Shown here: positions 1-50,512 of the stretch, in pieces
Position numbering within the stretch: position 1 is the first letter of the stretch
Layout: the number at the start of each line of letters is the position of its first letter
Made by a program: the position numbers and the translations under genes
Notes under the pieces: generated by a model
Told to the model about the DNA's origin: nothing
Seen by the model: only the letters and a program-made list of their open reading frames with translations
The model's database searches: none
Source: a virus
Taxonomy: Duplodnaviria; Caudoviricetes
Direction: 5' to 3' (one strand)
Virus record (IMG/VR): IMGVR_UViG_3300038365_000119
Coordinates: 1-50,512 of that record
Length of the DNA: 50,512 nt

Positions 1-2076
1 AAGGGGAGCAGCCCGACGGCGACTTCTTCGAACCCGGGCGTGGCGAGCGTCTCCCTGAAAAATGCGAACGACTCACGCGGCTATCTGTACGAGATCCGCT
101 CGGTCTCGGCGGGCTCCGCAACCATCACGGTGAGCCTGGGCGGCGTTTCCGCACAGCTGCCGGTCACGGTTGCGGGCGGGACGTCGTCCCCGATCACGCT
201 GGACACCAAGAGCTACCAGTTCAGCGGGACGGGGGCGGTGTATCAGTTCCTCGCAAAGGGCATCGCAAAGGGAAGCGGCCCCACGGCGACTTCTTCGAAC
301 CCGGGCGTGGTGAGCGTCTCCCTGAAAAATGCGAACGACCCGCGCGGCTATCTGTACGAAATCCGTTCGGTCTCGGCGGGCTCCGCGACGATCACGGTGA
401 GCCTGGGCGGTTCCTCCGCGCAGATGCCGGTTACGGTTTCCTCTTCAGACCCTGTCGGCTCCACCGCCAAGACGACGGATGATGTCAATTTGAGGAGCGG
501 CCCCGGAACGCAGTATGACAAGCTGGCGCTCCTGTACACGGGAACGACCGTGTCCGTCCTGGATACCTCCAGCAGCGAGTGGACAAAGGTAAAGACTTCC
601 GGCGGTGTCGTCGGATACGTCTGCACCGAGTACCTCCAGTTCTCCGACGGGTCCCAGACGGCCGCGGTCAGGCTTTCCCACAGCTCGGGGACGGTCCCGG
701 CGGGGAAGACCTTCTATATCACGGCGTCCACGCAGCCTTCCGGCGGCGACGTGGTCTGGAAATCCAGCAACAGCAGCGTCGCGACGGTCAGCAACGGGTT
801 TATTTACGGGGCGGCGCCCGGCAGCGCCACCATCACCGCGACGGATGCCTCCGGAAAGAACAGCGCTTCCTGCTCCGTCACGGTCACGAAGGCGGAGCCG
901 GTGAAAGCCGCCTACACCACGCCGAACATCGCGGGCGTGGGCCAGAGCGTCACGCTGGTCGCCGTAACCGACAACACGCGCGCGGGCGTCCGCTTTGTCA
1001 TCAACATGAACGACGGGACGACCAAGGCCTTTGACGTCGGCAGTTACGCCTCGGAAAACGTTCCCGCCGCAGAGGGCCTTGCAGGCAACAATACGAGAGT
1101 CTGGAAGACGAACGTCAGCTTTACCAAGACGGGGACCTATTCCGTGACGGCCTATTCCAAAACGGGCGCATCAGCATCCTGGAGCAGCACCGGCGTGAAA
1201 ACGAGCAGTTTTATCGTTTCTTCTCAGGACAAAAATGCCTCCACTACGGAAAGCCGCCGCAGCAGCGACGAAATGCTGAGCCTGATCGGGCAATGGGAAG
1301 GGTACAGAGCCGCCGTTTATCCCGATACGCTCGCCCACAACATCCCGACCATCGGCTACGGACAGACCATGTCCGACGGAGCGGTCTTCTACAATAACCT
1401 GACAAAGACACAGGCGTGGGCGCTTCTGTTGAATTCCGTCAACGACTCCTACACAGGGCCGGTGAATTCCTTTATTTCCGGCAACCACCTGCGGGTGAAT
1501 CAGCACCAGTTCGACGCCATGATCAGCTTTTCCTACAATATCGGGACCGGATACTGGAACGGCAGCAGCCAGTTCGATATCCGTACGATCATGCTCAATT
1601 CGGTCGTGCCGCCCACCGTCAGCTCGGGCCAGAGCCTGCCGGCGACAGCTTCCCTGAACTTCGACCTGTACGCTTCGCCCAGCGCCTCCGCCGCGAAGCT
1701 GACGGAGGTATCCGTGGATGCCAGCCTTCAGGTGCTTCAGACGACGTTCGACTCCCAGACCAGATCCTGCTGGTATCAGGTGAGAACCGCGAGCGGGGTG
1801 ACCGGATGGGGCCGTGCCGGCTACATACAGTTCCAGAATTCCTCCTCGATGGTCCGCGACCTGAATTATATGGACTCCGTCGCGATCGGCTCCGAATGGC
1901 TCCGCTGGAACCGGGCGGGCGGGGACGTGTACGCGGGCCTCGTATACCGCAGGCTGGGGGAAGCCAAAGTGCTGACCTTCGGGAATTATGCGGAAGCTTC
2001 GCCTTCCAGCGCGCTCTATAAGCACAATACCTACGGCTTTATTTACCCGGACAACGCGAAACCGTATGAACAGTGA
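1..2076 (+). CDS. Host multidomain cell-wall hydrolase (Ig-like repeats, SH3b, GH24 lysozyme-like domain); 5' end lies outside the window
   Basis: Frame open from the window edge. SH3b-like VNLRSGPGTQY..GYV, Ig-like VVWKSSNSSVATVSNG, lysozyme motifs EGYRAAVYPD..PTIGYG and NQHQFDAMISFSYNIG. Confidence 0.75.
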   Translation, partial: KGSSPTATSSNPGVASVSLKNANDSRGYLYEIRSVSAGSATITVSLGGVSAQLPVTVAGGTSSPITLDTKSYQFSGTGAVYQFLAKGIAKGSGPTATSSNPGVVSVSLKNANDPRGYLYEIRSVSAGSATITVSLGGSSAQMPVTVSSSDPVGSTAKTTDDVNLRSGPGTQYDKLALLYTGTTVSVLDTSSSEWTKVKTSGGVVGYVCTEYLQFSDGSQTAAVRLSHSSGTVPAGKTFYITASTQPSGGDVVWKSSNSSVATVSNGFIYGAAPGSATITATDASGKNSASCSVTVTKAEPVKAAYTTPNIAGVGQSVTLVAVTDNTRAGVRFVINMNDGTTKAFDVGSYASENVPAAEGLAGNNTRVWKTNVSFTKTGTYSVTAYSKTGASASWSSTGVKTSSFIVSSQDKNASTTESRRSSDEMLSLIGQWEGYRAAVYPDTLAHNIPTIGYGQTMSDGAVFYNNLTKTQAWALLLNSVNDSYTGPVNSFISGNHLRVNQHQFDAMISFSYNIGTGYWNGSSQFDIRTIMLNSVVPPTVSSGQSLPATASLNFDLYASPSASAAKLTEVSVDASLQVLQTTFDSQTRSCWYQVRTASGVTGWGRAGYIQFQNSSSMVRDLNYMDSVAIGSEWLRWNRAGGDVYAGLVYRRLGEAKVLTFGNYAEASPSSALYKHNTYGFIYPDNAKPYEQ
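15..412 (+). repeat. Intragenic tandem repeat with 267-bp (89-aa) period
   Basis: gacttcttcgaacccgggcgtgg...gtgagcctgggcgg starts at 21 and again at 288. Confidence 0.85.
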
Positions 2077-2180
2077 CCGTTCCGTTACAGAAACGAAATC
2101 CCATCCCGAAACGGGGCGCTTCGTAAGAAAGCCGTAAAAAGCAAATAAAATCAGGCCGCAGGAGAGGTTTCCTCCGGCGA

Positions 2181-2216
2181 AAACGGCGGCACGGGACGAA
2201 TCCTGTGCCGCCGTTT
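2181..2216. terminator. Likely bidirectional terminator hairpin
   Basis: aaacggcggcac...gtgccgccgttt inverted repeat between convergent genes. Confidence 0.65.
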
Positions 2217-2263
2217 GCTGCCCTGTGACCGCCTGCCTAAACGGAAACGCGGGCTGGGTTCCC

Positions 2264-2440
2264 TCATTCGCCGTTTATCTCGATTCTGCCGTGAGCGGCT
2301 TCAAATTCGGAAACACGCCTTTTGATGTACTGCTCGATCTCCTTGTTGGCGGAACGGCCTTCCGACGCCGCGATATAACGGAATTTCCGGAAATACACCC
2401 GGTCCACCCGCAGGGTATATCTCAGCAGCTTGTCCTCCAT
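2264..2440 (-). CDS. Small Arc/ribbon-helix-helix DNA-binding protein (58 aa, not in the ORF track)
   Basis: Manual translation MEDKLLRYTLRVDRVYFRKFRYIAASEGRSANKEIEQYIKRRVSEFEAAHGRIEINGE; Arc-like TLRV...GRSANKEI pattern; purine-rich RBS upstream. Confidence 0.7.
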   Translation of the reverse strand: MEDKLLRYTLRVDRVYFRKFRYIAASEGRSANKEIEQYIKRRVSEFEAAHGRIEINGE

Positions 2441-2606
2441 AGATTCTCCCTTTCTTTCACCGTATTGATTGGTTCCATTATAGCAACGCGGCTCGGGGCA
2501 TGCAAGCGATACGGGGAAGGAACGTTTTCTCGGAATTCACTCGGGCTTTCTTGCTGTGCCCTGTCAAAAGGGAGAATTATTTAAAAAAATAAAAAAAATT
2601 GGAAAA

Positions 2607-2626
2607 TGTCAATAGTAAATGCGAAA
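2607..2626 (+). repeat. Left terminal inverted repeat
   Basis: tgtcaatagTAAATGCGAAA, 29 bp beyond the transposase stop; matches the reverse complement of 49382-49400 (tgtaacatTAAATGCGAAA). Confidence 0.65.
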
Positions 2627-2654
2627 AAAATATAAAAAATTATATTTCAAGGGG

Positions 2655-3695
2655 TTAGACAAGCGCGGCGACGCATTCCCGGAACATCATTTCGGCGGTT
2701 TTCCAACCAAATATCGCCCGCGGGTAGTTGTTCACCCATTCTTCAAGCTTCTTGATTGCGGCGACGGTGACTTTCCCAAAATCGGTTCCTTTCGGGTACT
2801 GTCGCCGTATCATTTTGTTCTGATTCTCGTTTGACCCTCTTTCGAAACTACTGTACGGGTGGCAGTAATAGAACTTTGTGCGCGGCCCTTTCCTGATTGC
2901 GGACCTTTCAAGCCTTTTCACGTCGGAGAACTCCACCCCGTTGTCAACCGTGATCGTTTGGAACACCTTTTTGAACAGCGGGCCGTACCGCCTTTCGATT
3001 CGGTCAAGGCCCTTGATCGTGCTTTCCTCGGTCCGGTCCTTGATCGGCTCTATGATCTCTTTCCGGGTCAACCGCTCCGTGAGTACAAGAAGCGTTTTCT
3101 TTGAAGATTTTTTCGCGCTGTAAACGGTATCCATTTCCCAATGACCGAACGTTTCCCGCGCGTCGATCTCCGCCGGGCGGTTCTCTATGCTTTCCCCGCG
3201 CGGCGGGCGCTTCATCTTTTGAACTTTATGATAGGGGCGTTTCTTTTTCGGCTTCACGGGCAAATCATTGTTCGTGAGATGAAGAAATACCCCTTTTTCA
3301 ATATAGCTGTATAGGGTGCTTGTGCAAATAGTAGTTTGGAACTCTATTCCTTTTTGCTTTATCTCCCCAAGAGCGGCGGCGGGGGAATAGTCCTCTTCTA
3401 TTATTTTTTCCTCTATGTAATCGACAAGCTTAAAATCTCTTCCGATTTTCAGCGGCGCGCCTTTCGCGGAAAGGTTTTCCCGGTACTTCTTTTCGGCTTC
3501 GTCCGGGTTGTAGCGGATTTCGGTTGTCCAGTCGGTATTTAGATGCGTGTATGTCCCGCGCTTCAATTCCCGGTATACCGTGCTGATATGCACATGTAGT
3601 TCCTCTGCAATTTCCGCCGGGCCGTGCCCGTTGTTCCGCAATGCTTCGATTTTATAGCGGTCTGTCTTTGAAAGATGTTTGAATCTGCGCCCCAT
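2655..3695 (-). CDS. IS30-family DDE transposase (346 aa), probable phage integrase/excisase
   Basis: N-terminal HTH (FKHLSKTDRYKIE..HISTVYRELKRG); DDE motifs GHWEMDTV, TITVDNGVEF, YSSFERGSNENQN; ATG at 3695 after GGAGGT RBS. Confidence 0.93.
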   Translation of the reverse strand: MGRRFKHLSKTDRYKIEALRNNGHGPAEIAEELHVHISTVYRELKRGTYTHLNTDWTTEIRYNPDEAEKKYRENLSAKGAPLKIGRDFKLVDYIEEKIIEEDYSPAAALGEIKQKGIEFQTTICTSTLYSYIEKGVFLHLTNNDLPVKPKKKRPYHKVQKMKRPPRGESIENRPAEIDARETFGHWEMDTVYSAKKSSKKTLLVLTERLTRKEIIEPIKDRTEESTIKGLDRIERRYGPLFKKVFQTITVDNGVEFSDVKRLERSAIRKGPRTKFYYCHPYSSFERGSNENQNKMIRRQYPKGTDFGKVTVAAIKKLEEWVNNYPRAIFGWKTAEMMFRECVAALV

Positions 3696-3713
3696 ATCAT
3701 TACTACCTCCATA

Positions 3714-3756
3714 GGAAAAACCCCGCCCATGCTTCGGTGCAAGGACGGGGCTTTCC
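3714..3756 (-). terminator. Terminator-like hairpin in the transposase leader
   Basis: Minus strand gccccgtccttgc..gcatgggcgggg followed by ttttt, just before the RBS. Confidence 0.5.
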
Positions 3757-3804
3757 GCGTTGTCCGCGGGCGGTAATTTTCCTCTTGCTCCCTCGGTTGC
3801 TATA

Positions 3805-3837
3805 ATTATAGCACGGGGGATATACTCACGCAAGTAT
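3805..3837 (-). promoter_or_regulatory. Sigma-A-type promoter of the transposase with operator over the -35
   Basis: TTGCGT (3833-3828), 17 bp, TG-c-TATAAT (3810-3805); operator ATACTCACGCAAGTAT at 3822-3837. Confidence 0.7.
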
Positions 3838-3862
3838 AAAATAATATGGGATAGGAACGATA

Positions 3863-4105
3863 TTATTCTTGTGTCATCAGCCAATCAAGGCTTACGCCTA
3901 ATATTTTAGATAGTGCCATGAGTTCATAGTCTGCGACAAACCGGGTTCCGCTTTCAATTCGGCTTACGCTGTCCCGCTCCATTGTGATACCTGCTATCTG
4001 CAATTTCGCGGCAAGGTCGGCTTGCGTCATGCGTTGTTTTAACCTCGCTTCCCTCACGCGTCCGCCGCAAAGGTTACTTTTTCCTTTGTAGCCATATATT
4101 TTCAT
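3863..4105 (-). CDS. XRE-family HTH transcriptional regulator
   Basis: RVREARLKQRMTQADLAAKLQ..RDSVSRIESGTR HTH_3 pattern. Confidence 0.85.
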   Translation of the reverse strand: MKIYGYKGKSNLCGGRVREARLKQRMTQADLAAKLQIAGITMERDSVSRIESGTRFVADYELMALSKILGVSLDWLMTQE

Positions 4106-4120
4106 TTTTATCCTCCGGGT

Positions 4121-4189
4121 GTGCTAATGTTCAGCATCATTCTTGACTTTAACACCAAAAACGCGGATAATTGTGTTAATAATCAGCAC
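4121..4189 (+). promoter_or_regulatory. Promoter flanked by two imperfect palindromic operators
   Basis: TTGACT (4143-4148), 17 bp, GATAAT (4166-4171); GTGCTAATGTTCAGCAT (4121-4137) and GTGTTAATAATCAGCAC (4173-4189). Confidence 0.5.
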
Positions 4190-4258
4190 GCCCGAATCGA
4201 ACCGGGCATAAATAAAATAGCCGCCCTGAAAGGCGGCAGAATGGAGGAATCAAATAAT

Positions 4259-4717
4259 ATGGCGGCAAAGGTTGAATATCGTGGGGGTATCCCCGAATTG
4301 CGCAAAACAGGGCTTACCGTAGCAGACGCTTTCCCTGATTATCTGTCTGTTAGTTCTCCGGGGTTTAGTTTCAAGAGCTATAAAATTCCCTATGAAAGTA
4401 TGACTGATATTTCTTTAGTGCCGGAGGGCGCTAAAAAAAAGAACTATGTTCTAAACATTGAATATAGTTCGAATGATTTTCAGTCTTGCATAATTCTTAC
4501 TGGAAAAGAAGTTTCTTCGCTTTATGGCTCCTTGCAAAAAGCCCGTCAAAAGTTCTTTCAGCGACACCCGAATAAAGTCATCAGTTCGCCGGAATCTTCT
4601 TCCCCTACTTTAGATACTCCTACCGAAATAGAGAAACTTTTTAATCTGAAAGAAAAGGGAATCATAACGGAAGAGGAATTTTTTGCAAAGAAAACGCAAC
4701 TTTTAGGCATTGAATAG
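4259..4717 (+). CDS. SHOCT-domain accessory protein
   Basis: C-terminal EIEKLFNLKEKGIITEEEFFAKKTQLL is a SHOCT motif; start placed after GGAGG at 4243. Confidence 0.7.
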   Translation: MAAKVEYRGGIPELRKTGLTVADAFPDYLSVSSPGFSFKSYKIPYESMTDISLVPEGAKKKNYVLNIEYSSNDFQSCIILTGKEVSSLYGSLQKARQKFFQRHPNKVISSPESSSPTLDTPTEIEKLFNLKEKGIITEEEFFAKKTQLLGIE

Positions 4718-5471
4718 AATAGGGGTGGTAATATTGGGGTTCGGCAACTGGGATGAAAAAACGCATTTGATTCCCGAACAACAAAAACGTCTTTTTGTTG
4801 CAATGAAAGCAGACGTTACGCCATCAGAAGTTGACACTGCAAGCCAAACCGCTGTTTTTAAGGGTTCCGGAAAGAAGCTTTATGTAACTACTCTAAATTC
4901 CTGCACGTGCGGGGATTTTTTGTGCCGTAGACTACCCTGTAAACACATTTACCGGCTTGCCTTAGAACTCGGCATGATTGAGGGTGACTATGATTCAGGT
5001 CGGAATAAAAACGCATTATCCGATGATGTTTCCTGTCTTAAAGAAGAGGCGCAAAAGCTTCTATATGATATGTGTGTTGCGAGCATTTATCATCAGGAAA
5101 AACAATTTCTGTTTCGTAGGGATAAAATTTCCGAATCGCTTCTTACACACGGATTTTGTGTTGAATCAATTCCAGACTTGGATTATTTCGCTCAATGTCC
5201 AGTTTCGCAAATAAAGTCTATCCTATTTTCTGGTATCTCTTCCAATCTTCCAAAGCGTAACGCGCAAAAGAAAACCTTTATAAAATGGATTTCTGAAAAC
5301 GCTGGATACTCCCTTGAAGTTCTTCGTTCAAACTTTATTGTACTTGAATTTTCTTCGCAAACAAAAGATTTTCAAAGCACCATTCATAGACGGTTGGCAA
5401 AAAAATTCGGTTGTAGCGATTCAAAGTGTGACGATTTCGTAATTGAAATTCGCGCAAATCTTACAAAATAG
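4710..5471 (+). CDS. SWIM zinc-finger accessory protein
   Basis: YVTTLNSCTCGDFLCRRLPCKHIYRLA fits CxCx(n)CxH; AT-rich; start uncertain. Confidence 0.7.
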   Translation: MNRIGVVILGFGNWDEKTHLIPEQQKRLFVAMKADVTPSEVDTASQTAVFKGSGKKLYVTTLNSCTCGDFLCRRLPCKHIYRLALELGMIEGDYDSGRNKNALSDDVSCLKEEAQKLLYDMCVASIYHQEKQFLFRRDKISESLLTHGFCVESIPDLDYFAQCPVSQIKSILFSGISSNLPKRNAQKKTFIKWISENAGYSLEVLRSNFIVLEFSSQTKDFQSTIHRRLAKKFGCSDSKCDDFVIEIRANLTK

Positions 5472-5490
5472 GATTATACTTCATCAAAAG

Positions 5491-5519
5491 AAAACAGCGG
5501 GCGACTTGCCCGCTGTTTT
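5491..5519. terminator. Bidirectional intrinsic terminator
   Basis: aaaacagcgggc-gactt-gcccgctgtttt between convergent genes. Confidence 0.75.
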
Positions 5520-5520
5520 C

Positions 5521-5805
5521 TTATTTTCCAAGCGCCCGGCGGACGATGAACCGGGCGTATACCTCGCCTATATCCTCTATTGACTGAACCTGTGAAAAAT
5601 CCTCCCCGGCGCATACGGCTTCAAAGATCGTCCCATAGAATGCCGCCCGATTTTCTGCCGGTTGCCGTTCGATGATTTTTCGGACCCGCTCGAACGTGCG
5701 CGTCCCCAGCACTGTTTGAAGCTTCACGCGCTCTTCGTCCCGCTCAACCGTTGCCCTGATCGCTTCTATGAACGCCGGGTGGAACGTCGCGCTATTTTGA
5801 TTCAC
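5521..5805 (-). CDS. Hypothetical protein
   Basis: 94-aa ORF overlapping the upstream gene's end and stopping at a terminator. Confidence 0.6.
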   Translation of the reverse strand: MNQNSATFHPAFIEAIRATVERDEERVKLQTVLGTRTFERVRKIIERQPAENRAAFYGTIFEAVCAGEDFSQVQSIEDIGEVYARFIVRRALGK

Positions 5806-6061
5806 GTTTCTTCCTCTCTTCCTCCGCCGCGGCCTGAACCGCTCTACCGAACTCTTCTTTGCTCCATCCTAAAACCAGCAATGCTTTTTCATCGGTCGCC
5901 GATTCGACAAGAGCGTTCAGGCTTTCATATCCTCCGGCCTCCACCGCTTTCTGATAAACGGCTTTCTTCCCAAGCTCAATATACGGATAGAGGCGGTCGT
6001 AATTCTCGCCGTTATATTTGTTCTTTGCGCGGGTCGCCGATGTGCCTTTCCTTTCAGCCAT
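5792..6061 (-). CDS. Small DNA-binding protein, RHH/antitoxin-like
   Basis: ATG at 6061 after GGAGG; RAKNKYNGENYDRL..GKK..ESLNALV pattern typical of small Firmicutes RHH-like regulators. Confidence 0.6.
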   Translation of the reverse strand: MAERKGTSATRAKNKYNGENYDRLYPYIELGKKAVYQKAVEAGGYESLNALVESATDEKALLVLGWSKEEFGRAVQAAAEEERKKRESK

Positions 6062-6087
6062 CTTTTGACCTCCTTTCGGTTTCTCCC

Positions 6088-6195
6088 ATTGTATCACGTT
6101 TCTTATACTCACGCAAGTATAACTTTTGCATAATATCACGTGAGTATATTTGTTCAAAATTCCCCCTTGATTTAATACTCACGTGAGTATATAAT
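6088..6195. promoter_or_regulatory. Divergent promoters with three palindromic operators
   Basis: Minus: TTGCGT-17-TACAAT. Plus: TTGATT (6167)-17-TATAAT (6190). Operators at 6105-6120, 6132-6147 and 6175-6190 (last is the perfect palindrome ATACTCACGTGAGTAT). Confidence 0.75.
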
Positions 6196-6235
6196 AGAGC
6201 CATAGAGAACAGAAAGACGAACGGAGGAATTCAAG

Positions 6236-6586
6236 ATGACGTTTTGCGAAATGTACGAAAAGAATTGTGCGGAATGCCCGAACCGCTATGTATGTGAGAA
6301 CAGCACCATAAAGCCCAAAATGCGGGCCGGGAAAACATACAAAGGATTTAGCCGGGCGCAACTGATTGATATTTTAGCCGAATACGCCGTGTTCACCGCG
6401 AAAGTCAACAATAACCACGGCGGGGCAAAGATGAACACCGTAAAAAGCGATTATGTCGGTTTATATCAGACGTACCCGCTGTCCTCAAAAAAATATCTGG
6501 TTTTTTCGCTATCGGTCATGTACGACAAGATGAACACTGAAATTGAAAAGGCAAAAGAAATCGCTTCCTTTTCGGTTTTACGGTAA
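6236..6586 (+). CDS. Hypothetical protein with Cys-rich N-terminus
   Basis: GGAGG RBS and promoter upstream; FCEMYEKNCAECPNRYVC. Confidence 0.65.
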   Translation: MTFCEMYEKNCAECPNRYVCENSTIKPKMRAGKTYKGFSRAQLIDILAEYAVFTAKVNNNHGGAKMNTVKSDYVGLYQTYPLSSKKYLVFSLSVMYDKMNTEIEKAKEIASFSVLR

Positions 6587-6596
6587 GATCGCAAAG

Positions 6597-6659
6597 CCCG
6601 CCCGATGATGGCTTGCCGGGAACAAGCCGAAACCCCCGAACGGGGGTCGCGGGAACCCG
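6597..6659 (+). ncRNA. Putative variant type I hammerhead ribozyme
   Basis: Stem I cccgc/gcggg; core CCGAUGA plus extra U; stem II ggcttg/caagcc; GAAA; stem III ccccc/ggggg; GUC site at 6646-6648. Confidence 0.6.
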
Positions 6660-6770
6660 TCGGCATAGGGGACAACATGCCGCCCCTTTTATATAGATTG
6701 TTCTTTGACAACATCATAAATCGAAAAGGCAAAGGAAAACGCTTCCTTTGCAGAAGCGGCGAAATGGGGA

Positions 6771-7010
6771 ATGAACATGAACAAGGTTAGGCGCGCCGCA
6801 CTCCGCGAAATCATCGACAAGATCGCCGACGCAAAGGACGCGCTGGAAATACTGAAAGATGAAGAAGAGGAATACCGCGACAACATTCCCGAAAACCTGC
6901 AAGGCTCCGAACGGTATCAAACCGCCGATGAAGCTTGCGACGCTCTGTATGAAGCCGTCAGCCAGCTTGAAGAGGCTGGCGACAATATCGAAACTACCGT
7001 GGGCGAGTAG
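6771..7010 (+). CDS. Small acidic coiled-coil phage protein
   Basis: 79-aa ORF, MNKVRRAAL...EEEEYRDNIPENLQGSERY; followed by a terminator. Confidence 0.7.
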   Translation: MNMNKVRRAALREIIDKIADAKDALEILKDEEEEYRDNIPENLQGSERYQTADEACDALYEAVSQLEEAGDNIETTVGE

Positions 7011-7020
7011 CGCCCAACAG

Positions 7021-7058
7021 AAAAAGCCCGCCGTGGGTAAAACCTCGGCGGGCTTTTT
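7021..7058. terminator. Bidirectional terminator at the end of the late operon
   Basis: aaaaagcccgccg...cggcgggcttttt. Confidence 0.8.
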
Positions 7059-7091
7059 GTCCGAATCGGTCAAAAATCGTTCGGCTTTGTT

Positions 7092-7388
7092 TTAACTGTT
7101 GCTGTTGCTCTTGCCGTCCGTGACGCGCTGTACGGCGCTGAAAGCTCCGTTTGCGCTCATGGATACAAGGATAGCATTCAGCGGCAGAATGGCCCACACG
7201 GTCCATTCCGCGACGAATCCGGCGGTTGCGGCGGTCGCCGCAAAGAGAATCACCAGCGCGATAACGTAAGAAACGATCTGCGTGGGGATTTTGGAGAACC
7301 AGCCCTTGACGAACTGCGTAATAATCCCCGTCGCCGTCGCCGCGCCCGCGAAAGTCGCCAAAGTCTGCCATGTAAAAAATTCGTTCAC
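7092..7388 (-). CDS. Holin-like membrane protein
   Basis: Three hydrophobic segments, next to the endolysin; GTG start after GGAGGG. Confidence 0.7.
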   Translation of the reverse strand: MNEFFTWQTLATFAGAATATGIITQFVKGWFSKIPTQIVSYVIALVILFAATAATAGFVAEWTVWAILPLNAILVSMSANGAFSAVQRVTDGKSNSNS

Positions 7389-7417
7389 TGTTTTTCCCTC
7401 CGTTATTGTTTTATTTG

Positions 7418-8521
7418 TCAGCCTACAACCCGGCAAGCAGATTCAGGCACCCAGCCGATCTGCCCCAAGAGAACGCCGCACTTCCGGCCCGCAATGTACC
7501 GGGTGACGGTGTACGTCCCGTTCACGCTCTTTCCGGGACCCTCGCCGTAGCTGTCGGAATACAGCGTGCCGGAATACTTCACGGTCGCTCCGACGCGCAT
7601 TTTCGGAGCGGGGGCGGGTACGGGGGTCGCGGCACTGTACGGGCCGCGAATGTCGCCGTCATTGACGAAACAAAGCCCATTGTCCAGCAAATAGGGATTG
7701 TGCCGCCCCGGATACGTCTTTGTGATTGTGCCGTGGTTGCGCAACATTTTACTTTCCGGAATCGCTTTTTCGGTTCCGTCCGTGCTGGAGGCGTAACAGG
7801 TCGAAAAAACGACGTGTTCGCCGACGCTGTGCGCAAGCGCGGGAGCCGGAGCCGCCGGGGCCGGTGTGGGAGTGGGAGCCGGGGCGCTTGCCTGTCCTTT
7901 CTTGTTGTTCAGACCGGCGTTTTTGATAAGGGCCGCGTAATCCTTGTACGCAATGTCCATGTCAACGCGCCCGCCGATACCCGCAACGGATCCGTCGGAA
8001 GTGTACTGCCACATTCCGAAATCCCCGCCGTAAGTCGGTTTGTCGGTCCACTGTGCAAGCCAGATGTCAAACCGCTTTACCCGGTCAACGTCAATGCGGT
8101 TTTTCAGCCAGTCAAGGTTCGTGTATACCGACACGTAATAACCGGCCTTTTCGACGGTATCGCAAAACGCAACGATGATGTCCGTTATGCGGTCGCGCCC
8201 AAGATCGCGCTGGCTCTTGTCCTCGATGTCGAACGCCACCGGGAAGTCGAACGAATATCCCTTGATGATGTCAAGAAAGAACGCGGCTTCCTGCTTCGCC
8301 TCTTCGACGGTGGTGGCGTAGCTGTAATGATACGCGCCGCAAAGAATCCCTGCGGCTTTCGCGCCGGTCATGTTCGCGTGGAACTGTGCGTCCGTCTGCT
8401 TTGCCTTGTTTTCCTTGCCAAAGCTGGACCGAATCATAGCAAACTCAATTCCTGCGGCTTTTACCTTGTTCCAGTCGATCACGCCTTGCCATTTCGAAAC
8501 GTCAATGCCTTTTCTGCTCAT
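7418..8521 (-). CDS. Endolysin: GH25 muramidase with C-terminal cell-wall-binding domains
   Basis: KGIDVSKWQG, GAYHYSYA, PVAFDIED, MWQYTSDGSVAGIGGRVDMD; Pro/Ala linker. Confidence 0.9.
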   Translation of the reverse strand: MSRKGIDVSKWQGVIDWNKVKAAGIEFAMIRSSFGKENKAKQTDAQFHANMTGAKAAGILCGAYHYSYATTVEEAKQEAAFFLDIIKGYSFDFPVAFDIEDKSQRDLGRDRITDIIVAFCDTVEKAGYYVSVYTNLDWLKNRIDVDRVKRFDIWLAQWTDKPTYGGDFGMWQYTSDGSVAGIGGRVDMDIAYKDYAALIKNAGLNNKKGQASAPAPTPTPAPAAPAPALAHSVGEHVVFSTCYASSTDGTEKAIPESKMLRNHGTITKTYPGRHNPYLLDNGLCFVNDGDIRGPYSAATPVPAPAPKMRVGATVKYSGTLYSDSYGEGPGKSVNGTYTVTRYIAGRKCGVLLGQIGWVPESACRVVG

Positions 8522-8633
8522 TGTTTTTTTACCTCCATAAAATAAAATGTGTTGAAAAATGACCCTTTTCGGGTCCGCGGTAAGGGGTCGAAAAATCAGA
8601 TCATACCACCACCCCCTTGAAGCGGCGCGCGGC

Positions 8634-8951
8634 TCATTTTTGGGCCGCGGCGCTCTCCATCCTGTCAATCCGTTTGTGTGCCTGTTTTGCGGATTCTTCC
8701 ACGCTTGTCAGCCGGGCAATAACTTCAATGTGCTGGGCTTCCTGCTTTTCGTCCTGTCGTTCCTGCTTTCGCTTGATGTCGTCGATTCCGGATTTTATGT
8801 ATCCGATTTCGGTTAGGACGGTTCCGTTTTTTGCGCCGTCGCCTTGATCGTCTTTCTTTCGGTTCCGGTTAAAAGCCGCATACCCGAATACAATGGCGCA
8901 CACGGTACTGATACCCCCAAGAACGGCGATTACAGCGTTTAACTCATTCAA
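8634..8951 (-). CDS. Lysis-module membrane/coiled-coil protein (holin or XhlA-like)
   Basis: N-terminal TM segment, C-terminal VEESAKQAHKRID; start overlaps the RT stop. Confidence 0.6.
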   Translation of the reverse strand: MNELNAVIAVLGGISTVCAIVFGYAAFNRNRKKDDQGDGAKNGTVLTEIGYIKSGIDDIKRKQERQDEKQEAQHIEVIARLTSVEESAKQAHKRIDRMESAAAQK

Positions 8952-10033
8952 TTTTCCACCTCCGCTTCCCGATAGATTCGGTTCAGCTTTTGCCGGAACC
9001 CGTAACTGTTGAAGTGTTTCAGCATTCCCCGATAGGAAGCGATACTTCGATCAAAAGTTTCCCGCGAAATCTCGCCGCTTTTAAGCGCCGACGAAAGGAA
9101 TTTGACGCGGCTTTGAATCTTCTGCGCGGTTTTCTTCTTTAGCTTCCGGTGCGTCGCCCATATCCGGTAGCCGACAAAATCAATTCCCATACTGCACGGC
9201 CTGATTGCGGTTTTCCTGTTCAGGTTCAGCCGCAATTTGTCGTTCATGAAAGCTTCGATCTCTTGCTTTACCTGTGCAAGAAAACGCTTGTCCGGGTGAA
9301 GAATGATAATGTCGTCCATGTACCGGACGTAATAGTGAAGCCGTAGAACGTGCTTCGCGTATTGGTCCACTTCGTTCAAATAAAGGTTTGCGAACATTTG
9401 CGACGTGAGATTGCCTATCGGCATTCCCACGTCGTCCAGCCATTCGTCCGGCCCGATTGCGTCGGGGTCGCACCCCAGCGGCAAGCCGAATTTCGTATCT
9501 TCGCATTGAATGATCGTCGTAAGCAGATCGATTAGTGTTTTGTCCTTGATTTTCCGGTTTAGAATCTCAATCAGCACTTCATGATCTACCCGGTAGAAAT
9601 ATTTCGAAACGTCCAGTTTCAGGTAATAATACCGTTCCGGCTTCCGCTCCGTTTGCCGTAACCAATACTGCAAGCGGTTTGCGGCCCGGTGCGAGCCTTT
9701 CCCTTTCCTGCAAGCGTAGGAATCGAAAATGAACTGCTTTTCAATGAGCGGGAAAAGCTGCCGGTATATCGCCCATTGAACCACGCGGTCACGGAACGGC
9801 AACGCCATGACAAGCCGCTTTTTCGGCTCGAACACGTAAAACGGGCGGTACTTGCCCGCCCGATAAGTCCCGTATATGAAATGGTTCTGAATATCTATCA
9901 GGTTCGATTCAAGGTTTCTGGAAAATCTCATGACCTCTTCGCGGTATCGCTTGCCTTTCCGCGCGGATTCCCAAGCCTGATAAATGTTTTCAAAATCATA
10001 AATTTTAGGGAATAGGCCCTTGATCGTTTCCGT
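8948..10033 (-). CDS. DGR reverse transcriptase (~361 aa, apparent ACG start)
   Basis: PFRDRVVQ, YLKLDVSKYF, GMPIGNLTSQMFANLYL, YVRYMDD, GIDFVGY; frame stays open 34 codons upstream of the ORF-track ATG to an ACG after AGGAGG; next to TR and avd. Confidence 0.93.
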   Translation of the reverse strand, partial: TETIKGLFPKIYDFENIYQAWESARKGKRYREEVMRFSRNLESNLIDIQNHFIYGTYRAGKYRPFYVFEPKKRLVMALPFRDRVVQWAIYRQLFPLIEKQFIFDSYACRKGKGSHRAANRLQYWLRQTERKPERYYYLKLDVSKYFYRVDHEVLIEILNRKIKDKTLIDLLTTIIQCEDTKFGLPLGCDPDAIGPDEWLDDVGMPIGNLTSQMFANLYLNEVDQYAKHVLRLHYYVRYMDDIIILHPDKRFLAQVKQEIEAFMNDKLRLNLNRKTAIRPCSMGIDFVGYRIWATHRKLKKKTAQKIQSRVKFLSSALKSGEISRETFDRSIASYRGMLKHFNSYGFRQKLNRIYREAEVEN

Positions 10034-10237
10034 TTTGCGTTCCCTCCTTTATGCCCACCGCCATCCCCACTGTCCCCTCCGTACTCGCCGGACGTGGCAC
10101 GACTTCGCCGAATGGTTACTGAATGCTTTCCCGGCAATTCAATCTTTTTTCCGCTGGTCGCGGAAAGGGAAGTGAACCCCTTTACACCCTCGCGCTGGAC
10201 GAAACGCCGTGGCGGGTCGCCTACTGGCAAAGAGTAG

Positions 10238-10353
10238 AGCGGCGCGGAAGCCGATGTTGTGATTCACGTTCGAGCGCGGATTGTTCAAGTTCAGGGCACC
10301 CACGCCCGCGTTGGACGCATTGTTCCAGTTCGCCCCGCGATACGGCAACCGCT
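10238..10353 (-). ncRNA. DGR template repeat (TR), 116 bp
   Basis: Lies between avd and RT; ten AAC/AAT codons; differs from both VRs only at adenines. Confidence 0.95.
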
Positions 10354-10386
10354 AAAAACTATACGGCTCACTCCCCGCGAAAGCCG

Positions 10387-10740
10387 CTATTTAACGGTTT
10401 TCATATACCCGCCGATCATGCGCCCGATTTCGTCCAGACACCGCGCCCAAAACTCATATTTTTTGAACGGTAAGCAGGGCGCTTGATTCGGGTATAGCCT
10501 TTTGTCTGCCGCCATCCGTATAAGGTGCCGTAAAACGTCAAGTTCAATGTCCAATTCCTGCAACGTCGTTTTCTTGTAATATTTCTTTTCGATTGCAACG
10601 GCAAGTTCGAACATTCGGTACATGGATTCCCGGATTTTGCTGGCCAGCACGTATTTTTCGGATTTCGGAAACTGAATCAGGGCTGGGCTTCCGTAAAGAA
10701 TCATGTCGTAAATCTTTTCCTTGATCTTGAATTCTTCCAT
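10387..10740 (-). CDS. avd: DGR accessory variability determinant (four-helix bundle)
   Basis: QFPKSEKYVLASKIR...KKTTLQELDIELDVLRHLIR...EIGRMIGG; sits between the target gene and TR. Confidence 0.9.
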   Translation of the reverse strand: MEEFKIKEKIYDMILYGSPALIQFPKSEKYVLASKIRESMYRMFELAVAIEKKYYKKTTLQELDIELDVLRHLIRMAADKRLYPNQAPCLPFKKYEFWARCLDEIGRMIGGYMKTVK

Positions 10741-10761
10741 GCCATACCCTTTCAAGCATAA

Positions 10762-10781
10762 GGGCGGGCTTTCGCCCGCCC
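10762..10781 (-). promoter_or_regulatory. DGR target-recognition hairpin after VR1
   Basis: Minus strand gggcgggc-GAAA-gcccgccc just after the target stop; matching hairpin after VR2. Confidence 0.75.
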
Positions 10782-10797
10782 GTCAGTTATTCGGTTT

Positions 10798-11877
10798 TCA
10801 GTTCCCAGCGGTTCCATAAAAAGCGGCGCGGAAGCCGATGTTGCGAAACACGTGCGAGCGCGGAGCGCTCAAGTTCAGGGCACCCACGCCCGCGTAGGAC
10901 GCATAGTACCAGCTCGCCCCGCGATACGGCAACCGCTCCGCTTCGTGGTTTCTAAGCCAAAAGTGATTCCCTGCGCTTGTAAATCCGGAATCGGGATAAA
11001 GCCCCAGCCCTTTCAGCAGTTGCGGAACATTCACGCCGTCGGCGGCGGAAATGTTTTTCAGATCGTCGTTTCTGTCGCCCTCTCCGCTTGACGGGAATTC
11101 AACCGCCGTGTTCAGCCTGATTCCTCCGCTCGCGCTTTTCCCGTCAAATTTTAGGGTTCCCGCGGTCCCCGGCGCGACAAGCGAACCGTCCGGCATGATC
11201 GCTTTCCATTCCGTGCTGTCCGCTCCCATGTTGCAATCCGCTTTCATGGCGTTGCCGTATGGGATAATCTGAATTTCACCGGTCACAAGGCGCAACCCGG
11301 AAACCCATTCCCACACATTCCCGCAAAGGTCCGCGATGCCCGAACTGTCGTAATTGTGATACCACGTAACCGGTCCGCTCCCCGTCGCGGTTCTGCCGTT
11401 GTAGGTGTTGCCGCCGTCTGTGTACGTGTAGGAAACAACGCCCTTTTCAAAAGCGTTGTTGTAGTCCTTTCCGTAATTGGTATTCCCGTGCGGCTCCGTC
11501 TTGTTTTTATAGCACCAGTTCATAAGCGCCCCCCAAAGGGCGTTCGTTTGCAGGTGCCACCCCGCCCCTTTGTTCCGGCAGACCTGCAAGGCGGTATCAA
11601 AGTCAATGCTCGCGCGGGGGTCCTTGAACGGCAGGGAATAGGCCCGGTCGCTCACGACGATGTTTTGATATTTGCTTTCGTAGATCACCGGGATTTCCAC
11701 GCCGTCAACAAGGAACGCCGGAAGCGTGTCCTGCGTCCCGCCCGTGATAACGTCGGCGTATTTCTGGACCGGGATGGCCACCATGATCGACGGCATTCCC
11801 AAGTCGTCCAGAATCACGGTGTTTTTCCCGCCGCTCAACGATTCGACGGCAAGTTTCAGGTCATCAAAATTTGTCAT
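10798..11877 (-). CDS. DGR target protein 1 (FGE-sulfatase/C-type lectin fold), probable receptor-binding protein
   Basis: DLCGNVWEW and C-terminal RGASW...IGFRAA; contains VR1; at the end of the tail module. Confidence 0.88.
   Translation of the reverse strand: MTNFDDLKLAVESLSGGKNTVILDDLGMPSIMVAIPVQKYADVITGGTQDTLPAFLVDGVEIPVIYESKYQNIVVSDRAYSLPFKDPRASIDFDTALQVCRNKGAGWHLQTNALWGALMNWCYKNKTEPHGNTNYGKDYNNAFEKGVVSYTYTDGGNTYNGRTATGSGPVTWYHNYDSSGIADLCGNVWEWVSGLRLVTGEIQIIPYGNAMKADCNMGADSTEWKAIMPDGSLVAPGTAGTLKFDGKSASGGIRLNTAVEFPSSGEGDRNDDLKNISAADGVNVPQLLKGLGLYPDSGFTSAGNHFWLRNHEAERLPYRGASWYYASYAGVGALNLSAPRSHVFRNIGFRAAFYGTAGN
10822..10937 (-). repeat. DGR variable repeat VR1
   Basis: 116-bp match to TR with 11 substitutions, all at TR adenines. 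Confidence 0.95.
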
Positions 11878-11896
11878 TGTTCTTTACCTCCATAAA

Positions 11897-12271
11897 TTAG
11901 ACCAACGCCCAAAGCGTCAGCGTTACATTGTCCATGCTGAACGGGACCGGCTCGCGCTTGATGTTCGGCGTGTGTTCCATGCCGCCGTTCTCTCCGCTTT
12001 CTCCGCCGTCCTCGCCGCCGCTCTCCGGCTCTTCCACCGTTTCCGTGTACTCGCGCGCCGGAATGTCGATCTGTGCCACATAAGCTTCCGCAATGCCCGG
12101 AATCACGCCTGAAACAAGGTTCCCGTATTTATCCCGGCACACGTCAAGGTGGTTTGCGTCGTCCCGTTCATAGCGTTCAAGGTTGAACATCAGTTCATCG
12201 TTCAGGGCAAGCTTGTTCCCGCTCTCGGTGTAGGGGATTTTTTCACCGCTGTTTTTCTCAATGACGATCAT
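11897..12271 (-). CDS. Tail-region hypothetical protein
   Basis: 124-aa ORF in the late operon. Confidence 0.65.
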   Translation of the reverse strand: MIVIEKNSGEKIPYTESGNKLALNDELMFNLERYERDDANHLDVCRDKYGNLVSGVIPGIAEAYVAQIDIPAREYTETVEEPESGGEDGGESGENGGMEHTPNIKREPVPFSMDNVTLTLWALV

Positions 12272-12443
12272 TTTTCTTTCCCTCCATTTTTTTCATGGTT
12301 TCCATAGCCTCCCGTGACCGGGCCGCTATGCACTCCGCCGCTTCGCGGTCGGCGGCTGTCACTTTCGCACCGCCGCGGAAGCTTTCAAGCACATAAGTTT
12401 CATGCCGGCGGCGCTCTTCCGACTTCAATAAAATATTTGCCAT
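12258..12443 (-). CDS. Small hypothetical protein
   Basis: 61-aa ORF overlapping both neighbours. Confidence 0.55.
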   Translation of the reverse strand: MANILLKSEERRRHETYVLESFRGGAKVTAADREAAECIAARSREAMETMKKMEGKKNDRH

Positions 12444-12940
12444 CAGTAGACCCCTCCTGTGACGACGTACTTCACGTTTACGGATTTTGCGCCGCCCGTG
12501 AATCTGATTTTGAATCCGTTCACCTGCTTGTCGGAAACGATCACATGACCGATTCCGCCGCTGTCTGCTCCCGTCGCGTCAACCGACACGTCGTAATCGG
12601 TTGTATCGCGCTTCGCCGCAAGCGAAACGGTCTTTACGGAATCGTTGAACGGGTATGCCATCGTGTTCGTAAGCATCACCGCGCCGACTTCGCCGTTCAG
12701 CTTTTTCAGGTTTTGGGCGTGGTGCAAAAGCAAGCGCATTGCGTCCGCTCCGAACTCGTTCCCGGCAAAAATCCCCTCTTCAATGTTGTTGAATTTCGTC
12801 TGATTCTGCGGGGTGCCCTGTTGGATAACTTCGCCCTCAACCGGGGTGTGGGTGATCGTCCCGTCGGTGTTCTGAACCTCTTTGAACCGATCTTCGAATT
12901 CGGTTACATGGTCCTGCCAAAATGTCCGCTGGTAAGCCAT
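12443..12940 (-). CDS. Tail fibre/baseplate-associated protein
   Basis: AYQRTFWQDHV...QQGTPQNQTKFNNIEEGI resembles a tail-fibre N-terminus. Confidence 0.6.
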   Translation of the reverse strand: MAYQRTFWQDHVTEFEDRFKEVQNTDGTITHTPVEGEVIQQGTPQNQTKFNNIEEGIFAGNEFGADAMRLLLHHAQNLKKLNGEVGAVMLTNTMAYPFNDSVKTVSLAAKRDTTDYDVSVDATGADSGGIGHVIVSDKQVNGFKIRFTGGAKSVNVKYVVTGGVY

Positions 12941-12943
12941 CTG

Positions 12944-13261
12944 TTATACCTCCTGTTCATCTTCGCGCAAATCGAACGTGAAACGGTATAAAACGCCCTC
13001 TTGTACGCTTTCGATCAAGATATTTTCCGTCTTTTCCGCCCAAACAGCGTTGTTTGTGTTGAAAAGCTGAACGCCGCTGATCGTGACAGTCTGCCCGGCT
13101 TCCGGGATAATCGAAAAATACACGGCAATTTTCCCGTCTGCCAGCCGTTCTCTCCGGCTGATCGGAACTTTGTGCCATGTATCGCCGATCTTGTATTTTG
13201 CGTATGCAATTTCGCGGTCTGTGTACTGCTTGTAGCCCTCTATTGCCTCCGGTGAAAGCAT
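12944..13261 (-). CDS. Tail-region hypothetical protein
   Basis: 105-aa ORF in the operon. Confidence 0.6.
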   Translation of the reverse strand: MLSPEAIEGYKQYTDREIAYAKYKIGDTWHKVPISRRERLADGKIAVYFSIIPEAGQTVTISGVQLFNTNNAVWAEKTENILIESVQEGVLYRFTFDLREDEQEV

Positions 13262-13279
13262 AATATCAGTCCCCTTTCT

Positions 13280-14287
13280 CTAAGATTTACAGCGGGAAGT
13301 TCCGCACCGTTTCGATTTATATATGAATCCCTCCGCTGTTGCCTCCGATATGAAAGCCCCCGTTTCGCGGCCCGGAACGGTCGATCTGCCCGGCTTCGTG
13401 CCCGCCGCCGGGGTGCGGTATCCGTATTCGGCGCTTTCCGCCTCAACCTCCAGCCCGCCGCGCGCGAATCCGGCCCGCGTGTTTCTTTCCGTTTCGGTTC
13501 CCGCTGTGATTCGCCCGGTCATTCCGGACGTATAGGGGAAGCCGCGGGCTTTCGCCTCGATCTGAACCGCTCGTTTTTCCAAAGCGGCGATTGTCGATCT
13601 GTACGGTTTCGTTCCCGCCGCCGGGGTGCGGTATCCGTATTCGGCGCTTTCTGCCTCAACCTCCAGCCCGCCGTGGGCGATTCCGGCCCGTGTGCTTCTT
13701 TTTGGCTGGGTGCCGCTCCGGATTCTCCCGGTCATGCCGCTTTTGTAGCCGAAACGGTCCGAATCCGTTCCAACTACCAGCCCGATCTGGCATTGATAAA
13801 TCAGGCTTTCCATGTGCGCCGTAAGGCGTTTATACATGTCGATGGCCTTTTTTACAGCAAAATATCCAGCCGGGGCGCGTGAATGCGTTGTATCAAGCAC
13901 GACGCGAAAATAGAAAGGCTCCCCGGCGTATTCGAACCACTCTTCAATGGAACTGTTCGGGTGAATGTTCCCCAGCGCGGTTTCAACGGCATACTTTGTC
14001 CCCAGCCGCTTCTGCACCTTTACGCTGTCCTTGATGATCGCGCGCTTTGCTTCAATCGGGTACGTGTAGTCGTACCAATCCACATGCAGGTCATACGAAA
14101 GAATGTCAAGAACATTTTCCGGCAGTTCGTCGATGCGGGCATAGATGACGTTCTTTTTTATCTCCATCGCCGTAACGTGAAGCTGTTTGGCAATGGAATT
14201 CGCCAGCGCAATCATCTTTTCGTCGGATTTCAGCGACGGGGGAAGCGAACGGGTAAAGTCGATTGAATACAGATCATTCATCTTCAA
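13280..14287 (-). CDS. Tail protein I (P2 gpI-like baseplate wedge) with C-terminal repeats
   Basis: YARIDELPENVLDILSYDLHVDWYD...LGTKYAVETAL...EEWFEY; follows baseplate J. Confidence 0.8.
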   Translation of the reverse strand: MKMNDLYSIDFTRSLPPSLKSDEKMIALANSIAKQLHVTAMEIKKNVIYARIDELPENVLDILSYDLHVDWYDYTYPIEAKRAIIKDSVKVQKRLGTKYAVETALGNIHPNSSIEEWFEYAGEPFYFRVVLDTTHSRAPAGYFAVKKAIDMYKRLTAHMESLIYQCQIGLVVGTDSDRFGYKSGMTGRIRSGTQPKRSTRAGIAHGGLEVEAESAEYGYRTPAAGTKPYRSTIAALEKRAVQIEAKARGFPYTSGMTGRITAGTETERNTRAGFARGGLEVEAESAEYGYRTPAAGTKPGRSTVPGRETGAFISEATAEGFIYKSKRCGTSRCKS

Positions 14288-15401
14288 CCCCTCCGTTTAC
14301 AATGTTCGTCCCCGTTATCACCGCAACGGAATTTTCGGGAACCGCCAGATACAGCGGATTCCTGATCTCTACCCGTTTCGCTCCCGTCTGCATAAGCAAG
14401 GAAATTAAATAGGACGGGTTAATATCCCGTCCCATTTTTGCGGATTGCCATTCCTTGTATGTTTCGACGGCCTGTTGCACGGCGCTTTCGACGACGCTTG
14501 CGCTTGCCGCGCTGGGTTTCGGCACGAAAAACGTTATGTCAACGGTCGTTTCTATCGTTTCCGGAGCGGATACAATGACTTGATCGGTCATCGGTCTAAC
14601 CTTGTCGTCGGTCAAAACCGCTTTGACCTTGTTTATCACCTCTTCCCCCGGAAGCCCCCCTCCTTTCAGCAGGATACGAATATCCGCAACGCCCGGCGCT
14701 GTGGAAGTTGCTTTCGCGTCAACAATCAGCGCGGAAGCCGACTTCGCGTAATATTCATACGCGCCCAGCGGCCCCGCCGTAGAGAACGTTTCCATGCTTT
14801 CGCGCATTCGGTCGTAAAAGGCTTCGTCGCTTTCTTCCTCCGCGCCGCCGCCGCTCTCCGTTGTGTTTTCGACGCTCTCATAGTAGGGGAAAATGTCAAT
14901 AAGCTGGCTGATCTGCCCCGGAACAAAGCCGTTTCCGGTTTCTCCGGTTTCCGTGCATTCCGCGGCAACCTCTCCGCTCACGCTCCCCGCCGGAATCGTC
15001 AGCGCGGCGGTCGTCTGAAAAATGATTTCGCCGTCAACCGTCGTGCGCGTCCCTGCCGGAATGGTAGTCGAACCCGTCAGCGGCATTGAAAGGGTGAACT
15101 TCAACGTCGTTTTCGCCTTTTCCGGCTCCATGCGGTACGCGTCTTTGAAGATTTCCGCCAGCGAATCAAGGTATTCTCCCTCCGCATATCGCGGTAAATT
15201 CTGTTTTGCTGAAAAATCAATGTTCACCCGCTCTTGAATGATGATGTCCGCTATCCATAGAATAAAGAGCCGCACCGGGTCCGCTGGATACAGCGTCCGC
15301 CCTGTGAACATTTCGTAAGATGCAATCAGATCATTCACAAGCGTTTTCGTGTCCGTATCCACAAATTCAATTTCCGGGTATCCTCTTACGCTATTCGCCA
15401 T
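14274..15401 (-). CDS. Baseplate J-like protein
   Basis: YAEGEYLDSLA, GGAEEESDEAFYDR, STAGPLGAYEYYA, VRPMTDQV. Confidence 0.88.
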   Translation of the reverse strand: MANSVRGYPEIEFVDTDTKTLVNDLIASYEMFTGRTLYPADPVRLFILWIADIIIQERVNIDFSAKQNLPRYAEGEYLDSLAEIFKDAYRMEPEKAKTTLKFTLSMPLTGSTTIPAGTRTTVDGEIIFQTTAALTIPAGSVSGEVAAECTETGETGNGFVPGQISQLIDIFPYYESVENTTESGGGAEEESDEAFYDRMRESMETFSTAGPLGAYEYYAKSASALIVDAKATSTAPGVADIRILLKGGGLPGEEVINKVKAVLTDDKVRPMTDQVIVSAPETIETTVDITFFVPKPSAASASVVESAVQQAVETYKEWQSAKMGRDINPSYLISLLMQTGAKRVEIRNPLYLAVPENSVAVITGTNIVNGGVEDE

Positions 15402-15708
15402 TTATATCCACCTCCACAACCGGAATCAGTTTCCCCGGCGAATCCCCTTGTTCGAAAGTGACCGCAAGGATTTCCGCCCGCGGCTCACTCTTTTCTACCG
15501 CGTCCATAACCTCCGAAACGGCGATTGTCTTTGCTATCTGAACCGGCTTGTCAACAAACCGCTGTGAAAGTCCCAGCCCGCGATCAAGGGGAACGGAGAA
15601 CTGCGGCGTTGAAATAATCATGGCGACGTTCTGCAAAACCTCTTCTTCGGTTGTTTCCGGTGCGAAATTTATATTTTCAAGGCTGAATGCTTTTACCGTG
15701 TATGCCAC
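15391..15708 (-). CDS. Baseplate wedge GpW/gp25-like protein
   Basis: EEVLQNVAMIISTPQFSVPLDRGLG...EPRA; gene order. Confidence 0.75.
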   Translation of the reverse strand: MAYTVKAFSLENINFAPETTEEEVLQNVAMIISTPQFSVPLDRGLGLSQRFVDKPVQIAKTIAVSEVMDAVEKSEPRAEILAVTFEQGDSPGKLIPVVEVDINGE

Positions 15709-15722
15709 CGATTCGTCCCCCT

Positions 15723-16124
15723 TTACCGCTCCGGATAAGCTTGCATTGATACGTCAACCTTTGCCGCCAGCAAGTTCCCGCGGTTGTCGTATCTATTTAG
15801 CTGATTCGAAACTTTCGTGATGACCCATTTGCTTTTTCCGTATGCCTTTGACCCGATCACAAGCCGGTCGATTTTCCCGCTCCTTACGGCATTGACCAGC
15901 TTTGTAATCTCTTTCATGGGGTTTACTCCCAAGAACACGGAAAACATCATCGTGAATGAAATAGCTTCCACGTCCGTTCCGGTGTACTCCAAAAGGGGGT
16001 CTTTCAAATGCCGGTCGTGCGTCGCGTACTTCGCTCCGACTTCCCATGTCAGACCGTCGAATGTTTTCACTTGTTTTCTGGACACGCTGAAAACCGTGTC
16101 GCCCCATGCTCCGATAACCGCCAT
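15723..16124 (-). CDS. P2 GpU-like tail protein
   Basis: IGAWGDTVFSVS...YATHDRHLKDPLLEYTG; gene order. Confidence 0.75.
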   Translation of the reverse strand: MAVIGAWGDTVFSVSRKQVKTFDGLTWEVGAKYATHDRHLKDPLLEYTGTDVEAISFTMMFSVFLGVNPMKEITKLVNAVRSGKIDRLVIGSKAYGKSKWVITKVSNQLNRYDNRGNLLAAKVDVSMQAYPER

Positions 16125-16448
16125 CTATATCCCCCCGATCACGAACCCGTCGCCGTCCCCGTTCGGCAGAAAAACGCAAAGCACCGTTTCGCCCGGCGAC
16201 GGAAGCCACGGGGCGACGGTTACGCCGTGCGTATGACTTTCCGTCTTGCCCTCATGTGTGTGGCCCTCCGCCTCCTGAACGCCGTATGTCAGCGTCGTTT
16301 CTTCCACGGTTACGAACGGCGGGTTTTTAATAACTTTCAGGGGACCCGAAACAAGGTTGTTCCTGTCCTCGAATGTGACGCGGGCCGTTCTGTCGGCGGC
16401 ATTTACGGAAGAAACCTTTCCGATTCTCACAATGTTTTCAATGCCCAT
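16125..16448 (-). CDS. Baseplate spike/GpV-like protein
   Basis: IVRIGKVSSVN..TARVTFED, WLPSPGETVLCVF..DGFVIG, HTH-x-HTH His motif. Confidence 0.7.
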   Translation of the reverse strand: MGIENIVRIGKVSSVNAADRTARVTFEDRNNLVSGPLKVIKNPPFVTVEETTLTYGVQEAEGHTHEGKTESHTHGVTVAPWLPSPGETVLCVFLPNGDGDGFVIGGI

Positions 16449-17749
16449 CAGTATCCCTCCAGCACTTTCCGTAACGTCACACTTACTTTGTAGCCTCCCG
16501 TAAGGTTGTGGGTCGCCTGTTCGATGATGTACTTTCCGTCGAACATTCCCCATCCCGATACGGTCACGGTAACGCCAGCGACTAAATCAAGGTCGCCGAC
16601 AAGGGTAAAGCTCGCCTTGAATTCCTGCTTGTTTTTCTCTCTAAGGCGCTTCATGGCAAGCTGTCGCGCTTCTTCGCGGTTGTTTACTTTTTCGTTGATT
16701 TCAAGGACCTGCCCGGTCCCGTCTGAACTCCGCGGCTTGTACGTGTATTCGATGACCGCTTTTGTTGTCGGGTTCGTATAGGAAACGTGGCAACTGCTGT
16801 ACGCGGTATCGTGAAAATTCGTCGAAAAGCTGTAATTTATCACGTCCGCTTCGCCGCGCTTGATCGTCCGGACCGCGCTTTTCTGTTCATATTTCAGTTC
16901 TTCGAACAGAACGATCATCTTCGCGGTGACTTTCAGCGATATTCCGGCGTTTTTGCAAAGCCCTTGAAGAAACACGATGTCCGATTGCTGTACCTGCTCC
17001 GTCCGCGTGTAATACGGGTCGTAATCCGATTCGAACATGCACTTCAAACCGTTTTTCGCGGCGATTTCGTTCGCAATGCCCGAAAGCTTGATCTTCTCCC
17101 ACGCCTTTGTTTTTTTCTGCGTCCGGATGGTTGACGTGTAGGGAATGGAAGTCGCTTTCAAATCCACTTTCGCGCCGGGTCCCGACGCGTCCACGCTGTC
17201 CAGTTCAAAGGTCCCGCAATCCAGCACCTTGTCCCTGCCGGTCGAATCCCAATTCTTTTGAATGACAACTGCGGTGATCTCTGCGCCCTTGCACCCGCCG
17301 CTTGCCGTCATAGTATCCTGCTTCGCGGAAACCTTTGTGACTTGATTTAACGCGTACCACCCTTTGTAATCAACATGAATCGGGTACGGGATTCCTTTCC
17401 TCAAATTCAAATGGGTAACTTTCCCTTTGTAGTTCGTAAGCATTTTCCCGGGCTTACCCTCGCCGTAGCTGGTGTACTGCGGTCGCCCGGTCACGGTCAC
17501 TTCGTCGCCGATCTTCCATCCGTCGTCTTGAACTGCGGGGGGCGGGGGAGGCTGAACCGGCGTATTCAACCATTCTTTCAGCCACACGCCCTCCCGGTCG
17601 TCAAGCGTCAGTTGCAGATCGTCCGTTTTGTCCGCTTCGTTGTCAGTATAGGTCATTGAAAGCAAATACTTTTCAATATCCCTTGTAACGTCCGCGCCCT
17701 CGAAAGTGACCTTTATTTCTGTCCGTCTTGCTTCGTTCGCGTTGCTCAT
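16448..17749 (-). CDS. Baseplate hub/late control D-like protein with inserted SH3-like domain
   Basis: SMTYTDNEADKTDDLQLTLDDR, QSDIVFLQGLC, LVAGVTVTVSGWGMFDGKYII. Confidence 0.82.
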   Translation of the reverse strand: MSNANEARRTEIKVTFEGADVTRDIEKYLLSMTYTDNEADKTDDLQLTLDDREGVWLKEWLNTPVQPPPPPAVQDDGWKIGDEVTVTGRPQYTSYGEGKPGKMLTNYKGKVTHLNLRKGIPYPIHVDYKGWYALNQVTKVSAKQDTMTASGGCKGAEITAVVIQKNWDSTGRDKVLDCGTFELDSVDASGPGAKVDLKATSIPYTSTIRTQKKTKAWEKIKLSGIANEIAAKNGLKCMFESDYDPYYTRTEQVQQSDIVFLQGLCKNAGISLKVTAKMIVLFEELKYEQKSAVRTIKRGEADVINYSFSTNFHDTAYSSCHVSYTNPTTKAVIEYTYKPRSSDGTGQVLEINEKVNNREEARQLAMKRLREKNKQEFKASFTLVGDLDLVAGVTVTVSGWGMFDGKYIIEQATHNLTGGYKVSVTLRKVLEGY

Positions 17750-17958
17750 AGGCCGTTCCTCTTCCACGGCGGCAAGCTCACCGAAACCGACAAGCTTTCT
17801 TCCGGAAGATCAAGCACAACCCCGGCGGGAAAAATAACGATATGGCGGTATTGCGTATTCAATTTCATCAGTTCGTCGGTGTAAGCTTCATCTCCGTACA
17901 CTTTGTAGGCGATTCCGTCCCACATATCCCCGGAAATTGTCGTGTAGGTTTTAGTCAT
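17746..17958 (-). CDS. Tail protein X (LysM-like)
   Basis: YTTISGDMWDGIAYKVYG...IFPAGVVLDLP...LPPWK. Confidence 0.8.
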   Translation of the reverse strand: MTKTYTTISGDMWDGIAYKVYGDEAYTDELMKLNTQYRHIVIFPAGVVLDLPEESLSVSVSLPPWKRNGL

Positions 17959-20900
17959 ACCGTTGCCGCCTTTCGTCATCCTCTTTCTTCCGTTGCCGCG
18001 CCTCAATTTCCGCCATCAACTCTTCGTCGTGTTTTTTCAAGGCCGCGGCGATTTCTCCCGTGTCGGTGTCTTTTCCGACGTAAAATTTCGGCTCGCTGTG
18101 AATGATAATTGAAGATTGCTTGTTTTCCGCGGCGACGCTCGGCGCTGTCACGCCGCCCGCTCCCGCCCCGGCATACGCCATCTGAAGCTGTGGCAATCCG
18201 CCGGATACTCCGGCAACGGATTTCGCGGCGGCGATAACCCCTTGAAGATTGTTCAAAATGTTTCCCGACTGTGCCGCCGTGAACACGGTCCGGTTCCTTG
18301 CGTTCGTCACAAGCTCCGCGCCGCGCTCACCGGCTATGAATGTATCCGGCGTTTTGGGTGTCCCTTTTGCGAATGTCGGAATCAGCGGAATGCTTATCTT
18401 TTTTCCGCCAAGTCCCGGCACCCAATCGGGAATTTTCAGCTTGTTCAGTCCGCCGATCACGCCGTTTATTACGCCGATAATCACGCGGAACGGCGCTTTT
18501 ACCAGCCCGACAAGGGAACTGAACACGCCTCCGAAAATCTGCTTCACGCCCTCCCACGCTTGCGTCCAGTTCCCGGTGAATACTCCTGTAATGAAATTGA
18601 TAAGCCCTTGCAGAATCGTAATCAGCCCGTTCAGGATAGGGGAAACAGCTTGCAGAGCCGCGCCCAGCACGCTCGAAATCACGCTTGCCAGAACGGTAAT
18701 GACCGGCATAAGGGCTTGAAGCAATGCCATGACCACCGGCAAGATCGCTTGAATGATCTGCGTCACGATGGGTAATAGCTGGTTCAGTACGCTAACGATG
18801 ATCGGCAATACCTGTGTGACAAGCTGGGTGATTATGGGTAACAGGGTTTGCAAAAGCTGAACGATAATCGGCAAAATAGCCGTGATAATCGTTGTCAGCA
18901 ACGGTGCGAGCGTCGTTATAACGTTCAGAATCACGGGGAGTAATTGCGTAACGAGTTGTGCAATCAGCGGGACGATCTGCCCGATAAATTGAACCGCGAC
19001 GGGGAGTAGTCCCGCTATGAGTTGCCCGAAAAGCGGGGCAAGCTGTTGCGCCGCATTCATCAGAAGCGGCATGATCTGTTCGCCCAGCCCTTTCAGTTGT
19101 TCCATCACGGCTTGCAACGTGGGCCTTGCCTGTTCAAACGCCTGTTTCAAAGGCTTTATGAATCCGGACAGATCCCCGCCGTTCAGCTTGATAAACAGGG
19201 CGGACAGTAGGGAAATAATCGCAATAATCGGCATGACTTTACCGAATAGTCCGCCGAATACAGACCCCAGCCCGCTCATGGCGGGTCCTAATACGGAGCT
19301 TGCAACTCCGCCGATAGACTTGAACACGCCTCCGATTTTTCCCATCGGCCCGTTTGCTATCGCTCCGCCGATCTTTCCGAAAAATCCGGTGACGTTTTTT
19401 CCTATCGGTGACAGAATTTCGGTCGCTTTTCCTCCGATCTTTCCGCCGATCTTCTGAAACGGCGAAATGATTGATGAAGTGATTCCGCCTATTTTCCCGT
19501 TGATGACCTCTCCCAAGCTTCCCGCGTCAAATTTCGCCATCAGGTTCTTTGCAAAATTGAACTTCGAAACCGCCGTGTCTACCCCGCCCAGCGAATTCTT
19601 CACGCCGCCGAAATACCCGGAAACCCTTTTCCCCAATTCGGCAAACTTTCCGCCGCCTGTTACGGCTTCTGCGGAGGACGTGGCAAGATGTTCTTTCAGC
19701 GTCGCAAATATTTTTTGTGCGTCCAAAACTCCCCCTTTGAGTTGCAGAAACCCAAGCTTTGCCGCTTGACCGCCCACGGCTGTTGCCGCGAGTGCCGCGC
19801 CCACCTTTGTGAGCGTCATAATCAATTCTGGGTTCTTTGTTACAAAATCCGCAAGTCTGTTGACCAAATCGGACAACTTTTCCGCCGCTTGCCCGACGTT
19901 TGGTAAAAATGTATCTCCAATCGCCATGCTTAAATTTTTAAGACTGTTTTTGGCAAGCTTGATCTTGTTTTCTGCCGTGTTCGAACGGGAAGCAAATTCG
20001 CGTTCCATGCTCCCAGCGTAGGTCGCGGAGTTCCCGACTTCATCGAACGACGTTTTCAATAGATCAAGATTCTTCAACATCGGCATGATCGCCCCAACGG
20101 ATTCCGTCCCGAAATAATCGGAAAGTGCCGCCGTCTGCTCCGCTTGTGGAAGTTTCTTAATAGCTTCCATAAAATCAAGAATCGCGCCCTTTGCGTCGGT
20201 TTGCATACGTTTTGCAAGGCCCGTCGCGGATATTCCCAATTTATCAAGAACCCCAGCTTGCCTTTTGGTAACGGAAGATCCTGCCGTCATTTCGACGGCC
20301 AGCTTTTTGATTCCGGTTGCGGCAACGTCGTCTTGAATGCCGACGGAAACCAGCGATGCACCCATGGCGGCAATCTGCCCGCTTGTCAGCCCTGCAACTG
20401 TCCCTAATGGGCCTACTTTTGTTACGATGTTTGCGACTTCCTCCGCCGATGAAGCGGTGGTGTCGCTTAACATATTGACTGTATCCGCAAGGGCGACGAC
20501 TTGACTTTGTGTCATGCCGAACGACGTTCGCCACTTCGCCATCCAGTCGCCCGCCTGATCTGCCGTCACGTCGAATGCGACGCCCATTTTTGCGGCGTCC
20601 TCCGTGAATTTTACGATTTCCTGCCGTGCAATACCGGCTTGCCCCGCGGAGGCCGCAATCTTTGTCAGTTCGGTTGCGGTCATCGGAACTTTTGTTGAAA
20701 GGTCAATCAGAGCTTTTTTCATGTTCTGATATTCCGCTGTCAGCTTCCCGGTTTTAGTGTCCTTTAACCCGTCAACGACTTTTACAACGTCCGCCATCGC
20801 GCTCTCGAAATCCATTGCGCTTTTTACCGGCCCGGCGACAATCGCCGTTCCAACGGCCCCTATCACGCCGATCGTGGTTGCCAACTGCGTTTTCGTCTTT

Positions 20901-21403
20901 GAAATCGCGGCGGAATTTTTCTCCTGTGCGGCGGATATTTTCGCCAACTGCTCTTGACTTTTCTTTACCTGCTCATAGCTTTTTTTAAGCTTGTCGTTTG
21001 AAGCCGACAGGTTGTCGGTATTAACGCCCGCCTCCTTTAACTCCCTGCCCAGCGAATCAAGCTTTTTTTGCTGATCTTCAATTTTGGTGGTGGCGGCGGC
21101 AATCCGCTTTTCGTTCTGCTCAAACTTCTTTTGCAGGGCTTCGGTCGGCTGTTCGGTCCGCTCCATTTCCTGCTGGAGCTTTTCATGCTCTTCTTTCAGG
21201 GCGGAAAGTTTCGTCCGGTTCTTCTCCAGCGCGTCGCTTTGCCGCTTGTAGCCGTCTATTTTCCCCGAAACCGAATTGAGCTTTGAAAGCGTGTTTTGAA
21301 GCTGTTTCGTCGTGTTCAGGGCTTTTTGAAATGTGCCGTTGAAATCACCACCCAACGCGGCGGAAAGCTTGAAAAGCAGTTCATATTCCTTGCGTCCTGC
21401 CAT
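17951..21403 (-). CDS. Tape measure protein (1150 aa)
   Basis: AMDFESAMADVVKV TP901-type core, long amphipathic repeats, position after the tail chaperone. Confidence 0.9.
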   Translation of the reverse strand: MAGRKEYELLFKLSAALGGDFNGTFQKALNTTKQLQNTLSKLNSVSGKIDGYKRQSDALEKNRTKLSALKEEHEKLQQEMERTEQPTEALQKKFEQNEKRIAAATTKIEDQQKKLDSLGRELKEAGVNTDNLSASNDKLKKSYEQVKKSQEQLAKISAAQEKNSAAISKTKTQLATTIGVIGAVGTAIVAGPVKSAMDFESAMADVVKVVDGLKDTKTGKLTAEYQNMKKALIDLSTKVPMTATELTKIAASAGQAGIARQEIVKFTEDAAKMGVAFDVTADQAGDWMAKWRTSFGMTQSQVVALADTVNMLSDTTASSAEEVANIVTKVGPLGTVAGLTSGQIAAMGASLVSVGIQDDVAATGIKKLAVEMTAGSSVTKRQAGVLDKLGISATGLAKRMQTDAKGAILDFMEAIKKLPQAEQTAALSDYFGTESVGAIMPMLKNLDLLKTSFDEVGNSATYAGSMEREFASRSNTAENKIKLAKNSLKNLSMAIGDTFLPNVGQAAEKLSDLVNRLADFVTKNPELIMTLTKVGAALAATAVGGQAAKLGFLQLKGGVLDAQKIFATLKEHLATSSAEAVTGGGKFAELGKRVSGYFGGVKNSLGGVDTAVSKFNFAKNLMAKFDAGSLGEVINGKIGGITSSIISPFQKIGGKIGGKATEILSPIGKNVTGFFGKIGGAIANGPMGKIGGVFKSIGGVASSVLGPAMSGLGSVFGGLFGKVMPIIAIISLLSALFIKLNGGDLSGFIKPLKQAFEQARPTLQAVMEQLKGLGEQIMPLLMNAAQQLAPLFGQLIAGLLPVAVQFIGQIVPLIAQLVTQLLPVILNVITTLAPLLTTIITAILPIIVQLLQTLLPIITQLVTQVLPIIVSVLNQLLPIVTQIIQAILPVVMALLQALMPVITVLASVISSVLGAALQAVSPILNGLITILQGLINFITGVFTGNWTQAWEGVKQIFGGVFSSLVGLVKAPFRVIIGVINGVIGGLNKLKIPDWVPGLGGKKISIPLIPTFAKGTPKTPDTFIAGERGAELVTNARNRTVFTAAQSGNILNNLQGVIAAAKSVAGVSGGLPQLQMAYAGAGAGGVTAPSVAAENKQSSIIIHSEPKFYVGKDTDTGEIAAALKKHDEELMAEIEARQRKKEDDERRQRYD

Positions 21404-21407
21404 GCCG

Positions 21408-21593
21408 TCACCCCCTTTGCTCCCTTTTTTCCTCTTCAATGGCGGCGTTTATTTCCCGAATCCACGGCATGATCTCCGCCGGGGTCATATCAAGCCAAAA
21501 CGGAATAGGCGTGTATGTAGCCCTTGAAAGGCGGTAGGTTTCGCGCCTCCACCAGTGTGCCGGGCTTTTTAATAGCCCGAATCTATTAAAAAA
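21408..21593 (-). CDS. -1 frameshift extension of the tail assembly chaperone (G-T-like)
   Basis: Slippery T TTT TTA at 21593-21587; -1 frame open to TGA at 21410-21408, just before the TMP start. Confidence 0.65.
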   Translation of the reverse strand, partial: FFNRFGLLKSPAHWWRRETYRLSRATYTPIPFWLDMTPAEIMPWIREINAAIEEEKREQRG

Positions 21594-21976
21594 CTCCGGC
21601 AGGCGTTCGTAATCCGGTTGAAATCGTTAAGCGGCATTGCCTCCAGCACGTCGCTTCCGATTCCCGCGGCTTTCGCCGCCATCTTCGACTGAAAGCTTCT
21701 CGAAATCTCCGGGGCAATCGCGTATTCATTGTTCGATTGCATTTCTGCTTCGATTGCCACCATGTCGCGCCCGGTGAGCCGTTCGAAATCGAACGTCACT
21801 TTTTCGTACTTTTTGCCCTCATATTCGAAAGGCTTTTTGAACGTGTGCGTATAAACGCCCACGTTGCCCGCTGTGGCGCTTTTGTCCTCTGCGGTGTCGG
21901 CGGTAGGCTCCGCCGCCTCCGCCGCTTTCTCTGCCGTCTGCGCGGCGCTCTCGTTGATTTTTTTTATTTCGCTCAT
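21569..21976 (-). CDS. Tail assembly chaperone
   Basis: FDFERLTGRDMVAIE...LEAMPLNDF; between tube and TMP. Confidence 0.8.
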   Translation of the reverse strand: MSEIKKINESAAQTAEKAAEAAEPTADTAEDKSATAGNVGVYTHTFKKPFEYEGKKYEKVTFDFERLTGRDMVAIEAEMQSNNEYAIAPEISRSFQSKMAAKAAGIGSDVLEAMPLNDFNRITNACRSFLIDSGY

Positions 21977-22032
21977 TGTTGATTCCTCCGATTCTGATTT
22001 TCAAAATTTCGAACATGGAAAATTGCATAAGA

Positions 22033-22062
22033 AAACCCGGCGGGTTTTCCTCCGCCGGGTTT
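22033..22062 (-). terminator. Terminator after the tail tube gene
   Basis: aaacccggcgg...ccgccgggttt with a T-run on the minus strand. Confidence 0.6.
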
Positions 22063-22579
22063 ACGCTTTACCCAATGCTTTTCGAACGTCTGCCAAGTAA
22101 TCCGTCCCGTTGATGAAGTAAATGAAATTGAGAATATCAATCTCCATCTTCTTTTTTCCGTCGATGTACGTTGCAAAATAGGTCGCCGCGTATTCGCCGG
22201 AAGCTTCTGCGGAAGCCGCGGGCGCGAGTTTTCCGGGGGTGAACTTCGTCGGTGTGACCATCAGAACATGCTTGATGGCCTGTTGCACGAATTTTCCGGC
22301 GGCGTTGTCCCAATACTGCTGGGCCGCTCGCAAGTCAAGCTGGTGTACTCTCGGTTCGGAAAGCTTGATCGCGTCCGCCGTCACCGAACGGAAATTCAGC
22401 GTCAGGGTCATTGCTTCGATATGGCCCACAAACGCACCGTTGAACGAACCTGAAATTCCCGCGCCCTTGACCTCTTCTGCAATCTGCGAAATTTCGGGGA
22501 GCGTTACTTCTGCCATGCCGTAATACTCCGTCGCGTCCTCATAGACGGCAAAGTTTACGGTCCCGTTATCAACTTTCAT
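22061..22579 (-). CDS. Major tail tube protein (P2 FII-like)
   Basis: GMAEVTLPEI..EEVKGAGISG, EIDILNFIYFINGTDYLADVRKALG. Confidence 0.85.
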   Translation of the reverse strand: MKVDNGTVNFAVYEDATEYYGMAEVTLPEISQIAEEVKGAGISGSFNGAFVGHIEAMTLTLNFRSVTADAIKLSEPRVHQLDLRAAQQYWDNAAGKFVQQAIKHVLMVTPTKFTPGKLAPAASAEASGEYAATYFATYIDGKKKMEIDILNFIYFINGTDYLADVRKALGKA

Positions 22580-22593
22580 GTTTGTTTACCTCC

Positions 22594-24021
22594 TTACGCC
22601 GCCAGCGCCGCGGAAACGTACTCTGCGTCGTATTCAAGCACAAAATCCAATTCCTGCGCCGGGCTGGGCGGTGTCATGCAGATGTGGAATACTGCTTTCC
22701 CCGCCATGAGTGCGGCGGTCGTGTTCTCTTCGTCCTTGAACTCGACGCGCCCTCCCAGCAACTGCTCTTCCGCGACAAGGCCGTTCAGCCAGATATTCAC
22801 GGAATCAACAATGCTGTCAATCAGCCGTCGGCTCATTTTTTTATCCACCTTGCTCCAATACGTCAGAATCAGGGTGTTTGCAACCCAGCCGAACATGCGG
22901 GAAACGGGAATGAAATAGTTCTTCACGTCGGTATCCGACGGATAGCAAGCGGTCTGATTGCCCCACAACACGTAACCGCCGACAAAGTTCAGTGTGGTTA
23001 CAACGCCGTTGCTGTTCAGGAAATTTGCGCTCTGAATGTCCAGCAGAACTTCCGTCCCGTCGGCAAGAACCGAACTACCGATCTGCAAGGTTTTGTTCGA
23101 CGGCGATTCCGCCGGGGTGCCTCCGTTGTCCGCGTCGGTCTGCCCGATTCTCCCAGCCGCCTGAACGGACAGGTGAAACACCCGGTCGCCCAGCTTGACA
23201 AGCGGGAAGAAAAGAAGCTGCGTTTTCGAATTGATACTGTTGGTCTTTTTCCATGCCGGAACGTCCGAATAGTGCTTTACGGTCGTCGTGTCAACGTCAA
23301 TCAGGGCTTTCCCCTCGAAAACTCCGTTGATCGCGGCGGCTTTCGCGCTCATGACGGCGGCAACCTCCGGGTCATGGGACCAGCCCGGCGCAAGCAGAAG
23401 ATCGGCGACAACGCCGAACTTCGGGAAAACCGAATCGATCAACTCGAACCCGGAAGATTTCTTCGTTTCCGTGTCGAACCCGCCGATGATGTCGGCTTTC
23501 GTGATTTTGCTGGGGTCCACCGTGTCATACGCGACGGTCAGCGTTTCGGTCGCTTCCGGAATCGCCCCGCCGTCCAGAACTTCAAGAATCAGGTTTTCGC
23601 CCTCATAAAAAAGTTCGTAGTCGGTTCCCTCGGTGTACTCTCCCGTAACCGTCACGGTGTCTTTCAGGGCTTCCAGCGGAAGCAGGACCTTTTTGTCCGC
23701 AATCGGATATTCCTCCGCGGCGACGGTCGTTTTGTGCTTTGCGGGGTCAAGAACGTTCACGAACACCACGGGGGAAATGTTGTAAAGCTTAAACTGCGAA
23801 TACACCGCTTCGCAAAGCGGATATTTCGTCCAGTCATCGCTGTACCCCAGCGCGCTCACGGCCTCGCCGTAGTTTTGGCACATGACCGGCTCGTTCACTT
23901 TACCGCCTACGGTATGCACCGGGGCGGCTCCAACGATGAACGCAACCCCGGAATTCGCCGTCACCGGGGTGGAAACCGATGTTTCCGTCTGTTTGGTCGA
24001 TACTCCATGATAAAAAGCCAT
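22594..24021 (-). CDS. Tail sheath protein
   Basis: FYHGVST, LLLAPGWS, PAESPSNK, LNSNGVVT..WGN, PPSPAQEL. Confidence 0.9.
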   Translation of the reverse strand: MAFYHGVSTKQTETSVSTPVTANSGVAFIVGAAPVHTVGGKVNEPVMCQNYGEAVSALGYSDDWTKYPLCEAVYSQFKLYNISPVVFVNVLDPAKHKTTVAAEEYPIADKKVLLPLEALKDTVTVTGEYTEGTDYELFYEGENLILEVLDGGAIPEATETLTVAYDTVDPSKITKADIIGGFDTETKKSSGFELIDSVFPKFGVVADLLLAPGWSHDPEVAAVMSAKAAAINGVFEGKALIDVDTTTVKHYSDVPAWKKTNSINSKTQLLFFPLVKLGDRVFHLSVQAAGRIGQTDADNGGTPAESPSNKTLQIGSSVLADGTEVLLDIQSANFLNSNGVVTTLNFVGGYVLWGNQTACYPSDTDVKNYFIPVSRMFGWVANTLILTYWSKVDKKMSRRLIDSIVDSVNIWLNGLVAEEQLLGGRVEFKDEENTTAALMAGKAVFHICMTPPSPAQELDFVLEYDAEYVSAALAA

Positions 24022-24024
24022 CGT

Positions 24025-24618
24025 TTATACCTCCTTGTTTCCGTGCATTGCCGAAACAATGTCGTTATAGTGCTTGTGAACGACGTTCCCGGGCGTTTTT
24101 GCCTTTGCGGAATACTTTGCCAGTTTGTGCGTCGGGACAATCAGCTTCGCCACCTGCGGGTATTCCTCCAGCACGTCCGAAAGATAATTCAGAACGTCCT
24201 TGATCTTTCCGCGGAAAAGAGCGTTTTCTTTCAACTTCCCGTGCGGGAGCGTCGGGCCGATATAGGCGAACAGGTCGTATTCGTCGTTTTCTCCCTCTGC
24301 GCCGCTCTGTGTGGCGTTTTCTTCCTCGGTGGTGCCCTTGTTCTCCGCGGGCACGTCTGCGGTTCCTGTGCCGTCCTGCGCGCCCTGCTGGACGCTCTCT
24401 ACGGTTTCGGCCTGTGTTCCGCTCGCGGCGGCGGTCTGCGTGGCGCTTTTATCCGTCCCGGTGTCTGTGGTACTTCCGGTAGCCTCCGCGCTGTCCTGCG
24501 CGTTGATCGCGGCGATGATCTGCGCTTTCGTCATGCTTTCATTGACTTTGATTCCATTTTCTGCGGCAATTTTCAGCAAATCTGCTTTCAGGTTGCCCGC
24601 ATTAACATCTACTTCCAT
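24025..24618 (-). CDS. Hypothetical protein with Rho-N/HeH-like N-terminus and low-complexity linker
   Basis: LKADLLKIAAENGIKVNESMTKAQIIAAI then a Thr/Ala/Glu-rich stretch. Confidence 0.6.
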   Translation of the reverse strand: MEVDVNAGNLKADLLKIAAENGIKVNESMTKAQIIAAINAQDSAEATGSTTDTGTDKSATQTAAASGTQAETVESVQQGAQDGTGTADVPAENKGTTEEENATQSGAEGENDEYDLFAYIGPTLPHGKLKENALFRGKIKDVLNYLSDVLEEYPQVAKLIVPTHKLAKYSAKAKTPGNVVHKHYNDIVSAMHGNKEV

Positions 24619-25097
24619 ACGCCTTGTACCTCACTTTCAATAATTGGCATTTTCCAATTCGTCATCATTTCCCCCAAGTAATATGGGGGTGTGCTGTCGG
24701 GGTAAATAATCAGTTCGATCGGAGGGGTCAGCATGAAACGCCCGGCAACCACGCCGTCTTTCAGAAGCGCAATCCGTATCCGCGTAAGCAGATTCAAAAC
24801 GCCCAGCGCGCCCTCTTCTCCGTCCTCGGCATAGGTCGCGGCGACGATTCGCACCATGCAGGTGCTTTCCGGGTGATTGCTCGGTTCCTGCGAATCCGTA
24901 CTTTTTAAGAACTGCAAAAGAATATAGGGAATCCGCTGGGTCTGCGCGTTCTTGTCCGGAAGCCTCATTTTGTGGACCTCCGCCGGGCGCTCTTTTTGCT
25001 CCCCGCTGTTTCGGTCAACCCGGACGGGCAAAAGAATGTCTTTCGTGTTCTGCTCAATGAACGCTTTCAGCGCGTCCAGCAACTCTAAAGGGGTCAT
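24609..25097 (-). CDS. Putative tail terminator/neck protein
   Basis: Position before the sheath; MTPLELLDAL..PYILLQF..PYYLGEM. Confidence 0.55.
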   Translation of the reverse strand: MTPLELLDALKAFIEQNTKDILLPVRVDRNSGEQKERPAEVHKMRLPDKNAQTQRIPYILLQFLKSTDSQEPSNHPESTCMVRIVAATYAEDGEEGALGVLNLLTRIRIALLKDGVVAGRFMLTPPIELIIYPDSTPPYYLGEMMTNWKMPIIESEVQGVWK

Positions 25098-25100
25098 CTT

Positions 25101-25667
25101 TTACCCTCCGTATCCGTTCAAAATTCGGGTGATCTCATGTTCCACCCGCTTGTTTATGGTTTCCTGCGCCGCTTCCTCCACCTTTTCAACAACAACGCTG
25201 TTTCCCGCCATTTGCGCGACTGCCGGTCCCATGAATTCGGTGATCGGCGTTCTTGCCTTTGTGTCCCGCTCGAACATGCCGGTGTGACCGCTTTTCATTT
25301 GCGCAATAAAAGCATGTTCAAACGGGGTCTGCGCGTTCTCTTTCAGGACGGCGGCTTTGACGGTTGCGCGCTGAACGGGCATTGTCGGCGAAACGCTGAA
25401 CCGGTAGAGCGGCAATTTGTACCCGGCGAAAGAAACGGTTCCCACAATCCCGCCATCCGCTTTTTTTGTCCGCATGTTGACAGTCGATTCCGCCCGGATA
25501 TTCTGTTTAGAAATCGCATAAACGCCCGTCATCTGCTTGACCGCTTCCGTTCTCACGGTGCTTTCCGCTCTCCGGATAACGCTTGACAATGCCTTTTCTG
25601 CGCCGTGCGGCACCTCCTGTAAAATCAGGTTCACGCGTTCAATCTGCTCGGTGGTTATTTCAATCAT
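25101..25667 (-). CDS. Minor tail protein Z-like
   Basis: HAFIAQMKSGHTGMFER..PITEFMGPAVAQM. Confidence 0.7.
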   Translation of the reverse strand: MIEITTEQIERVNLILQEVPHGAEKALSSVIRRAESTVRTEAVKQMTGVYAISKQNIRAESTVNMRTKKADGGIVGTVSFAGYKLPLYRFSVSPTMPVQRATVKAAVLKENAQTPFEHAFIAQMKSGHTGMFERDTKARTPITEFMGPAVAQMAGNSVVVEKVEEAAQETINKRVEHEITRILNGYGG

Positions 25668-25999
25668 TCGGTCAACATCTCCAAATACAGCACGATTTCC
25701 CCGGCCTCCGGGTGAACCTTTATGATTGTGTAAACATCGTCGCCGATCTCGACGTTCAGCCCTCTTTTGGGAATCGTTTTCAGCAGGGAAAGGGTGGCGT
25801 ACATGACTAAATCGACAAGAGTTAATCCGTCCGCGTGGTCCGTGGACGGCTTTTTCCTATCTGCCGCTCCGATGTCGTCAAGGATAACGGGTCCTTTGTA
25901 GCGGGTCCCGTCAATCCAGAATTCCAGATCGTCCGCAAGTTCGCCGCTGTTGTGAAAAACTGCCGTCAAGTCCCGCTCAATCTGCGCTTTGAAGTTCAT
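25664..25999 (-). CDS. Head-tail joining protein
   Basis: MNFKAQIERDLTAVFHNSGELAD; directly after the capsid gene. Confidence 0.6.
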   Translation of the reverse strand: MNFKAQIERDLTAVFHNSGELADDLEFWIDGTRYKGPVILDDIGAADRKKPSTDHADGLTLVDLVMYATLSLLKTIPKRGLNVEIGDDVYTIIKVHPEAGEIVLYLEMLTE

Positions 26000-27054
26000 T
26001 ACAGAACCTGCGCCACGAACCAGCTATTGACTTCATGGGGGACGGTCAGCGGCTTGCTGTTGATCTGGAGGAAGCGGCGGTCCGGGCGGCGCTCAATCCA
26101 TGTTTGCGGAACCCTGTTTCCCTCTACGGTGACAAAATTCCCGCTCTTGTCGTCAAGGATAGTCACCGCGCCGTAATAGATGGAGTAATCCGCGCCGGTG
26201 GAAAGCAGGGCAAGCGTCCCGTCTGGAACAAGCGGCTTCTGCTCCGGTGCTTCCGGGTCGGTCCAGTCGTCAAGATACCATTCGTTGTATTCGTACAGGT
26301 CCAGCCCCAGCTTGTTGATCGTGCCGATGTAGGTAACGCCGTTCGGAAGCTCGCGGGGCTTCACCGCCGCAAGGTCATAGGCTTTCGTGTCAAGAAGCTT
26401 CTGCACCTTTGCGTTATTCACAAAAGCCGCGGAAACGTCGCTTGCCATAATGCAGACGTTGCAGTTTACGAACCCCTCTTTCTGAACGGCTTTGCGCCAG
26501 CGTTCAAGGTCCGCCAGCGGGTCTGCGGTCGCCGCTCCCCATTTCAGGGTGTCGGTCACAATGGTTTCTTTGTTTGTGAAGTTGAAGTCGATCACTTCGT
26601 TCAGTCCCTCGCCGATAATGGGAATCTGCCCGGTGAAAATCGCCGTCGCCGCCATCCATTCCTCGCGGCGCACGATCATTTCGGTAAGCTCGCTGAAATC
26701 TTCGGCCAGCTTTTCGACGGCGCGTTCCGCCGGGGTTCTGCCGCTGTACGGATTTTCGCCCGCGGACCGCTCCAGCAGGTCGTCAACGGTCGTGATTTTG
26801 TTCGGGGCAACCAGCACCGGGGTATAGCTCTTCGTCTGATAGCCGCGGTTCGGAACGGTTTTCCCGCCGATTTTGGGATGCACGAAAGGCGCAAGCGCGC
26901 GGTTTCCTTTTTTGAAATCAACGTCAACGCTCTTCGTCGGGAACGTGCGCACGTTTTTGAAAAACGTATCGCGGAAAAAAGTGTGGACCGGGGGCATACG
27001 GGTAATCAGTTTCCCCATAGTGCGCGGTTCATAAAGGTTCGTATTGATAGCCAT
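25999..27054 (-). CDS. Major capsid protein (lambda E family)
   Basis: TFFRDTFF, GNRALAPFVHP, IVRREEWMAA, SKPLTVP. Confidence 0.9.
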   Translation of the reverse strand: MAINTNLYEPRTMGKLITRMPPVHTFFRDTFFKNVRTFPTKSVDVDFKKGNRALAPFVHPKIGGKTVPNRGYQTKSYTPVLVAPNKITTVDDLLERSAGENPYSGRTPAERAVEKLAEDFSELTEMIVRREEWMAATAIFTGQIPIIGEGLNEVIDFNFTNKETIVTDTLKWGAATADPLADLERWRKAVQKEGFVNCNVCIMASDVSAAFVNNAKVQKLLDTKAYDLAAVKPRELPNGVTYIGTINKLGLDLYEYNEWYLDDWTDPEAPEQKPLVPDGTLALLSTGADYSIYYGAVTILDDKSGNFVTVEGNRVPQTWIERRPDRRFLQINSKPLTVPHEVNSWFVAQVL

Positions 27055-27067
27055 TTTTTTATCTCCT

Positions 27068-27391
27068 TTACTTCAAAAAGATTCCCAGCTTACGAAAAGC
27101 CGGTTTCAGAGCTTCGACGGTTACGCCCTCCGGCAATACCAGCGCGTCGGCGAAAAATTCGCCTGTCAGGTAGCACACAACGCCGCCGTCTGTCGAATCG
27201 GCGGCGGCAATGCCGTACAGGTCCGCAAGGCCCTCCGCCGTCGCTTCCGTGATTCCCTCCGCCGTGGTGATGACAGGCGCGCGTCTGCGCACCGTTGCGC
27301 CGGTTTTTACCGCCGCCGCCTCTGTCACGACGGGATATTCCCCCGCAAACAGGTTTTCCGGGGTCGTTTGATCGCTGTTGATTTCATACAT
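27068..27391 (-). CDS. Head decoration protein (lambda D-like)
   Basis: PENLFAG...YLTGEFFADAL...RKLGIFLK; upstream of the capsid gene. Confidence 0.8.
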   Translation of the reverse strand: MYEINSDQTTPENLFAGEYPVVTEAAAVKTGATVRRRAPVITTAEGITEATAEGLADLYGIAAADSTDGGVVCYLTGEFFADALVLPEGVTVEALKPAFRKLGIFLK

Positions 27392-27405
27392 GGTCGTTTT
27401 CCTCC

Positions 27406-28536
27406 TTATTTCGCTGTGGGATACAGCTTGTCAATCGCCGCGTCGAAATCGTTCGCGCCGCTCTTGTCTGCCGCTCCCTCGTGCTGTGCGCCAGCTCCCT
27501 CTTTACCCGCGCCGCTGTCCTTTGCGTCGTCGTCGCGGGCGGCAAGGTAGTCCGCGCCCTGCTTCTTCTGCTCGGCGACAATCGCTTTTGCAACGTCGCC
27601 CGCGGCAATGGGGTTTTTGAATTTCGCGTCGTTCACGATATTTTCAAAGCCCGCAAGTGCCACGTCCTCGATGTCCTGAATGCGTTTGCGCTCTGCGGCG
27701 GTCACGTCTTTCGCAATCTGCGCCACAAGATCGGGGTAAGCCGCTTTCAGGTCGTCAACGGTCTTGATTTCCTTGTTTTCAGGCATGTTTTTTCTCTCCT
27801 TTTCGGTTTCGGTTTTGGTTGATGTATGTGAAAAACCGCTGTGCGTGTGGGCCGTACAGCGGTTTAACAGCGAAAGGGGCATATCCGGGAAACGGGTAAG
27901 GTCCAGCGCAACGCTGTTCACGACGATTTTTGAAGCGTTTTCGACGGTCGTTTCAGCATCTTCAAACATCAGCTTGTCGCAAAATCCGGCTTCAACTGCC
28001 TGTTTCCCGTCGTACCATGTTGCCGCCGCCATAATCGCGGTGATTTCCTCCGGGCTTTTCCCGGTTTTCAGGGCGTACCCGTTGACGATTGAATTGTTGA
28101 TGACGGTGATTTCTTCGATCATCTTTGCAAAATCGTCGTCCCCGTAGTACCCCGAAAGGCCCATCTTTGCCTTGTGAACCATGAACACGCCGTTTCCGGG
28201 AATCTCGATCACGTCGCCCGCCATCGCGACGATTGTCGCGGCGGAAGCCGCCCAGCCGTCGATTTTTACGATAATTTTTGCGGGATTGTCCTTTAACCGG
28301 GTGTAAATGGCGTTCGCGGCGAACACGTCGCCGCCTCCGCTGTTGATTCTTACGACGATAACGGGTACGTTCCCCAGCGCAATCAGTTCGTCGCTGAACT
28401 GCCGCGGGGTTACTTCGTCGCCCCACCATGTCGTGCTTGAAATGTCGCCGTAAAGAATCAGTTCCGGCGGCTGATCGTCTGCGGCGGCGCGGAAACTCCA
28501 AAAGTGCTTATTTTTCGGTTGCGTTATTGTCGGCAT
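27406..28536 (-). CDS. ClpP-like head maturation protease with scaffold C-terminus
   Basis: VRINSGGGDVFAA, IDGWAASAATIVAMAGD, FMVHK, TWYDGKQAVEAGFCD. Confidence 0.88.
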   Translation of the reverse strand: MPTITQPKNKHFWSFRAAADDQPPELILYGDISSTTWWGDEVTPRQFSDELIALGNVPVIVVRINSGGGDVFAANAIYTRLKDNPAKIIVKIDGWAASAATIVAMAGDVIEIPGNGVFMVHKAKMGLSGYYGDDDFAKMIEEITVINNSIVNGYALKTGKSPEEITAIMAAATWYDGKQAVEAGFCDKLMFEDAETTVENASKIVVNSVALDLTRFPDMPLSLLNRCTAHTHSGFSHTSTKTETEKERKNMPENKEIKTVDDLKAAYPDLVAQIAKDVTAAERKRIQDIEDVALAGFENIVNDAKFKNPIAAGDVAKAIVAEQKKQGADYLAARDDDAKDSGAGKEGAGAQHEGAADKSGANDFDAAIDKLYPTAK

Positions 28537-30040
28537 TTCCTTTGACCTCCTTCATGATTGCTTCTTCGCGTTTTAACTGCGCGGCGTTGCGGTAAAAATC
28601 GGACCCGTTCATTTCCGTTGCCTCGCGTTCACGGGTCGAAAATCCGTTTGAAACCCTCTTTTCCGCCGCCGTTACCTCCTGAACCGGGTTCAACAGACCT
28701 TGCGCCGGGCCGTTCCACTCCGCGCCGGTGAACGCTTTCCGGCGTATCGGGTCGGCAAAAAAGCCGGGCGCGGGGATTCTTCCCTTTGCCGCGGCTTCCG
28801 CGAACCACTCTTCATAAATCGGCTGGCAAAAATCGCTTGAAAGCCAAGTCCGATACATTCGAAACATCTTCCAAGCTTCCAGAAGTGCCCCCCTTGACGC
28901 GCTGTACGACGCGTTGAAGTTCTTTACCAGCAGTTCATAGGGGATTTCAAGAGCCGCCCCGATCTGCCGACAAATCGCAACCACAAATCCGTCAAACGCG
29001 GTGTTCGGTCGGCTGGGGTTCATGTCGTGCGCTTTTTCACCGTCGTTCAAATCAACAATCGCGCCGGGGGCAAGTTCAATCGTGCTGTTGTCGCCCGCGT
29101 CCACCTGATCTTCTTCCGGCACAATTTCCCCGAAAGCGCCGTCACTGGAAGCGGAATCTTTTTCGATGAACACCGTGAACATGCCCGACACAACCGCGGC
29201 GACAAGCTCCGCGTCCGTATACCGCCCCAACTGCTTCAATGCTTCTATGACGGGGGCAAGGAATGGAACGCCGCGGCGCTGTCCGATTCGCTCGCGGTTC
29301 ATAACGTGAAGCACGTTCCGCCGTCCGGTCTTTTCTCCCCACGCTTCAACTCGCGTCCATCCCGTTTCCGTCATTTCATAGGAAAGCGGGTGGTGCTTGC
29401 TGATATGGTAGGCGACAACCTCGCCGTCGTCGTTCGTTTCAACGCCGCCGACAATGTGCGGGTCTATGGTTCCGTTCGGATTGCATAGCCGGTCCGCTTC
29501 GATCAAATGAATGCGTAGGTCATACGGCATGTTGGCCCGCTTTGTCACCGGCAACGTTGCGATAACGTCGCCGCTCATAAGCCAGTTCAAGAAAGCGAGT
29601 TGCTGGAGTTCGTAAAAATTGTCCAGCCGCTCCAAATCGCAAGCGGGGGAATCAGCCCATAGCGCAAATTCCCGCTCGATCTTGCTTTCAAGCGCGCGCG
29701 CCTCTTCCTCCGGCATTCCCAAAGCCTCATAATCAATTTGACTTTTTAACTTTAGGCCGGACCCGACGACGTTTGTTCGGCACGTTTTCAGCGCGCCGGT
29801 CGCCAGCGGAACGCCCATGTAAAGATCGCGGGACCTCTGCCGCAAGGTCGAAAGATTGTCTTGTATGTCCTCCAGCGCGGAGCCTCCGCCGTAAAGCCAT
29901 CCCGCAAGCGACTTCTTCGTATGCGACGCGCCGTAGTTGCTGTACCCGCTGTCCAGTATTTCAAGTTTTCGCCGCGCCCCCGCTCGTTTCAAGGCCCTTT
30001 CGGGCGATATAGCGGCAATCGCTCGGTCAATAACATTCAA
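28508..30040 (-). CDS. Portal protein (lambda family)
   Basis: LRQRSRDL, ERIGQRRGVPFLAP, SYSASRGALLE, LLNPVQEV. Confidence 0.9.
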   Translation of the reverse strand: MNVIDRAIAAISPERALKRAGARRKLEILDSGYSNYGASHTKKSLAGWLYGGGSALEDIQDNLSTLRQRSRDLYMGVPLATGALKTCRTNVVGSGLKLKSQIDYEALGMPEEEARALESKIEREFALWADSPACDLERLDNFYELQQLAFLNWLMSGDVIATLPVTKRANMPYDLRIHLIEADRLCNPNGTIDPHIVGGVETNDDGEVVAYHISKHHPLSYEMTETGWTRVEAWGEKTGRRNVLHVMNRERIGQRRGVPFLAPVIEALKQLGRYTDAELVAAVVSGMFTVFIEKDSASSDGAFGEIVPEEDQVDAGDNSTIELAPGAIVDLNDGEKAHDMNPSRPNTAFDGFVVAICRQIGAALEIPYELLVKNFNASYSASRGALLEAWKMFRMYRTWLSSDFCQPIYEEWFAEAAAKGRIPAPGFFADPIRRKAFTGAEWNGPAQGLLNPVQEVTAAEKRVSNGFSTREREATEMNGSDFYRNAAQLKREEAIMKEVKGNADNNATEK

Positions 30041-30060
30041 ACCGCTTCACCGTCCTTTCC

Positions 30061-30303
30061 TCACAAATCGCGCGGGACCGCCCGCATGACGCGGTTTCTT
30101 CCGTGTCTTTGCCCGATGTTTTCAAGGCGGGCAACCTCGTTTTGCCAAAATTTTATTTGTTCCCTGATCTCTGAAAGGTTCGCTTTCGTCAGGCTCCGGG
30201 AACCGATCGTATAGCTTTGATGCGTCGTAACCTCCAATTCGGCGGTTAGCCATGCGTCAAGGTGCTTTTTTGCAATTTCCAGCCGCTCCGCTGTCTGTGG
30301 CAT
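30061..30303 (-). CDS. Head completion protein (gpW-like)
   Basis: QSYTIGSRSLTKANLSEIR; between terminase and portal. Confidence 0.7.
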   Translation of the reverse strand: MPQTAERLEIAKKHLDAWLTAELEVTTHQSYTIGSRSLTKANLSEIREQIKFWQNEVARLENIGQRHGRNRVMRAVPRDL

Positions 30304-32117
30304 TATGTAATCCCTCCGTTCGTTCTTCTGCCGCGCCTTTTATGCGGCGGGGCGGCTCCGCTTTCTTCCGGCTTCTTCAAAACTGGGTTTGTAATCTCCA
30401 GCGCGGCGGTGGCGTAATTCCGTATATCAAGCGGTTCGTTCCGCTTGATTCCGTCTTTTAACCTCCACACATATTGCGCCTTTCCTTTTTTGTAGGTCAT
30501 CACCATTTTTTCAGCGGTCAGGCCCTTAAAATATTCCTGCGTGTACCCTCGGTCCTTTTCCCGCGGGAAATGGCAGTAGTTCGGCCCCTCTTCCGGCACC
30601 GCCAGCCGCTGATAGGTGATCGCTTTCCCGGTGTCAACGCCGATTGTGAAAAGCGGTGTTTTGACGCTGTTTGCTGTGGACGGCTTGTTGTAATAGGGGA
30701 CCTCCGCGCCGCCTTTTCCTTTGATCGCCCAAACGCGCCGCGCCATGCGTTCTTTGCAGAATCGGTATACCTGATTGGTAAAGTGTCCGCCGGAATCGAC
30801 GCAAGTACAAATGATTTTCAGCCGCCGCCCGTCTGCCGTCGTGAACGTCTGCGAAAGAAACGTGTCCAGTTCATTCCAGACGGGTTTCAGCTTCAAATCT
30901 CCATAAATGACTTGATATTTGATTCCCCAATTTTCTTTGTCAACGCCCCAGCCGACAACCTCGGCTTCAAAGCGGTCGTCCTGCACGTCAACGCCAGCCG
31001 TCAGGACCAGCACTTCCTCCGGGACCTCGCAATTATATTTCTCTCTGCGTTTATACAGGTCGTCGGATTCAAGCTGTTCGCCCTCTTCCTCCCATGTTTG
31101 GCCCATCTCGGTATTGGTCCAGACCTTCAAAAGTTCGATGTTGCCTTTCTTTTTTTCCTCGTTCGCGGTGATGAACTTTTCGACGATTTCCCGCCACTCC
31201 ACGAACATGGAGGCAAGGGCGTTCAGGTGGAAGCCGCGAACCTTTCTTTCGGAGTGCGCGGCAACGTACTTTCCTTTTTGGAACTGTTCTTTCCACTCGG
31301 TTTCTCCCGCAACCGCTCCGCAATGCGGGCAAACACAAGTGATTTCGTTCAGGTTTTCTTTATCAAAAACGATGTTCGCCCATTCAAGCGGCGTGTATGC
31401 GCCGCAATTCGGGCAAGGAACGTTCCATTCCTCCTGTGTGCTGTGTTCGTACTCTACTTCGATTCGTGACGCTCCCTTGATCGTGGGGGTTGAAACGTAA
31501 ACTTCTTTCTTGTTCCAGAAAGTAGTAAGCCGTTTTTCCGCAAGCAAGAGGGGGTCGCCCTCATTCCCAGCCGTTGCAGGGTAAGCGTCGATTTCGTCCG
31601 CCAGCAGAATCCGGATGGGGCGGCTTCGCAATCCGGACGACGAATTAGCCCCCACTATCGTCACGTGCCCTCCGGGAAAAATCTTTTGAAGAATCGTGTT
31701 GCCGCTGTTCCGGCTTTTATCGTTTACCAGATTGCGCAAGGCCGGTGTATCTCGCAACATGGGCGAAAGTCTGTCCTTACTGAACGATTCCGCCATAGGC
31801 TGGACGTTCGGTTGCATAACCATGATCGGCGACGGGTCGTACTGCATGTAGTAGCCTATCGGGTTAAGAATAAAACCGTCCGTCTTTCCAACCTGCGCCG
31901 CGCTCATTACGACAATTTTTCTAATCCGTATGTCTGAAATTGCGTCCATGATCTCACGCTGGTATGGCGCTTTCGATGTCCGCCACCGCCCCGGCTCTGC
32001 CGACGATTCGGAGGATAAGCGGCGGTATTCGTCGGCCCATTCCGAAATTGTCATGTCTGGGGGAGGGGCAAGCACGGCAAAAATACGCTGAAAAAGGTTA
32101 ATCGTCGCTTTTTTCAC
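30303..32117 (-). CDS. Terminase large subunit (lambda GpA family)
   Basis: SAEPGRWRTSKAPYQREIMD, SAAQVGKT, LLADEID, VSTPT, LTAGVDVQDDR, RNEPLD. Confidence 0.93.
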   Translation of the reverse strand: MKKATINLFQRIFAVLAPPPDMTISEWADEYRRLSSESSAEPGRWRTSKAPYQREIMDAISDIRIRKIVVMSAAQVGKTDGFILNPIGYYMQYDPSPIMVMQPNVQPMAESFSKDRLSPMLRDTPALRNLVNDKSRNSGNTILQKIFPGGHVTIVGANSSSGLRSRPIRILLADEIDAYPATAGNEGDPLLLAEKRLTTFWNKKEVYVSTPTIKGASRIEVEYEHSTQEEWNVPCPNCGAYTPLEWANIVFDKENLNEITCVCPHCGAVAGETEWKEQFQKGKYVAAHSERKVRGFHLNALASMFVEWREIVEKFITANEEKKKGNIELLKVWTNTEMGQTWEEEGEQLESDDLYKRREKYNCEVPEEVLVLTAGVDVQDDRFEAEVVGWGVDKENWGIKYQVIYGDLKLKPVWNELDTFLSQTFTTADGRRLKIICTCVDSGGHFTNQVYRFCKERMARRVWAIKGKGGAEVPYYNKPSTANSVKTPLFTIGVDTGKAITYQRLAVPEEGPNYCHFPREKDRGYTQEYFKGLTAEKMVMTYKKGKAQYVWRLKDGIKRNEPLDIRNYATAALEITNPVLKKPEESGAAPPHKRRGRRTNGGIT

Positions 32118-32592
32118 CGTCCGCCGCCTCCTTTCCGAATGCGGTTTTGAAGTCTGAAAGCTCCAGCAACGCTTCGTCGATCTGTTCTTTCAACAGCTTA
32201 AAAATTTCCGCCTTGTCCGTCTTTTTACAGAGAATAGGGGAAAGCTTCGACGGAATCGCCATCAGCCTCGACTTGAAATTAACCAGCATGTTTTTCATCA
32301 CAATTTCAATATCTACCGCGGCGTGAAGCTGGTTTTCTTTCAACTGCAATTCGTATTCTTCGTTTTTCCTTTTGGCCCGGACAAGCTTCGCCCGCTCGGT
32401 GTTGTAGTCTATATTTTCTTCGCTTTCCGGATTCCGCTTGCGTAGGTAGTTGATGTAGCTGTGATTCGTTTCTATCAGATCATACAGGCCGGGGCGCTTT
32501 TCGGTGATAACTTTTTCGTCGCGCAACTGCCGGACGCGCCGTTCTGAAACGTCCAGAAATCGGGCAACCGCTTTAGAATCATAAAGTTTCAC
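32098..32592 (-). CDS. Terminase small subunit (Nu1-like)
   Basis: wHTH AVARFLDVSERRVRQL, ERAKLVRAK; overlaps the terL start. Confidence 0.75.
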   Translation of the reverse strand: MKLYDSKAVARFLDVSERRVRQLRDEKVITEKRPGLYDLIETNHSYINYLRKRNPESEENIDYNTERAKLVRAKRKNEEYELQLKENQLHAAVDIEIVMKNMLVNFKSRLMAIPSKLSPILCKKTDKAEIFKLLKEQIDEALLELSDFKTAFGKEAADGEKSDD

Positions 32593-32733
32593 GCCCTCAC
32601 CCCTCTAACTGATTTTTTTAACACCCCTCCTTGAAAAAATTTCGGGTCGCTCGGAAGCGATAAAAAACATTTCATAGCTAATGAACCGCCGGGGCTCGCC
32701 GAACCCGCAAGCCGTCCACCTGCGTGGAAGAAC

Positions 32734-33561
32734 CTACCATTTTTCGGGTTTGTCGGGGTTCAGGTCAGGCATGAAATCGTCGTTTTCATCGTCGATCTCT
32801 CCTTTTTCGTTTACTTCATACGCTCCGATCAACCGTTGCTTCGCAAGATTGTACTTGCGTTCCTCCAGCCTCACCCTGCTTGATTCGAGTTCATAAGCCT
32901 TGATTGAATCCAGCAGTTTAATAATGCGCCCGTGTATTTTGTTTAACTCTGCTTCCAGCTTCATGGCACGGTCGAACGGGCTTGCTTTGATTACGGTTTT
33001 CATTGCTGTTTTATAGCGTTCGTCGGTCCCGTCAAACTCCGGAATGTCCTTGAAATCCTCTGTTTCCTTGCCGTCGTCGTCCCTTACGCGCGGGCGTGGG
33101 ACAAGCATTTGAACAACCTTGTCAACATAGAGCGCGTCAGCGTCGCCGTTTTCCAGCGTCCTGATCTTCTCGCGTAAATCCGTTTCCTTTGCCATCAGCA
33201 GTTGCAGTTCGTGAAGCATGTTCGCCTTTGTGTCAAGCGTCAGGCTTTCGATATATGCGCGTTGCTCCGGCGGCAGGTCCGCAAGATGCACGGTGGAATA
33301 GGCCCCGTGCGTTTCGGCATTCGCGTTCCCAAAAGGCGCACCCGCTCCGGCGGCGTTCTTGTTTCCCGGCTGTCCTCCGCGGCGGCGCTTTGAATTCTGT
33401 TCTTCAAGAGCCGTTTTCCACTTGTCCAAACTCTTCCATTTTCTAACCTGTTCCGGCTTCGCTCCGGCCTTTTCCGCAACCTCTTTCGCCGTGAGTTTTC
33501 CGCCTGAATCAAGCCATATTTCCCGTGCCTTGTCCCGCTCCGGGCTTCGCGCTCTCGCCAT
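32734..33561 (-). CDS. Terminase-small-subunit-related HTH protein
   Basis: MARARSPERDKAREIW..VRKWKSLDKW and GGQPGNKNA..GAPFGNANA motifs. Confidence 0.65.
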   Translation of the reverse strand: MARARSPERDKAREIWLDSGGKLTAKEVAEKAGAKPEQVRKWKSLDKWKTALEEQNSKRRRGGQPGNKNAAGAGAPFGNANAETHGAYSTVHLADLPPEQRAYIESLTLDTKANMLHELQLLMAKETDLREKIRTLENGDADALYVDKVVQMLVPRPRVRDDDGKETEDFKDIPEFDGTDERYKTAMKTVIKASPFDRAMKLEAELNKIHGRIIKLLDSIKAYELESSRVRLEERKYNLAKQRLIGAYEVNEKGEIDDENDDFMPDLNPDKPEKW

Positions 33562-33625
33562 GCACCCGCGCACCCCCTTTCGTTTGTTTTTCAATCTCCG
33601 CCGGGCGCGGCCCTCCGGAAGCGCA

Positions 33626-33760
33626 AAAAAGAACGAACCCTATTTCAAAAATAGAGTTCGTTTCAGCGTCCGTCAGGCCGGGAGGAACCGCCCTCGGAAC
33701 TGTTATGCTAACTTTTTACAATGCCAATTATAGCAGATAAAACAGGCAATGGGTGGCAAT
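33626..33760 (-). promoter_or_regulatory. Probable late promoter with ATTGCC direct repeats and a leader terminator
   Basis: ATTGCC x2 (33760-33745), TG-c-TATAAT (33732-33727), then hairpin gaaacgaactctattt..aaatagggttcgttc followed by T-run. Confidence 0.55.
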
Positions 33761-33766
33761 CTTAAT

Positions 33767-34237
33767 TCATTCCGGGAAACGGTAGTTTGCAATCATTCTG
33801 TTTGAAGTAAATCGCTTCGTCAGACGGTCAAGCGCGGTGTCACGGATATTCCTACATTGCCGGGGGCTGTAATGCGTTTGTTCCGAAATCTGTTCCCATT
33901 GTAGCCCCCGTATGTAAAAGCCTAAAATGACCGCTTTTTGATGATAATTCAGGCGGTTCAGTTCATGCAATATTTCCGACTTGATTTTTTCCAGCTTTCC
34001 GTTTTCGCGCTCCATCTCTCTGATCGTCCGCGACGCTGAACGGGGAATATGAAGAACGGTTGTTTCGACGGGGCTTGACGTTCCGCCTTTTCCGTGCGGC
34101 ATTCCGTCCATGTTGACGGCACCCACCGAATTGTAATACTGATCTTCAAGGTCATTTATAACCCGCTCGTTCAGACTGATTGCTTTATCTACGTCCCGGT
34201 AAAATTTCAATATTTCGATTGCCTTTCCCTTGTTCAT
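33767..34237 (-). CDS. Late transcriptional activator (RinA/ArpU-like)
   Basis: DGMPHGKG..SPVE and C-terminal FYIRGLQWEQISEQTHYSPRQCRNIRDTAL; last early gene before packaging. Confidence 0.75.
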   Translation of the reverse strand: MNKGKAIEILKFYRDVDKAISLNERVINDLEDQYYNSVGAVNMDGMPHGKGGTSSPVETTVLHIPRSASRTIREMERENGKLEKIKSEILHELNRLNYHQKAVILGFYIRGLQWEQISEQTHYSPRQCRNIRDTALDRLTKRFTSNRMIANYRFPE

Positions 34238-34261
34238 AAAGCCCGTTTCCCTCCCTTTTCG

Positions 34262-34609
34262 CTAAGGCGGTTTATACACTTTCCGGAATGGCCTCTGCCA
34301 CTCGAATAGCCTTATTTTTTCATGGTAAACCTGTTCTATTGTCCGCGCCCGGCTCCGCTCTGCTTTATGGCGACGGGCGCTTGAAACATTTCCGTGATTG
34401 AATATCCCACTTTTGCGCAACTGCTCGAAAGTTTTTCCGACTTCCTCAAACGCACTTTTTAACGATTCCGTGATCGTCTGCAACGCGTTGGAAATTCGGC
34501 TTGCCGCTTCTTCCATCGAAATTCCGGCTTTATCGGCAACTACGCAAACGATCTTTTGTATCCGCTCGCCGTACTCGTTCAGCGTTTTATTCAATTTTGG
34601 GCCGTCCAT
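34262..34609 (-). CDS. Hypothetical protein
   Basis: 115-aa ORF in the early operon. Confidence 0.55.
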   Translation of the reverse strand: MDGPKLNKTLNEYGERIQKIVCVVADKAGISMEEAASRISNALQTITESLKSAFEEVGKTFEQLRKSGIFNHGNVSSARRHKAERSRARTIEQVYHEKIRLFEWQRPFRKVYKPP

Positions 34610-34635
34610 CGGTTCACCCCTTTTTCAGCATATTT

Positions 34636-35865
34636 TTAGTCGCTCACTTCGCCGCAAAACCCTTGCGAAACATCGTCACACAAAAGCGTCAAGGTAAGGT
34701 TCTTCCAGTATTCAGCGGGGTACGTGCGGGATTCTCCGCGCGCGTCCTTTTGAAACTCCGCTTCCGCAAGCTCCCGCGCCTGTGCTTCCGTGCGGGCGAC
34801 GCAATATGCGCGAACGTTCCCGTCACCGATAAATCCGTTGTCTATGCGGTACATTTTCAGGGCTTCCGTGTTCTCTGCAATATCCGGCGGGGCAGGGGGT
34901 GAAAGTTCCGGGGCCGCTGTCGGCTGTTCCGGTTCCTCCGCCGTGTCCGGCGGTGCCTCCGTTTCTGATTCTTCGGTTTTTTCCGGCGGCTGTTCCGGTT
35001 CAGGTGTTGGCTCCGGCTCTGCTTGCTTTTCCGGTGCTGGCTGTGAAGCTTCCTGCGGCTGTACGGCGCGTGGCGGCTCTTCCGCTTGCGGCTGTTCCGG
35101 TTCCGCCCGCTCCGGGGCGGGTTCCGGCTTCTTCGCTTTTGCGTCCTTGATCGAAATTGTGCCGCTCTCCCTGAATTCTTCAAAAGCGGCTTGCTGAACC
35201 TCTTTAGACAACCCCGAAAGCTCATAGGCGGTCGAAATGTTTATGCGGTCCTGTTTCAATTCCTCCATGAACTCCGGGCAAAGATTGTTTATGATCGCGT
35301 CGTATCGTCCGATCTGCGCCGGGCTGGTGTTCAGAGCCTTTGCAACGTGCTTCCGCATATCTCCGGGTATTTTTTCCCGCTTTTTGATCTTCTCCAGCAG
35401 ATCGCGCGTTCTCCGCGTTTCCTCGATCTTGTCCCACGCCGTTTTCTCTCTTTGCGAATTTGCCGCTATCAGCATGATTTCTTCCCGTATGGCCTGAATC
35501 TCCGCGTCGGCCTCGTTTGCTTCAACTGTGCAAGGAACGAATTCATATTCCGGCTTTCCCTCTTCAACAAGGGCAATCGACGCAAGACGGCGGCGGTGCC
35601 CCGCTATGACCTTGTATTTTCCGCTGTCCATCGGTATGACGATAAGGTTTTGAAGCACTTTCCCTGCAAGCTCAATCTTGTTTTTCAGTTCTTCAATGTC
35701 GTTCATGGAATAAAAATTATCTTCCGATGGTACAAGGTCGTAAACGCTCAACATCACGATTTCACCAGCCGGGCGGCGGGCGGCAACGGGCGGCGCGCTC
35801 TCCCCGGAAGCCGCTCGCTTCGAAACATCGGTCAAAAGCTGATTCAAATTGAATTTTCCTGCCAT
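34636..35865 (-). CDS. parB: ParB-like partition protein
   Basis: LVPSEDNFY, LQNLIV, YKVIAGHRRRLA, HTH, Pro/Glu-rich tail; follows parA. Confidence 0.85.
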   Translation of the reverse strand: MAGKFNLNQLLTDVSKRAASGESAPPVAARRPAGEIVMLSVYDLVPSEDNFYSMNDIEELKNKIELAGKVLQNLIVIPMDSGKYKVIAGHRRRLASIALVEEGKPEYEFVPCTVEANEADAEIQAIREEIMLIAANSQREKTAWDKIEETRRTRDLLEKIKKREKIPGDMRKHVAKALNTSPAQIGRYDAIINNLCPEFMEELKQDRINISTAYELSGLSKEVQQAAFEEFRESGTISIKDAKAKKPEPAPERAEPEQPQAEEPPRAVQPQEASQPAPEKQAEPEPTPEPEQPPEKTEESETEAPPDTAEEPEQPTAAPELSPPAPPDIAENTEALKMYRIDNGFIGDGNVRAYCVARTEAQARELAEAEFQKDARGESRTYPAEYWKNLTLTLLCDDVSQGFCGEVSD

Positions 35866-35881
35866 GTGAAACGCCCCTTTC

Positions 35882-35896
35882 TGTCCGAATCGGACA
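35882..35896. promoter_or_regulatory. Perfect palindrome, candidate parS
   Basis: TGTCCGA-A-TCGGACA in the parA-parB gap; near copies at 7058-7072 and 19861-19875. Confidence 0.5.
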
Positions 35897-35897
35897 A

Positions 35898-36668
35898 TTA
35901 TTTTTTCCCTCTCTGCAAATACTCTTGAACGAACGCGATATAGTCCATTGCGGCCCCGCTCCGGCGGCTGTATTCTACAATCGGGGTCTTTGCAAAGGTG
36001 CTTTCGGTGACTTTCTCCGAATAGCGAATGTGCGTATCAAAAACCGGGTATTGCGGCTGGGCTTTCAACCATTCTTCACCCTGCCGGTCCGCGTCCGTCC
36101 TCTGAAAGCATGTAATCAGGCACCCCGCCAGCCGCAAGCGCGGGTTCAGGTCGTCCCGCGTGTTTTCAATCTGTTCTTTCAGTTCCGAAAGGCCGTCAAA
36201 GGCGTATTCGTCGATTTTGATGGGAATTATCACGTCATCGGACGCGACAAGCGCGTTGATCGTCGAAATGTTGATGTCCGGGGCGTTGTCGATGATGCAG
36301 AAGTCGTATTCACCCGCTACGGGGTTCAGCGCGTCCCGTAAGCGTGTTTGCTGGGGCCGGGCGCTGTCCATCATCACTTCCAGATTTGCCCGAATCAAGG
36401 TCATGTTCGCGGGCAAAACGTCTATGTTTTCATACCGGGTATGTTTTATGACTTCGTGCGGGTCAATCCGGCGGGCGGTCAAAACATCTGAAATGCTTTT
36501 GTCATCGTAAGAATGAACCCCGAACGCTTTTGACGTGTTACCCTGTTTGTCATTGTCCGCAAGCAAAACCCGCTTTTTGTAGAAAACCGCGAGAATATGC
36601 GCCATGCTCCCAGCGGTCAGGGTCTTTGCAACGCCGCCTTTCAGGTTGATAACTGATATTGTTTTCAT
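35898..36668 (-). CDS. parA: ParA/Soj-family ATPase
   Basis: INLKGGVAKT deviant Walker A, DNDKQGN, IIDNAP. Confidence 0.9.
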   Translation of the reverse strand: MKTISVINLKGGVAKTLTAGSMAHILAVFYKKRVLLADNDKQGNTSKAFGVHSYDDKSISDVLTARRIDPHEVIKHTRYENIDVLPANMTLIRANLEVMMDSARPQQTRLRDALNPVAGEYDFCIIDNAPDINISTINALVASDDVIIPIKIDEYAFDGLSELKEQIENTRDDLNPRLRLAGCLITCFQRTDADRQGEEWLKAQPQYPVFDTHIRYSEKVTESTFAKTPIVEYSRRSGAAMDYIAFVQEYLQRGKK

Positions 36669-36712
36669 CGTGCAAACCTCCTTGTTTTTTGTTGACCCGC
36701 TCGACGGCGGGG

Positions 36713-36937
36713 TTATTCCTGCGTGAACCTTATCCGAATTTCCTTTGCCATTTCCTCTGGGAACTCAATAGGGGAGTACACCCCGGAACGGTCCAATTCG
36801 AAACGGAATTCAACCTTTCCCGCTCGGACGTAATGAACGCAAGCAATGTCCGTGATCGTGTGAACCCGGCCTTGTGTATCCCTCAATTTGTCGCCGATCT
36901 CAACTGGGCAAAAGGCGTTAAACTGTGATTTTCTCAT
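36713..36937 (-). CDS. Hypothetical protein
   Basis: 74-aa ORF with GGAGG RBS. Confidence 0.6.
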   Translation of the reverse strand: MRKSQFNAFCPVEIGDKLRDTQGRVHTITDIACVHYVRAGKVEFRFELDRSGVYSPIEFPEEMAKEIRIRFTQE

Positions 36938-37088
36938 TTCCGTTTACCTCCAGCAATTTTTTCTAAAGCCGCCGCAATCCCGTTCAGGGTCCATGCCACC
37001 GCGGAATACACGGCTTGACCCGGTTTCGATTGAAGCACCGCCGCTTTGAACTCCGCCAGCGCGCGGTTCAGGTCGTTCCGCTCGTTTT

Positions 37089-37274
37089 TCATTGGCTGTT
37101 GTGATTCCTCTCTTTTCTTGTAAACACCTTTGCAAATAGGCTTCTCGGTTTTCCCTCTTTTTCAAGATAGCATTTATCGCAATAGCTGTATTCCGGGTAC
37201 GTCATGCGCTTCATGGCCCATTCCGGGATTGAGTATGTCGCGTGGCATTTCAGGCAAAAAAGATGAAATCGCAT
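37089..37274 (-). CDS. Small putative zinc-binding protein
   Basis: CLKC...CDKC. Confidence 0.5.
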   Translation of the reverse strand: MRFHLFCLKCHATYSIPEWAMKRMTYPEYSYCDKCYLEKEGKPRSLFAKVFTRKERNHNSQ

Positions 37275-37277
37275 AAT

Positions 37278-37990
37278 TTATTTGCCCTCCATTTCTGTCC
37301 GCAAATCCTCTTTGATGTAATAATTCCGCTTGTACTCCCTGCAAAGTCGCTCCGCTTTCTCTCCGAACTCGGCCCATCTGATTTCAGACGGCGCATAGTT
37401 CAGCTTTCCAATTTTGAAAAGGTCGATCGCGTCAGAACTCCGAATGCACGTATAAACCATTTCGGGATTGTAGACGGGTTCAAAGCTTACCCATGTTTGA
37501 ATATTTCGGGCATGTGCGGCCTTTATGGTCGCGTACCGCTCCGATGATACCGCCGCGCGCGGTTCCTTGCTGTCCTCTCCCGTCAGTGTGACCCCGAACC
37601 AGTCGCCCGGACCTAACAAATCAAAATCCCGTTCGGCGCGGAATCCGCCTTTTGTAAGAATCTGAACGTTATTGCCGCTGTCTTTGATCGCCTGAATGAC
37701 CGCCCGCGTCGGTGACGTGTCAATGTCTGCGGGGTAAGGGTCGCACATGAAGCAAAGGTGAATCAGCTTCCCGGTGATCTTCTCCCGCTGTAACTGCCGC
37801 TGTACGGCTTCGACAATTTCGGGGCGGGCCGTGGGCTGTTGAATGTGCAAATACAGTCTTTCGCCGTGTACCTCTCCCGCATTTTCCGGGCGTAACAGTA
37901 GAAACAACCGTGATTGCACCCGGTATAAATGTTGATGGCATAGTCCCCGTATTCACGGGCGCGGCCTTTCGGCTTATAGATCGGTTTCAT
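37278..37990 (-). pseudogene. Radical SAM protein split by a 1-nt frameshift near 37825
   Basis: N-half has NIYTGCNHGCFYCYA (CxxxCxxC); C-half has CDPYP, QILTKG, TWVSFEPV, KIGKLN in another frame. Confidence 0.75.
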
Positions 37991-37992
37991 GC

Positions 37993-38247
37993 TCACCCCT
38001 CCAATTTCTCCCCGCAATGCGGGCAATGTGTCCACCGCTCTGAATAATAATGACCGTTCACTGTGTGGCCATGCCGTTTCAGTTTCTTTGAATAGCGGCG
38101 GAAAGCAAAACAGCTACTTCCTATTCCATTCGGGGCAATTCTCGGTTCCATGCCATCAACGACGTTTTCCGCTATCCCTGCATCAACAATCCTTTCAAAG
38201 CAACGGTTCGGGCAAGCCGGTATATATATGCCCTTATAATTCCGCAT
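37993..38247 (-). CDS. Small Zn-ribbon protein
   Basis: ACPNRC...WTHCPHCGEKL. Confidence 0.55.
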   Translation of the reverse strand: MRNYKGIYIPACPNRCFERIVDAGIAENVVDGMEPRIAPNGIGSSCFAFRRYSKKLKRHGHTVNGHYYSERWTHCPHCGEKLEG

Positions 38248-38261
38248 TCTCAAAGCTCCTT

Positions 38262-38816
38262 TCAAACCCATTTTTTCAAAGCGTCATAAAGCATGTACGC
38301 TAAATCCTCATAACTGATTTCCCGGTGTTCGCATTCCCGTTTTACGATCATGTGACGGCTTTCCGGGTAAAACACGATTATTCCGATTCCCGGTGGGGTC
38401 AGGCTTTCGATCTTGTCGTAAATCTCAATCGGGACCGCGTAATAATTCCGGTTTCCGTGAAAGTTGTGCCCGTTTTCGCTTTTGAAGTCCGAAACGGTTA
38501 TTTTCACTTCAAAGCATGTCGTCAAAATTCCCAATTCATAAACGTGCTTGTGGTGTACGCAACCGCGGCATTCGTCGCACGGAAAAGCCTTTCCCGGAAT
38601 TTTACATGGTTGCGGGGGAATGAACTTCGTTGACGGGTGTTCGCGGGAACAATAACTTTCGTTGTTCGCTATGTAATCTTCAAAGCGGATAACATCGACG
38701 AACCCGGTTGGGGTTCTCACTTCCTCCGCCCAGCGTATGGTCCGCATACTGCTATTCATAGCTGGGCGGAAGTAGTGAAGCCGCTTTTTGATTGCCTTTG
38801 TCAGTTCCGTTTCCAT
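38262..38816 (-). CDS. Putative PD-(D/E)XK nuclease-like protein
   Basis: EEV..GFVDVI..CFEVKITVSDFKS..GNRNYYAVP. Confidence 0.55.
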   Translation of the reverse strand: METELTKAIKKRLHYFRPAMNSSMRTIRWAEEVRTPTGFVDVIRFEDYIANNESYCSREHPSTKFIPPQPCKIPGKAFPCDECRGCVHHKHVYELGILTTCFEVKITVSDFKSENGHNFHGNRNYYAVPIEIYDKIESLTPPGIGIIVFYPESRHMIVKRECEHREISYEDLAYMLYDALKKWV

Positions 38817-38825
38817 GTGCCGCCC

Positions 38826-39290
38826 TCATTTCCTGCGGCGCTTTTCCTTGCGCTTCTGCGGCGGCGGGGAAGAGGGGGACGGCTCCGGCGGAATAACTTC
38901 TTCCGAAATCACTTCGATTTCTTCAACGTCCGCCGGTTCAAAGCACAACGCGCAATCGGAACTATATGTGCCTGCGGCCCAATCCTTTTTGAAGCTTTCA
39001 AGGTCGTTTTTATACTGCGGGAACGGGTGGACCTGCTCGGAATAGTAAATCGCCATCATTATGCGTTCGTCGTCTGTCGGCTCCCAATTATGCAAATGGT
39101 AGCTTTCGTGATGGTCATAGCTCCAAAGGGAAAGAAGAACGGTCAATCCGTCGAACTGCTCGTTTGCCCGCTGTATGTTTTCAAAATCCCGGTACACCAT
39201 GCCTTGACCCTTGTACCGCTCCCGGATTTCTTCAATGCTCTTGCCGCCCGTTTTAAGGCGGCATTTTACGATTTTAGGTTGATAAGTCAT
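38826..39290 (-). CDS. Hypothetical protein
   Basis: 154-aa ORF in the operon. Confidence 0.6.
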   Translation of the reverse strand: MTYQPKIVKCRLKTGGKSIEEIRERYKGQGMVYRDFENIQRANEQFDGLTVLLSLWSYDHHESYHLHNWEPTDDERIMMAIYYSEQVHPFPQYKNDLESFKKDWAAGTYSSDCALCFEPADVEEIEVISEEVIPPEPSPSSPPPQKRKEKRRRK

Positions 39291-39308
39291 GTATTTTCAC
39301 CCTCATTT

Positions 39309-39842
39309 TTATACTTCATTGCCCCAACTTTCCCATCCCGGTCTTGTGTTGCGGGCAAAGAGTTCTATTTTTCTCGCGTCCGGAAACATGTCCTCCAACA
39401 TCAGATAAGCGCATTCCGGCTTTTTACTATGCGTCGTTGAACGTTCCCTCATGACCGTTGTATATTTTCCGCGGGTTTCTGATCTCGGTAAAAGGATTCT
39501 GCCTTTTTTGTAAAACCACAATAAGTATTCATGCGAAAATCTCACCGTGAAAGCTGGTGCGATTCCGTTTCCTTTGTCCCAAATAAACCGCGCATGGAGA
39601 GCGTAACCCATCCGTTTCATCTCTGCTTCTGCATCAAAAAGGAACTTGTCTATTGTCCACATGAAAACATTGTGCTTTTCTGCCGCTAAATTGAAAAAAG
39701 GCTTTTGTATGGAGAATATTTCCGTCAATCCAAGTGTTGGATAATCTAAGACTTTCCCTTGCCGCGGTCTGCATTTTCTTGTTCCGCCTTTTGTTTGCTT
39801 CCACGGTGGGTCGGTATAAATAATTCCGAAACCGCTATTCAT
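39309..39842 (-). CDS. MT-A70-family adenine methyltransferase
   Basis: IIYTDPPW, FMWT, HSKKPE, KIELFAR..GWESWGNE. Confidence 0.88.
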   Translation of the reverse strand: MNSGFGIIYTDPPWKQTKGGTRKCRPRQGKVLDYPTLGLTEIFSIQKPFFNLAAEKHNVFMWTIDKFLFDAEAEMKRMGYALHARFIWDKGNGIAPAFTVRFSHEYLLWFYKKGRILLPRSETRGKYTTVMRERSTTHSKKPECAYLMLEDMFPDARKIELFARNTRPGWESWGNEV

Positions 39843-40267
39843 TTCTCTTCTTTCCATTCCCACCAGCCCTGTTGACCGCGGGCCGGAATCGGGTTTTCAA
39901 ACATGATCGGATTTTTCAAAATCCATGCGAACCGTCCCGGTGAATAGTCGCCCAGCAACCGTTCCCGCTCGGTCAGCCTGTTTATAACCTCTTCAACCGG
40001 GACGCACCCGACAATTTCAACCGTGCCGATTACTGCGCCGTAGTCAAGGCGTGCGGCTCTGTCCCCGGTTCCTTGATACTCCGACAACATCTTTTCTATC
40101 TGCGGCATGGTCCCATTTTCAAGAATTCCCGTGCGCCACGCATCACGCTTCCCAGCGTGAACAGCGACGCGGCCCCGAATGTTCGTCTGCCGCGGGCGTG
40201 TTTCGTGGGGCTTTATTCCTGCGACAATTGCAAATGCAAAGGGCTGATAAACAGTAAATGCTTTCAA
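39839..40267 (-). CDS. ASCH-domain protein
   Basis: TVYQPFAFAIVAGIKPHETR..RGRVAVHAG..GAVIGTVEI..PIPARGQQGWW. Confidence 0.85.
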   Translation of the reverse strand: MKAFTVYQPFAFAIVAGIKPHETRPRQTNIRGRVAVHAGKRDAWRTGILENGTMPQIEKMLSEYQGTGDRAARLDYGAVIGTVEIVGCVPVEEVINRLTERERLLGDYSPGRFAWILKNPIMFENPIPARGQQGWWEWKEEK

Positions 40268-40721
40268 GCTGATCCCTCCTTTTTTCCGTTATAGACGACA
40301 ACCATAGACGGGAACGGGGCGGGGGCGTATACGTTGCCCGCTTCATCTGTGAATTTCAGCCTCCCGCGAATAAAGCGAATTTCCGCGCGCCCGTATATGT
40401 AGTCATGAAAGTATGCCGTGTCTGTTCGTGCCGGTAGAAGCAAAACAACGGTCGTCCCGTTCCGGGATTCTTCGTATGCCTTGCGAACCCATTTCCCGAT
40501 CTCGCGCCCGTATGGAGGATTGCAAAACACCGTACCCCCCCCGCAAGGTTCCACGGTTTATTCAGCCCGTCCGTTTCTTTCGTGTAATATTCCGGGCATT
40601 TTGCATTCCGGCACGTTGCCGCCGCGTCAAGCGTAAAATGAAATTCAGCGTTCAGACGGTCGAAAAAGTCCTGCGGCGTACACCATTCCATGTTTTTACT
40701 GCTTAAAAGGGCTTCATTCAT
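40264..40721 (-). pseudogene. Phage Dam-like N6-adenine methyltransferase, frameshifted in a G8 tract
   Basis: EWCTPQDFFDRLNAEFHFTLDAAA in one frame, VFCNPPYG..LLLPARTDT..RGRLKF in another; break at C8 (plus) 40535-40542. Confidence 0.8.
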
Positions 40722-40960
40722 TCTTCGTCACCGTCCCGCTCGCCGCTGTCCGCCGCCTGTTTCATCATCATTTCAATATCTTCTTTGCTTGCCCGCTCGA
40801 TCTGAAAATGCCACCTGTCGCCGATTCTGTAAGCGTCAATGTGCTTTGTCGGCCTGATTGCTTTTATCAACTCCGCCGTCTGATTCAGTATCAGAGCCGC
40901 CGCAAGGGTGAACCCCAGCCAAATCCAAAAGCTTGAAAAAATGAACCTGATAAACTCCAC
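40718..40960 (-). CDS. Small membrane protein
   Basis: GTG start, EFIRFIFSSFWIWLGFTLAAALIL TM segment. Confidence 0.55.
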   Translation of the reverse strand: MEFIRFIFSSFWIWLGFTLAAALILNQTAELIKAIRPTKHIDAYRIGDRWHFQIERASKEDIEMMMKQAADSGERDGDEE

Positions 40961-40962
40961 CG

Positions 40963-41190
40963 TTATTTCCTCCCCTCCAACCTGTCGGCAATGTTCAAAA
41001 TTCCCGTCATGGCTTCTTTGATATTTCCGTCTGTTTCCGCTGTGATCGAAAGCACCCGCGCAATATCCCGCAAACCCTCCGCCGCTTTGACCTCTTCCGG
41101 GGACGCGCCCGCGGCTTTCATGCAATCCGGGCATATTGGCATTCCCTCCGCGGTCGGTCCTCCGCACCGCTCACATTTTTTGAGCGTCAC
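40963..41190 (-). CDS. Small Zn-finger protein
   Basis: CERCG...ICPDC. Confidence 0.55.
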   Translation of the reverse strand: MTLKKCERCGGPTAEGMPICPDCMKAAGASPEEVKAAEGLRDIARVLSITAETDGNIKEAMTGILNIADRLEGRK

Positions 41191-41205
41191 CGTCGCCGCC
41201 CCCTT

Positions 41206-41883
41206 TCAAAACAATTTTTCTTTTGACTGATTCACAAGGTCGATAAACCGAATTTGCGCCATTTCCGCCGCCAGCCGCCCGTCCGCCTTTTTGAACTGCA
41301 CTTCGTCGATCTCAAATCCCAAGAAGTCAAAGCCCATTTCATAACAGGCAATTAAACTGCTTGCACTCCCTGCGTGAGTATCAAGAATCCTGTCGCCGGG
41401 CTGGGCGTAGTTTGAAAGCGTCCACCGATAGAGCTTTACCGGCTTCTGCGCCGGGCTGATCGTGTCGCCGTCCCGCTGTAACTCCGCCCTGTTGATGACG
41501 ACAACGCGCGTCGGACGGTCGAAAGACGTATAGGCAAGTTCGCAATCGCTCATTGAAAGGCCGTGTTGTCCTTTATCCCATACAATCCAGCCTTTCGTCC
41601 CCTTGTCCAGCATGGGGGCGAAATAATTCCCGCCCCATATAATTTGATTGACTGAAACCCGCTCCAACTCTCTGAAATATTCCGGTGGCGGCGTTTGTTC
41701 GTCCCAGCCTCTGAATTCGTGATATTTCCGGTTATGCTTCGGGTTTTTATGTACCCGGCGGCGTTGCCCATCATGCCCGATTCCGTAAGGCGGGTCACAT
41801 ATGGCAAGCTGAAAGTATTTGTCCGGGATTTCTTTCATTGCTTCCATGCAGTCAAGGTTATACAGGCGGTTCAGTTTGAACAT
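41206..41883 (-). CDS. N4/N6 DNA methyltransferase (beta class)
   Basis: DCMEAM, AICDPPYG, QKPVKLY, ILDTHAGSASS, GFEID. Confidence 0.88.
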   Translation of the reverse strand: MFKLNRLYNLDCMEAMKEIPDKYFQLAICDPPYGIGHDGQRRRVHKNPKHNRKYHEFRGWDEQTPPPEYFRELERVSVNQIIWGGNYFAPMLDKGTKGWIVWDKGQHGLSMSDCELAYTSFDRPTRVVVINRAELQRDGDTISPAQKPVKLYRWTLSNYAQPGDRILDTHAGSASSLIACYEMGFDFLGFEIDEVQFKKADGRLAAEMAQIRFIDLVNQSKEKLF

Positions 41884-41885
41884 GC

Positions 41886-42047
41886 TTATTCGCTCTTCCC
41901 TCGGAGTTGTAGCATTTTCTCTCGGACAAGCTTGTCAACTACTCTTCCGGGCGCTTTTAGCCCGCTGATCTGAACCAGCTTGTCAAGGTTGAATGCCGTC
42001 TGCGGCGTGACCCGGACCGTCACTTTCAGATTGTGCTTTTTCTTCAT
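41886..42047 (-). CDS. Small RHH-like protein
   Basis: LKVTVRVTPQTAFNLDKL..GRVVDKLV. Confidence 0.5.
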   Translation of the reverse strand: MKKKHNLKVTVRVTPQTAFNLDKLVQISGLKAPGRVVDKLVREKMLQLRGKSE

Positions 42048-42627
42048 GCTTACCGCCCTCCTTTTTGTTTTTGAGTTCTTCCGCGGCAAATAGAACAATG
42101 GAAGCCGCCGAAATGTGAACGTAATCAAGGAACATAACCGCTCCCGTGAAGCGTACCCGGAATTTCTCAACGTCCGCGGCGGTCACGTATTGCCGCCCGA
42201 AATGGCGCTTCATTTCCCGCCATGCCTCCCACGGGATAAAGAAAAACTTGTCCTGAATTCCGATACAGACCGCGGCAACCGCTCCGCATCGGGCGTGATC
42301 TTCCAGATCGTCCATTTGCTCACCCGTGAGAACGCCGCGCTTCATGCGGTCCGTGGTCGTGTACTTCGCTTCAAACACGATTGAGCGCCCGCCGTCAAGC
42401 GTCCCCTGATAGTCCGGCTGGGCTGGAGCGGTGAACCACCCCGTGAAAGTCCCGTCCGGGTGCTTCGTCTTGACCCTGAACGCTTCGGGGGTTTTGTCGA
42501 TCTTCGCCCGGCCCCGATCCCGATACGCAACGCAAGCGGCTTTTATGTTATCCTCGAAAATATGCCCCTGCGCGTTGTTTACGGTGTTTTGCCACCTCTG
42601 GCGGGCGCTCCGCTGGTCTATCTGCAC
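41983..42627 (-). CDS. recU: RecU-like Holliday junction resolvase
   Basis: GHIFED, KIDKTPE, AQPDYQGTLDGGRSIVFEAKYT. Confidence 0.8.
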   Translation of the reverse strand: MQIDQRSARQRWQNTVNNAQGHIFEDNIKAACVAYRDRGRAKIDKTPEAFRVKTKHPDGTFTGWFTAPAQPDYQGTLDGGRSIVFEAKYTTTDRMKRGVLTGEQMDDLEDHARCGAVAAVCIGIQDKFFFIPWEAWREMKRHFGRQYVTAADVEKFRVRFTGAVMFLDYVHISAASIVLFAAEELKNKKEGGKHEEKAQSESDGPGHAADGIQP

Positions 42628-42863
42628 GTTTCATCACCCCCGAAATGCTCATAATCGTAAAGTCTGCTAAGGACAAGTTCGATTCCCCGGCGTGGGAATG
42701 CTTCGCCGTTTTCCCGTCGGATTGTGAACCGCTCGCCGGGGTGCCGCTGATCTTCCAGTTGACAAAGGCGTTCAATCACCGAACCATAATCGCCGCTGTG
42801 CGTGACCTCCCCGGACGGTAACATGCGCGTTATTGAACCGCTCGCGGTGGGTAAGCTGTTCAT
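42618..42863 (-). CDS. Hypothetical protein
   Basis: 81-aa ORF overlapping both neighbours. Confidence 0.5.
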   Translation of the reverse strand: MNSLPTASGSITRMLPSGEVTHSGDYGSVIERLCQLEDQRHPGERFTIRRENGEAFPRRGIELVLSRLYDYEHFGGDETCR

Positions 42864-43408
42864 TCGCTCGCCCCGCTCTCGATCATCTTCCGGCGGGTGT
42901 GCCTGTCCATGCCCTCCATCATTGCCGCAAGCTTCAAGGCTTCTTCCATACTCATTTCCGGCTGGTCCGGGACAAGCCCGGCTTTATCCGACGGCGGGAA
43001 AATCCTGTTTTTGTTTACGAACGCCGTATAAAAGCGTTCAAGCTCGGATTTCATAGCCGCGTTGAAGAATTCAAAGCTGATTTCGATTTCCAGCCGTTCC
43101 GCCGCTGTGCATTCAGTCCCTACTTTCTTTCGGGTCCTTCCCGTGTTGGCTCCGACGCACCCCGCGGCGCATTTACCGGTAATCGAATAGATCACTTGCA
43201 GAATAAGCCGCCTTTCAAGCTCGGTTTTGTACCTGAACCACGCCAATTCTTCCCGCTCGGCTGAAATATCCTCTTCGGTGATGTTGTAACGGGTCATCAG
43301 CGCTTCAAGCAGGGCGGCGGCGGAATCCTTTTCACCGTCCACGCCGCGCTCTGCCAAAGCCTGAACCCGCTTGATCTTCTGCAAAAGCCGTTCCCGCTCC
43401 GCTGTCAT
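42860..43408 (-). CDS. DUF2786-like protein
   Basis: LLQKIKRVQALAERGVDGEKDSAAALLEALMTRYNI. Confidence 0.7.
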   Translation of the reverse strand: MTAERERLLQKIKRVQALAERGVDGEKDSAAALLEALMTRYNITEEDISAEREELAWFRYKTELERRLILQVIYSITGKCAAGCVGANTGRTRKKVGTECTAAERLEIEISFEFFNAAMKSELERFYTAFVNKNRIFPPSDKAGLVPDQPEMSMEEALKLAAMMEGMDRHTRRKMIESGASE

Positions 43409-43421
43409 TCTGTGATGCCTC

Positions 43422-44246
43422 CTATTCTTTCTTTCTCAATTTTAGGTAGATTGACCAGCCTGTTACCGGGTTGTATTCATAGGCCGCGCCGTAATCGTCG
43501 TCCGTCGTCAGGGTCCAGCCGGGGTACTTCTTTTCCCAAAACTCCCGGCCCGGTCGCTCCTTTGCAATTTTTTCAACCTGTCGGCGGGTGTACCGTCCAT
43601 CATTTGCCCGGCTTGTAGGCCGTTCAAGATTCTGCGACGTGGAATACCGCTTTTTCCCTCCGGGTTGCTTCGCAAGGTAGTTGCATAGGGCGGCAATTCC
43701 GTTTTCGTCCGATTGTAGGCGGTCGGCGTTGATATACCCGATTTTGTCGCCTTTCTTCTGTCCTTTCCGTTTTCGCTTGCGCCACAACTCTTCGACGGTG
43801 TTACGGTCAAGCCCGCTGTTCATGATGATGTGATGATGAATTCGGGTCGGCTTCTCGCCTTCCTTGCCTGTGCTGTACGCTGTCACAAGAATGTATTTCA
43901 GGGGCGGCAACCCCTCTTTCTCCCGGCGGTACTGGACCCGGCGCAAGTAGTTTGAAATTTCACGTTCTGCGGCCTCAATGGTCGGAGGAAGATTTTTCGC
44001 GCTGTATGTAGCCGTGACGTGAAGAGCATTTTCATCACTTCCGAAATTCAGGTTCCCAAGCTGTACCAAATACCGCCGGGCGTTCTTGTCGTTCAGGTTT
44101 TTTTGCTTCGGGGCCGATTCTTTGACTTTTTTTGAACGCTTCCCGCGGCGTGAAACTGTAACCTGTTCCGTGGAATACCCGAAAATATCAACCTCCCTGT
44201 ACTGATCGCCGCAATATATCTTCTTTTCTCTCATGAAGCTTCGCAC
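43422..44246 (-). CDS. HUH-superfamily rolling-circle-type replication initiator
   Basis: Motif I HVTATY, motif II RIHHHIIMN, motif III LCNYLAK, then YSTSQNL. Confidence 0.75.
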   Translation of the reverse strand: MRSFMREKKIYCGDQYREVDIFGYSTEQVTVSRRGKRSKKVKESAPKQKNLNDKNARRYLVQLGNLNFGSDENALHVTATYSAKNLPPTIEAAEREISNYLRRVQYRREKEGLPPLKYILVTAYSTGKEGEKPTRIHHHIIMNSGLDRNTVEELWRKRKRKGQKKGDKIGYINADRLQSDENGIAALCNYLAKQPGGKKRYSTSQNLERPTSRANDGRYTRRQVEKIAKERPGREFWEKKYPGWTLTTDDDYGAAYEYNPVTGWSIYLKLRKKE

Positions 44247-44600
44247 TTTGCTTCACCCTCTTTCTGCCGATGATGAAGCGGGCGTGTTCAGCGTCCCAGC
44301 CGTCATTGAAAAACTTGAAATGATTGAAAACAGGGTTTCCAACATTCCAACTTTCCAACAACTTCGCTTTGTGTGAATAGGCAAGGGGGGAAGAGGGTTC
44401 CTATCCTCGCCCCCTCCCTCTTCCCCCCTTGCAATCCCTCCATCACCCTCGGCGGCGAACAAAGAGAAAAAAGAGTACGAAAAGGGAACGGGACCCCCTG
44501 AAAAAATTCCCTGCTTTTCTTCCTGAACGTGACAAGGCTTTTGCTGGAACGATAATACCCATTACAAGCCCGCCACGCCGCTCAAAAACGGCGCTATCTC

Positions 44601-44717
44601 TTGACTTTTCCGCCGCTTTATGATATACTCACGTTAGGTTGATAAGTGATGTATTTTCATCGGCGGAATCCCGCTCCGTGGCTTGCTCTCTCAAAGCAGA
44701 CACGGGGCGGTTTTCTT
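44601..44717 (+). ncRNA. Putative ~80-nt antisense RNA with its promoter, upstream of rep
   Basis: TTGACT (44601), 17 bp, TG-a-TATACT (44624); hairpin 44671-44710 followed by ttttctt; opposite to the early operon. Confidence 0.55.
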
Positions 44718-44744
44718 ATGCCCTTTTCAAGTTGCGTCCGGCGG

Positions 44745-44939
44745 CTATTCCAATGTGCGGCGTGCCCGGTCCTCAATCCTGATTTCCTCCGCGTCGCTTT
44801 TTGCGGAAAGCAGGGAGGCAACTGCCGCACCCAGCGCCTCGCCCCAAATATCCACCGGGTAATCCTCCAGCGCGTTCAAGATCGTGTCGCGTAATTCCTC
44901 GACGGCCTCCGCCCGGCCCGTCTGCATATCCTGTCCCAT
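44745..44939 (-). CDS. Hypothetical protein
   Basis: Short ORF with RBS after DGR target 2. Confidence 0.45.
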   Translation of the reverse strand: MGQDMQTGRAEAVEELRDTILNALEDYPVDIWGEALGAAVASLLSAKSDAEEIRIEDRARRTLE

Positions 44940-44957
44940 TTCGTTTTCACCCCTTTC

Positions 44958-44979
44958 CGGACGGGCTTTCGCCCGTCCG
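44958..44979 (-). promoter_or_regulatory. DGR target-recognition hairpin after VR2
   Basis: Minus strand cggacgggc-GAAA-gcccgtccg, same context as the VR1 hairpin. Confidence 0.75.
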
Positions 44980-44994
44980 TCAGTCATTCGGTTA

Positions 44995-45954
44995 TCAGTT
45001 TTCAGTTTTGCGATAGAAAGCGGCGCGGAAGCCGAAGTTGTGATACACGTTCGAGCGCGGACTGATCAAGTGCAGGGCACCCACGCCCGCGTTGGACGCA
45101 TTGATCCAGTACGCCCCGCGACACGGCAACCGCTCGCCCTCGGTATCAACCCATAACCATCCGTCGTTTTCAGCGTCGGAGGCGGGGAAGAGGGACAGGG
45201 CTTTCAACAGTTCGGGGGCTTCAATGTCAGCTTCTACGTCTGCCCAGCGGCAACCGTCCCAATCCTCGCCGCTCTCTTCATTCGTCAGCCGAATACTGCC
45301 GTCGTCAACCGCGTACCGCGTCGGCTTGCCGTCAAACAGAACAGGGGTCCAAAGCTTGCTTTTTTCGGAAGTGTCAACCGGATTCGCGGCGTTGTTGTTC
45401 TCGATCACCTGAATTTCTCCGTTCATCAGCCGCAAGCCCGCAATCATTTCCCACACGTTGCCGCAAAGGTCCTGAACCCCGTATGGGGTGTGGTCGTGCG
45501 CCCATGTCGCCGGGCCGCTCCCAGCAAGCGTCATTCCTCCGTAAGCGCAAACCTCGCCGCGCTCCGACGGGTCCGCATGGTAGCTTCCGAATTTCGTATT
45601 TCCGTGCGGCGGGGTGCCTTTCCGCTTGCTGTCAAGCACAAGAAACGCCGATTCCGGCAAGGTCATCAAATGCCAGCCAGGTCCTTTCGAAAAACAGGCT
45701 TCCGCCGCCTGTTCGTTCGTCAGGCCGGTGGCGGGCTTCATGTAGGGCATGGAGTAGGCTTTTCCGTTGATGATCGTGTTCGGGTACTTCGAAATGAAAA
45801 TTTCGTCCACCTCTTTGCCGTCAATGATGAACATAGGGTGGGTGGTGTCGGAGCCGCCGGGGAACAGGTCGGAATTTTTCTCTTTCGTGAAGCGCACCAT
45901 GATAGACGGAATCCCCGCTTCATCGAAAACCACCACGTTGTTTGCGTTAATCAT
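44995..45954 (-). CDS. DGR target protein 2 (paralog of target 1) in the early region
   Basis: GIPSIMV, ISKYPN, GWHLMT, PHGNT, GSGPATWAH, DLCGNVWE shared with 10798-11877; contains VR2. Confidence 0.88.
   Translation of the reverse strand: MINANNVVVFDEAGIPSIMVRFTKEKNSDLFPGGSDTTHPMFIIDGKEVDEIFISKYPNTIINGKAYSMPYMKPATGLTNEQAAEACFSKGPGWHLMTLPESAFLVLDSKRKGTPPHGNTKFGSYHADPSERGEVCAYGGMTLAGSGPATWAHDHTPYGVQDLCGNVWEMIAGLRLMNGEIQVIENNNAANPVDTSEKSKLWTPVLFDGKPTRYAVDDGSIRLTNEESGEDWDGCRWADVEADIEAPELLKALSLFPASDAENDGWLWVDTEGERLPCRGAYWINASNAGVGALHLISPRSNVYHNFGFRAAFYRKTEN
45019..45134 (-). repeat. DGR variable repeat VR2
   Basis: 116-bp match to TR with 8 substitutions, all at TR adenines. Confidence 0.95.
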
Positions 45955-46255
45955 CGTTTTTACCTCCTGAATTTGTATTTTGAATTTTTGAACCGCTGTC
46001 TTTGAACATGTCGAAAAAGTCGCCGATTGTCCGGGAAATCAGCCAGTACCATAAGGGGAGAAAAAGCAGGAAGAATTCGCCCCCGATGGCCTTATAACCC
46101 CGCTGTATGTACGCATAATCGGAAGCCGACTTGAAAAGAAAAATCCCGCTAACCGCCAAAACAATGTATTTTGCAATGGTTCGTCCGCTTATTCTTCGGG
46201 CCGCTGTGCTTGTCCCGCTTTCGGTCTGAATGGGTCTTGATGTAATCTGCGCCAT
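45947..46255 (-). CDS. Small membrane protein
   Basis: Two hydrophobic segments around QRGYKAIGGE. Confidence 0.6.
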   Translation of the reverse strand: MAQITSRPIQTESGTSTAARRISGRTIAKYIVLAVSGIFLFKSASDYAYIQRGYKAIGGEFFLLFLPLWYWLISRTIGDFFDMFKDSGSKIQNTNSGGKNDD

Positions 46256-46644
46256 TCCTCTTCCAATCCTTTCTTCCTTAATAGATAGGCAAGGCCCGCC
46301 GCCCTTTCAACTTCCTGTACGCTGATCGCCTTGTCGTCAATGTAAAGGTCTGCATAAACCTTGCGTCCGTCACTGTGTGAAAGCCCGTACCGCTCCGGGT
46401 AACGGTTCCCCGGATTTTCATTGACCGCGAAAAGCGGTATTTCCTGCGCCTTGCAGAAGTCTAAAGCTTCATCAAGAAGCGGGCGCGTCCCGTTCTCCCG
46501 GCACGTGTGCAAAATGATCTTTGACCCTTGCGCCGCTAACCATTTCACATAAGTAATCACAAGTATTTTTGGCTCCCCGATTTCCGGGAAAGCGTCTGTG
46601 CATAGCGTCCCGTCAAAATCGACGGCAACGAATTCATACTTCAT
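46189..46644 (-). CDS. HAD-superfamily phosphatase-like protein
   Basis: VAVDFDGTL, IILHTCR, RKVYADLYIDDK. Confidence 0.8.
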   Translation of the reverse strand: MKYEFVAVDFDGTLCTDAFPEIGEPKILVITYVKWLAAQGSKIILHTCRENGTRPLLDEALDFCKAQEIPLFAVNENPGNRYPERYGLSHSDGRKVYADLYIDDKAISVQEVERAAGLAYLLRKKGLEEEWRRLHQDPFRPKAGQAQRPEE

Positions 46645-46847
46645 GCCCCGGCCCCCTTTGCAGGTTCTACCCGGCTGGCCTCCGCAATCGTTACGCTGTG
46701 CCCGCTCCTGTCCTGTAATTCCGCCTGAACAGCAACCCTGTTCCCGCTCCGGCGGTAAATGATCGCCGAAATACATTTATATGTAATCCCGCCGTTTATG
46801 ACCGGCGTTCCGGCCTTGAATGCGCTTTTCAGTTCTTCACCTGTCAT
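46641..46847 (-). CDS. Hypothetical protein
   Basis: 68-aa coupled ORF MTGEELKSAF... Confidence 0.55.
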   Translation of the reverse strand: MTGEELKSAFKAGTPVINGGITYKCISAIIYRRSGNRVAVQAELQDRSGHSVTIAEASRVEPAKGAGA

Positions 46848-46979
46848 GTCAACCCCGCTTTCTTTTCCTGATCTGCTCTTCTTCCTCGCGGCTACACCGC
46901 CCGGAAACGACAAAACAGCAATACAGCATAAAAACCAGCGCCGAACAGATAACAATAATCGTCACGATAAGAGCGGTTT

Positions 46980-47522
46980 TCATTCTCTGTCCCTCTTTCC
47001 GTCATCGTCACCGCACCGCCTTTCAGTTGTATATACGCCATCAATAAATTCTTTAATCAACTTATAGCCGCAACCGTGATTTCCTTTGTCGCGTTTGTAA
47101 TATATCTTTTCTTTTGCCTTTAATTTATTTCCCTCAAGCATTGTCCCGTTCACAAAGTCCATAAGTTTTACCATGTATGAAATATCTGTATTTCCGTTTA
47201 TGAAGAAAGGGATAAGCGCATTTATATTTTTATATGGCAACCATTGTTCAACATAATTAGGCCAATACTCTTCAAATCCTTTCCATTCTTTTATGGCATT
47301 TTTGCACCATGCGGCAGGAATAAAGCTGGAACAGATTGTCCCTGCATGCTGGTTGCAGTCATATGATTTAAAAAATGGTCTGCCGAATTGAATTACTTTG
47401 TGGTCAATTCGTTTGCAAATAGATTCGTTCCTGTCAGCGTCAACCTTAAAATATTTGCATTCTCCGCAATGGTAATTTTCAACTTCTCGTTGTTCGCACA
47501 TGTAGCCATTCAATCCTCCCAT
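46980..47522 (-). CDS. AT-rich, Cys-containing hypothetical protein
   Basis: HCGECKYF..ICKR..; visibly more AT-rich than its neighbours; start uncertain. Confidence 0.55.
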   Translation of the reverse strand: MGGLNGYMCEQREVENYHCGECKYFKVDADRNESICKRIDHKVIQFGRPFFKSYDCNQHAGTICSSFIPAAWCKNAIKEWKGFEEYWPNYVEQWLPYKNINALIPFFINGNTDISYMVKLMDFVNGTMLEGNKLKAKEKIYYKRDKGNHGCGYKLIKEFIDGVYTTERRCGDDDGKRDRE

Positions 47523-47539
47523 TCCAGATTCGCCGCGGT

Positions 47540-47713
47540 TTACATGCCCGCCAGCATTTCTCCGAAATCCGCCGCCGTCATGCTCTCCCATTCGCGCAAA
47601 TTCTTTTTCAGGTGCTTGTTTTCGGCGCGCAACTGTTTTACTTCCTTAATAAGCCGCTGTGCGTCTGCTGGGTCCTGAATCGTTCCGCTTTTAAGAATCT
47701 GCGCAATGGTCAT
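47540..47713 (-). CDS. Small coiled-coil protein (57 aa, not in the ORF track)
   Basis: MTIAQILKSGTIQDPADAQRLIKEVKQLRAENKHLKKNLREWESM... Confidence 0.45.
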   Translation of the reverse strand: MTIAQILKSGTIQDPADAQRLIKEVKQLRAENKHLKKNLREWESMTAADFGEMLAGM

Positions 47714-47877
47714 TTCCGATCACCCGCTTTCAGGGAAATTTCGTATTCCGTCCCGTAGCGACGGCGCTTGCACCTCCAGCACGTGATTTTCTGATTTCTG
47801 CCGCCTACGCGTTTCAGATTGTGCGTTTTTTGAAGTTCAAGGACGCACGGCAAGCAGAATTGACGTTTAATCGCCAT
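47710..47877 (-). CDS. Small Cys-rich basic protein (55 aa, not in the ORF track)
   Basis: MAIKRQFCLPC...KITCWRCKRRRYG; ATGA overlap with the next gene. Confidence 0.5.
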   Translation of the reverse strand: MAIKRQFCLPCVLELQKTHNLKRVGGRNQKITCWRCKRRRYGTEYEISLKAGDRK

Positions 47878-47901
47878 CTTCACCGTTCCTTTTATAAGTT
47901 T

Positions 47902-48162
47902 TTATACCCCGTCGAATTCTGGCATCAATGCCCACCAAATATCGCATTGCTTCTTCATGCGCACTGGGTCGCTTACCCCGCAATGGTGGTGAAACCATAA
48001 CTTTTTTCCGTCGTGGTCGGTTTCAAACGTGCCAACGTCGTACCCCTCTTTATAGGCAAGGGCGGCGTGTCTGTCTTTCGGCGCTATCCGCAAGGCAACC
48101 AAAGTTCCTACGGGCGGTTGATACTCTTTCCGCCGCAAGTCAAGGCGTGTCCACTTTTGCAT
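47902..48162 (-). CDS. Hypothetical protein
   Basis: ATG after GGAGGGG RBS. Confidence 0.5.
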   Translation of the reverse strand: MQKWTRLDLRRKEYQPPVGTLVALRIAPKDRHAALAYKEGYDVGTFETDHDGKKLWFHHHCGVSDPVRMKKQCDIWWALMPEFDGV

Positions 48163-48169
48163 GATGTTT

Positions 48170-48553
48170 TCACCCCTCCGCTTTACAGATTGCCGTATCA
48201 AGCCGCTGGTAAATGCAAACTGCTTCGCGCCCGACGTTCGGGCTTTCCGGCCTGAACTTCACAACATATTCCCGATGGCTCGCGCTTGCGTGTAACTGCT
48301 CGGCGAACCGGATTGCGTTTCTCCATGCCGTCCGCCGGTCCCGCTCCAGCCATGCGGCTTTCTCCGCCTCCTTGCTGTCGAACCGCTCAAACGAATAAAG
48401 GCCACCGGCGATTTCAACCGTAACGCGGAGCGCAAGGGTATAACGCGCGTCGTTTTCGTACTCGCTCCATTCAGCCCGCTTGTTCGGCGCGTTCCTCGAC
48501 GAAATTAGCATAGCCGCCGGGTTGTCCCAATCCGGAAATTGAATTTCTTTCAT
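48170..48553 (-). CDS. Hypothetical protein
   Basis: 127-aa coupled ORF. Confidence 0.55.
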   Translation of the reverse strand: MKEIQFPDWDNPAAMLISSRNAPNKRAEWSEYENDARYTLALRVTVEIAGGLYSFERFDSKEAEKAAWLERDRRTAWRNAIRFAEQLHASASHREYVVKFRPESPNVGREAVCIYQRLDTAICKAEG

Positions 48554-48756
48554 AGTGCGTCCTGCCTTTCTAATGGTTTACCTGTATAGCGGTTCTTTCC
48601 GGTCCGCTCCAATTCGTCCCCGATTCTGCGGCGGACCCGCGCGTCAAGCAAATCAATGAACCTTGTCCATGCTTCAAGCGGGTTTTCGCTTTTGCATTCT
48701 GCCAGCGCATCGTCCGCAACCGCCGAAATATACGCCGTCAACTCCGTTTTCGTCAT
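48550..48756 (-). CDS. Hypothetical protein
   Basis: 68-aa coupled ORF. Confidence 0.5.
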   Translation of the reverse strand: MTKTELTAYISAVADDALAECKSENPLEAWTRFIDLLDARVRRRIGDELERTGKNRYTGKPLERQDAL

Positions 48757-48808
48757 AGGCTCACCCGCCCTTTGCCGGTCGCGGCGTAAATGTCTTTCGG
48801 CTTGTCCA

Positions 48809-49021
48809 TCACCGCGCCGCCTTTCCGACTTTAAGCGTCAACCACCATCCGGGGTTGTTCCGCTGTGCCTCGTTCGGGCACTTGTCGCAATTCTCCGCGG
48901 CGCACCCGGCACAATACCGTTCCTGAAAAGCTTTATCCCACGGACCCTCTAAAATCGGCAGGGACCGCAAGAACGCGCCCAGCGCCTCCGGGCTTTTCGT
49001 CACCCTTTCAAACTCCGTCAC
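48809..49021 (-). CDS. Small Cys-cluster protein
   Basis: GTG after GGAGG; YCAGCAAENCDKCP. Confidence 0.55.
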   Translation of the reverse strand: MTEFERVTKSPEALGAFLRSLPILEGPWDKAFQERYCAGCAAENCDKCPNEAQRNNPGWWLTLKVGKAAR

Positions 49022-49055
49022 CGTCAAAACCTCCGTTCCAGATTCGCCGCGGCTG

Positions 49056-49307
49056 TTATGCTTCGGCAACGACGCGCCCGCGCCGCTTGAAATTGGCTTG
49101 TACCGTCTGCTGTGCAAGAACGGGGTTGTAGCCCTGCCGCTGGTTGCGGTCAAGCTCTCCGGTTGCGCCTCGCTTCAATTCCCGGTAGATCGTCGCCGGG
49201 GTTACTCCCAGCCGTTCGGCAATATCCGCCGGGCGGTCGCCGGACAAATACCATTTCGCAATTTTCCGTCTGTCCTCAAAATCAAGGTATTTATACTTTC
49301 CCGCCAT
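49056..49307 (-). CDS. Stand-alone IS30-type HTH protein (83 aa), first gene of the early operon
   Basis: KYKYLDFEDRRKIAKW..DIAERLGVTPATIYRELKRG..YNP aligns with transposase N-terminus RFKHLSKTDRYKIEAL..EIAEELHVHISTVYRELKRG..YNP. Confidence 0.85.
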   Translation of the reverse strand: MAGKYKYLDFEDRRKIAKWYLSGDRPADIAERLGVTPATIYRELKRGATGELDRNQRQGYNPVLAQQTVQANFKRRGRVVAEA

Positions 49308-49381
49308 GCTTTCACCCCGTTTCCGCTGTGTTTCCGTCTAAAATCAAGCAAAAAAATAAATGCGTCAGAGGCTTGAACCTC

Positions 49382-49400
49382 TTTCGCATTTAATGTTACA
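49382..49400 (-). repeat. Right terminal inverted repeat
   Basis: Reverse complement tgtaacatTAAATGCGAAA shares an 11-bp core with the left end. Confidence 0.65.
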
Positions 49401-49433
49401 ATCTTCAAAAATAAAAAAAATTGAAAAAACCAT

Positions 49434-49462
49434 TTGACAGAGCAGGGATGGCGTGCTATACT
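49434..49462 (+). promoter_or_regulatory. Host sigma-A promoter of the csp gene
   Basis: TTGACA (49434-49439), 17 bp, TG-c-TATACT (49457-49462). Confidence 0.8.
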
Positions 49463-49587
49463 ATAACCGTATTCTAAATGTACTAAATGGACTCGCATCT
49501 TTATGTAAGTCATAGTTCTTTTATGATTTACGAAGATGCGTTTTTTTATTTAACAAATTGGATATAATATTTTTGGAGGTGCTCTCA

Positions 49588-49797
49588 ATGGAGACAGGGA
49601 CAGTAAAATGGTTTAACGCAGATAAAGGGTATGGCTTTATCGCAAATGATAACGGCGGCGACGACGTTTTCGTTCATTTTTCGGCGATTGTGGCCGACGG
49701 CTACAAAAGCCTGACGGAAGGCCAGAAGGTAACCTTTGACGTGGAAACCGACCCCCGCAACGGCAAGCTGAAGGCTGCCAATGTAAAGCCCGCCTGA
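49588..49797 (+). CDS. cspA: Cold-shock protein (CspA family)
   Basis: [40 protein letters not shown]; GGAGGT RBS. Confidence 0.95.
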
Positions 49798-49814
49798 TAG
49801 CGGTCTTGCAAAAG

Positions 49815-49862
49815 CAAATAGCGCAGGGCGCAGGTGAAAACCTGTGTCCTGCGCTATTTTGC
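49815..49862. terminator. Bidirectional terminator
   Basis: aaatagcgcagggcgcagg-tgaaaa-cctgtgtcctgcgctattt between convergent genes. Confidence 0.7.
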
Positions 49863-49899
49863 TGTCATGGGGAAGCTTGCGGCTGTGCCGCAGGTTGTT

Positions 49900-50445
49900 T
49901 CATTTTTTGCGCGCTGCATTGCCGGGCGGCTCCAGCTCCCCCAGAAATCCGCTCAGAATTTCAATATGGCGCTCCTCGTCCAGAATGATCCGGCGGAACA
50001 GGCTGTCGATGCTGTCGTTGTCGATACGGCCGATCATCATCTTGTAATGGGCGATCGCATCCTTTTCCCCTTTGATATCGGCCTTTAAAATCGGAATCAG
50101 GTCGCAGTGATAATCCGGGAAGCTGCCGCTCCAGTACTGGTTGGAAACGCATGACACAAAGAAAGGGTTCATCCCCAGGTCGCGGATCAGCCTGCCCAGC
50201 AGATCCAGATGGATCATTTCCACTTGGGAGATTCCGAGATAAGCCGCGTGGATCTTCGGGTATTTTTCCAGGAAGAAGCGGTGGGCCGTGTATTGGGTGA
50301 TGGCTGTCAGCTCGGAACCCCGGCCCGCGTAGCCGTCGGAAACGAGGATGGCATAGCGCCGGTCGGGCTTCGTAATCTCAACCTTGGGATAGGGAAGGTT
50401 GACCCGGTAAGATAGGGGTTCCGGCCTGTTGCTGTTGTTTTCCAT
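49900..50445 (-). CDS. Host ferritin-like di-metal protein (Mn-catalase/rubrerythrin-like)
   Basis: SELTAITQY, EMIHLDLLG, GEKDAIAHY, RIILDEERH (paired ExxH). Confidence 0.8.
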   Translation of the reverse strand: MENNSNRPEPLSYRVNLPYPKVEITKPDRRYAILVSDGYAGRGSELTAITQYTAHRFFLEKYPKIHAAYLGISQVEMIHLDLLGRLIRDLGMNPFFVSCVSNQYWSGSFPDYHCDLIPILKADIKGEKDAIAHYKMMIGRIDNDSIDSLFRRIILDEERHIEILSGFLGELEPPGNAARKK

Positions 50446-50512
50446 GGGTACTGCCTCCTTTTGTTTTACCTGTTAAAGAGTATGCGGGAAAAACAAAAAT
50501 TAGAGCAGGCAC

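Follow-up and report, generated by a model that had tools for sequence, protein, structure and literature searches.

The analysed stretch of DNA, hereafter the window, is 50,512 nt long and holds a complete tailed prophage of 46.8 kb within a host chromosome, delimited as an element of 46,807 bp at positions 2601-49407. Comparison with PHROGs revealed a full myovirus gene set, including structural, packaging and lysis genes, and a RecU-like resolvase is also present. The main genes are listed below.

2655-3695, minus strand: IS30-family DDE transposase of 346 aa (HTH_38 and rve domains), pointing outward
3822-3837: operator-like 16-bp palindrome upstream of the transposase, with more copies at 6105-6120 and 6175-6190
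3863-4105, minus strand: XRE/Cro-CI-type HTH_3 regulator of 80 aa, just upstream of the transposase (Pfam HTH_3, E 2.8e-09)
7418-8668, minus strand: endolysin (phrog_291, E 8.9e-58)
8948-11877, minus strand: diversity-generating retroelement (DGR; PHROGs and Pfam), comprising RT (8948-9931), TR (10178-10361), bAvd (10387-10755) and an FGE-like target with VR1 (10798-11877)
13280-24021, minus strand: baseplate, tail, tape-measure (17951-21439) and sheath (22594-24021) genes (PHROGs)
25999-30040, minus strand: major head protein, head protease and portal (PHROGs)
30303-32117, minus strand: GpA-type large terminase (GpA_ATPase, E 2.8e-84; GpA_nuclease, E 2.9e-95)
32098-32592, minus strand: small terminase (the terminase pair matching phrog_15 and phrog_57)
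34636-36668, minus strand: ParB-like and ParA-like genes (phrog_4715, phrog_164)
43422-44246, minus strand: replication initiation protein (phrog_3584, E 3e-79; PF23343)
44995-45954, minus strand: second DGR target gene (phrog_2889), with VR2 at 44959-45142 (repeat search)
49056-49307, minus strand: HTH_38-only protein of 83 aa, pointing inward (HTH_38, E 4.3e-13)

Transposase and recombinase content

The first-pass annotation had described an intact IS30 DDE transposase near the left inverted repeat, the lack of any tyrosine or serine recombinase, and a terminase of the lambda GpA type, all of which were borne out. The transposase, whose start was taken as the ATG at 3695 (a longer TTG-start frame, 2655-3884, appears in the ORF list), shows the IS30-family layout of an HTH followed by an rve-type DDE domain (Pfam HTH_38, E 1.8e-11; rve, E 1.1e-08); D189, D251 and E290 are invariant in 11/11 aligned relatives, and the stop codon lies 54 nt from the left element end. 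The window contains exactly one rve domain, the IS30-type one. Six-frame searches of the whole window with PF00589, PF00239 and PF07508 gave no match at E<=1, with 14/14, 13/14 and 6/14 control genomes, respectively, scoring positive. Upstream of the transposase, the 16-bp palindrome occurs at 3 sites (6 strand matches, against 0.04 expected) and may have a regulatory role, and the adjacent 80-aa HTH_3 regulator also matches PHROG repressor and regulator families. Within the DGR, mismatches between TR and VR over a core of ~116 nt fall only at TR adenines.

At the far end, the start of the HTH-only ORF is 100 nt from the right element end. This ORF had been missed in the first-pass annotation. 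Its product is 38% identical to transposase residues 2-80 and is a conserved paralogue of the transposase N-terminus; a search near the right end detected no other resemblance to the transposase. The protein may act as an OrfA-like regulator, or as an inhibitor binding the core of the inverted repeats.

Element ends, target duplication and circle junctions

The features defining the boundaries of the element and its immediate surroundings are the following.

2586-2600: left copy of the 15-bp target-site duplication, AAAATAAAAAAAATT, abutting the element end
2601-2623, minus strand: IRR, the transposase-proximal inverted repeat, with 15 outer nt and an 8-nt core, TAAATGCG
49350-49392, minus strand: terminator-like hairpin (49357-49392) with a T-run (49350-49356; RNAfold dG -17.5, z -6.8)
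49385-49407, minus strand: IRL, the transposase-distal inverted repeat (repeat search and relatives)
49408-49422: right copy of the target-site duplication, identical to the left copy at 15/15 positions
49434-49462, plus strand: promoter of the cold-shock gene, TTGACA-17-TATACT (promoter scan, 11/12 matches)
49588-49797, plus strand: host cold-shock gene (CSD domain, E 2.2e-28)

The terminal inverted repeats (IRs) are 23 nt long and imperfect, matching at 16/23 positions, in keeping with the imperfect IRs of ~20-30 bp characteristic of the IS30 family; a whole-window repeat search extends the pairing to 28 nt (2599-2626 against 49382-49409, 75% complementary). An earlier placement of the ends at 2607 and 49400 had captured a real IR pair, but the exact termini were refined to 2601-2623 and 49385-49407 from the abutted circle junctions of relatives, and the IMG/VR contig L070 begins exactly at the base equivalent to the IRL end. 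The core sequence proposed as common to both IRs fared less well. The IRs are real, but the 11-mer that they share is by itself no more frequent than chance predicts: allowing <=1 mismatch, 2 matches occur where 2.08 are expected. The weight for the IRs comes from their position, the relatives and the empty site. Other IR-like matches of at least 15/23 number 16 in the window, compared with 3-17 in 20 shuffles. No third IR was found and 3696-4120, upstream of the transposase, holds 0 matches, in agreement with the earlier claim that the partner IR lies at the far phage end rather than upstream of the transposase.

The element is flanked by the 15-bp duplication, which also appears in the repeat search as a 22-nt direct repeat of 95% identity; the first-pass annotation had not remarked on this direct repeat at the two ends. 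The corresponding empty site is present in the metagenome contig L151, which carries a single, uninterrupted copy of the target and is ~98.5% identical to both flanks (98.39% to window positions 185-2606 and 98.64% to 49409-50512, both matches contiguous), and the insertion boundary is thus fixed to the base. The target 15-mer and the -35 of the cold-shock promoter downstream of it are separated by 11 bp. The target duplications of the IS30 family are 2-3 bp, and the spacer of IS30 circle junctions is 2 bp.

Relatives at other chromosomal sites, whose transposases are 48-66% identical, retain the same end architecture within different flanks, which is the outcome sought in a check proposed by the first-pass annotation. 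Among 13 integrated elements with both ends, the window included, exact 15-bp duplications, each of a different sequence, are present in 8 (the window, L023 with L066, G003, G342, G215, G363, G372 and G089), a 14-bp duplication in one (G399), and none in the remaining four (G001, G004, G278a and G278b). The same clade includes stand-alone IS copies of 1.3 kb and cargo elements of 2.7-11.5 kb; a 15-bp duplication flanks 2/5 stand-alone copies, and the one in G211 is without a separate HTH gene.

The circle junctions foreseen in the first-pass annotation were encountered, all of them in relatives. IRR and IRL are abutted in 14/57 of the relatives' IMG/VR loci (13 detected by script, and L049 by eye), in a scaffolded junction of genome G342, and in the deposited Lagaffe genome, where the junction is 1 nt short of the 15+2+15 rule. 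An IRR-like motif is kept in 41/57 loci; in the other 16, none could be recognised up to 130 nt from the transposase stop. The junction spacer is 2 bp and varies among near-identical phages, six near-identical contigs carrying five dinucleotides (GT, AT, CA, AA and AG, the last twice), and in G342 the junction spacer, AA, is identical to the dinucleotide next to IRL where the phage is integrated. For the exact phage of the window, no junction or circular form was found, with 0 matches to its 26-nt IRR in an exact search of IMG/VR.

Abutment of the ends would bring together a -35 half in IRR (TTGACA, 2607-2612, minus strand) and a -10 half in IRL (TAACAT, 49393-49398, minus strand). A predicted sigma-70-like promoter of this kind is found in 16/16 natural junctions of relatives, with 9-11/12 consensus matches and a spacing of 16-18 nt, and was recovered independently by promoter scan in L013 and Lagaffe. 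The core of IRL also forms the 5' arm of the predicted hairpin; a hairpin and T-run starting at the IRL core, with covarying stems, recur in 17/17 elements. The hairpin was called by RNAfold alone and not by a simple terminator scan.

Proposed mechanism and alternative explanations

The element is very probably a myovirus of the same kind as Lagaffe and the IScream phages, temperate and intact, in which an IS30-family transposon chassis serves as the integration module in place of an integrase and att sites. In the proposed pathway, the single DDE transposase (2655-3695) would work on the 23-nt IRs at both termini. If it behaves as IS30 does, one end would attack 2 nt outside the other and the genome would be closed into a circle, with IRR and IRL meeting around a 2-bp spacer derived from the old flank; this IR-IR junction would be the substrate of the next integration. 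The target would be cut with a 15-bp stagger, hence the 15-bp duplication, the length of which, set against the canonical 2 bp, indicates that the IS30 mechanism is not simply transferable. The non-integrated genome may replicate as an episome through the Rep and ParAB genes, and the GpA-type terminase would package unit-length DNA, so that virion DNA would carry the IR-IR junction internally. The abutted junctions of relatives and the empty site support, at the level of sequence, the earlier proposal that the transposase excises and integrates the phage as a circle. The three refuting conditions named in the first-pass annotation all turned out in its favour, and its interpretation is largely upheld.

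In the non-integrated form only, the -35 of IRR and the -10 of IRL would form a promoter pointing into IRL, toward the HTH-only gene and the early genes, all on the same strand; the putative terminator hairpin on the IRL core follows immediately downstream, which counts against simple promoter-driven early transcription. A more speculative extension, regarded as possible but rather doubtful, is that the abutted-IR junction is the phage's sensor of its integration state. The -35 and -10 hexamers are conserved across lineages. The promoter would be whole only when the genome is non-integrated, whether in virions or following infection or excision, and would then fire into the HTH-only and same-strand early genes, to be split again by integration, while the IRL terminator would block transcription from the host flank. 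The HTH-only protein would be a regulator of OrfA type, dedicated to one giant IS, rather than debris of a composite transposon, and the whole clade would share a 15-bp-stagger transpososome geometry foreign to IS30.

Several other explanations have to be weighed against this integration module. IS elements are common passengers in prophages, and phiPV83 and bIL311, both in the tblastn list, carry just such an annotation; an ordinary IS30 could have landed at the edge of a prophage that integrates through another, unrecognised recombinase. Such an explanation is scarcely credible here, given that the boundaries defined by the empty site fall at the two IRs, which are separated by 46.8 kb, that the whole phage lies between the copies of the duplication, that tyrosine and serine recombinases are absent in all six frames, and that the same architecture recurs in the 48-66% identical relatives at other sites. 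It is also unlikely, if somewhat less so, that the element is a fixed, immobile remnant with ends and transposase intact in sequence and yet inactive. No relative with a transposase more than 66% identical was found, nor a second copy or a junction of the exact phage, and passages of the Lagaffe paper report very low titres and no induction by DNA damage (PMC5883640). On the other hand, ORFs are intact in all modules scanned (packaging, head, tail, lysis, DGR, replication, transposase and HTH), the two duplication copies are still identical, and the DGR variable regions differ from their template at adenines only; the insertion is moreover recent, because no more than ~1.5% divergence separates the host with the insertion from the one with the empty site.

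A true composite transposon, in which the phage is enclosed by two IS30 copies, one now decayed, and each IS has, or had until recently, two ends of its own, corresponds to the framing of the class in the 2025 paper (PMC12823448). It draws on the homology of the far-end ORF to the transposase N-terminus, on the widely varying length of the inward copies reported in the main text of that paper (183-4,175 nt), and on the stand-alone same-clade IS without a separate HTH gene in G211. Against it, the window holds two IRs only, the inner ends being absent. The HTH-only proteins form a clade of their own, and one branch (support 93/87) divides them from all 16 transposase N-termini. In 14/14 the truncation falls at the same point, following an RRG(R/K) motif, and no internal stops occur in any of them; that of the window matches its own full-length family, phrog_11420 (E 1.6e-37, covering 3-81 of 82). 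A composite is therefore very improbable as an account of how the element works now, though it may describe its origin. With two IRs and no more, the element as it stands today is better described by the first-pass wording, one giant IS, than as a composite transposon, yet the far-end HTH-only gene is a homologue of the transposase N-terminus.

Comparison with known systems

As the first-pass annotation had suspected in naming IScream, the class is already published, in the form of Lagaffe (Cornuault 2018, PMC5883640) and IScream (Wirbel/Hickey 2025, PMC12823448). According to the main text of the latter, IScream phages carry an outward full-length IS30 and an inward truncated IS30, and the genome from B. 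hansenii was shown by PCR to be circular and DNase-protected. The present element agrees in having no canonical integrase, IS30-family ORFs less than 1 kb from both prophage ends, an outward protein of 346 aa with HTH_38 and rve against an inward one of 83 aa with HTH_38 only and no catalytic domain, a complete phage gene set and a Clostridia host, and differs in none of the defining features. The main text of PMC12823448, to which the comparison extends, makes no mention of the IRs or the 15-bp duplication, nor of a 2-bp spacer, a junction promoter or a hairpin on IRL; the duplication, spacer, junction promoter and covarying terminator hairpin, absent from the main texts searched, are possibly new.

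In passages of the Lagaffe paper, the integrase is already identified as an IS30 transposase, and virions and a cos site are reported (PMC5883640). Lagaffe (NC_047911) is likewise a myovirus of ~48 kb with a DGR consisting of RT, Avd and an FGE-type target, is flanked by direct repeats in its host, and has a virion genome running from the IS30 transposase through the IR-IR junction to an HTH gene; the transposase of the window is 59.7% identical to that of Faecalibacterium phage FP_Lagaffe. The structural module differs, Lagaffe not being among the best 12 TerL matches, which are led by Saumur (66.9%) and Toutatis (60.7%), and Lagaffe has an ERF recombinase (PMC5883640) in contrast to the RecU-like resolvase here. 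As to genome-wide similarity, on which a place in the genus Lagaffevirus would turn, a megablast search of window positions 2601-20000 against phage records gave no match. Clostridium phage Saumur (ON453901) is a prophage induced from E. clostridioformis of the OMM12 consortium and was named in a paper that does not mention a transposase (PMC10197239). Its IS30 transposase is 51.9% identical and lies 44 bp from one record end, with the HTH gene at the other end and the IRL hairpin present, although the host belongs to a different family.

Phage Mu, which has a MuA-type transposase with a MuB partner, a 5-bp duplication and headful packaging with host flanks, resembles the element in that a DDE enzyme replaces the integrase. 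The element differs in its sole rve domain of IS30 type, its GpA-type terminase, its 15-bp rather than 5-bp duplication, and a free genome that is, in relatives, circular with abutted ends rather than replicated by transposition with host flanks; cos packaging is known only for the relative Lagaffe (PMC5883640).

E. coli IS30 forms circles with an active IR-IR junction and the promoter Pjunc, and generates 2-bp duplications, as described in parts of PMC9333248. The element shares with IS30 an HTH and DDE transposase, imperfect terminal IRs and, as judged from sequences of relatives, an abutted-IR circle with a predicted Pjunc-type junction promoter, whereas IS30 is 1.2 kb long and the present element carries a 46-kb passenger, a separate HTH-only gene and a predicted terminator on IRL. 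In place of the 2-3 bp of the IS30 family, this element and 7 other integrated ones have duplications of 15 bp, and one has 14 bp. Longer duplications have been described in portions of PMC3317919 for IS1630 of Mycoplasma fermentans, an IS30-family member with duplications of 16, 23, 25 and 26 bp; in IS1630, however, their length varies and there is no phage cargo, whereas in the present group of phage-carrying elements it is fixed at 15 bp, with 14 bp observed once.

Boundaries and content of the inserted element

The window, an IMG/VR virus record of 50,512 bp rated complete by CheckV, contains a prophage flanked on each side by host DNA, and nearly all of the phage genes lie on the minus strand. 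The left host flank encodes a lysozyme/SH3/Big_2 protein, whose closest genomes are those of Clostridium minihomine, C. merdae and Faecalispora species (60-65% identity), and the right flank encodes a cold-shock protein and a rubrerythrin-like protein.

Main features of the prophage and its ends
2586-2600 and 49408-49422, perfect 15-bp direct repeat AAAATAAAAAAAATT, adjoining both element ends
2601-2623 (-), transposase-proximal inverted repeat (IRR)
2655-3695 (-), IS30-family transposase, 346 aa, HTH_38 and rve domains
8948-9931, DGR RT
10178-10361, DGR TR
10387-10755, DGR bAvd
10798-11877, DGR target 1, VR1 at its 3' end
30303-32117, GpA-type large terminase (GpA_ATPase, E 2.8e-84; GpA_nuclease, E 2.9e-95)
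34636-36668, ParB-like and ParA-like partition genes
43422-44246, replication initiator (phrog_3584)
44995-45954, DGR target 2 (region 44959-45954), VR2 at its 3' end
49056-49307 (-), inward-pointing HTH-only gene at the far element end, 83 aa, HTH_38 alone
49385-49407 (-), transposase-distal inverted repeat (IRL)

The packaging and head genes also include those for the small terminase, portal, head protease and major head protein, accompanied by tail genes (sheath, tape measure, baseplate), an endolysin gene for lysis and a RecU-like resolvase in the replication and maintenance set. The occurrence of ParAB-like genes and a replication initiator in an integrating phage suggests a stable episomal phase. 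A single diversity-generating retroelement (DGR) serves two targets 34 kb apart, both of which match phrog_2889, and an FGE-sulfatase Pfam match, weak and short of the curated cut-off, is confined to target 1; all TR/VR mismatches in the core of ~116 nt fall at TR adenines.

When the transposase is aligned with ten relatives, residues D189, D251 and E290 prove invariant. Profile searches covering all six frames of the window returned exactly one rve domain and, with controls that gave matches, no domain of the Phage_integrase, Resolvase or Recombinase type at E<=1, in agreement with the first-pass annotation, which had seen no tyrosine or serine recombinase. Three sites, at 3822-3837, 6105-6120 and 6175-6190, match an operator-like palindrome of 16 bp, ATACTCACG(Y)(R)AGTAT (0.04 expected), and a partial copy lies near 44615-44637; one site sits between an XRE-type gene and the transposase, which suggests a repressor controlling transposase transcription. 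A GC-rich hairpin with a T-run was also noticed by eye at about 3718-3760, directly before the ribosome-binding site of the transposase.

The inverted repeat bounding the element is real, extending over 28 nt with 75% complementarity; the 11-nt exact core taken alone is at chance level (2 matches against 2.08 expected, one mismatch allowed). A scan with both 23-nt ends gave 16 non-self matches at a threshold of at least 15/23, compared with 3-17 in 20 shuffles, and none of them falls in the region upstream of the transposase. The earlier statement that the partner repeat does not lie there was thus upheld, and the reading of the transposase as a stand-alone insertion sequence is excluded because no third repeat exceeds chance and none precedes the gene.

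Transposase relatives were collected from 59 IMG/VR loci (48-66% identity), of which 57 were examined, L053 and L061 being left out because the transposase match reaches the contig end. An IRR-like motif, consisting of a core resembling CGCATTTA followed by TTGAC, lies at most 130 nt from the stop codon in 41/57 loci and is absent within that distance in the other 16. In eight loci (L020, L033, L036, L037, L042, L043, L045, L046) the transposase match is interrupted or extended, spanning ~1.36-1.42 kb, with further coding sequence and no IRR within 130 nt; these may be fusions or may end further out. At the relatives' junctions, each inverted repeat resolves into a core of 8 nt and 15 further nucleotides on its outer side, and the ends of the present element are therefore set at 2601 and 49407, giving 46,807 bp. 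One IMG/VR contig (L070) starts exactly at the equivalent IRL base.

The unoccupied site and target duplication

When the metagenome collection was scanned once for an exact match to 24 nt of the right flank, a sole contig, L151, was retrieved, in which window positions 185-2606 (98.39% identity) are directly joined to 49409-50512 (98.64%) with one copy of the target. L151 shows the unoccupied site, and all sequence between the two inverted repeats is therefore one insertion. An empty site was also sought in relatives carrying the left-flank protein (C. minihomine, C. merdae, Faecalispora species and two MAGs; 60-65% identity), and none of these six loci has the cold-shock or rubrerythrin-like gene within 6 kb, so that they yielded no unoccupied site.

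The cold-shock gene has a strong promoter (TTGACA-17-TATACT, 11/12 consensus matches), and on its upstream side the target 15-mer stops 11 bp short of the -35 element. The insertion displaced the upstream A-rich region of this host gene, and a promoter-like site with a TG extension (TTGAAC-18-TACAAT, 9/12) at 49373-49402 (+) points outward to it, which may be due to chance.

Duplications were surveyed in 13 integrated elements with both ends available. L023 and L066, two contigs of one metagenome, were assumed to carry the opposite ends of a single prophage, and genome G160 was dropped from the count, its ends lying on different contigs with no IRR within 160 nt.

Target duplications in 13 integrated elements
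Exactly 15 bp, 8/13: window; L023+L066; G003; G342; G215; G363; G372; G089
14 bp, 1/13: G399
None, 4/13: G001; G004; G278a; G278b

The nine duplicated sequences are all different, which identifies them as target duplications; an att core was rejected as the origin of the 15-bp repeat, since the repeat differs at every site and the free junction holds only a variable 2-bp spacer. The 15-bp duplication is characteristic of the clade. Among the elements lacking a duplication, G278a and G278b share a genome, so that rearrangement between these two copies is possible. The elements in G004 (L027/L073, from an 80.6-kb IMG/VR record) and G001 (L008/L072) have clear inverted repeats at both ends and flanks that do not match, with 44 kb of other sequence ahead of IRL in G004; rearrangement between copies, tandem elements or chimeric assembly are possible explanations for these two.

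The free form and the proposed functions of its ends

The circle postulated by the first-pass annotation is represented among relatives, in which IRR is directly followed by IRL in 14/57 IMG/VR loci, the two repeats being 2 bp apart.

Spacers at circle junctions
L013-L017 and L021 (six near-identical contigs): GT, AT, CA, AA, AG, AG
L010 / L011: AC / AA
L030-L032: GA
L038: CC
L049: AC
L052: CT

The deposited genome of Faecalibacterium phage FP_Lagaffe (hereafter Lagaffe) carries the same junction downstream of its transposase, one nucleotide shorter overall. In the G342 assembly, an integrated prophage is accompanied by a junction behind a scaffold gap: at locus L124 (G342:C18 14127-17360), the left end of an integrated prophage of the IScream type is linked through a gap of 10 N with a junction copy reading IRR-AA-IRL, so both integrated and circular forms were evidently in the sequenced DNA. 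The AA spacer equals the two bases flanking IRL in the integrated copy, and on this one example the 2-bp spacer may record the previous integration site. Such a spacer would result if the IRR end made a single-strand attack 2 nt beyond IRL, the order of strand transfer being inferred. No further copy of the exact phage was found, as the 26-nt IRR of the window has 0 exact matches in IMG/VR, from which its own record is possibly excluded.

Closure of the circle would also assemble a promoter. At all 16 natural junctions (15 loci and G342; about eight lineages), a sigma-70-like promoter is formed from a -35 element TTGAC(A/T) in IRR and a -10 element of the form TAnnAT in IRL, spaced 16-18 nt apart with 9-11 of 12 consensus matches, and a promoter scan called it independently in L013 (10/12) and Lagaffe (9/12). 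The corresponding halves in the window, TTGACA at 2607-2612 (-) and TAACAT at 49393-49398 (-), would come to lie 17 nt apart given a 2-bp spacer, and the promoter is thus predicted to exist only in the non-integrated genome. It would face IRL, the HTH-only gene and the early genes, not the transposase, which lies 46 kb downstream on the same strand.

Folding of the sequence upstream of each T-run revealed that, in 17/17 elements, the IRL core forms the 5' arm of a hairpin followed by that T-run, with dG values from -6.2 to -25.1 (window, -17.5; z = -6.8 against shuffles, RNAfold). As judged by eye, the stems covary between lineages, a changed repeat core being matched by a changed 3' arm, while the inner stems differ and still pair. 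The stems are bulged and were not called by a simple terminator scan, and on the basis of RNAfold and this covariation the hairpin is read as a putative inward-facing intrinsic terminator that would shield the prophage from host read-through.

The HTH-only protein shares 38% identity with transposase residues 2-80, and matches phrog_11420 'DNA binding protein' (E 1.6e-37, positions 3-81 of 82) far more strongly than the transposase PHROG (E 5.8e-14). A tree built from 14 HTH-only proteins and 16 transposase N-termini separates the two sets by one branch (support 93/87; present in 92% of bootstrap trees), in agreement with the separate clustering of outward and inward proteins reported for IScream phages (PMC12823448). 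All 14 HTH-only proteins stop soon after a common RRG(R/K) motif, and no internal stops occur in the matches. Because it has its own PHROG, a separate branch, a common end motif and no internal stops, the gene looks like a maintained part of the element, not random debris, and its product may act, for example, as an OrfA-like regulator or as an inhibitor that binds the ends, possibly at the TAAATGCG core.

Distribution of the chassis and relation to known systems

The transposase is 59.7% identical to that of Lagaffe and 51.9% to that of Clostridium phage Saumur (ON453901), whereas the large terminase is closest to Saumur (66.9%), followed by Toutatis and Lelie (60.7%), with Lagaffe not among its best 12 matches. 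The IS30 module is therefore common to phages whose structural modules differ. A megablast search with window positions 2601-20000 found no nucleotide similarity to phage records.

Of 401 genomes sampled from the order to which the host's relatives belong, 23 contain a transposase relative at E<=1e-70, and some of the elements in these 23 have the same two end genes and measure only 2.7, about 7 and about 11.5 kb.

Small elements (loci L096, L097, L101, L118, L125, L129, L130, L146)
G278:C1 2061378-2064028, ~2.7 kb
G278:C1 2443133-2450326, ~7 kb
G215:C16 79683-86537, ~7 kb, 15-bp duplication
G089:C1 1279121-1290626, ~11.5 kb, 15-bp duplication

Their layout is IRL, hairpin, HTH-only gene, cargo, transposase and IRR, and the 2.7-kb element encodes three small ORFs with no Pfam match. 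The chassis is therefore not limited to whole phages. Genome G211 contains five near-identical stand-alone insertion sequences of ~1.3 kb (L117, L120-L123) from the same IS30 sub-clade (transposase 42% identical). Two copies have duplications of 15 bp, a third has 13 bp, and in the remaining two a duplication is absent or unclear. The ends of these insertion sequences have their own -35-like and -10-like halves; a separate HTH gene is absent, and a hairpin at IRL was not noticed.

The first-pass annotation had cautioned that the class may not be new, and rightly so. Lagaffe has been described as a 48.3-kb myovirus that makes virions, with a DGR, an 'IS30 TPase' as integrase, direct-repeat flanks, a cos site upstream of terS and a 98% identical copy in Blautia hansenii (Cornuault et al. 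2018, PMC5883640). IScream phages, named by Wirbel, Hickey et al. 2025, comprise 1,780 candidates in MGV, are described as abundant in the human gut and were likened in architecture to composite transposons, and a circular, DNase-protected genome was demonstrated by PCR in B. hansenii (PMC12823448); a 2026 preprint already uses the term routinely. A tailed phage with an IS30 transposase instead of an integrase is therefore already published, and the window adds a member, not a class; the initial observation is confirmed and its interpretation supported.

The terms 'inverted repeat', 'target site', 'minicircle' and 'terminal' have 0 occurrences in the main text of PMC12823448, and the preprint mentions inverted repeats only within a general definition of IS elements. 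The 15-bp duplication, spacer and junction promoter are undescribed for these phages in the searchable text, and supplements and figures, including Cornuault Fig. 3b on the Lagaffe direct repeats, may hold some of them. The anatomy added here comprises exact ends with an empty site, the 15-bp duplication, the 2-bp spacer, a promoter predicted for the non-integrated form only and a putative left-end terminator. It turns 'probably mobilised by IS30' into simple testable predictions and supplies exact rules by which the limits of such prophages can be located in genomes, which are useful given the reported gut abundance of these phages (1,780 MGV candidates) and the related transposase present in 23/401 genomes here.

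With respect to IS30 transposition itself, attack on the target at a 2-bp stagger and a junction promoter, Pjunc, are known (PMC9333248), the latter being the counterpart of the junction promoter proposed here. IS30 produces a 2-bp duplication, in contrast to the fixed 15 bp of the present clade, and long duplications of 16-26 bp have been described for IS1630 of the same family (PMC3317919). Measured against the searchable text of the two phage papers, the base-pair anatomy appears to add detail as a refinement, not as a new kind of system.

Follow-up and report, generated by a model that had tools for sequence, protein, structure and literature searches.

A candidate type I hammerhead ribozyme with C at core position 4, from a large subfamily of phage hammerheads

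The role of prokaryotic and phage hammerhead ribozymes is termed an open question of the field in a passage of PMC6155905. A narrower question is raised by the virus record studied here (50,512 bases, rated 100% complete; the whole of it was analysed and is referred to as the window). Between two small genes it carries a 63-base stretch, positions 6597-6659 on the plus strand, which an initial annotation described as a variant type I hammerhead whose core departs from the canonical one by U4C and a 1-nt insertion. Is such an element a genuine self-cleaving ribozyme, given that bench mutagenesis portrays position 4 as one that tolerates no change, whereas C4 recurs in nature? We consider it probable, at roughly 0.65, that 6597-6659 is a genuine type I hammerhead self-cleaving ribozyme belonging to a large phage subfamily, with a predicted cut 3′ of C6648.

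Anatomy of the element

The TAA stop codon of the upstream gene (6584-6586) is separated by 10 nt from stem I, which is formed by CCCGC (6597-6601) and GCGGG (6649-6653) and is present in the sequence as well as in the minimum free energy (MFE) fold. The core box CCGAUGA (6602-6608) reads C3 C4 G5 A6 U7 G8 A9 and is followed by an extra U at 6609, the two together occupying 6602-6609. Stem-loop II (6610-6628) consists of six pairs between GGCUUG (6610-6615) and CAAGCC (6623-6628) and of a loop at 6616-6622, in which CGGG (6617-6620) provides the 5′ half of a predicted pseudoknot, the 3′ half being the complementary CCCG at 6656-6659; this pairing would supply the tertiary contact expected of a natural hammerhead. 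GAAA (6629-6632), which corresponds to G12 A13 A14 A15.1, is invariant in alignment A1. Stem-loop III (6632-6647) pairs 6632-6637 with 6642-6647 around a GAAC loop, and its closing pair A6632-U6647 is the 15.1-16.1 pair. The stop codon, the three stems, the core, the extra U, GAAA, position 17 and the complementarity of loop II to the tail all lie where the initial annotation had placed them.

Measured against the hammerhead core, C6602, G6604, A6605, G6607 and A6608 supply C3, G5, A6, G8 and A9, GAAA with the A6632-U6647 pair supplies G12 A13 A14 and A15.1-U16.1, and C6603 stands where the U-turn has a U at core position 4. Both deviations that had been named, the U4C substitution and the inserted base, are thus present. 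Hammerheads cut 3′ of position 17 and leave a 2′,3′-cyclic phosphate and a 5′-OH. Applied to the fold, this rule puts the predicted scissile bond at 6648/6649, 3′ of C6648, which occupies position 17 (where G would not be expected), and directly 5′ of G6649, the first base of the 3′ strand of stem I.

The type I three-way junction is exactly the MFE fold of 6597-6659 (−27.9 kcal/mol). The z-score of this fold relative to shuffled sequences was −1.33 for 6597-6659 and −0.68 with flanks, so thermodynamics by itself is not decisive. We then searched both strands with a relaxed type I descriptor that accepted a core C[U/C]GANGA with 0 or 1 inserted base and required at least 4 pairs in each of the three stems. 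It gave 1 match in the real window compared to 2 in 300 dinucleotide-preserving shuffles of the whole window, that is, a chance expectation of about 0.007 matches per window. A looser descriptor covering types I, II and III returned no further convincing hammerhead within the window.

Relatives of the element in phage contigs

Viral contigs were scanned with a pattern made of the variant core with C4, the extra U and the ends of stem II (C4+U pattern). It was found on 110 viral contigs, in 124 instances counting that of the window, and a complete hammerhead fold was parsed in 109 of these 124. The folded instances comprise two circular permutations, 57 being of type I (27 distinct) and 52 of type III (28 distinct). 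When the 15 unparsed instances were inspected by eye, 7 had a single mismatch or were cut by the end of the contig and 8 resembled chance matches. The same parser accepted 7 of 120 instances from bacterial genomes, which were mostly chance matches in G+C-rich DNA, indicating that it is not lenient; two of the seven, both from Oscillospiraceae MAGs, looked genuine.

We built a covariance model, R1, from ten gapless sequences, two of them with C4. R1 gave 92 and 75 matches in two sets of 64 loci plus the window, corresponding to 166 distinct hammerheads in 128 loci and the window. In the resulting alignment A2, 98.1% of the cells pair (31-41% with slid partners) and both sides change in 15 of 17 pairs, with 377 compensatory cells, values reached by none of 500 shuffles; since the loci had been pre-selected by the stem-demanding fold parser and the alignment was fitted to the model, these counts lean towards structure, and the unselected figure is the 109 of 124 given above. 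All three helices covary, helix 1 in 5 of 5 pairs, and the closing A-U pair of stem III is retained in 92 of 92 aligned relatives. The loop II/CCCG pairing proposed by the initial annotation covaries across the type I relatives as well: in 55.7% of 140 unique type I sequences, loop II and the 3′ tail of the same sequence can be joined by 4 or more contiguous Watson-Crick pairs, compared to 22.2% of permuted combinations, and many different helices are used for this pseudoknot among the 140. Covariation in homologs, by which the annotation had suggested that its reading be judged, was found in the stems and in the pseudoknot. With the occurrence of the same variant core on 110 viral contigs in both permutations, it constitutes strong comparative support for identifying the element as a variant type I hammerhead.

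Judged by these sequences, the subfamily is defined by an extra U between A9 and stem II, by a stem II of the form GGC...GCC and by a short pseudoknot that joins loop II to the tail 3′ of stem I. It is large, and it is hosted by temperate phages of anaerobic and gut-type communities. The copy of the window departs from the subfamily consensus at core position 4 alone, where it has C for U. An extra base after A9 also has an example among viroid hammerheads; here the base is U and is common across the phage subfamily. According to excerpts of Eckert & Weinberg 2023 (PMC10085705), known alignments contain hammerheads with one or two nucleotides inserted at this junction of core box and stem II. 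The prophage and phage type I hammerheads treated in parts of Perreault et al. 2011 (PMC3088659) resemble the window copy in their three-way junction with an open stem I, in GAAA, A15.1-U16.1 and C17, in a pseudoknot-type tertiary contact that ties loop II to the stem I side and in their location beside small phage genes, whereas the window copy has C instead of U at position 4. In these parts of the same paper, phage hammerheads are described as flanking single genes and as cleaving in vitro and in E. coli, and the loop-to-tail pseudoknot contact as required for fast cleavage at low Mg2+ (PMC3088659).

Two observations were made on the relatives. Tandem arrays, a feature shared with the phage hammerheads of PMC3088659, were seen in five related phages (L213, L304, L341, L311 and L249), which group 4 to 7 hammerheads of type I in a few kb; in these arrays U4 and C4 cores, with and without the extra U, are mixed inside one phage. 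Moreover, at the start of the 3′ cleavage product, the 3′ strand of stem I tends to pair with a downstream copy of the 5′ strand of stem I. At least 5 pairs are possible in this hairpin for 43% of 139 type I hammerheads (L083-L368 and the window) compared to 22% of controls. Such a hairpin might make cutting irreversible or might shield the new 5′ end.

Type I phage hammerheads presumably fall under the Rfam family RF00163 (Hammerhead_1). Searching the whole window with Rfam 15 at the gathering score yielded 0 matches, and searching 6400-6900 at E≤10 yielded no hammerhead and three chance-level matches to unrelated families only. No hammerhead was detected by Rfam on 20 loci with C4 hammerheads, on five loci at E≤10, or on 20 loci with canonical U4 relatives plus L008. 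The models thus stay below threshold on the window copy and on the relatives examined, canonical ones included. The initial annotation had put forward a search against the Rfam hammerhead models as a check of its reading. The missing match does not discriminate and carries no weight against the window copy, since canonical relatives are missed too; we accordingly abandoned the silence of Rfam as an argument. Rfam misses the whole large phage type I subfamily with the extra U and the loop II/tail pseudoknot, so that ribozymes are under-counted in phage genome annotation. At about 2178-2227 of L008, some 270 nt upstream of a homolog of the phrog_4068 gene that follows the element in the window, lies a compact type I hammerhead with a canonical core that was found by descriptor and missed by Rfam at the gathering score.

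Cytosine at core position 4

A pattern combining U4 with the extra U occurred on at least 118 contigs, and 113 of 123 instances fold among the matches listed. The extra U is common in the phage subfamily, leaving C4 as the only unusual feature. When the pattern had C4 without the extra U, 26 of 58 instances folded and 32 were chance matches. Most of the core was held constant in each of the three pattern scans, so decay at other core positions is invisible in their counts.

The frequency of C4 was estimated from two samples that were not selected on position 4. Among 29 instances of one stem II class, 25 have U, 4 have C and none has a purine. Among 40 bystander hammerheads, found by R1 outside all patterns, there are 34 with U, 5 with C, 1 misregistered row and no purine, with the reservation that R1 tolerates C4 better than other core changes because its seed holds two C4 rows. 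C4 hence makes up 12-14% of the two samples (n = 29 and n = 40), and it is a recurrent natural minority form. Both type I and type III hammerheads have it, whether or not the extra U is present. In rows with C4 only, pairing reaches 97.8% and 99.7% and 12 of 17 pairs are compensated, and the largest C4 clade (L085, L111 and L097) has accumulated compensatory changes in stem II while keeping C4. Some hammerheads differ just at position 4: the edit distance is 0 for the pair L145/L350 and 1 for L246/L270. The existence of U4 and C4 versions of otherwise identical ribozymes in related phages makes the effect of C4 measurable in native sequences.

Phage hammerheads, pseudoknot contacts and one-base insertions are already known, and we found no printed report of C4 as a widespread and stable form of phage hammerheads in the two topologies. 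In the literature searched, the U4C hammerhead was met as a viroid case only, in parts of PMC3088659, a paper whose supplementary alignments may contain C4 examples. The combination of CCGAUGA with a hammerhead was met only in a paper on therapeutic ribozyme design.

The best-surviving alternative to a functional ribozyme is that the element descends from an active U4 hammerhead, that U4C abolished cutting or nearly so, and that the element persists as a structured 3′ UTR or spacer, with further decay still to come. We regard this as unlikely. Weak activity of CUGA-turn mutants at the bench speaks for it: in a comprehensive mutagenesis of a type III hammerhead, single and double mutants of the turn had low activity and a C-G swap was the sole rescue, according to sections of PMC9901934, and U4C "considerably decreases activity in vitro" in the words of a passage of PMC3088659. 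Yet the variant in question, a viroid hammerhead reported by Ambros & Flores 1998 and described in that passage, is infectious and functional in vivo despite its reduced activity in vitro (PMC3088659). It has the same core substitution as the window copy and is a single variant, whereas C4 in phages recurs over many lineages, in types I and III and in a stable clade.

The history of the window lineage also fits the loss of an active U4 ancestor. Among the matches listed for the U4 scan, which fixed U4, the 8 nearest relatives that share the 3′ module of the window (see below) carry U4 (8/8), the nearest of them at an edit distance of 15 of 72. C4 thus looks recently derived in the lineage of the window, though the U4 scan could return only U4. 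The pairs of sequences that differ just at position 4 are likewise those expected from recent single mutations. A closer comparison was offered by contig L489, from a fermentation metagenome of another sample, which was the only match in metagenome_contigs to an exact 30-nt stretch that had 0 matches in viral_contigs. L489 is about 90% identical to the window and shares its gene order, and neither C4 nor any other part of the core has changed in it. The 63 bases of the ribozyme are free of substitutions between the two, but the whole right side, from about 6590 rightwards, is 98-100% identical compared to 88.3% in the 116-aa gene upstream, so this conservation carries no selection signal and reveals no extra constraint on the ribozyme.

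Against the loss of activity stand the frequency of C4 and the absence of purines in the two samples unselected at position 4, its presence in both topologies with and without the extra U, and the compensatory stem changes inside C4 clades. In the window, the remaining core bases, the three stems and the pseudoknot are all intact.

A further alternative is that C4 persists for its effect on cleavage, which it would slow or render dependent on a condition such as Mn2+, pH or temperature, the U/C transition setting the fraction of the two-gene transcript that is cut. The recurrence of the U/C polymorphism in otherwise near-identical hammerheads and the restriction of position 4 to U or C are in line with it. 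There is also a precedent in the intergenic hammerhead of phage Bcep176, which like the one studied here has a natural change of a single core base, at position 6 instead of 4: its A6C change has a measured preference for Mn2+ in the parts of Naghdi et al. 2020 (PMC7151607) available, which indicates that natural core variants can be conditional and not dead. The same U/C pattern is equally expected from transition-biased mutation that is neutral or slightly harmful, and the samples are small (29 and 40); we hold such tuning to be very unlikely. Finally, a chance hammerhead-like fold in an ordinary intergenic terminator or attenuator region, which would agree with the lack of any Rfam hammerhead match even at E≤10, the weak thermodynamic z-scores and the terminator-like hairpin directly downstream, is scarcely credible given about 0.007 matches expected per window by chance, more than 100 homologous instances, in two circular permutations, whose stems and pseudoknot covary, and canonical relatives that Rfam misses too.

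The two-gene unit and the possible role of cleavage

The 116-aa gene (6236-6586, plus strand) precedes the element. A promoter-like site on the same strand at 6167-6195 (TTGATT, a 17-nt spacer and TATAAT; 10/12 hexamer matches) is overlapped by operator-like palindromes (repeats D3, D4, I1, I7 and I12) and is likely, on the strength of these motifs, to be the start of the ribozyme-carrying transcript. The region 6104-6195 holds three operator-like palindromes (core TCACGTGA within ATACTCACGTGAGTAT) that overlap divergent promoter-like sites and sit between a minus-strand 121-aa gene and the 116-aa gene; L489 keeps one of them. No Pfam or PHROG family was assigned to the 116-aa protein and peptide patterns revealed no relative of it in viral_contigs. 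A protein search found 13 homologs, none of them named, and in 7 of 8 homologs fetched the conserved part stops at IASF. The downstream 79-aa gene (6771-7010, plus strand) matches phrog_4068. At 7021-7058, a 16-nt inverted repeat (repeat I2, 94% complementary, with A and T runs at its flanks) is likely to act as a two-way terminator closing the operon against the convergent lysis genes, which include a GH25 endolysin.

The sequences show the motif, its recurrence in a family, the covariation of stems and pseudoknot and the genomic setting; transcription of the element, cleavage after C6648, the rate permitted by C4 and the effect on the two genes are what we infer. Transcription would proceed from the operator-overlapped promoter at 6167-6195, the element forming the spacer between the 116-aa and 79-aa genes. 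The RNA would fold into the three-way junction, with the pseudoknot keeping stems I and II side by side, and an internal transesterification 3′ of C6648 would separate the two cistrons. The upstream mRNA would then end in stems II and III with a 2′,3′-cyclic phosphate, while the downstream RNA would begin with a 5′-OH at G6649, its first bases being able to refold as a small hairpin ahead of the conserved terminator-like hairpin and U-run at 6667-6690. It is plausible that self-cleavage at 6648/6649 processes the operator-controlled transcript in this manner, as the initial annotation had suggested. The locus makes a simple test bed: it has a single promoter, two small genes, one ribozyme and a downstream hairpin that is conserved, so that the effect of cleavage on each gene can be tested.

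The ribozyme is followed on the plus strand by a conserved 3′ module (6660-6690), which contains UCGGCA (6660-6665), GCCGCC (6679-6684), a hairpin pairing 6667-6671 with 6683-6687, and a U-run at 6687-6690. Among the matches listed, the module is common to nine other contigs (L257, L267, L277, L293, L321, L357, L361, L368 and L489), and UCGGC[A/U] and GCCGCC are invariant in the consensus of these relatives. Both sides change in 3 of the 5 pairs of the hairpin, which resembles a terminator as the U-run directly follows it; for this covarying hairpin of 5 pairs with UUUU and a loop of 11 nt, the predicted energy is weak, and the terminator scan gave no call. A conserved sequence box (6691-6712, plus strand; alignment A4) comes after the U-run. 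It was not called as a sigma-70 promoter, and inspection by eye across the sequences revealed no conserved hairpin in it. RNAalifold proposed an alternative hairpin, 6646-6652/6657-6664, that would span the cleavage site and compete with stem I and the pseudoknot; its bases barely vary, and we treat it as a hypothesis. The CGGC of the module has as alternative partners GCCG or the GUC at the cleavage site. Folding of the module as an H-type pseudoknot (CGGC/GCCG and GGGG/CCCC) was rejected on geometry: the two 3′ strands would abut without a linker, leaving just 3 nt of loop to cross both helices.

These pairings allow a more specific and, in our estimate, quite unlikely proposal, in which C4 is a setting: one transition would turn a fast U4 form into a C4 form that is slower or conditional, or back, and would thereby set the fraction of transcript that is cut. 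In the lineage of the window, the cut would free CGGC (6661-6664) from the GUC of the cleavage site, and the freed CGGC could rival the hairpin 6667-6671/6683-6687, coupling the ribozyme to read-through into the 79-aa gene.

A 32-nt direct repeat brackets the ribozyme and the 3′ module. Copy 1 (6540-6571, plus strand) belongs to the 116-aa gene, as its true 3′ coding end. Copy 2 (6718-6749, plus strand), 91% identical, is placed immediately between the 3′ module and the 79-aa gene and includes a hairpin at 6729-6751; it is non-coding, a remnant whose frame agrees with that of the 79-aa gene but is closed by a TAA at 6717-6719. The jump in identity to L489 at about 6590 (from 88% to 98-100%) suggests a recombination joint, and together with the repeat it suggests that the ribozyme and the module were acquired or exchanged as one cassette. 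No second copy was found within the record except for the 32-nt repeat, and a blastn search of a phage collection gave no related match and one unrelated short one. None of the listed datasets that contain the stretch is recorded as RNA. The assembled contigs of four wastewater runs, which we guess to be RNA, contain a relative about 89% identical and other hammerheads that share 6597-6633.

A general link between the ribozyme and the phrog_4068 gene was considered and rejected, as R1 matched the window alone among 81 sources with the gene; 1 of 81, the window itself, thus carries a hammerhead of this subfamily. Other RNAs, with folds unrelated to the hammerhead, occupy comparable places next to phrog_4068 homologs: Twister-P5 (RF02684) at 2134-2188 of L021 and 2738-2796 of L022, and RAGATH-8 at 693-962 of L011 and 710-985 of L023. 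Twister-P5 also occurs at 4007-4064 of L105, about 350 nt from a C4 hammerhead, and a gut-2 RNA at 4777-4824 of L144 is among the RNAs lying near C4 hammerheads or phrog_4068 homologs. A short G+C-rich motif ending in the ribosome-binding-like AGAAAGGA was seen just upstream of the start codons of different genes in L003, L004, L005, L031 and L055, and may be a leader element.

Elsewhere in the window, the minus-strand gene at 8948-9931 codes for a reverse transcriptase (Pfam RVT_1) and lies near a 116-nt repeat pair (10238-10353 and 10822-10937, 91% identical). Gene and repeats are presumed, from this layout, to constitute a diversity-generating retroelement, the repeats being its presumed template and variable copies; the presumed variable repeat is at the 3′ end of the ORF at 10798-11877 (minus strand). 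Another minus-strand ORF of this phage record, at 2655-3884, combines HTH_38 and rve integrase-core domains, a pair that fits an IS30-type transposase.

Follow-up and report, generated by a model that had tools for sequence, protein, structure and literature searches.

The 50,512-base stretch of viral DNA analysed here (the window) is best explained as a temperate myophage of the Lagaffe/Saumur type, about 46.8 kb long and bounded by 17-bp repeats at 2585 and 49407, in which a single DGR serves two targets. One of them, Target 1 (T1), adjoins the DGR cassette in the tail module, and the other, Target 2 (T2), lies among early genes 33 kb from that module. The presence of a dual-target DGR, and the membership of T2 in a conserved clade of distal targets, can be regarded as practically certain. 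The layout itself is not new, since related gut phages are already known to have it: a 2017 paper reported non-adjacent phage targets, including distal second ones in prophages (PMC5758913), the two targets of Lagaffe, gp26 and gp40, were described in 2024 (PMC11792537), and a 2025 paper on DGRs of human-gut prophages noted that some distal VRs adjoin counter-defence genes (PMC12629997). In the light of these reports, the original prediction, which was made from the window alone, overstated the novelty of the arrangement. What is added here is the clade, its siting among DNA-metabolism genes, the missing helix and adaptor genes, the hairpin kept after the VR and the VR hot spots.

Table 1. Features of the dual-target DGR and its surroundings in the window.
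Feature	Coordinates	Strand	Remarks
17-bp direct repeat, left copy (putative att core)	2585..2601	.	repeat bounding the prophage
DGR reverse transcriptase (RT)	8948..9931	-	PF00078 RVT_1, E 3.3e-20; directly downstream of TR
Template repeat (TR), 116-nt core	10238..10353	-	matches VR1 and VR2
Avd accessory protein	10387..10755	-	PF22296 bAvd, E 1e-27
GC hairpin 40 nt after VR1	10762..10781	-	8-bp stem, GAAA loop
VR1	10822..10937	-	11/11 mismatches to TR at TR adenines
T1, tail-module variable protein, 359 aa	10798..11877	-	phrog_2889, E 2e-130
Three small tail-module genes (phrog_8734, phrog_9010, phrog_7177) preceding T1	11897..13261	-	PHROG matches
Rolling-circle-type replication initiator (Rep), downstream of T2	43422..44246	-	PF23343, E 6e-8; phrog_3584, E 3e-79; HHH and YLAK motifs
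GC hairpin 40 nt after VR2	44959..44978	-	8-bp stem, GAAA loop; compensatory G:C to A:T stem change relative to VR1 hairpin
VR2	45019..45134	-	8/8 mismatches to TR at TR adenines
T2, distal variable protein, 319 aa	44995..45954	-	phrog_2889, E 3e-107; single-domain C-type-lectin (FGE-subtype) fold
Small ORF with two hydrophobic segments	45947..46255	-	stop overlaps T2 start by 8 nt
17-bp direct repeat, right copy (putative att core)	49407..49423	.	related-phage contigs (runs X2, X3) stop matching at 49407

The TR is flanked by Pfam matches to RT (RVT_1) and Avd (bAvd) in the same element, and RT orthologues 72% and 64% identical to that of the window are found in G002 and G004, respectively. 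A repeat search yielded a single three-copy family (10178-10361, 10762-10945 and 44959-45142), and the 116-nt core, searched for in the whole 50,512-base record, occurs at exactly three places, namely TR, VR1 and VR2. The TR contains 24 adenines in 116 nt, every one of them in codon position 1 or 2, and includes seven AAC and three AAT codons. When the mismatches are read on the minus (sense) strand, all 19 VR differences (11 in VR1 and 8 in VR2) fall on TR adenines, for which the hypergeometric probabilities are 3.2e-9 (VR1) and 1.2e-6 (VR2). Because only three sites are mutated in both VRs, with different bases at two of the three, VR1 and VR2 were written independently. The stop codon of T2 lies 24 nt past the end of VR2, and T2 is 40% identical to T1 over 347 columns (E 2e-75). 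These results fully confirm the observation behind the original prediction: that VR2 matches the 116-bp TR with eight substitutions, all at adenines; that it was mutagenised independently of VR1; that T2 is a diverged paralogue of the tail-region target; and that one DGR serves both. The VR2 peptide given there is likewise the translation of the frame.

An IS30-type integrase (HTH_38 and rve) is encoded at 2655-3884, near the left repeat copy, and genes of opposite orientation at 4121-6586 divide the late operon from the early operon. Since the 17-bp repeats bound the prophage, VR2 lies about 12 kb from the TR on the excised circle, as had been proposed.

Work on phage BPP-1 established that homing needs a VR-specific 3′ end and a GC hairpin downstream of the VR. 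Both VRs of the window depart from the TR immediately past the 116-nt core, and the TR, unlike both VRs, lacks a downstream GC hairpin. The 3′ flanks of VR1 and VR2 are identical at 51 of 75 positions, and the 60 nt upstream of the VRs at 17 of 60; hairpins follow both VRs in five of the six dual-target phages examined. In the proposed mechanism, TR RNA would be reverse-transcribed by RT with Avd, with adenine-specific errors, and the cDNA would replace one or other of the two VRs. The two VRs have the same recognition features at the 3′ side, namely a GC-rich terminus unlike that of the TR, an ACTG-rich spacing and the GC hairpin with its 4-nt loop.

Rewriting is clearly current in orthologues of T2. 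T2-type VRs are hot spots of variation among near-identical phages, with, for example, 20 variable columns against 2 in 832 nt and 25 against 11 in 1012 nt. Four near-identical phages share an identical TR, and of their 54 VR2 mismatches 53 fall on TR adenines, in a pattern that is different in each phage. For the window itself, at the level of contigs, the long contigs of run X3 have one end at 45035 and start again at 45112, inside VR2, and among the differences listed, the TR-adenine site 45072 varies both from run to run and inside runs, being split within X3. It is most improbable that T2 is a decaying duplicate of T1 in which the VR differences are functionless relics of past homing. Damaged copies do exist in relatives, where the T2-type gene of G005 is split into two ORFs and that of L094 is frameshifted within the VR, and G001 has lost the RT-TR-Avd cassette. 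However, besides the hot spots in near-identical orthologues, which show present activity, the T2 frame is intact and has a strong ribosome-binding site (AGGAGG, 8 nt before the ATG), and the confidence of its fold prediction is high. Dozens of phages carry intact orthologues, which form a monophyletic clade, and the conserved cis hairpin includes a compensatory change.

The two targets differ in architecture. In a structure comparison, residues 1-355 of the AF2 model of T1 (pLDDT 91.9) align to TaqVP, the target of a Thermus aquaticus prophage DGR (PDB 5vf4), with Z 53.2, rmsd 1.8 and 40% identity. T1 is best explained as the tail module's variable protein, of the canonical TaqVP type, and is presumed to be a receptor-binding protein. 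TaqVP is also the best Foldseek match of the T2 model (pLDDT 92.7; TM 0.92, 32% identity) and its closest solved relative, with a single-domain FGE-subtype C-type-lectin fold and a C-terminal VR as in T2 (PMC6328139). According to the AF2 model and the Foldseek match, VR2, at the 3′ end of T2, encodes the binding face of the predicted lectin fold. When superposed on TaqVP, T1 covers all of it and T2 is a trimmed version that lacks the internal insertions of T1. T2 also lacks the N-terminal helix (residues 5-15 of T1), which is found in 11/11 aligned T1-type sequences and 0/22 T2-type sequences. T2 differs from TaqVP in being shorter, without this helix and distal, TaqVP being a cassette-adjacent target. 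The N-terminal extension of many T2 orthologues, which matches nothing known, is missing from the window T2. T2 is a compact single domain in which no signal peptide or membrane segment is found, and the search for an effector domain or partner yielded none.

T2 and its relatives sit among DNA-metabolism genes. T2 has the same orientation as its upstream genes, the Rep gene is on the same strand, and the neighbours encode a Holliday-junction (HJ) resolvase and, 3-6 kb from T2, DNA methyltransferases. The small ORF upstream, which has no Pfam or PHROG match, has homologues upstream of T2 in G001 and G002. Co-orientation, the 8-nt ORF overlap and the downstream Rep all bear out the earlier placement of T2 among early genes upstream of an HUH rep. 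The one-template, two-target layout also occurs in Faecalibacterium phage Lagaffe, Clostridium phage Saumur, Dulem virus 37 and eight IMG/VR records; a survey of related prophages, which had been suggested as a check, found one TR and two A-biased VRs in 11 of the 12 records tested. As judged from their sequences, the distal targets are one old paralogue clade that has been kept outside the structural module: all 40 non-redundant distal targets, including those of the window, Lagaffe, Saumur, Dulem 37 and G004, group together in the tree (SH-aLRT 99), and 69 of 70 T2-type loci are outside the structural module. The exception, L041, is what remains after a deletion and has an ORF in which a methyltransferase and a sheath gene are fused. 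Among the 20 most frequent neighbour families scanned, 11 are named (SSB, NTP pyrophosphohydrolase, Rep, HJ resolvase, DnaC-like, MazF-like, methyltransferase, SbcC-like, ParB-like, primase and radical SAM); all 11 are in the PHROG DNA/nucleotide-metabolism, moron or 'other' categories, and none is structural. A Rep homologue lies within 6 kb of T2 in 22/70 loci.

The three small genes preceding T1 are presumed to encode its adaptors or chaperones. Homologues of phrog_8734 and phrog_9010 adjoin T1 in 11/11 T1-type loci, and those of phrog_7177 in 6/11; beside T2-type genes, adaptor-gene homologues are absent in 69/70 loci. Because of its DNA-metabolism neighbours, the missing helix, the trimming relative to TaqVP, the absence of the adaptor genes, its own AGGAGG and overlap with an early ORF, and the divider at 4121-6586, T2 is, with about an even chance, a soluble binder that is made from the early unit and is not mounted on the baseplate. 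This reading is favoured over that of a second virion receptor-binding protein, although the predicted T2 fold is that of phage receptor-binding tips. The original prediction, that T2 is probably not a virion receptor-binding protein, is consistent with the lack of the T1-type helix and partner genes in T2. The designation 'early' does not extend to the whole clade: the T2-type genes of Dulem virus 37 and the G008 group follow the lysis genes at a distance of a few kb, on the same strand, and may be expressed there by late read-through.

That T2 is instead an alternative receptor-binding protein, on the tail or elsewhere on the particle, and that two independently diversified specificities widen the host range, is possible, though we consider it somewhat improbable. 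The TaqVP/Mtd-type lectin fold and the TR, hence the binding-site repertoire, are common to T1 and T2, and a template that also serves a presumed receptor-binding protein suggests ligands of a similar class. The BFVD matches of T2 are mostly named tail fibre, a PHROG labelled tail protein is weakly matched by T1 and by residues 15-101 of T2, and T2 lies just past the lysis genes, on the late strand, in some relatives. The Lagaffe study leans towards host range as the function of both targets (PMC11792537). Against this role, T2-type genes are outside the structural module in all loci but the L041 remnant, without the T1-specific helix and insertions and without adaptor genes beside them, and they persist in G006 and G009, records that lack T1, RT and TR. 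Furthermore, TaqVP is described as a monomer without a fibre-attachment domain (PMC6328139).

In the window, T2 is read as the last gene of the first early transcription unit, upstream of the rolling-circle Rep. If T2 is the soluble, non-baseplate binder favoured here, it would be a single-domain lectin-fold protein made in the infected cell before virion assembly. It would explore the same binding-site sequence space as T1, and its target could be a variable ligand of the host or a competitor; counter-defence, exclusion and host takeover are examples of such a role. The genome that encodes an early protein is also the one that expresses it, and each T2 variant would therefore be selected directly in the cell infected. 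More tentatively, T2-type proteins as a group may be conserved non-virion binders inside the infected or lysogenic cell, a phage-encoded intracellular 'antibody' whose variants would undergo selection in each single cell, against competing phages or defence proteins that vary among hosts. It is unlikely that T2 acts only after lysis, as a soluble lectin that coats receptors on debris or neighbouring cells and so limits wasteful adsorption or excludes competitors. The compact domain, with neither signal peptide nor membrane segment, and a binding-site repertoire like that of the presumed receptor binder T1 would suit this role, but it does not require early gene placement, and the T2 sequence gives no pointer to release or extracellular action, which leaves the proposal a pure inference.

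The usual explanation of phage DGRs is that they switch tropism by altering tail tips. T2-type genes have long been kept outside the structural genes and stripped of the features that accompany T1, and are still actively rewritten, which suggests a further use of targeted hypermutation by phages. If T2 binds inside the cell, a phage DGR would serve counter-defence or exclusion besides host recognition; if it is simply a second receptor binder, one template would drive two independent host-range determinants. The T2-type clade provides a concrete gene set for testing, which includes the cultured phages Lagaffe and Saumur.

Other systems resemble that of the window in part. Mtd of Bordetella phage BPP-1 (PDB 1yu0 and related entries) likewise has a DGR-diversified lectin-fold C-terminus and AAY-rich template codons, but its fold match to T1 and T2 is weak and restricted to the lectin domain, and BPP-1 has a single target. 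In multi-target cellular DGRs and conflict-system lectin-fold sensors, one template serves several paralogous lectin-fold targets, and there is precedent for DGR targets acting inside the cell; these targets are cellular, and many are lipoproteins or carry a fused signalling or NTPase domain, whereas T2 is phage-borne and has no other domain (PMC4891356, PMC10907252). The earlier reports of distal targets are, in their available portions, case lists, mostly of Bacteroidota in the 2025 paper, in which no paralogue clade is defined and distal and cassette-adjacent targets are not compared (PMC5758913, PMC12629997). The closest parallel is Lagaffe, which also has an IS30-type integrase and a single TR between Avd and RT. 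One FGE/Mtd-like target of Lagaffe follows the baseplate genes, and a second paralogue, about 40% identical and of the same clade as T2, lies about 10 kb off, past the lysogeny switch among early DNA-metabolism genes. However, the identity between the window T2 and its Lagaffe counterpart is only 44%, annotated gp40 extends about 350 nt beyond VR2, and no GC hairpin is predicted within 80 nt after the Lagaffe VR2. The window T2 also differs in lying directly upstream of the rolling-circle Rep gene, as in Saumur.

The window, which corresponds to an entire virus record of IMG/VR (50,512 bases), contains a single three-copy repeat family according to a repeat search, and in a search of the whole record its 116-nt core occurs at three places only, namely the template repeat (TR) of the DGR and the two variable regions, VR1 and VR2, that close the tail-module target T1 and the distal target T2. 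In the minus-strand reading, all 24 TR adenines occupy codon position 1 or 2 (seven AAC and three AAT codons), and the mismatches of both variable regions fall exclusively at these adenines (19 of 19; probability by chance, 3.2e-9 for VR1 and 1.2e-6 for VR2). VR1 and VR2 have just three mismatch sites in common, and two of them carry different bases. The coordinates, mismatch counts and VR2 peptide of the original prediction were all correct in these searches, as was its statement that the eight VR2 mismatches lie at adenines in a pattern unlike that of VR1.

Features of the DGR, the distal target and the prophage boundaries (positions in the window)
Feature	Position	Strand	Remarks
TR	10238-10353	minus	between Avd gene (PF22296) and reverse transcriptase (PF00078)
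VR1	10822-10937	minus	11 sites differ from TR
VR2	45019-45134	minus	8 sites differ from TR; closes T2 ORF
T2	44995-45954	minus	319-aa ORF, VR2 at end
Direct repeat bounding prophage	2585 and 49407		17 bp
IS30-type integrase	2655-3884		
Left-flank ORF outside 17-bp repeat	40-2076		phage-lysozyme, SH3 and Ig-like domains
Direct repeat in left-flank ORF	1-171, 268-438		171 nt, 90% identical
Gene block	4121-6586	plus	divides late operon from early unit of T2
T2-Rep gap	44247-44994		
Inverted repeat in gap	44381-44397, 44416-44432		perfect, 17 nt; 18-nt loop
Promoter-like sites in gap	44529-44556, 44601-44629	plus	in a block kept in G002

The 60 nt upstream of VR1 and VR2 are unrelated (17 of 60 identical), and the non-coding 75 nt downstream are identical at 51 of 75 positions, ACTG-rich spacing included. 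Each VR is followed, 40 nt on, by a GC hairpin (8-bp stem, GAAA loop), in which one stem pair is altered on both sides between VR1 and VR2 and which is missing from TR. Of six dual-target phages examined, five have such a hairpin after both VRs, the exception being VR2 of Faecalibacterium phage Lagaffe; the shape of the hairpin is common to these phages and its sequence often differs. Because the 3′ flank and hairpin are kept at VR2, T2 has DGR target-site requirements beyond coding similarity. No Rfam family was found in the window.

Over its full length T2 shares 40% identity with T1 (359 aa), and it is followed, past a 750-nt gap, by a rolling-circle-type Rep (identified by PF23343, phrog_3584 and HHH and YLAK motifs), which bears out the earlier description of a diverged T1 paralogue upstream of rep. 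The minus strand carries almost all of the phage genes. Inward from the right end, T2 is preceded by a helix-turn-helix protein, unmatched small ORFs, a HAD-like protein and a small ORF with two hydrophobic segments, and Rep is followed by a Holliday-junction resolvase and several DNA methyltransferases. An AGGAGG ribosome-binding site lies 8 nt before the ATG of T2, and the first 8 nt of T2 are shared with the end of the ORF before it. This gene order and overlap, together with the plus-strand block, confirm the predicted location of T2 in the early region, and from gene position alone T2 would be expressed early; public run X19, labelled RNA-Seq, is probably DNA. No clear promoter was found before T2 in a scan of 43300-49900, where promoter and terminator counts were near the shuffled expectation. 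The inverted repeat and the promoter-like sites in the gap, the latter in a block kept in record G002, could represent a Rep origin or control region. Related phages in public runs cease matching at exactly 49407, beyond which the right flank carries host genes for a cold-shock protein and a ferritin-like protein. The left-flank ORF holds a direct repeat of its own.

VR2 is not invariant across relatives: in all eight groups of near-identical T2 orthologues, a larger share of columns varies in the 135-nt stretch that holds the VR than elsewhere in the gene (in the cleanest groups, 20 variable columns versus 2 in 832 nt, and 25 versus 11 in 1012 nt). Among four phages of one group with an identical TR, 53 of 54 VR2 mismatches are at TR adenines, in a pattern peculiar to each phage; L044, being out of register, was left out of this count. 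IMG/VR contains no near-identical relative of the window T2, and because the best is only 63% identical, variability of the window VR2 was assessed from contigs of public runs, in which relatives of the window phage are present in digester, bioreactor and soil metagenomes. An 8.3-kb contig of run X2 extends from Rep to T2 with 51 differences from the window, and long contigs of run X3 end at 45035 and resume at 45112, inside VR2. Among the differences listed for the contigs, site 45072, a TR-adenine site, varies from run to run and is also divided within X3. Ongoing diversification of the window phage's own VR2 is rated only as likely, because the data are contigs, judged by the differences listed for them. 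A further X2 contig (record 17, 3.1 kb) has the layout VR1-Avd-TR; its VR1 differs from the window VR2 at 26 positions, the same number as the window VR1, and its TR piece at none, where 8 differences are expected and runs X3 and X10 show 9. Assembly through one common 31-mer should not yield zero differences; a tool artefact and a VR-to-TR conversion are both candidate explanations for the piece.

The arrangement of one template and two targets is already in print. The T2 query matches two places each in Lagaffe, Clostridium phage Saumur and Dulem virus 37, in which, according to their annotations and as in the window, a target-Avd-TR-RT cassette lies past the baseplate genes and a second paralogue is far off; that of Saumur is directly upstream of a replication initiator, like the window T2. 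In the accessible part of its description, Lagaffe has two variable regions and two Mtd-like targets of 40% identity, both VRs vary across 18 cognate genomes, and the two targets are suggested to make host-range broadening twice as efficient (PMC11792537); the available text of an earlier description mentions one target only (PMC5883640). Many phage-associated DGRs are likewise reported, in the portion available, to have one adjacent and one non-adjacent target, at most 50 kb away (PMC5758913). Dual-target DGRs are therefore a known kind, and relatives of the window phage may be among the non-adjacent targets of that survey or the genome maps of PMC12629997. In the accessible text of the literature on these phage DGRs, no established role for a distal target was found. 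Twelve records were tested for the combination of one TR and two adenine-biased VRs, which was confirmed in 11. The twelfth, the close relative G001 (L014:1-3689), keeps T1 and T2 (the latter 63% identical to the window T2) and has lost the Avd-TR-RT part, so that genes for a holin-like protein and an endolysin lie directly past T1; its VRs have drifted, that of T2 being 68% identical to the window TR.

When IMG/VR was scanned with aligned T2 orthologues, 580 candidate stretches yielded 486 relatives. Among the best 80 loci, 70 are nearer T2 (44-63% identity) and 10 nearer T1; an RT lies inside 9 of the 10 T1-type loci (the tenth stops at the gene) and inside one of the 70 T2-type loci, L041. 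Of these 70, 22 have a Rep homologue no more than 6 kb away. A single ORF of L041 (4072-5598) joins a DNA-methyltransferase N-terminus, a tail-sheath fragment and a phrog_7177 tail, and this locus appears to be a deletion remnant in which the early region (dUTPase and T2-type gene) was brought beside the T1 module of a decaying prophage. In a maximum-likelihood tree of 57 non-redundant sequences (36 of 93 rows having been removed at ≥90% identity to a kept row), obtained by a "quick" method with SH-aLRT as the only support, all 40 distal targets group in a single clade (SH-aLRT 99), which is nested among cassette-adjacent targets and includes the distal targets of the window, Lagaffe, Saumur, Dulem virus 37 and G004. 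Long branches lead to Saumur_T2, Lagaffe_T2 and the VHML outgroup, and the sole "distal" row placed elsewhere, L092, comes from the end of a contig and is of T1 type.

Neighbouring genes were analyzed in 51 T2-type loci, 17 of 68 rows having been dropped because a simple ORF caller did not place the target gene. A PHROG scan covered 20 of the top 29 neighbour clusters (the other nine having median lengths of 69 to 336 aa), of which 11 have a named function (SSB, NTP pyrophosphohydrolase, Rep, Holliday-junction resolvase, DnaC-like loader, MazF-like protein, DNA methyltransferase, SbcC-like nuclease, radical SAM protein, ParB-like protein and primase), six are families of unknown function and three have no match; no head, tail or lysis family is among the 20. 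The position of the T2-type gene relative to the lysogeny switch is variable, and in Dulem virus 37 and the G008 group it lies a few kb past the endolysin gene on the same strand. Distal targets have in common that they lie outside the structural module, surrounded by genes of DNA metabolism and anti-restriction; a strictly "early" location is not constant. The original interpretation is partly supported: it is upheld for one DGR serving two genes and is qualified with respect to timing. There is good support for the action of a single DGR on both genes and for the membership of T2 in an old, conserved and actively diversified distal clade. The value of the finding lies less in the window than in these clade-level regularities, which make the role of distal phage DGR targets testable in cultured relatives.

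T1-type and T2-type genes differ in their partners and in the parts outside the common fold. All 11 T1-type loci have homologues of phrog_9010 and phrog_8734 in front of the T1-type gene, and 6 of the 11 also have one of phrog_7177; none of the three was found in 69 of the 70 T2-type loci, which together span 690 kb. A conserved leader, a helix at residues 5-15 in the AlphaFold model, starts all 11 T1-type sequences aligned and none of the 22 T2-type sequences, and two internal insertions of T1-type sequences are missing from T2. T1 superposes on the whole of TaqVP (Z 53.2, rmsd 1.8, 351 residues, 40% identity), the variable protein of a Thermus prophage DGR, which the accessible text describes as a single-domain monomer (PMC6328139), and the shorter T2 matches it with a TM of 0.92 and 32% identity. 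T2 has no Pfam family at E 0.01, and T1 matches FGE-sulfatase only below the Pfam cut-off.

On balance, the chances are about even that T2 is a soluble binder made in the cell, unlike T1 in its mounting. This reading is favored because T2-type genes persistently lie outside structural modules, the leader helix, insertions and adaptor genes are absent, N-terminal additions are variable, T2 is translationally coupled to an early ORF, and T2-type genes survive without T1, RT or TR. The last situation is found in G006 (L094/L105; 71 kb, rated 100% complete) and G009 (L095/L106), where, among four near-identical copies, the VR is the sole variable part (20 variable columns versus 2) and the changes affect the first two positions of AAY-like codons; this variation may reflect a TR acting in trans from elsewhere or be inherited, and the L094 copy is frameshifted inside the VR. 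That T2 is a second receptor binder of the virion is a serious rival, plausible if somewhat doubtful, to which its lectin fold, typical of tail tips, the template used in common with T1 and the post-lysis gene position in some relatives lend weight; a complex prediction for T2 and the phrog_8734 protein as alignments (score 0.01, mark 0.32) spoke neither for nor against binding. A lectin released at lysis and a relic duplicate jointly take up a small remainder.

The N-terminal additions that enter into the soluble-binder reading comprise, in many T2 orthologues (L018, L028, L035, L037, L042, L048, L055, L058, L065, L066 and others), an extension of 50-95 residues made of a conserved mini-domain of about 35 residues (MAKxK...M/F-x-AEG...F) and an acidic or cysteine-rich linker; other orthologues have a cysteine-rich extension instead, and the window T2 has none. 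The extension matches no Pfam family, and no separate ORF in the window or nine other loci. Its profile gave 88 hits against 1.84 billion representatives; among three fetched, a T2 orthologue fused to Rep-like sequence and a short N-terminal fragment belong to the family, and a 2778-aa adhesin-like repeat protein was taken as spurious. In the 438-aa database protein P0042, a T2 orthologue lacks the VR end and continues into sequence that by eye resembles Rep, and the protein may be a deletion fusion of these two neighbouring genes.

Follow-up and report, generated by a model that had tools for sequence, protein, structure and literature searches.

InsA of IS1 and OrfA of IS911 consist of the N-terminal DNA-binding part of the transposase; they bind the inverted repeats (IRs) and repress both the promoter located in the IR and transposition. 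Products of this type come from the transposase gene itself, either from an upstream frame or by translation without frameshifting. The Mu repressor c and MuA have homologous N-terminal DNA-binding domains and compete at shared sites, and early transcription and transposition are controlled in this way.

In passages of PMC9333248, where Dalrymple 1987 is cited, IS30 is described as forming a strong promoter, Pjunc, at its own IRL–IRR junction. Faecalibacterium phage FP_Lagaffe encodes gp38 (PHROG 11420), and in the Lagaffe/IScream phages this gene lies inside the end opposite the outward-directed IS30 transposase; in the free genome it follows directly after the transposase. In the published passages found by full-text searching (Cornuault 2018; Wirbel, Hickey et al. 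2025) the gene is given either the bare annotation of a DNA-binding protein or the status of a deprecated or truncated IS30, and these passages hold no mention of selection on it, of a split junction promoter or of a terminator-like hairpin. The window analysed here, the whole stretch of 50,512 nucleotides, contains a prophage of about 46.8 kb of the Lagaffe/IScream kind. Its small HTH protein belongs to the same family as gp38 (58% identity) and is encoded in the same place.

The prophage, its ends and the small gene

The prophage is integrated by an IS30-family DDE transposase, the gene of which lies at the left end. The prophage ends are at about 2601/2602 and 49406/49407, as given by an empty site in the metagenome contig L106 and by loose ends in three other sequencing runs, with a target duplication of 15–17 bp. 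The first-pass annotation had set the right end at 49400 and the ATG of the small gene 93 bp inside it; since the end has to be moved to 49406/49407, the ATG is 99–100 bp inside. At the other end, the transposase gene stops 53–54 bp from the border. In the runs X2, X3 and X5, where cover is lacking, the pieces listed include none that links the phage side with the host flank and no loose end at the tip of the phage. When compared ungapped, as read from the sequence, the two IRs are identical at 19 of 25 positions. The features of the ends are as follows:

2585–2601, no strand: target duplication AAAAATAAAAAAAATTG, left copy, 15–17 bp depending on the choice of IR tips; present once in the empty site
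2601–2626, plus: left inverted repeat (IRL), adjoining the 3' end of the transposase gene; core TAAATGCG at 2616–2623
2655–3695, minus: outward-directed IS30-family DDE transposase of 346 aa, the integrase of the phage (NF033563, 4.7e-67; phrog_4646, 1.1e-138; HTH_38 and rve)
48809–49024, minus: following early gene, for a Cys-rich protein of 71 aa that belongs to no family; separated by about 30 nt from the stop of the small gene
49056–49307, minus: gene for the small HTH protein of 83 aa, which is a free-standing paralogue of the N-terminal part of the transposase (HTH_38, phrog_11420, BLASTP)
49313–49318, minus: ribosome-binding site GGGGTG, 5 nt before the ATG, read from the sequence
49382–49407, minus: right inverted repeat (IRR), its inner 8 nt being the 5' arm of a hairpin; end taken from the empty site
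49407–49423, no strand: target duplication, right copy, from the sequence and the empty site

An 80-aa gene neighbouring the transposase (3866–4105) matches HTH_3 at 2.8e-09. The Cys-rich gene is located upstream of the small gene in some relatives (L017/L019) or is fused with it (P0003). A search of genome contigs with the flanking rubrerythrin-like protein gave no close host relative, the best match being 57% identical, and an Rfam scan of the whole window gave no family.

The small ORF starts with ATG and has no internal stops; GGAGG/GGGGTG-like sites precede the gene in relatives as well. It had been described from the sequence as an intact ORF of 83 aa, homologous to the N-terminus of the transposase yet strongly diverged, and BLASTP agrees with that: residues 1–77 align with residues 1–79 of the transposase, as numbered from the ATG at 3695, with 31 of 79 identical (39%, E 4e-13). 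Residues 4–47 match the whole of Pfam HTH_38 (PF13936, profile positions 1–44 of 44) with E 4.3e-13 and 49.2 bits against a cutoff of 27. PHROG 11420 ('DNA binding protein') is matched over its full length, residues 4–82 on positions 3–81 of 82 (E 1.6e-37). Neither the IS30-family transposase model NF033563 nor rve, the profile of the DDE catalytic core, matches the small protein, which is a paralogue of transposase residues 1–79 only. The excisionase-type HTH_17 scores 16.8 bits, below its cutoff of 27, and the Cro/CI-type (XRE) HTH_3 gives no match. The gene has the properties by which inward-directed IS30 genes have been defined, i.e. it is IS30-related, lacks a catalytic domain and is under 1 kb away from the end opposite the full, outward-directed transposase.

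The protein is laid out as a three-helix HTH_38 domain, a beta-hairpin and a C-terminal helix, and its AF2 model has a mean pLDDT of 88.6. Searching solved structures by sequence returned nothing close (at best a designed repeat protein and an uncharacterised NMR structure). Foldseek against the PDB found weak matches only, the best being the paired domains of Pax5/Pax6 with E ~0.1. Prediction of a complex between transposase and small protein from alignments scored 0.00, which gives no verdict.

A conserved gene under selection

Among 80 fetched loci, the small ORF was found in 41 and a transposase of 319–414 aa in 39; no intermediate sizes occurred. All 50 copies of the small gene, 35 of them distinct as DNA, are intact and 68–99 aa long, with conserved start, stop region and length. 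By the Nei-Gojobori method the median dN/dS of the small gene is 0.30 in the 130 of 595 pairs that were usable; 125 of these pairs are below 0.5 and none reaches 1. On a tree, 26 small proteins and 27 transposase N-termini are split by one branch with a support of 100/100, and the subclades of the small lineage broadly mirror those of the transposase. The first-pass annotation had held that the gene is not IS debris and had proposed dN/dS and length conservation among its checks. The claim stands on intactness, purifying selection and an old lineage apart from the transposase N-terminus, and random truncation and neutral decay are absent from the copies examined. The 83-aa ORF is a real, translated and conserved gene.

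Residues R13, Y41, E43, R46, G47 and Y60 are invariant both in the small family and in the transposases. At several positions of helix 3 the transposases are uniform and the small family is not. The median dN/dS of the transposase is 0.04, so the small gene evolves faster than its paralogue, and this counts against the main reading given below.

The position of the gene is likewise constant. In 31 of 31 loci in circle form the order is transposase, junction, small gene, all on one strand, and the same order is present in Lagaffe, nd4, MT835543 and Saumur. Where a transposase locus lacks the small gene, it is the left end of a prophage and abuts unrelated host DNA. In every phage examined the small gene occurs together with an IS30-type transposase and beside an IR. 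MT835543 had been considered as a counter-example because its small gene seemed remote from the transposase, but another transposase gene, of greater divergence, has its end immediately upstream of the small gene, and the junction between these two is normal. In L011, L006, L008 and L019 other ORFs lie between the hairpin described below and the small gene; therefore the small gene is not always the first gene, which also speaks against our main reading.

The phage junction and the hairpin beside it

In circular relatives the ends abut across a variable 2-nt spacer, and near-identical contigs differ only there: 12 loci of the L057 series have seven dinucleotides among them, and five loci of the L039 series have five. 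The relatives thus have a circle junction of the IS30 type; for the present phage it is deduced by homology. Joining of the ends in these relatives builds a predicted TTGAC(A/T)–17 nt–TAnnAT promoter aimed at the small gene. In the prophage its halves, and the elements next to the right half, are found at these positions:

2607–2612, minus: outward-facing –35 hexamer TTGACA in IRL, one promoter half, read from the sequence; TTGAC(A/T) is likewise placed in relatives
49393–49398, minus: –10-like hexamer TAACAT in IRR, the other promoter half, read from the sequence; relatives have a homologous TAnnAT
49357–49392, minus: hairpin (36-bp palindrome) found by folding, with outer stem UAAAUGCG/CGCAUUUA and inner stem AGAGGU/GCCUCU
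49350–49356, minus: terminator tail of 7 U directly past the hairpin, read from the sequence

A search for sigma-70-like promoters placed its best match across the junction in 25 of the 27 distinct junctions, with a spacer of 17 nt and 9–11 of 12 consensus matches. The score alone is not rare in AT-rich DNA (113 of 1350 shuffles reach it), and the case therefore rests on the conserved position and spacing. A promoter search on the minus strand at 49307–49400 found none. In most families just 20–47 nt separate the U-run from the start codon, which leaves no room for another promoter. Judged by sequence and homology, the small gene appears to be preceded by a promoter that comes into existence only through the joining of the phage ends. 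The predicted promoter resembles Pjunc of IS30 in that it arises from two IRs abutting across 2 bp, in a circle or dimer, and fires into the IR-adjacent gene. Pjunc, however, drives the transposase, whereas the promoter predicted here faces the small HTH gene and the early genes, and the transposase gene runs up to the junction from the opposite side. A terminator-like hairpin directly after the –10 box is a further difference from Pjunc.

The palindrome TAAATGCG-tc-AGAGG-cttgaa-CCTCT-tt-CGCATTTA is located exactly at 49357–49392, where the first-pass annotation had placed it. Its description as an inverted repeat of the IR core is borne out: TAAATGCG occurs at 2616–2623 on the plus strand, at 49385–49392 on the minus strand and, as the inverted copy, at 49357–49364 on the plus strand. 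Only the right end has this extra copy, and the two ends are asymmetric. The number of IR-core 8-mers in the window is not significant (5 against 2.5 expected; 10 of 100 shuffles reach 5). The hairpin folds with –18.1 kcal/mol (z –5.7), and none of 200 shuffles equals it. Anchored folds give an equivalent hairpin with a U-run after it in 18 of 18 families; the energies range from –14 to –31.6 kcal/mol and the z values from –2.7 to –7.7. Between families the inner stems are unrelated in sequence, with pairing always kept, and the two outer arms change together. Where the left and right IR cores differ (L057, L022, L023 and nd4), the third copy, which forms the 3' arm, follows the right core.

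A stable stem-loop with an immediate U-run is what defines an intrinsic terminator, and the hairpin has both; termination itself is a prediction. Its internal loop caused a simple scan for consensus terminators to miss it. Stem-loops followed by 6–9 U in 18 of 18 families resemble Rho-independent terminators. Unlike in ordinary ones, the 5' arm doubles as the inner IR and begins 0–3 nt after the –10 box, and therefore a transcript started there would lack the arm. The palindrome is best read as an intrinsic-terminator-like hairpin, the 5' arm of which is the inner part of the right IR. As this arm is the IR core, the palindrome must be complementary to the core. In the L039 and L022 lineages a second strong hairpin with a T-run lies between the first hairpin and the small gene. 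It would stop transcripts of the junction promoter too, unless there is antitermination, and this counts against the model proposed below.

Possible roles of the small protein

We propose the following sequence of events. When the ends are joined across the 2-nt spacer in the free or circular phage, the –35 of IRL and the –10 of IRR would come to lie 17 nt apart and form a promoter directed towards the small gene and the early genes that follow; in the prophage the two promoter halves would be separated. The terminator-like hairpin, starting right after the –10 box, would stop transcripts reading in from the host and, in the circle, those of the repressor-transposase operon. A transcript from the junction promoter is expected to start inside the 5' arm of the hairpin and so would escape termination. 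The small protein would then be made only from joined ends. It is predicted to bind in the IR region, using an HTH of the kind found in the transposase, and may down-regulate the junction promoter and/or keep the transposase off the reactive junction. As a result, the circularised genome would be committed to lytic growth. We give a probability of about one half to the reading that the small protein is made from the joined ends, binds them and regulates the junction promoter and/or the access of the transposase. Two observations on binding weaken it. The recognition helix of the transposase is near constant while the IR cores vary, and the apparent co-variation between the helix of the small protein and the IR core comprises only 2–3 independent changes, with L021 as an exception.

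Such a protein would work on the same principle as IS1 InsA, or as the Mu repressor does against MuA. Compared with InsA and OrfA, the logic proposed is the same, and the gene is here a separate and anciently diverged one, lying about 46 kb away in the prophage and having a putative function. Mu differs in the fold family of the proteins and in the transposase family. In addition, the Mu repressor maintains lysogeny, whereas the small protein is predicted to be produced only once the ends have joined. Of the roles suggested in the first-pass annotation, a transposase inhibitor or a Cro-like autoregulator fits this timing. An excisionase-like factor is the least likely of them: no upstream promoter can be recognised other than the one split in the prophage, and the protein is therefore expected only after joining.

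It is somewhat unlikely that the protein is instead a general early regulator of the Cro/Ner kind. Its operators would then lie elsewhere (in the XRE-transposase operon or at later promoters), the ends and transposition would not be directly affected, and the likeness to the transposase would reflect ancestry only. A short stand-alone HTH gene at the head of the early region, and not always its very first gene, would suit such a regulator; the helix-3 variation would fit a shifted DNA specificity, and a dN/dS above that of the transposase is in line with it. Against this, the gene was met only with an IS30-type transposase and beside an IR in every phage examined, and the residues invariant in the family are those invariant in the transposase HTH. 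The IR core motif is not enriched elsewhere in the phage either, although the true site of the small protein may differ.

A positive recombination cofactor, as in the excisionase-like role, would bind the right end and assist the assembly of the transposase, either at the junction when the phage integrates or at the prophage ends when it is copied out. The strict linkage to transposase and IR agrees with this, as do the asymmetric ends with the extra inverted core at the right end only; if made only from joined ends, such a cofactor could limit integration to circles. We regard this as quite unlikely. An excision factor should be present in the prophage, yet there the sole recognisable promoter is split and the hairpin blocks read-in, and the extra core copy is explained by the hairpin. 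Also, the HTH_17 match falls short of the cutoff, and the E. coli IS30 transposase alone sufficed: in PMC12823448, Kiss et al. 2003 is quoted for IS30 transposase replacing the lambda integrase and giving a functional phage.

The palindrome could also be mainly a double-stranded operator, where two inverted IR cores serve as the site for a dimer, either of the small protein or of the transposase, and the potential to form a hairpin is a by-product. Both outer arms repeat the IR core exactly in inverted form and change together across families, and the point at which junction transcripts are predicted to start would be overlapped by the site. Nevertheless, inner stems of unrelated sequence always pair, the U-run directly follows the hairpin in all 18 families, and with differing IR cores the third copy follows the right core, its necessary pairing partner. 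We hold this function as the main one to be improbable. Operator and terminator roles of one palindrome can coexist.

Highly improbable is the published reading of the inward gene as a 'deprecated' truncated IS30 of composite-transposon-like ancestry, decaying without function, since intact copies with conserved start, stop region and length in 50 of 50 cases, dN/dS well under 1 and a separate lineage supported at 100/100 with subclades broadly matching those of the transposase all oppose it. It draws on passages of PMC12823448, in which inward-directed IS30 genes of 183–4175 nt are described as 'typically truncated or fused' and without catalytic domain, on the label 'truncated transposase' in a passage of PMC12934698, and on the many lengths of predicted proteins in the protein library. 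Four N-terminally extended proteins of the nd4 lineage (P0015, P0024, P0028 and P0038) share the translated IR and hairpin and then diverge; unrelated sequence beyond these elements is as expected of ORF calls from differing host flanks. The reported length variability of the inward gene is thus at least partly an artefact of ORF calling, and selection on the small gene contradicts the published reading.

Regulation from the joined ends, our preferred reading, can be taken further. Integration might itself be the lysogeny switch: insertion would dismantle the early promoter and the IR-embedded terminator would seal off the early genes, whereas circle formation by copy-out would rebuild the promoter, and its first product, a mini-transposase HTH protein, would occupy the junction and block re-insertion, so that the genome is committed to lytic growth. 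We regard this extension as possible but doubtful. If it is true, lysogeny would be maintained through promoter splitting and not by a repressor alone.

IS30-mobilised phages of the IScream/Lagaffe type have recently been reported to be abundant in the gut, and the gene located at the second of their ends has been taken for an IS copy in decay. With an old and selected gene at this place, the "phage caught between two ISs" becomes a system that may have a dedicated regulator. The gene for this regulator would be wired to a promoter that is assembled only by end joining and guarded by a terminator built from the IR. This gives a testable model of how a phage using a DDE transposase may choose between insertion and lytic growth.

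The small gene at the right end

The window comprises an entire IMG/VR virus record, and the genes of its prophage lie nearly all on the minus strand. An IS30-family transposase gene lies at the left end and a small helix-turn-helix (HTH) gene at the right.

Features of the prophage ends in the window
2585-2601 and 49407-49423: direct repeat AAAAATAAAAAAAATTG, 17 bp, directly flanking both inverted repeats
2601/2602-2626: left inverted repeat (IRL), imperfect, 25-26 bp, read from sequence
2612-2607, minus strand: -35 box TTGACA, 6 nt from the tip at 2601
2655-3695, minus strand: transposase gene, IS30-family DDE, 346 aa (NF033563, phrog_4646, HTH_38 and rve)
3866-4105, minus strand: XRE/HTH_3 gene, 80 aa, preceding the transposase gene on the common strand
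49056-49307, minus strand: small HTH gene, 83 aa, ATG start, intact (HTH_38, transposase homology)
49398-49393, minus strand: -10 box TAACAT, 9 nt from the tip at 49407
49382-49406/49407: right inverted repeat (IRR), imperfect, 25-26 bp, read from sequence

The transposase matches NF033563 (4.7e-67, 226.5 bits, cutoff 80) and phrog_4646 (1.1e-138), and contains the Pfam domains HTH_38 and rve. The small gene has the ribosome-binding site GGGGTG. Its product exceeds the Pfam cutoff for HTH_38 and aligns with residues 1-79 of the transposase at 39% identity (31/79, E 4e-13). This agrees with the first-pass annotation, which described an intact but diverged homologue of the transposase N-terminus; the 83 codons are uninterrupted. 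The start, placed there 93 bp inside the right end, has to be moved: with the end taken from the empty site, the ATG lies 99-100 bp inside. A confident AlphaFold2 model (21-sequence alignment, mean pLDDT 88.6) shows three helices, a beta-hairpin and a C-terminal helix.

Relatives were collected by scanning IMG/VR with the small protein, which gave 225 confirmed cases, and 80 loci were kept. The matching ORF falls into two length classes, small in 41 loci and a transposase of 319-414 aa in 39, with none between. The small gene was re-called with the start codon closest to where the alignment begins, once each in the window, Lagaffe and nd4 and 47 times in IMG/VR loci. None of the 50 genes is interrupted; they encode 68-99 aa and comprise 35 different DNA sequences. 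Among the 595 pairs of distinct genes, 130 were usable for Nei-Gojobori dN/dS (0.03 < dS < 1.5). In these non-independent pairs the median is 0.30, with 125 of 130 below 0.5, a maximum of 0.76 and none at or above 1. Low values are consistent among pairs from separate clades (L044/L078 0.17, L022/L028 0.25, L021/L048 0.31, window/L010 0.25), and the L013 and L011 genes differ by nine synonymous and no non-synonymous changes. The transposase genes are more constrained (median 0.04).

In an unrooted maximum-likelihood tree of 86 columns, one branch (100/100) separates 26 small proteins from 27 transposase N-termini, and the subclades on the two sides correspond broadly. Residues R13, Y41, E43, R46, G47 and Y60 are invariant in the small family and likewise in the transposases. 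The tree points to a single old split followed by joint inheritance, and disfavours repeated truncation. Earlier it had been proposed that the gene is not IS debris, with dN/dS and length conservation as the check; intactness, purifying values and the separate lineage all bear this out. Judged from its sequence, the small gene is a conserved and selected paralogue of the transposase DNA-binding head, and in all phages examined an IS30-type transposase and the IR accompany it.

Two other observations concern the window prophage. Directly 5' of the transposase ribosome-binding site, a terminator-like hairpin is followed by U5 (3705-3765, minus strand; -29.2 kcal/mol, z -3.4), and by eye a TTGCGT-17-TATAAT-like promoter was seen downstream of the XRE gene; the two may act jointly as an attenuator of transposase expression. 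A reverse transcriptase gene (8948-9931, minus strand; RVT_1, 3.3e-20) adjoins the tail/lysis region. It would be a component expected of a diversity-generating retroelement, in agreement with Lagaffe, for which an RT/DGR was noted and the retroelement reported active (PMC5883640).

Prophage ends and a predicted promoter divided between them

IRL and IRR match at 19 of 25 positions without gaps. An empty site is present in the metagenome contig L106 (1470-1500), where the left flank is continuous with the right flank and the repeat occurs once. In contigs from the sequencing runs X2, X3 and X5, the match to the window begins at 49407 or 49409, with left-flank sequence ahead of it. With both ends set by the uninterrupted site, the prophage measures about 46.8 kb; its target duplication is 15-17 bp, depending on the placement of the IR tips. 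Long target duplications also occur with IS1630, another IS30-family member. The prophage duplication is far longer than the 2 bp of E. coli IS30 (PMC9333248).

The duplicated target lies in A-rich DNA, shortly before a host promoter (TTGACA-17-TATACT, 49434-49462, plus strand, 11/12 consensus positions). After this promoter a unit of about 80 nt (49434-49547, plus strand) closes in a hairpin and T-run before a cold-shock gene (49588-49797). It had no match to an Rfam family, and may represent a regulated csp leader or else a small RNA.

Where a transposase locus has no small gene downstream, it is the left end of a prophage. The IR tip at these ends runs into many unrelated host sequences, and integration sites are thus diverse. 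Many insertions among these left ends (L054-L081) adjoin host promoters or terminators. In them and in the window, the transposase gene reads outward from the element without a terminator. The consensus -35 box at the IRL tip (2607-2612, minus strand) faces outward and abuts host DNA in the prophage. In prophages this could give hybrid promoters with host DNA or transcription into the host.

In the joined-ends form, the transposase gene is followed by the small gene on one strand. Besides Lagaffe, nd4 and MT835543, 31 loci show this order, with a gap of 133-357 bp (1504 bp in L011). In the record of Clostridium phage Saumur, which is opened at the ends, the transposase and the small gene occupy opposite ends. 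Near-identical contigs differ solely in the two nucleotides separating the IR tips: TA, TG, CG, AA, TT, GC and CA in the 12 loci of the L057 series, and TC, AA, GT, TT and CA in the five of the L039 series. On sequence grounds, such a variable 2-nt spacer marks an IS30-type circle junction with flank-derived bases. In L067 (2288-2500) the tips are 57 bp apart instead of 2 nt, and the insert is bounded by the 11-nt direct repeat TTCTTGAAAAT; it may stem from an insertion in tandem or alongside, or from sequences joined in assembly via a target duplication.

At the junction, TTGAC(A/T) in the transposase-side IR and TAnnAT in the other IR are 17 nt apart. This pair is the top sigma-70-like match of the intergenic region in 25 of 27 distinct junctions (9-11 of 12 consensus positions). 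The exceptions are L031, with a better match upstream, and L067 with its insert. The score was reached by 113 of 1350 shuffles and is not rare in such AT-rich DNA, so the case for a promoter rests on the place and spacing, which are conserved across families with differing spacers. For the window phage, coordinates and homology predict the same 17-nt spacing (6 nt, 9 nt and the 2-nt spacer). A search of 49307-49400 in the window gave no minus-strand promoter. The predicted promoter ahead of the small gene is complete only in joined ends. In IS30 a strong junction promoter, Pjunc, at the IRL-IRR junction drives the transposase (PMC9333248), whereas in phages of the window type the predicted promoter points at the small and early genes.

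A hairpin overlapping the right inverted repeat

The palindrome at 49357-49392 is as the first-pass annotation wrote it, including the inverted IR core: TAAATGCG occurs in IRL, in IRR and, inverted, 20 bp inside IRR. Its minus strand folds into a hairpin of -18.1 kcal/mol (z -5.7; none of 200 shuffles as good) directly followed by seven U. The homologous stretch was folded in 18 sequence families with the -10 box as anchor. In all 18 the hairpin begins 0-3 nt past the -10 box and ends 0-2 nt ahead of at least six U (-14 to -31.6 kcal/mol, z -2.7 to -7.7). From the U-run to the start codon there are 20-47 nt in most families.

The outer stem shows paired substitutions (...ATGCG/CGCAT..., ...GTGCG/CGCAC..., ...AAGCAG/CTGCTT..., ...ACGCACAG/CTGTGCGT..., ...GGTTACAC/GTGTAGCC... 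and, in MT835543, ...GAGTAACAAGGG/CCCTTGTTACTC...). Inner stems are unrelated in sequence among families, and their pairing is always kept. Where the IRL and IRR cores differ (L057, L022, L023, nd4), the third copy matches the right core, which is its pairing partner. These three features favour an RNA hairpin over paired protein sites. The palindrome could also serve as a double-stranded operator, a role that can coexist with that of the hairpin.

The simple picture is complicated by the L039 and L022 lineages, which have a second hairpin and T-run ahead of the small gene. Extra ORFs lie between the IR hairpin and the small gene in L011 (1120-2490), L006 (1633-2015), L008 (293-1075) and L017/L019; in L017/L019 the extra ORF is the Cys-rich gene, which in the window follows the small gene. 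Gene insertion and shuffling thus have a hot spot at the head of the early region. The Saumur right end (L108, 1-130) has two successive AAATGCG-arm hairpins, each with a T-run, and then a 60-aa version of the small gene.

Possible role of the small protein and its published reading

In the prophage a transcript entering from host DNA, and in the circle one coming from the XRE-transposase operon, would run into the complete predicted terminator. The junction transcript would begin 5-9 nt past the -10 box, without most of the 5' arm. The small protein would then be produced from joined ends, after infection or copy-out circle formation. It is predicted to bind the IR region and would repress the junction promoter and/or compete with the transposase for the reactive junction. 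We give this reading a probability of about one half. IS1 InsA, and the Mu repressor in relation to MuA, work by such repression or competition, and the proposed logic resembles theirs.

A hint in favour of this reading comes from co-variation of the small-protein helix with the IR core: GCG goes with A-T...R/K, GCAG with A-A...E and GT(T/A)ACA with K-T...L/A, while the transposase helix is nearly constant as IR cores vary. Two or three independent changes only are involved, and L021 is an exception. Among the alternatives, we regard a general early regulator acting elsewhere as unlikely. It is quite doubtful that the small protein is a positive cofactor of integration or excision; the excision version fits poorly with the promoter layout. 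Neutral debris is highly improbable for a gene with the conservation and selection described.

The last reading is close to the one in print. Cornuault et al. (2018) recognised the Lagaffe integrase as an IS30 transposase and noted the flanking direct repeats as surprising (PMC5883640). Wirbel, Hickey et al. (2025) coined the name 'IScream phages' for the class, and described an 'inward-directed' IS30 gene as 'deprecated', usually truncated or fused and of widely varying length (183-4175 nt), comparing it to a decaying IS of a composite transposon (PMC12823448). The term in a 2026 preprint is 'truncated transposase' (PMC12934698). In the passages returned by full-text literature searches there was no functional reading of the small gene, and no junction promoter or terminator for phages of this class. 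By tblastn, 13 GenBank phage records match, among them phage nd4 at 60% identity and Faecalibacterium phage FP_Lagaffe at 58%.

Regarding length variability, an exhaustive search against 1.84 billion representative proteins gave 799 matches at E <= 1e-3 (243 at E <= 1e-10). Among the best 150 of the 799 there are no full-length transposases and seven long multi-repeat proteins, and many matches are 110-250 aa with the domain at one end. The seven (P0039, P0041, P0054, P0070, P0075, P0088, P0100) have 567-1001 aa and 7-13 separate small-protein matches, as HTH_38-like arrays. Fifteen library proteins were inspected for extensions. In the nd4-lineage proteins P0015, P0024, P0028 and P0038 the N-terminal extensions share a segment '...SIIIKRTETQLSRLCVFSLLQPHRTEV...', the translated right IR and hairpin of that phage, with unrelated sequence ahead of it. 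ORF calls that start in differing host flanks would produce such a pattern, so these extensions look like artefacts. P0067/P0068 and P0129/P0143 also have a common segment with unrelated sequence ahead, at the protein level only. In P0016, P0033 and P0040 an intact small domain is followed by unrelated, protein-like tails that start with Y at the stop position, and P0003, as called in the library, joins the domain C-terminally to the downstream Cys-rich early protein. These C-terminal tails may result either from genuine fusion or from faulty ORF calls.

Earlier publications already cover the phage class and report that the gene exists. New are the evidence for a functional rather than 'deprecated' gene, the predicted junction promoter aimed at it and the putative terminator built into the IR. 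ORF calling may account for part of the reported length variability. A relative of the transposase consisting of the DNA-binding domain only is a type of regulator familiar from other elements.
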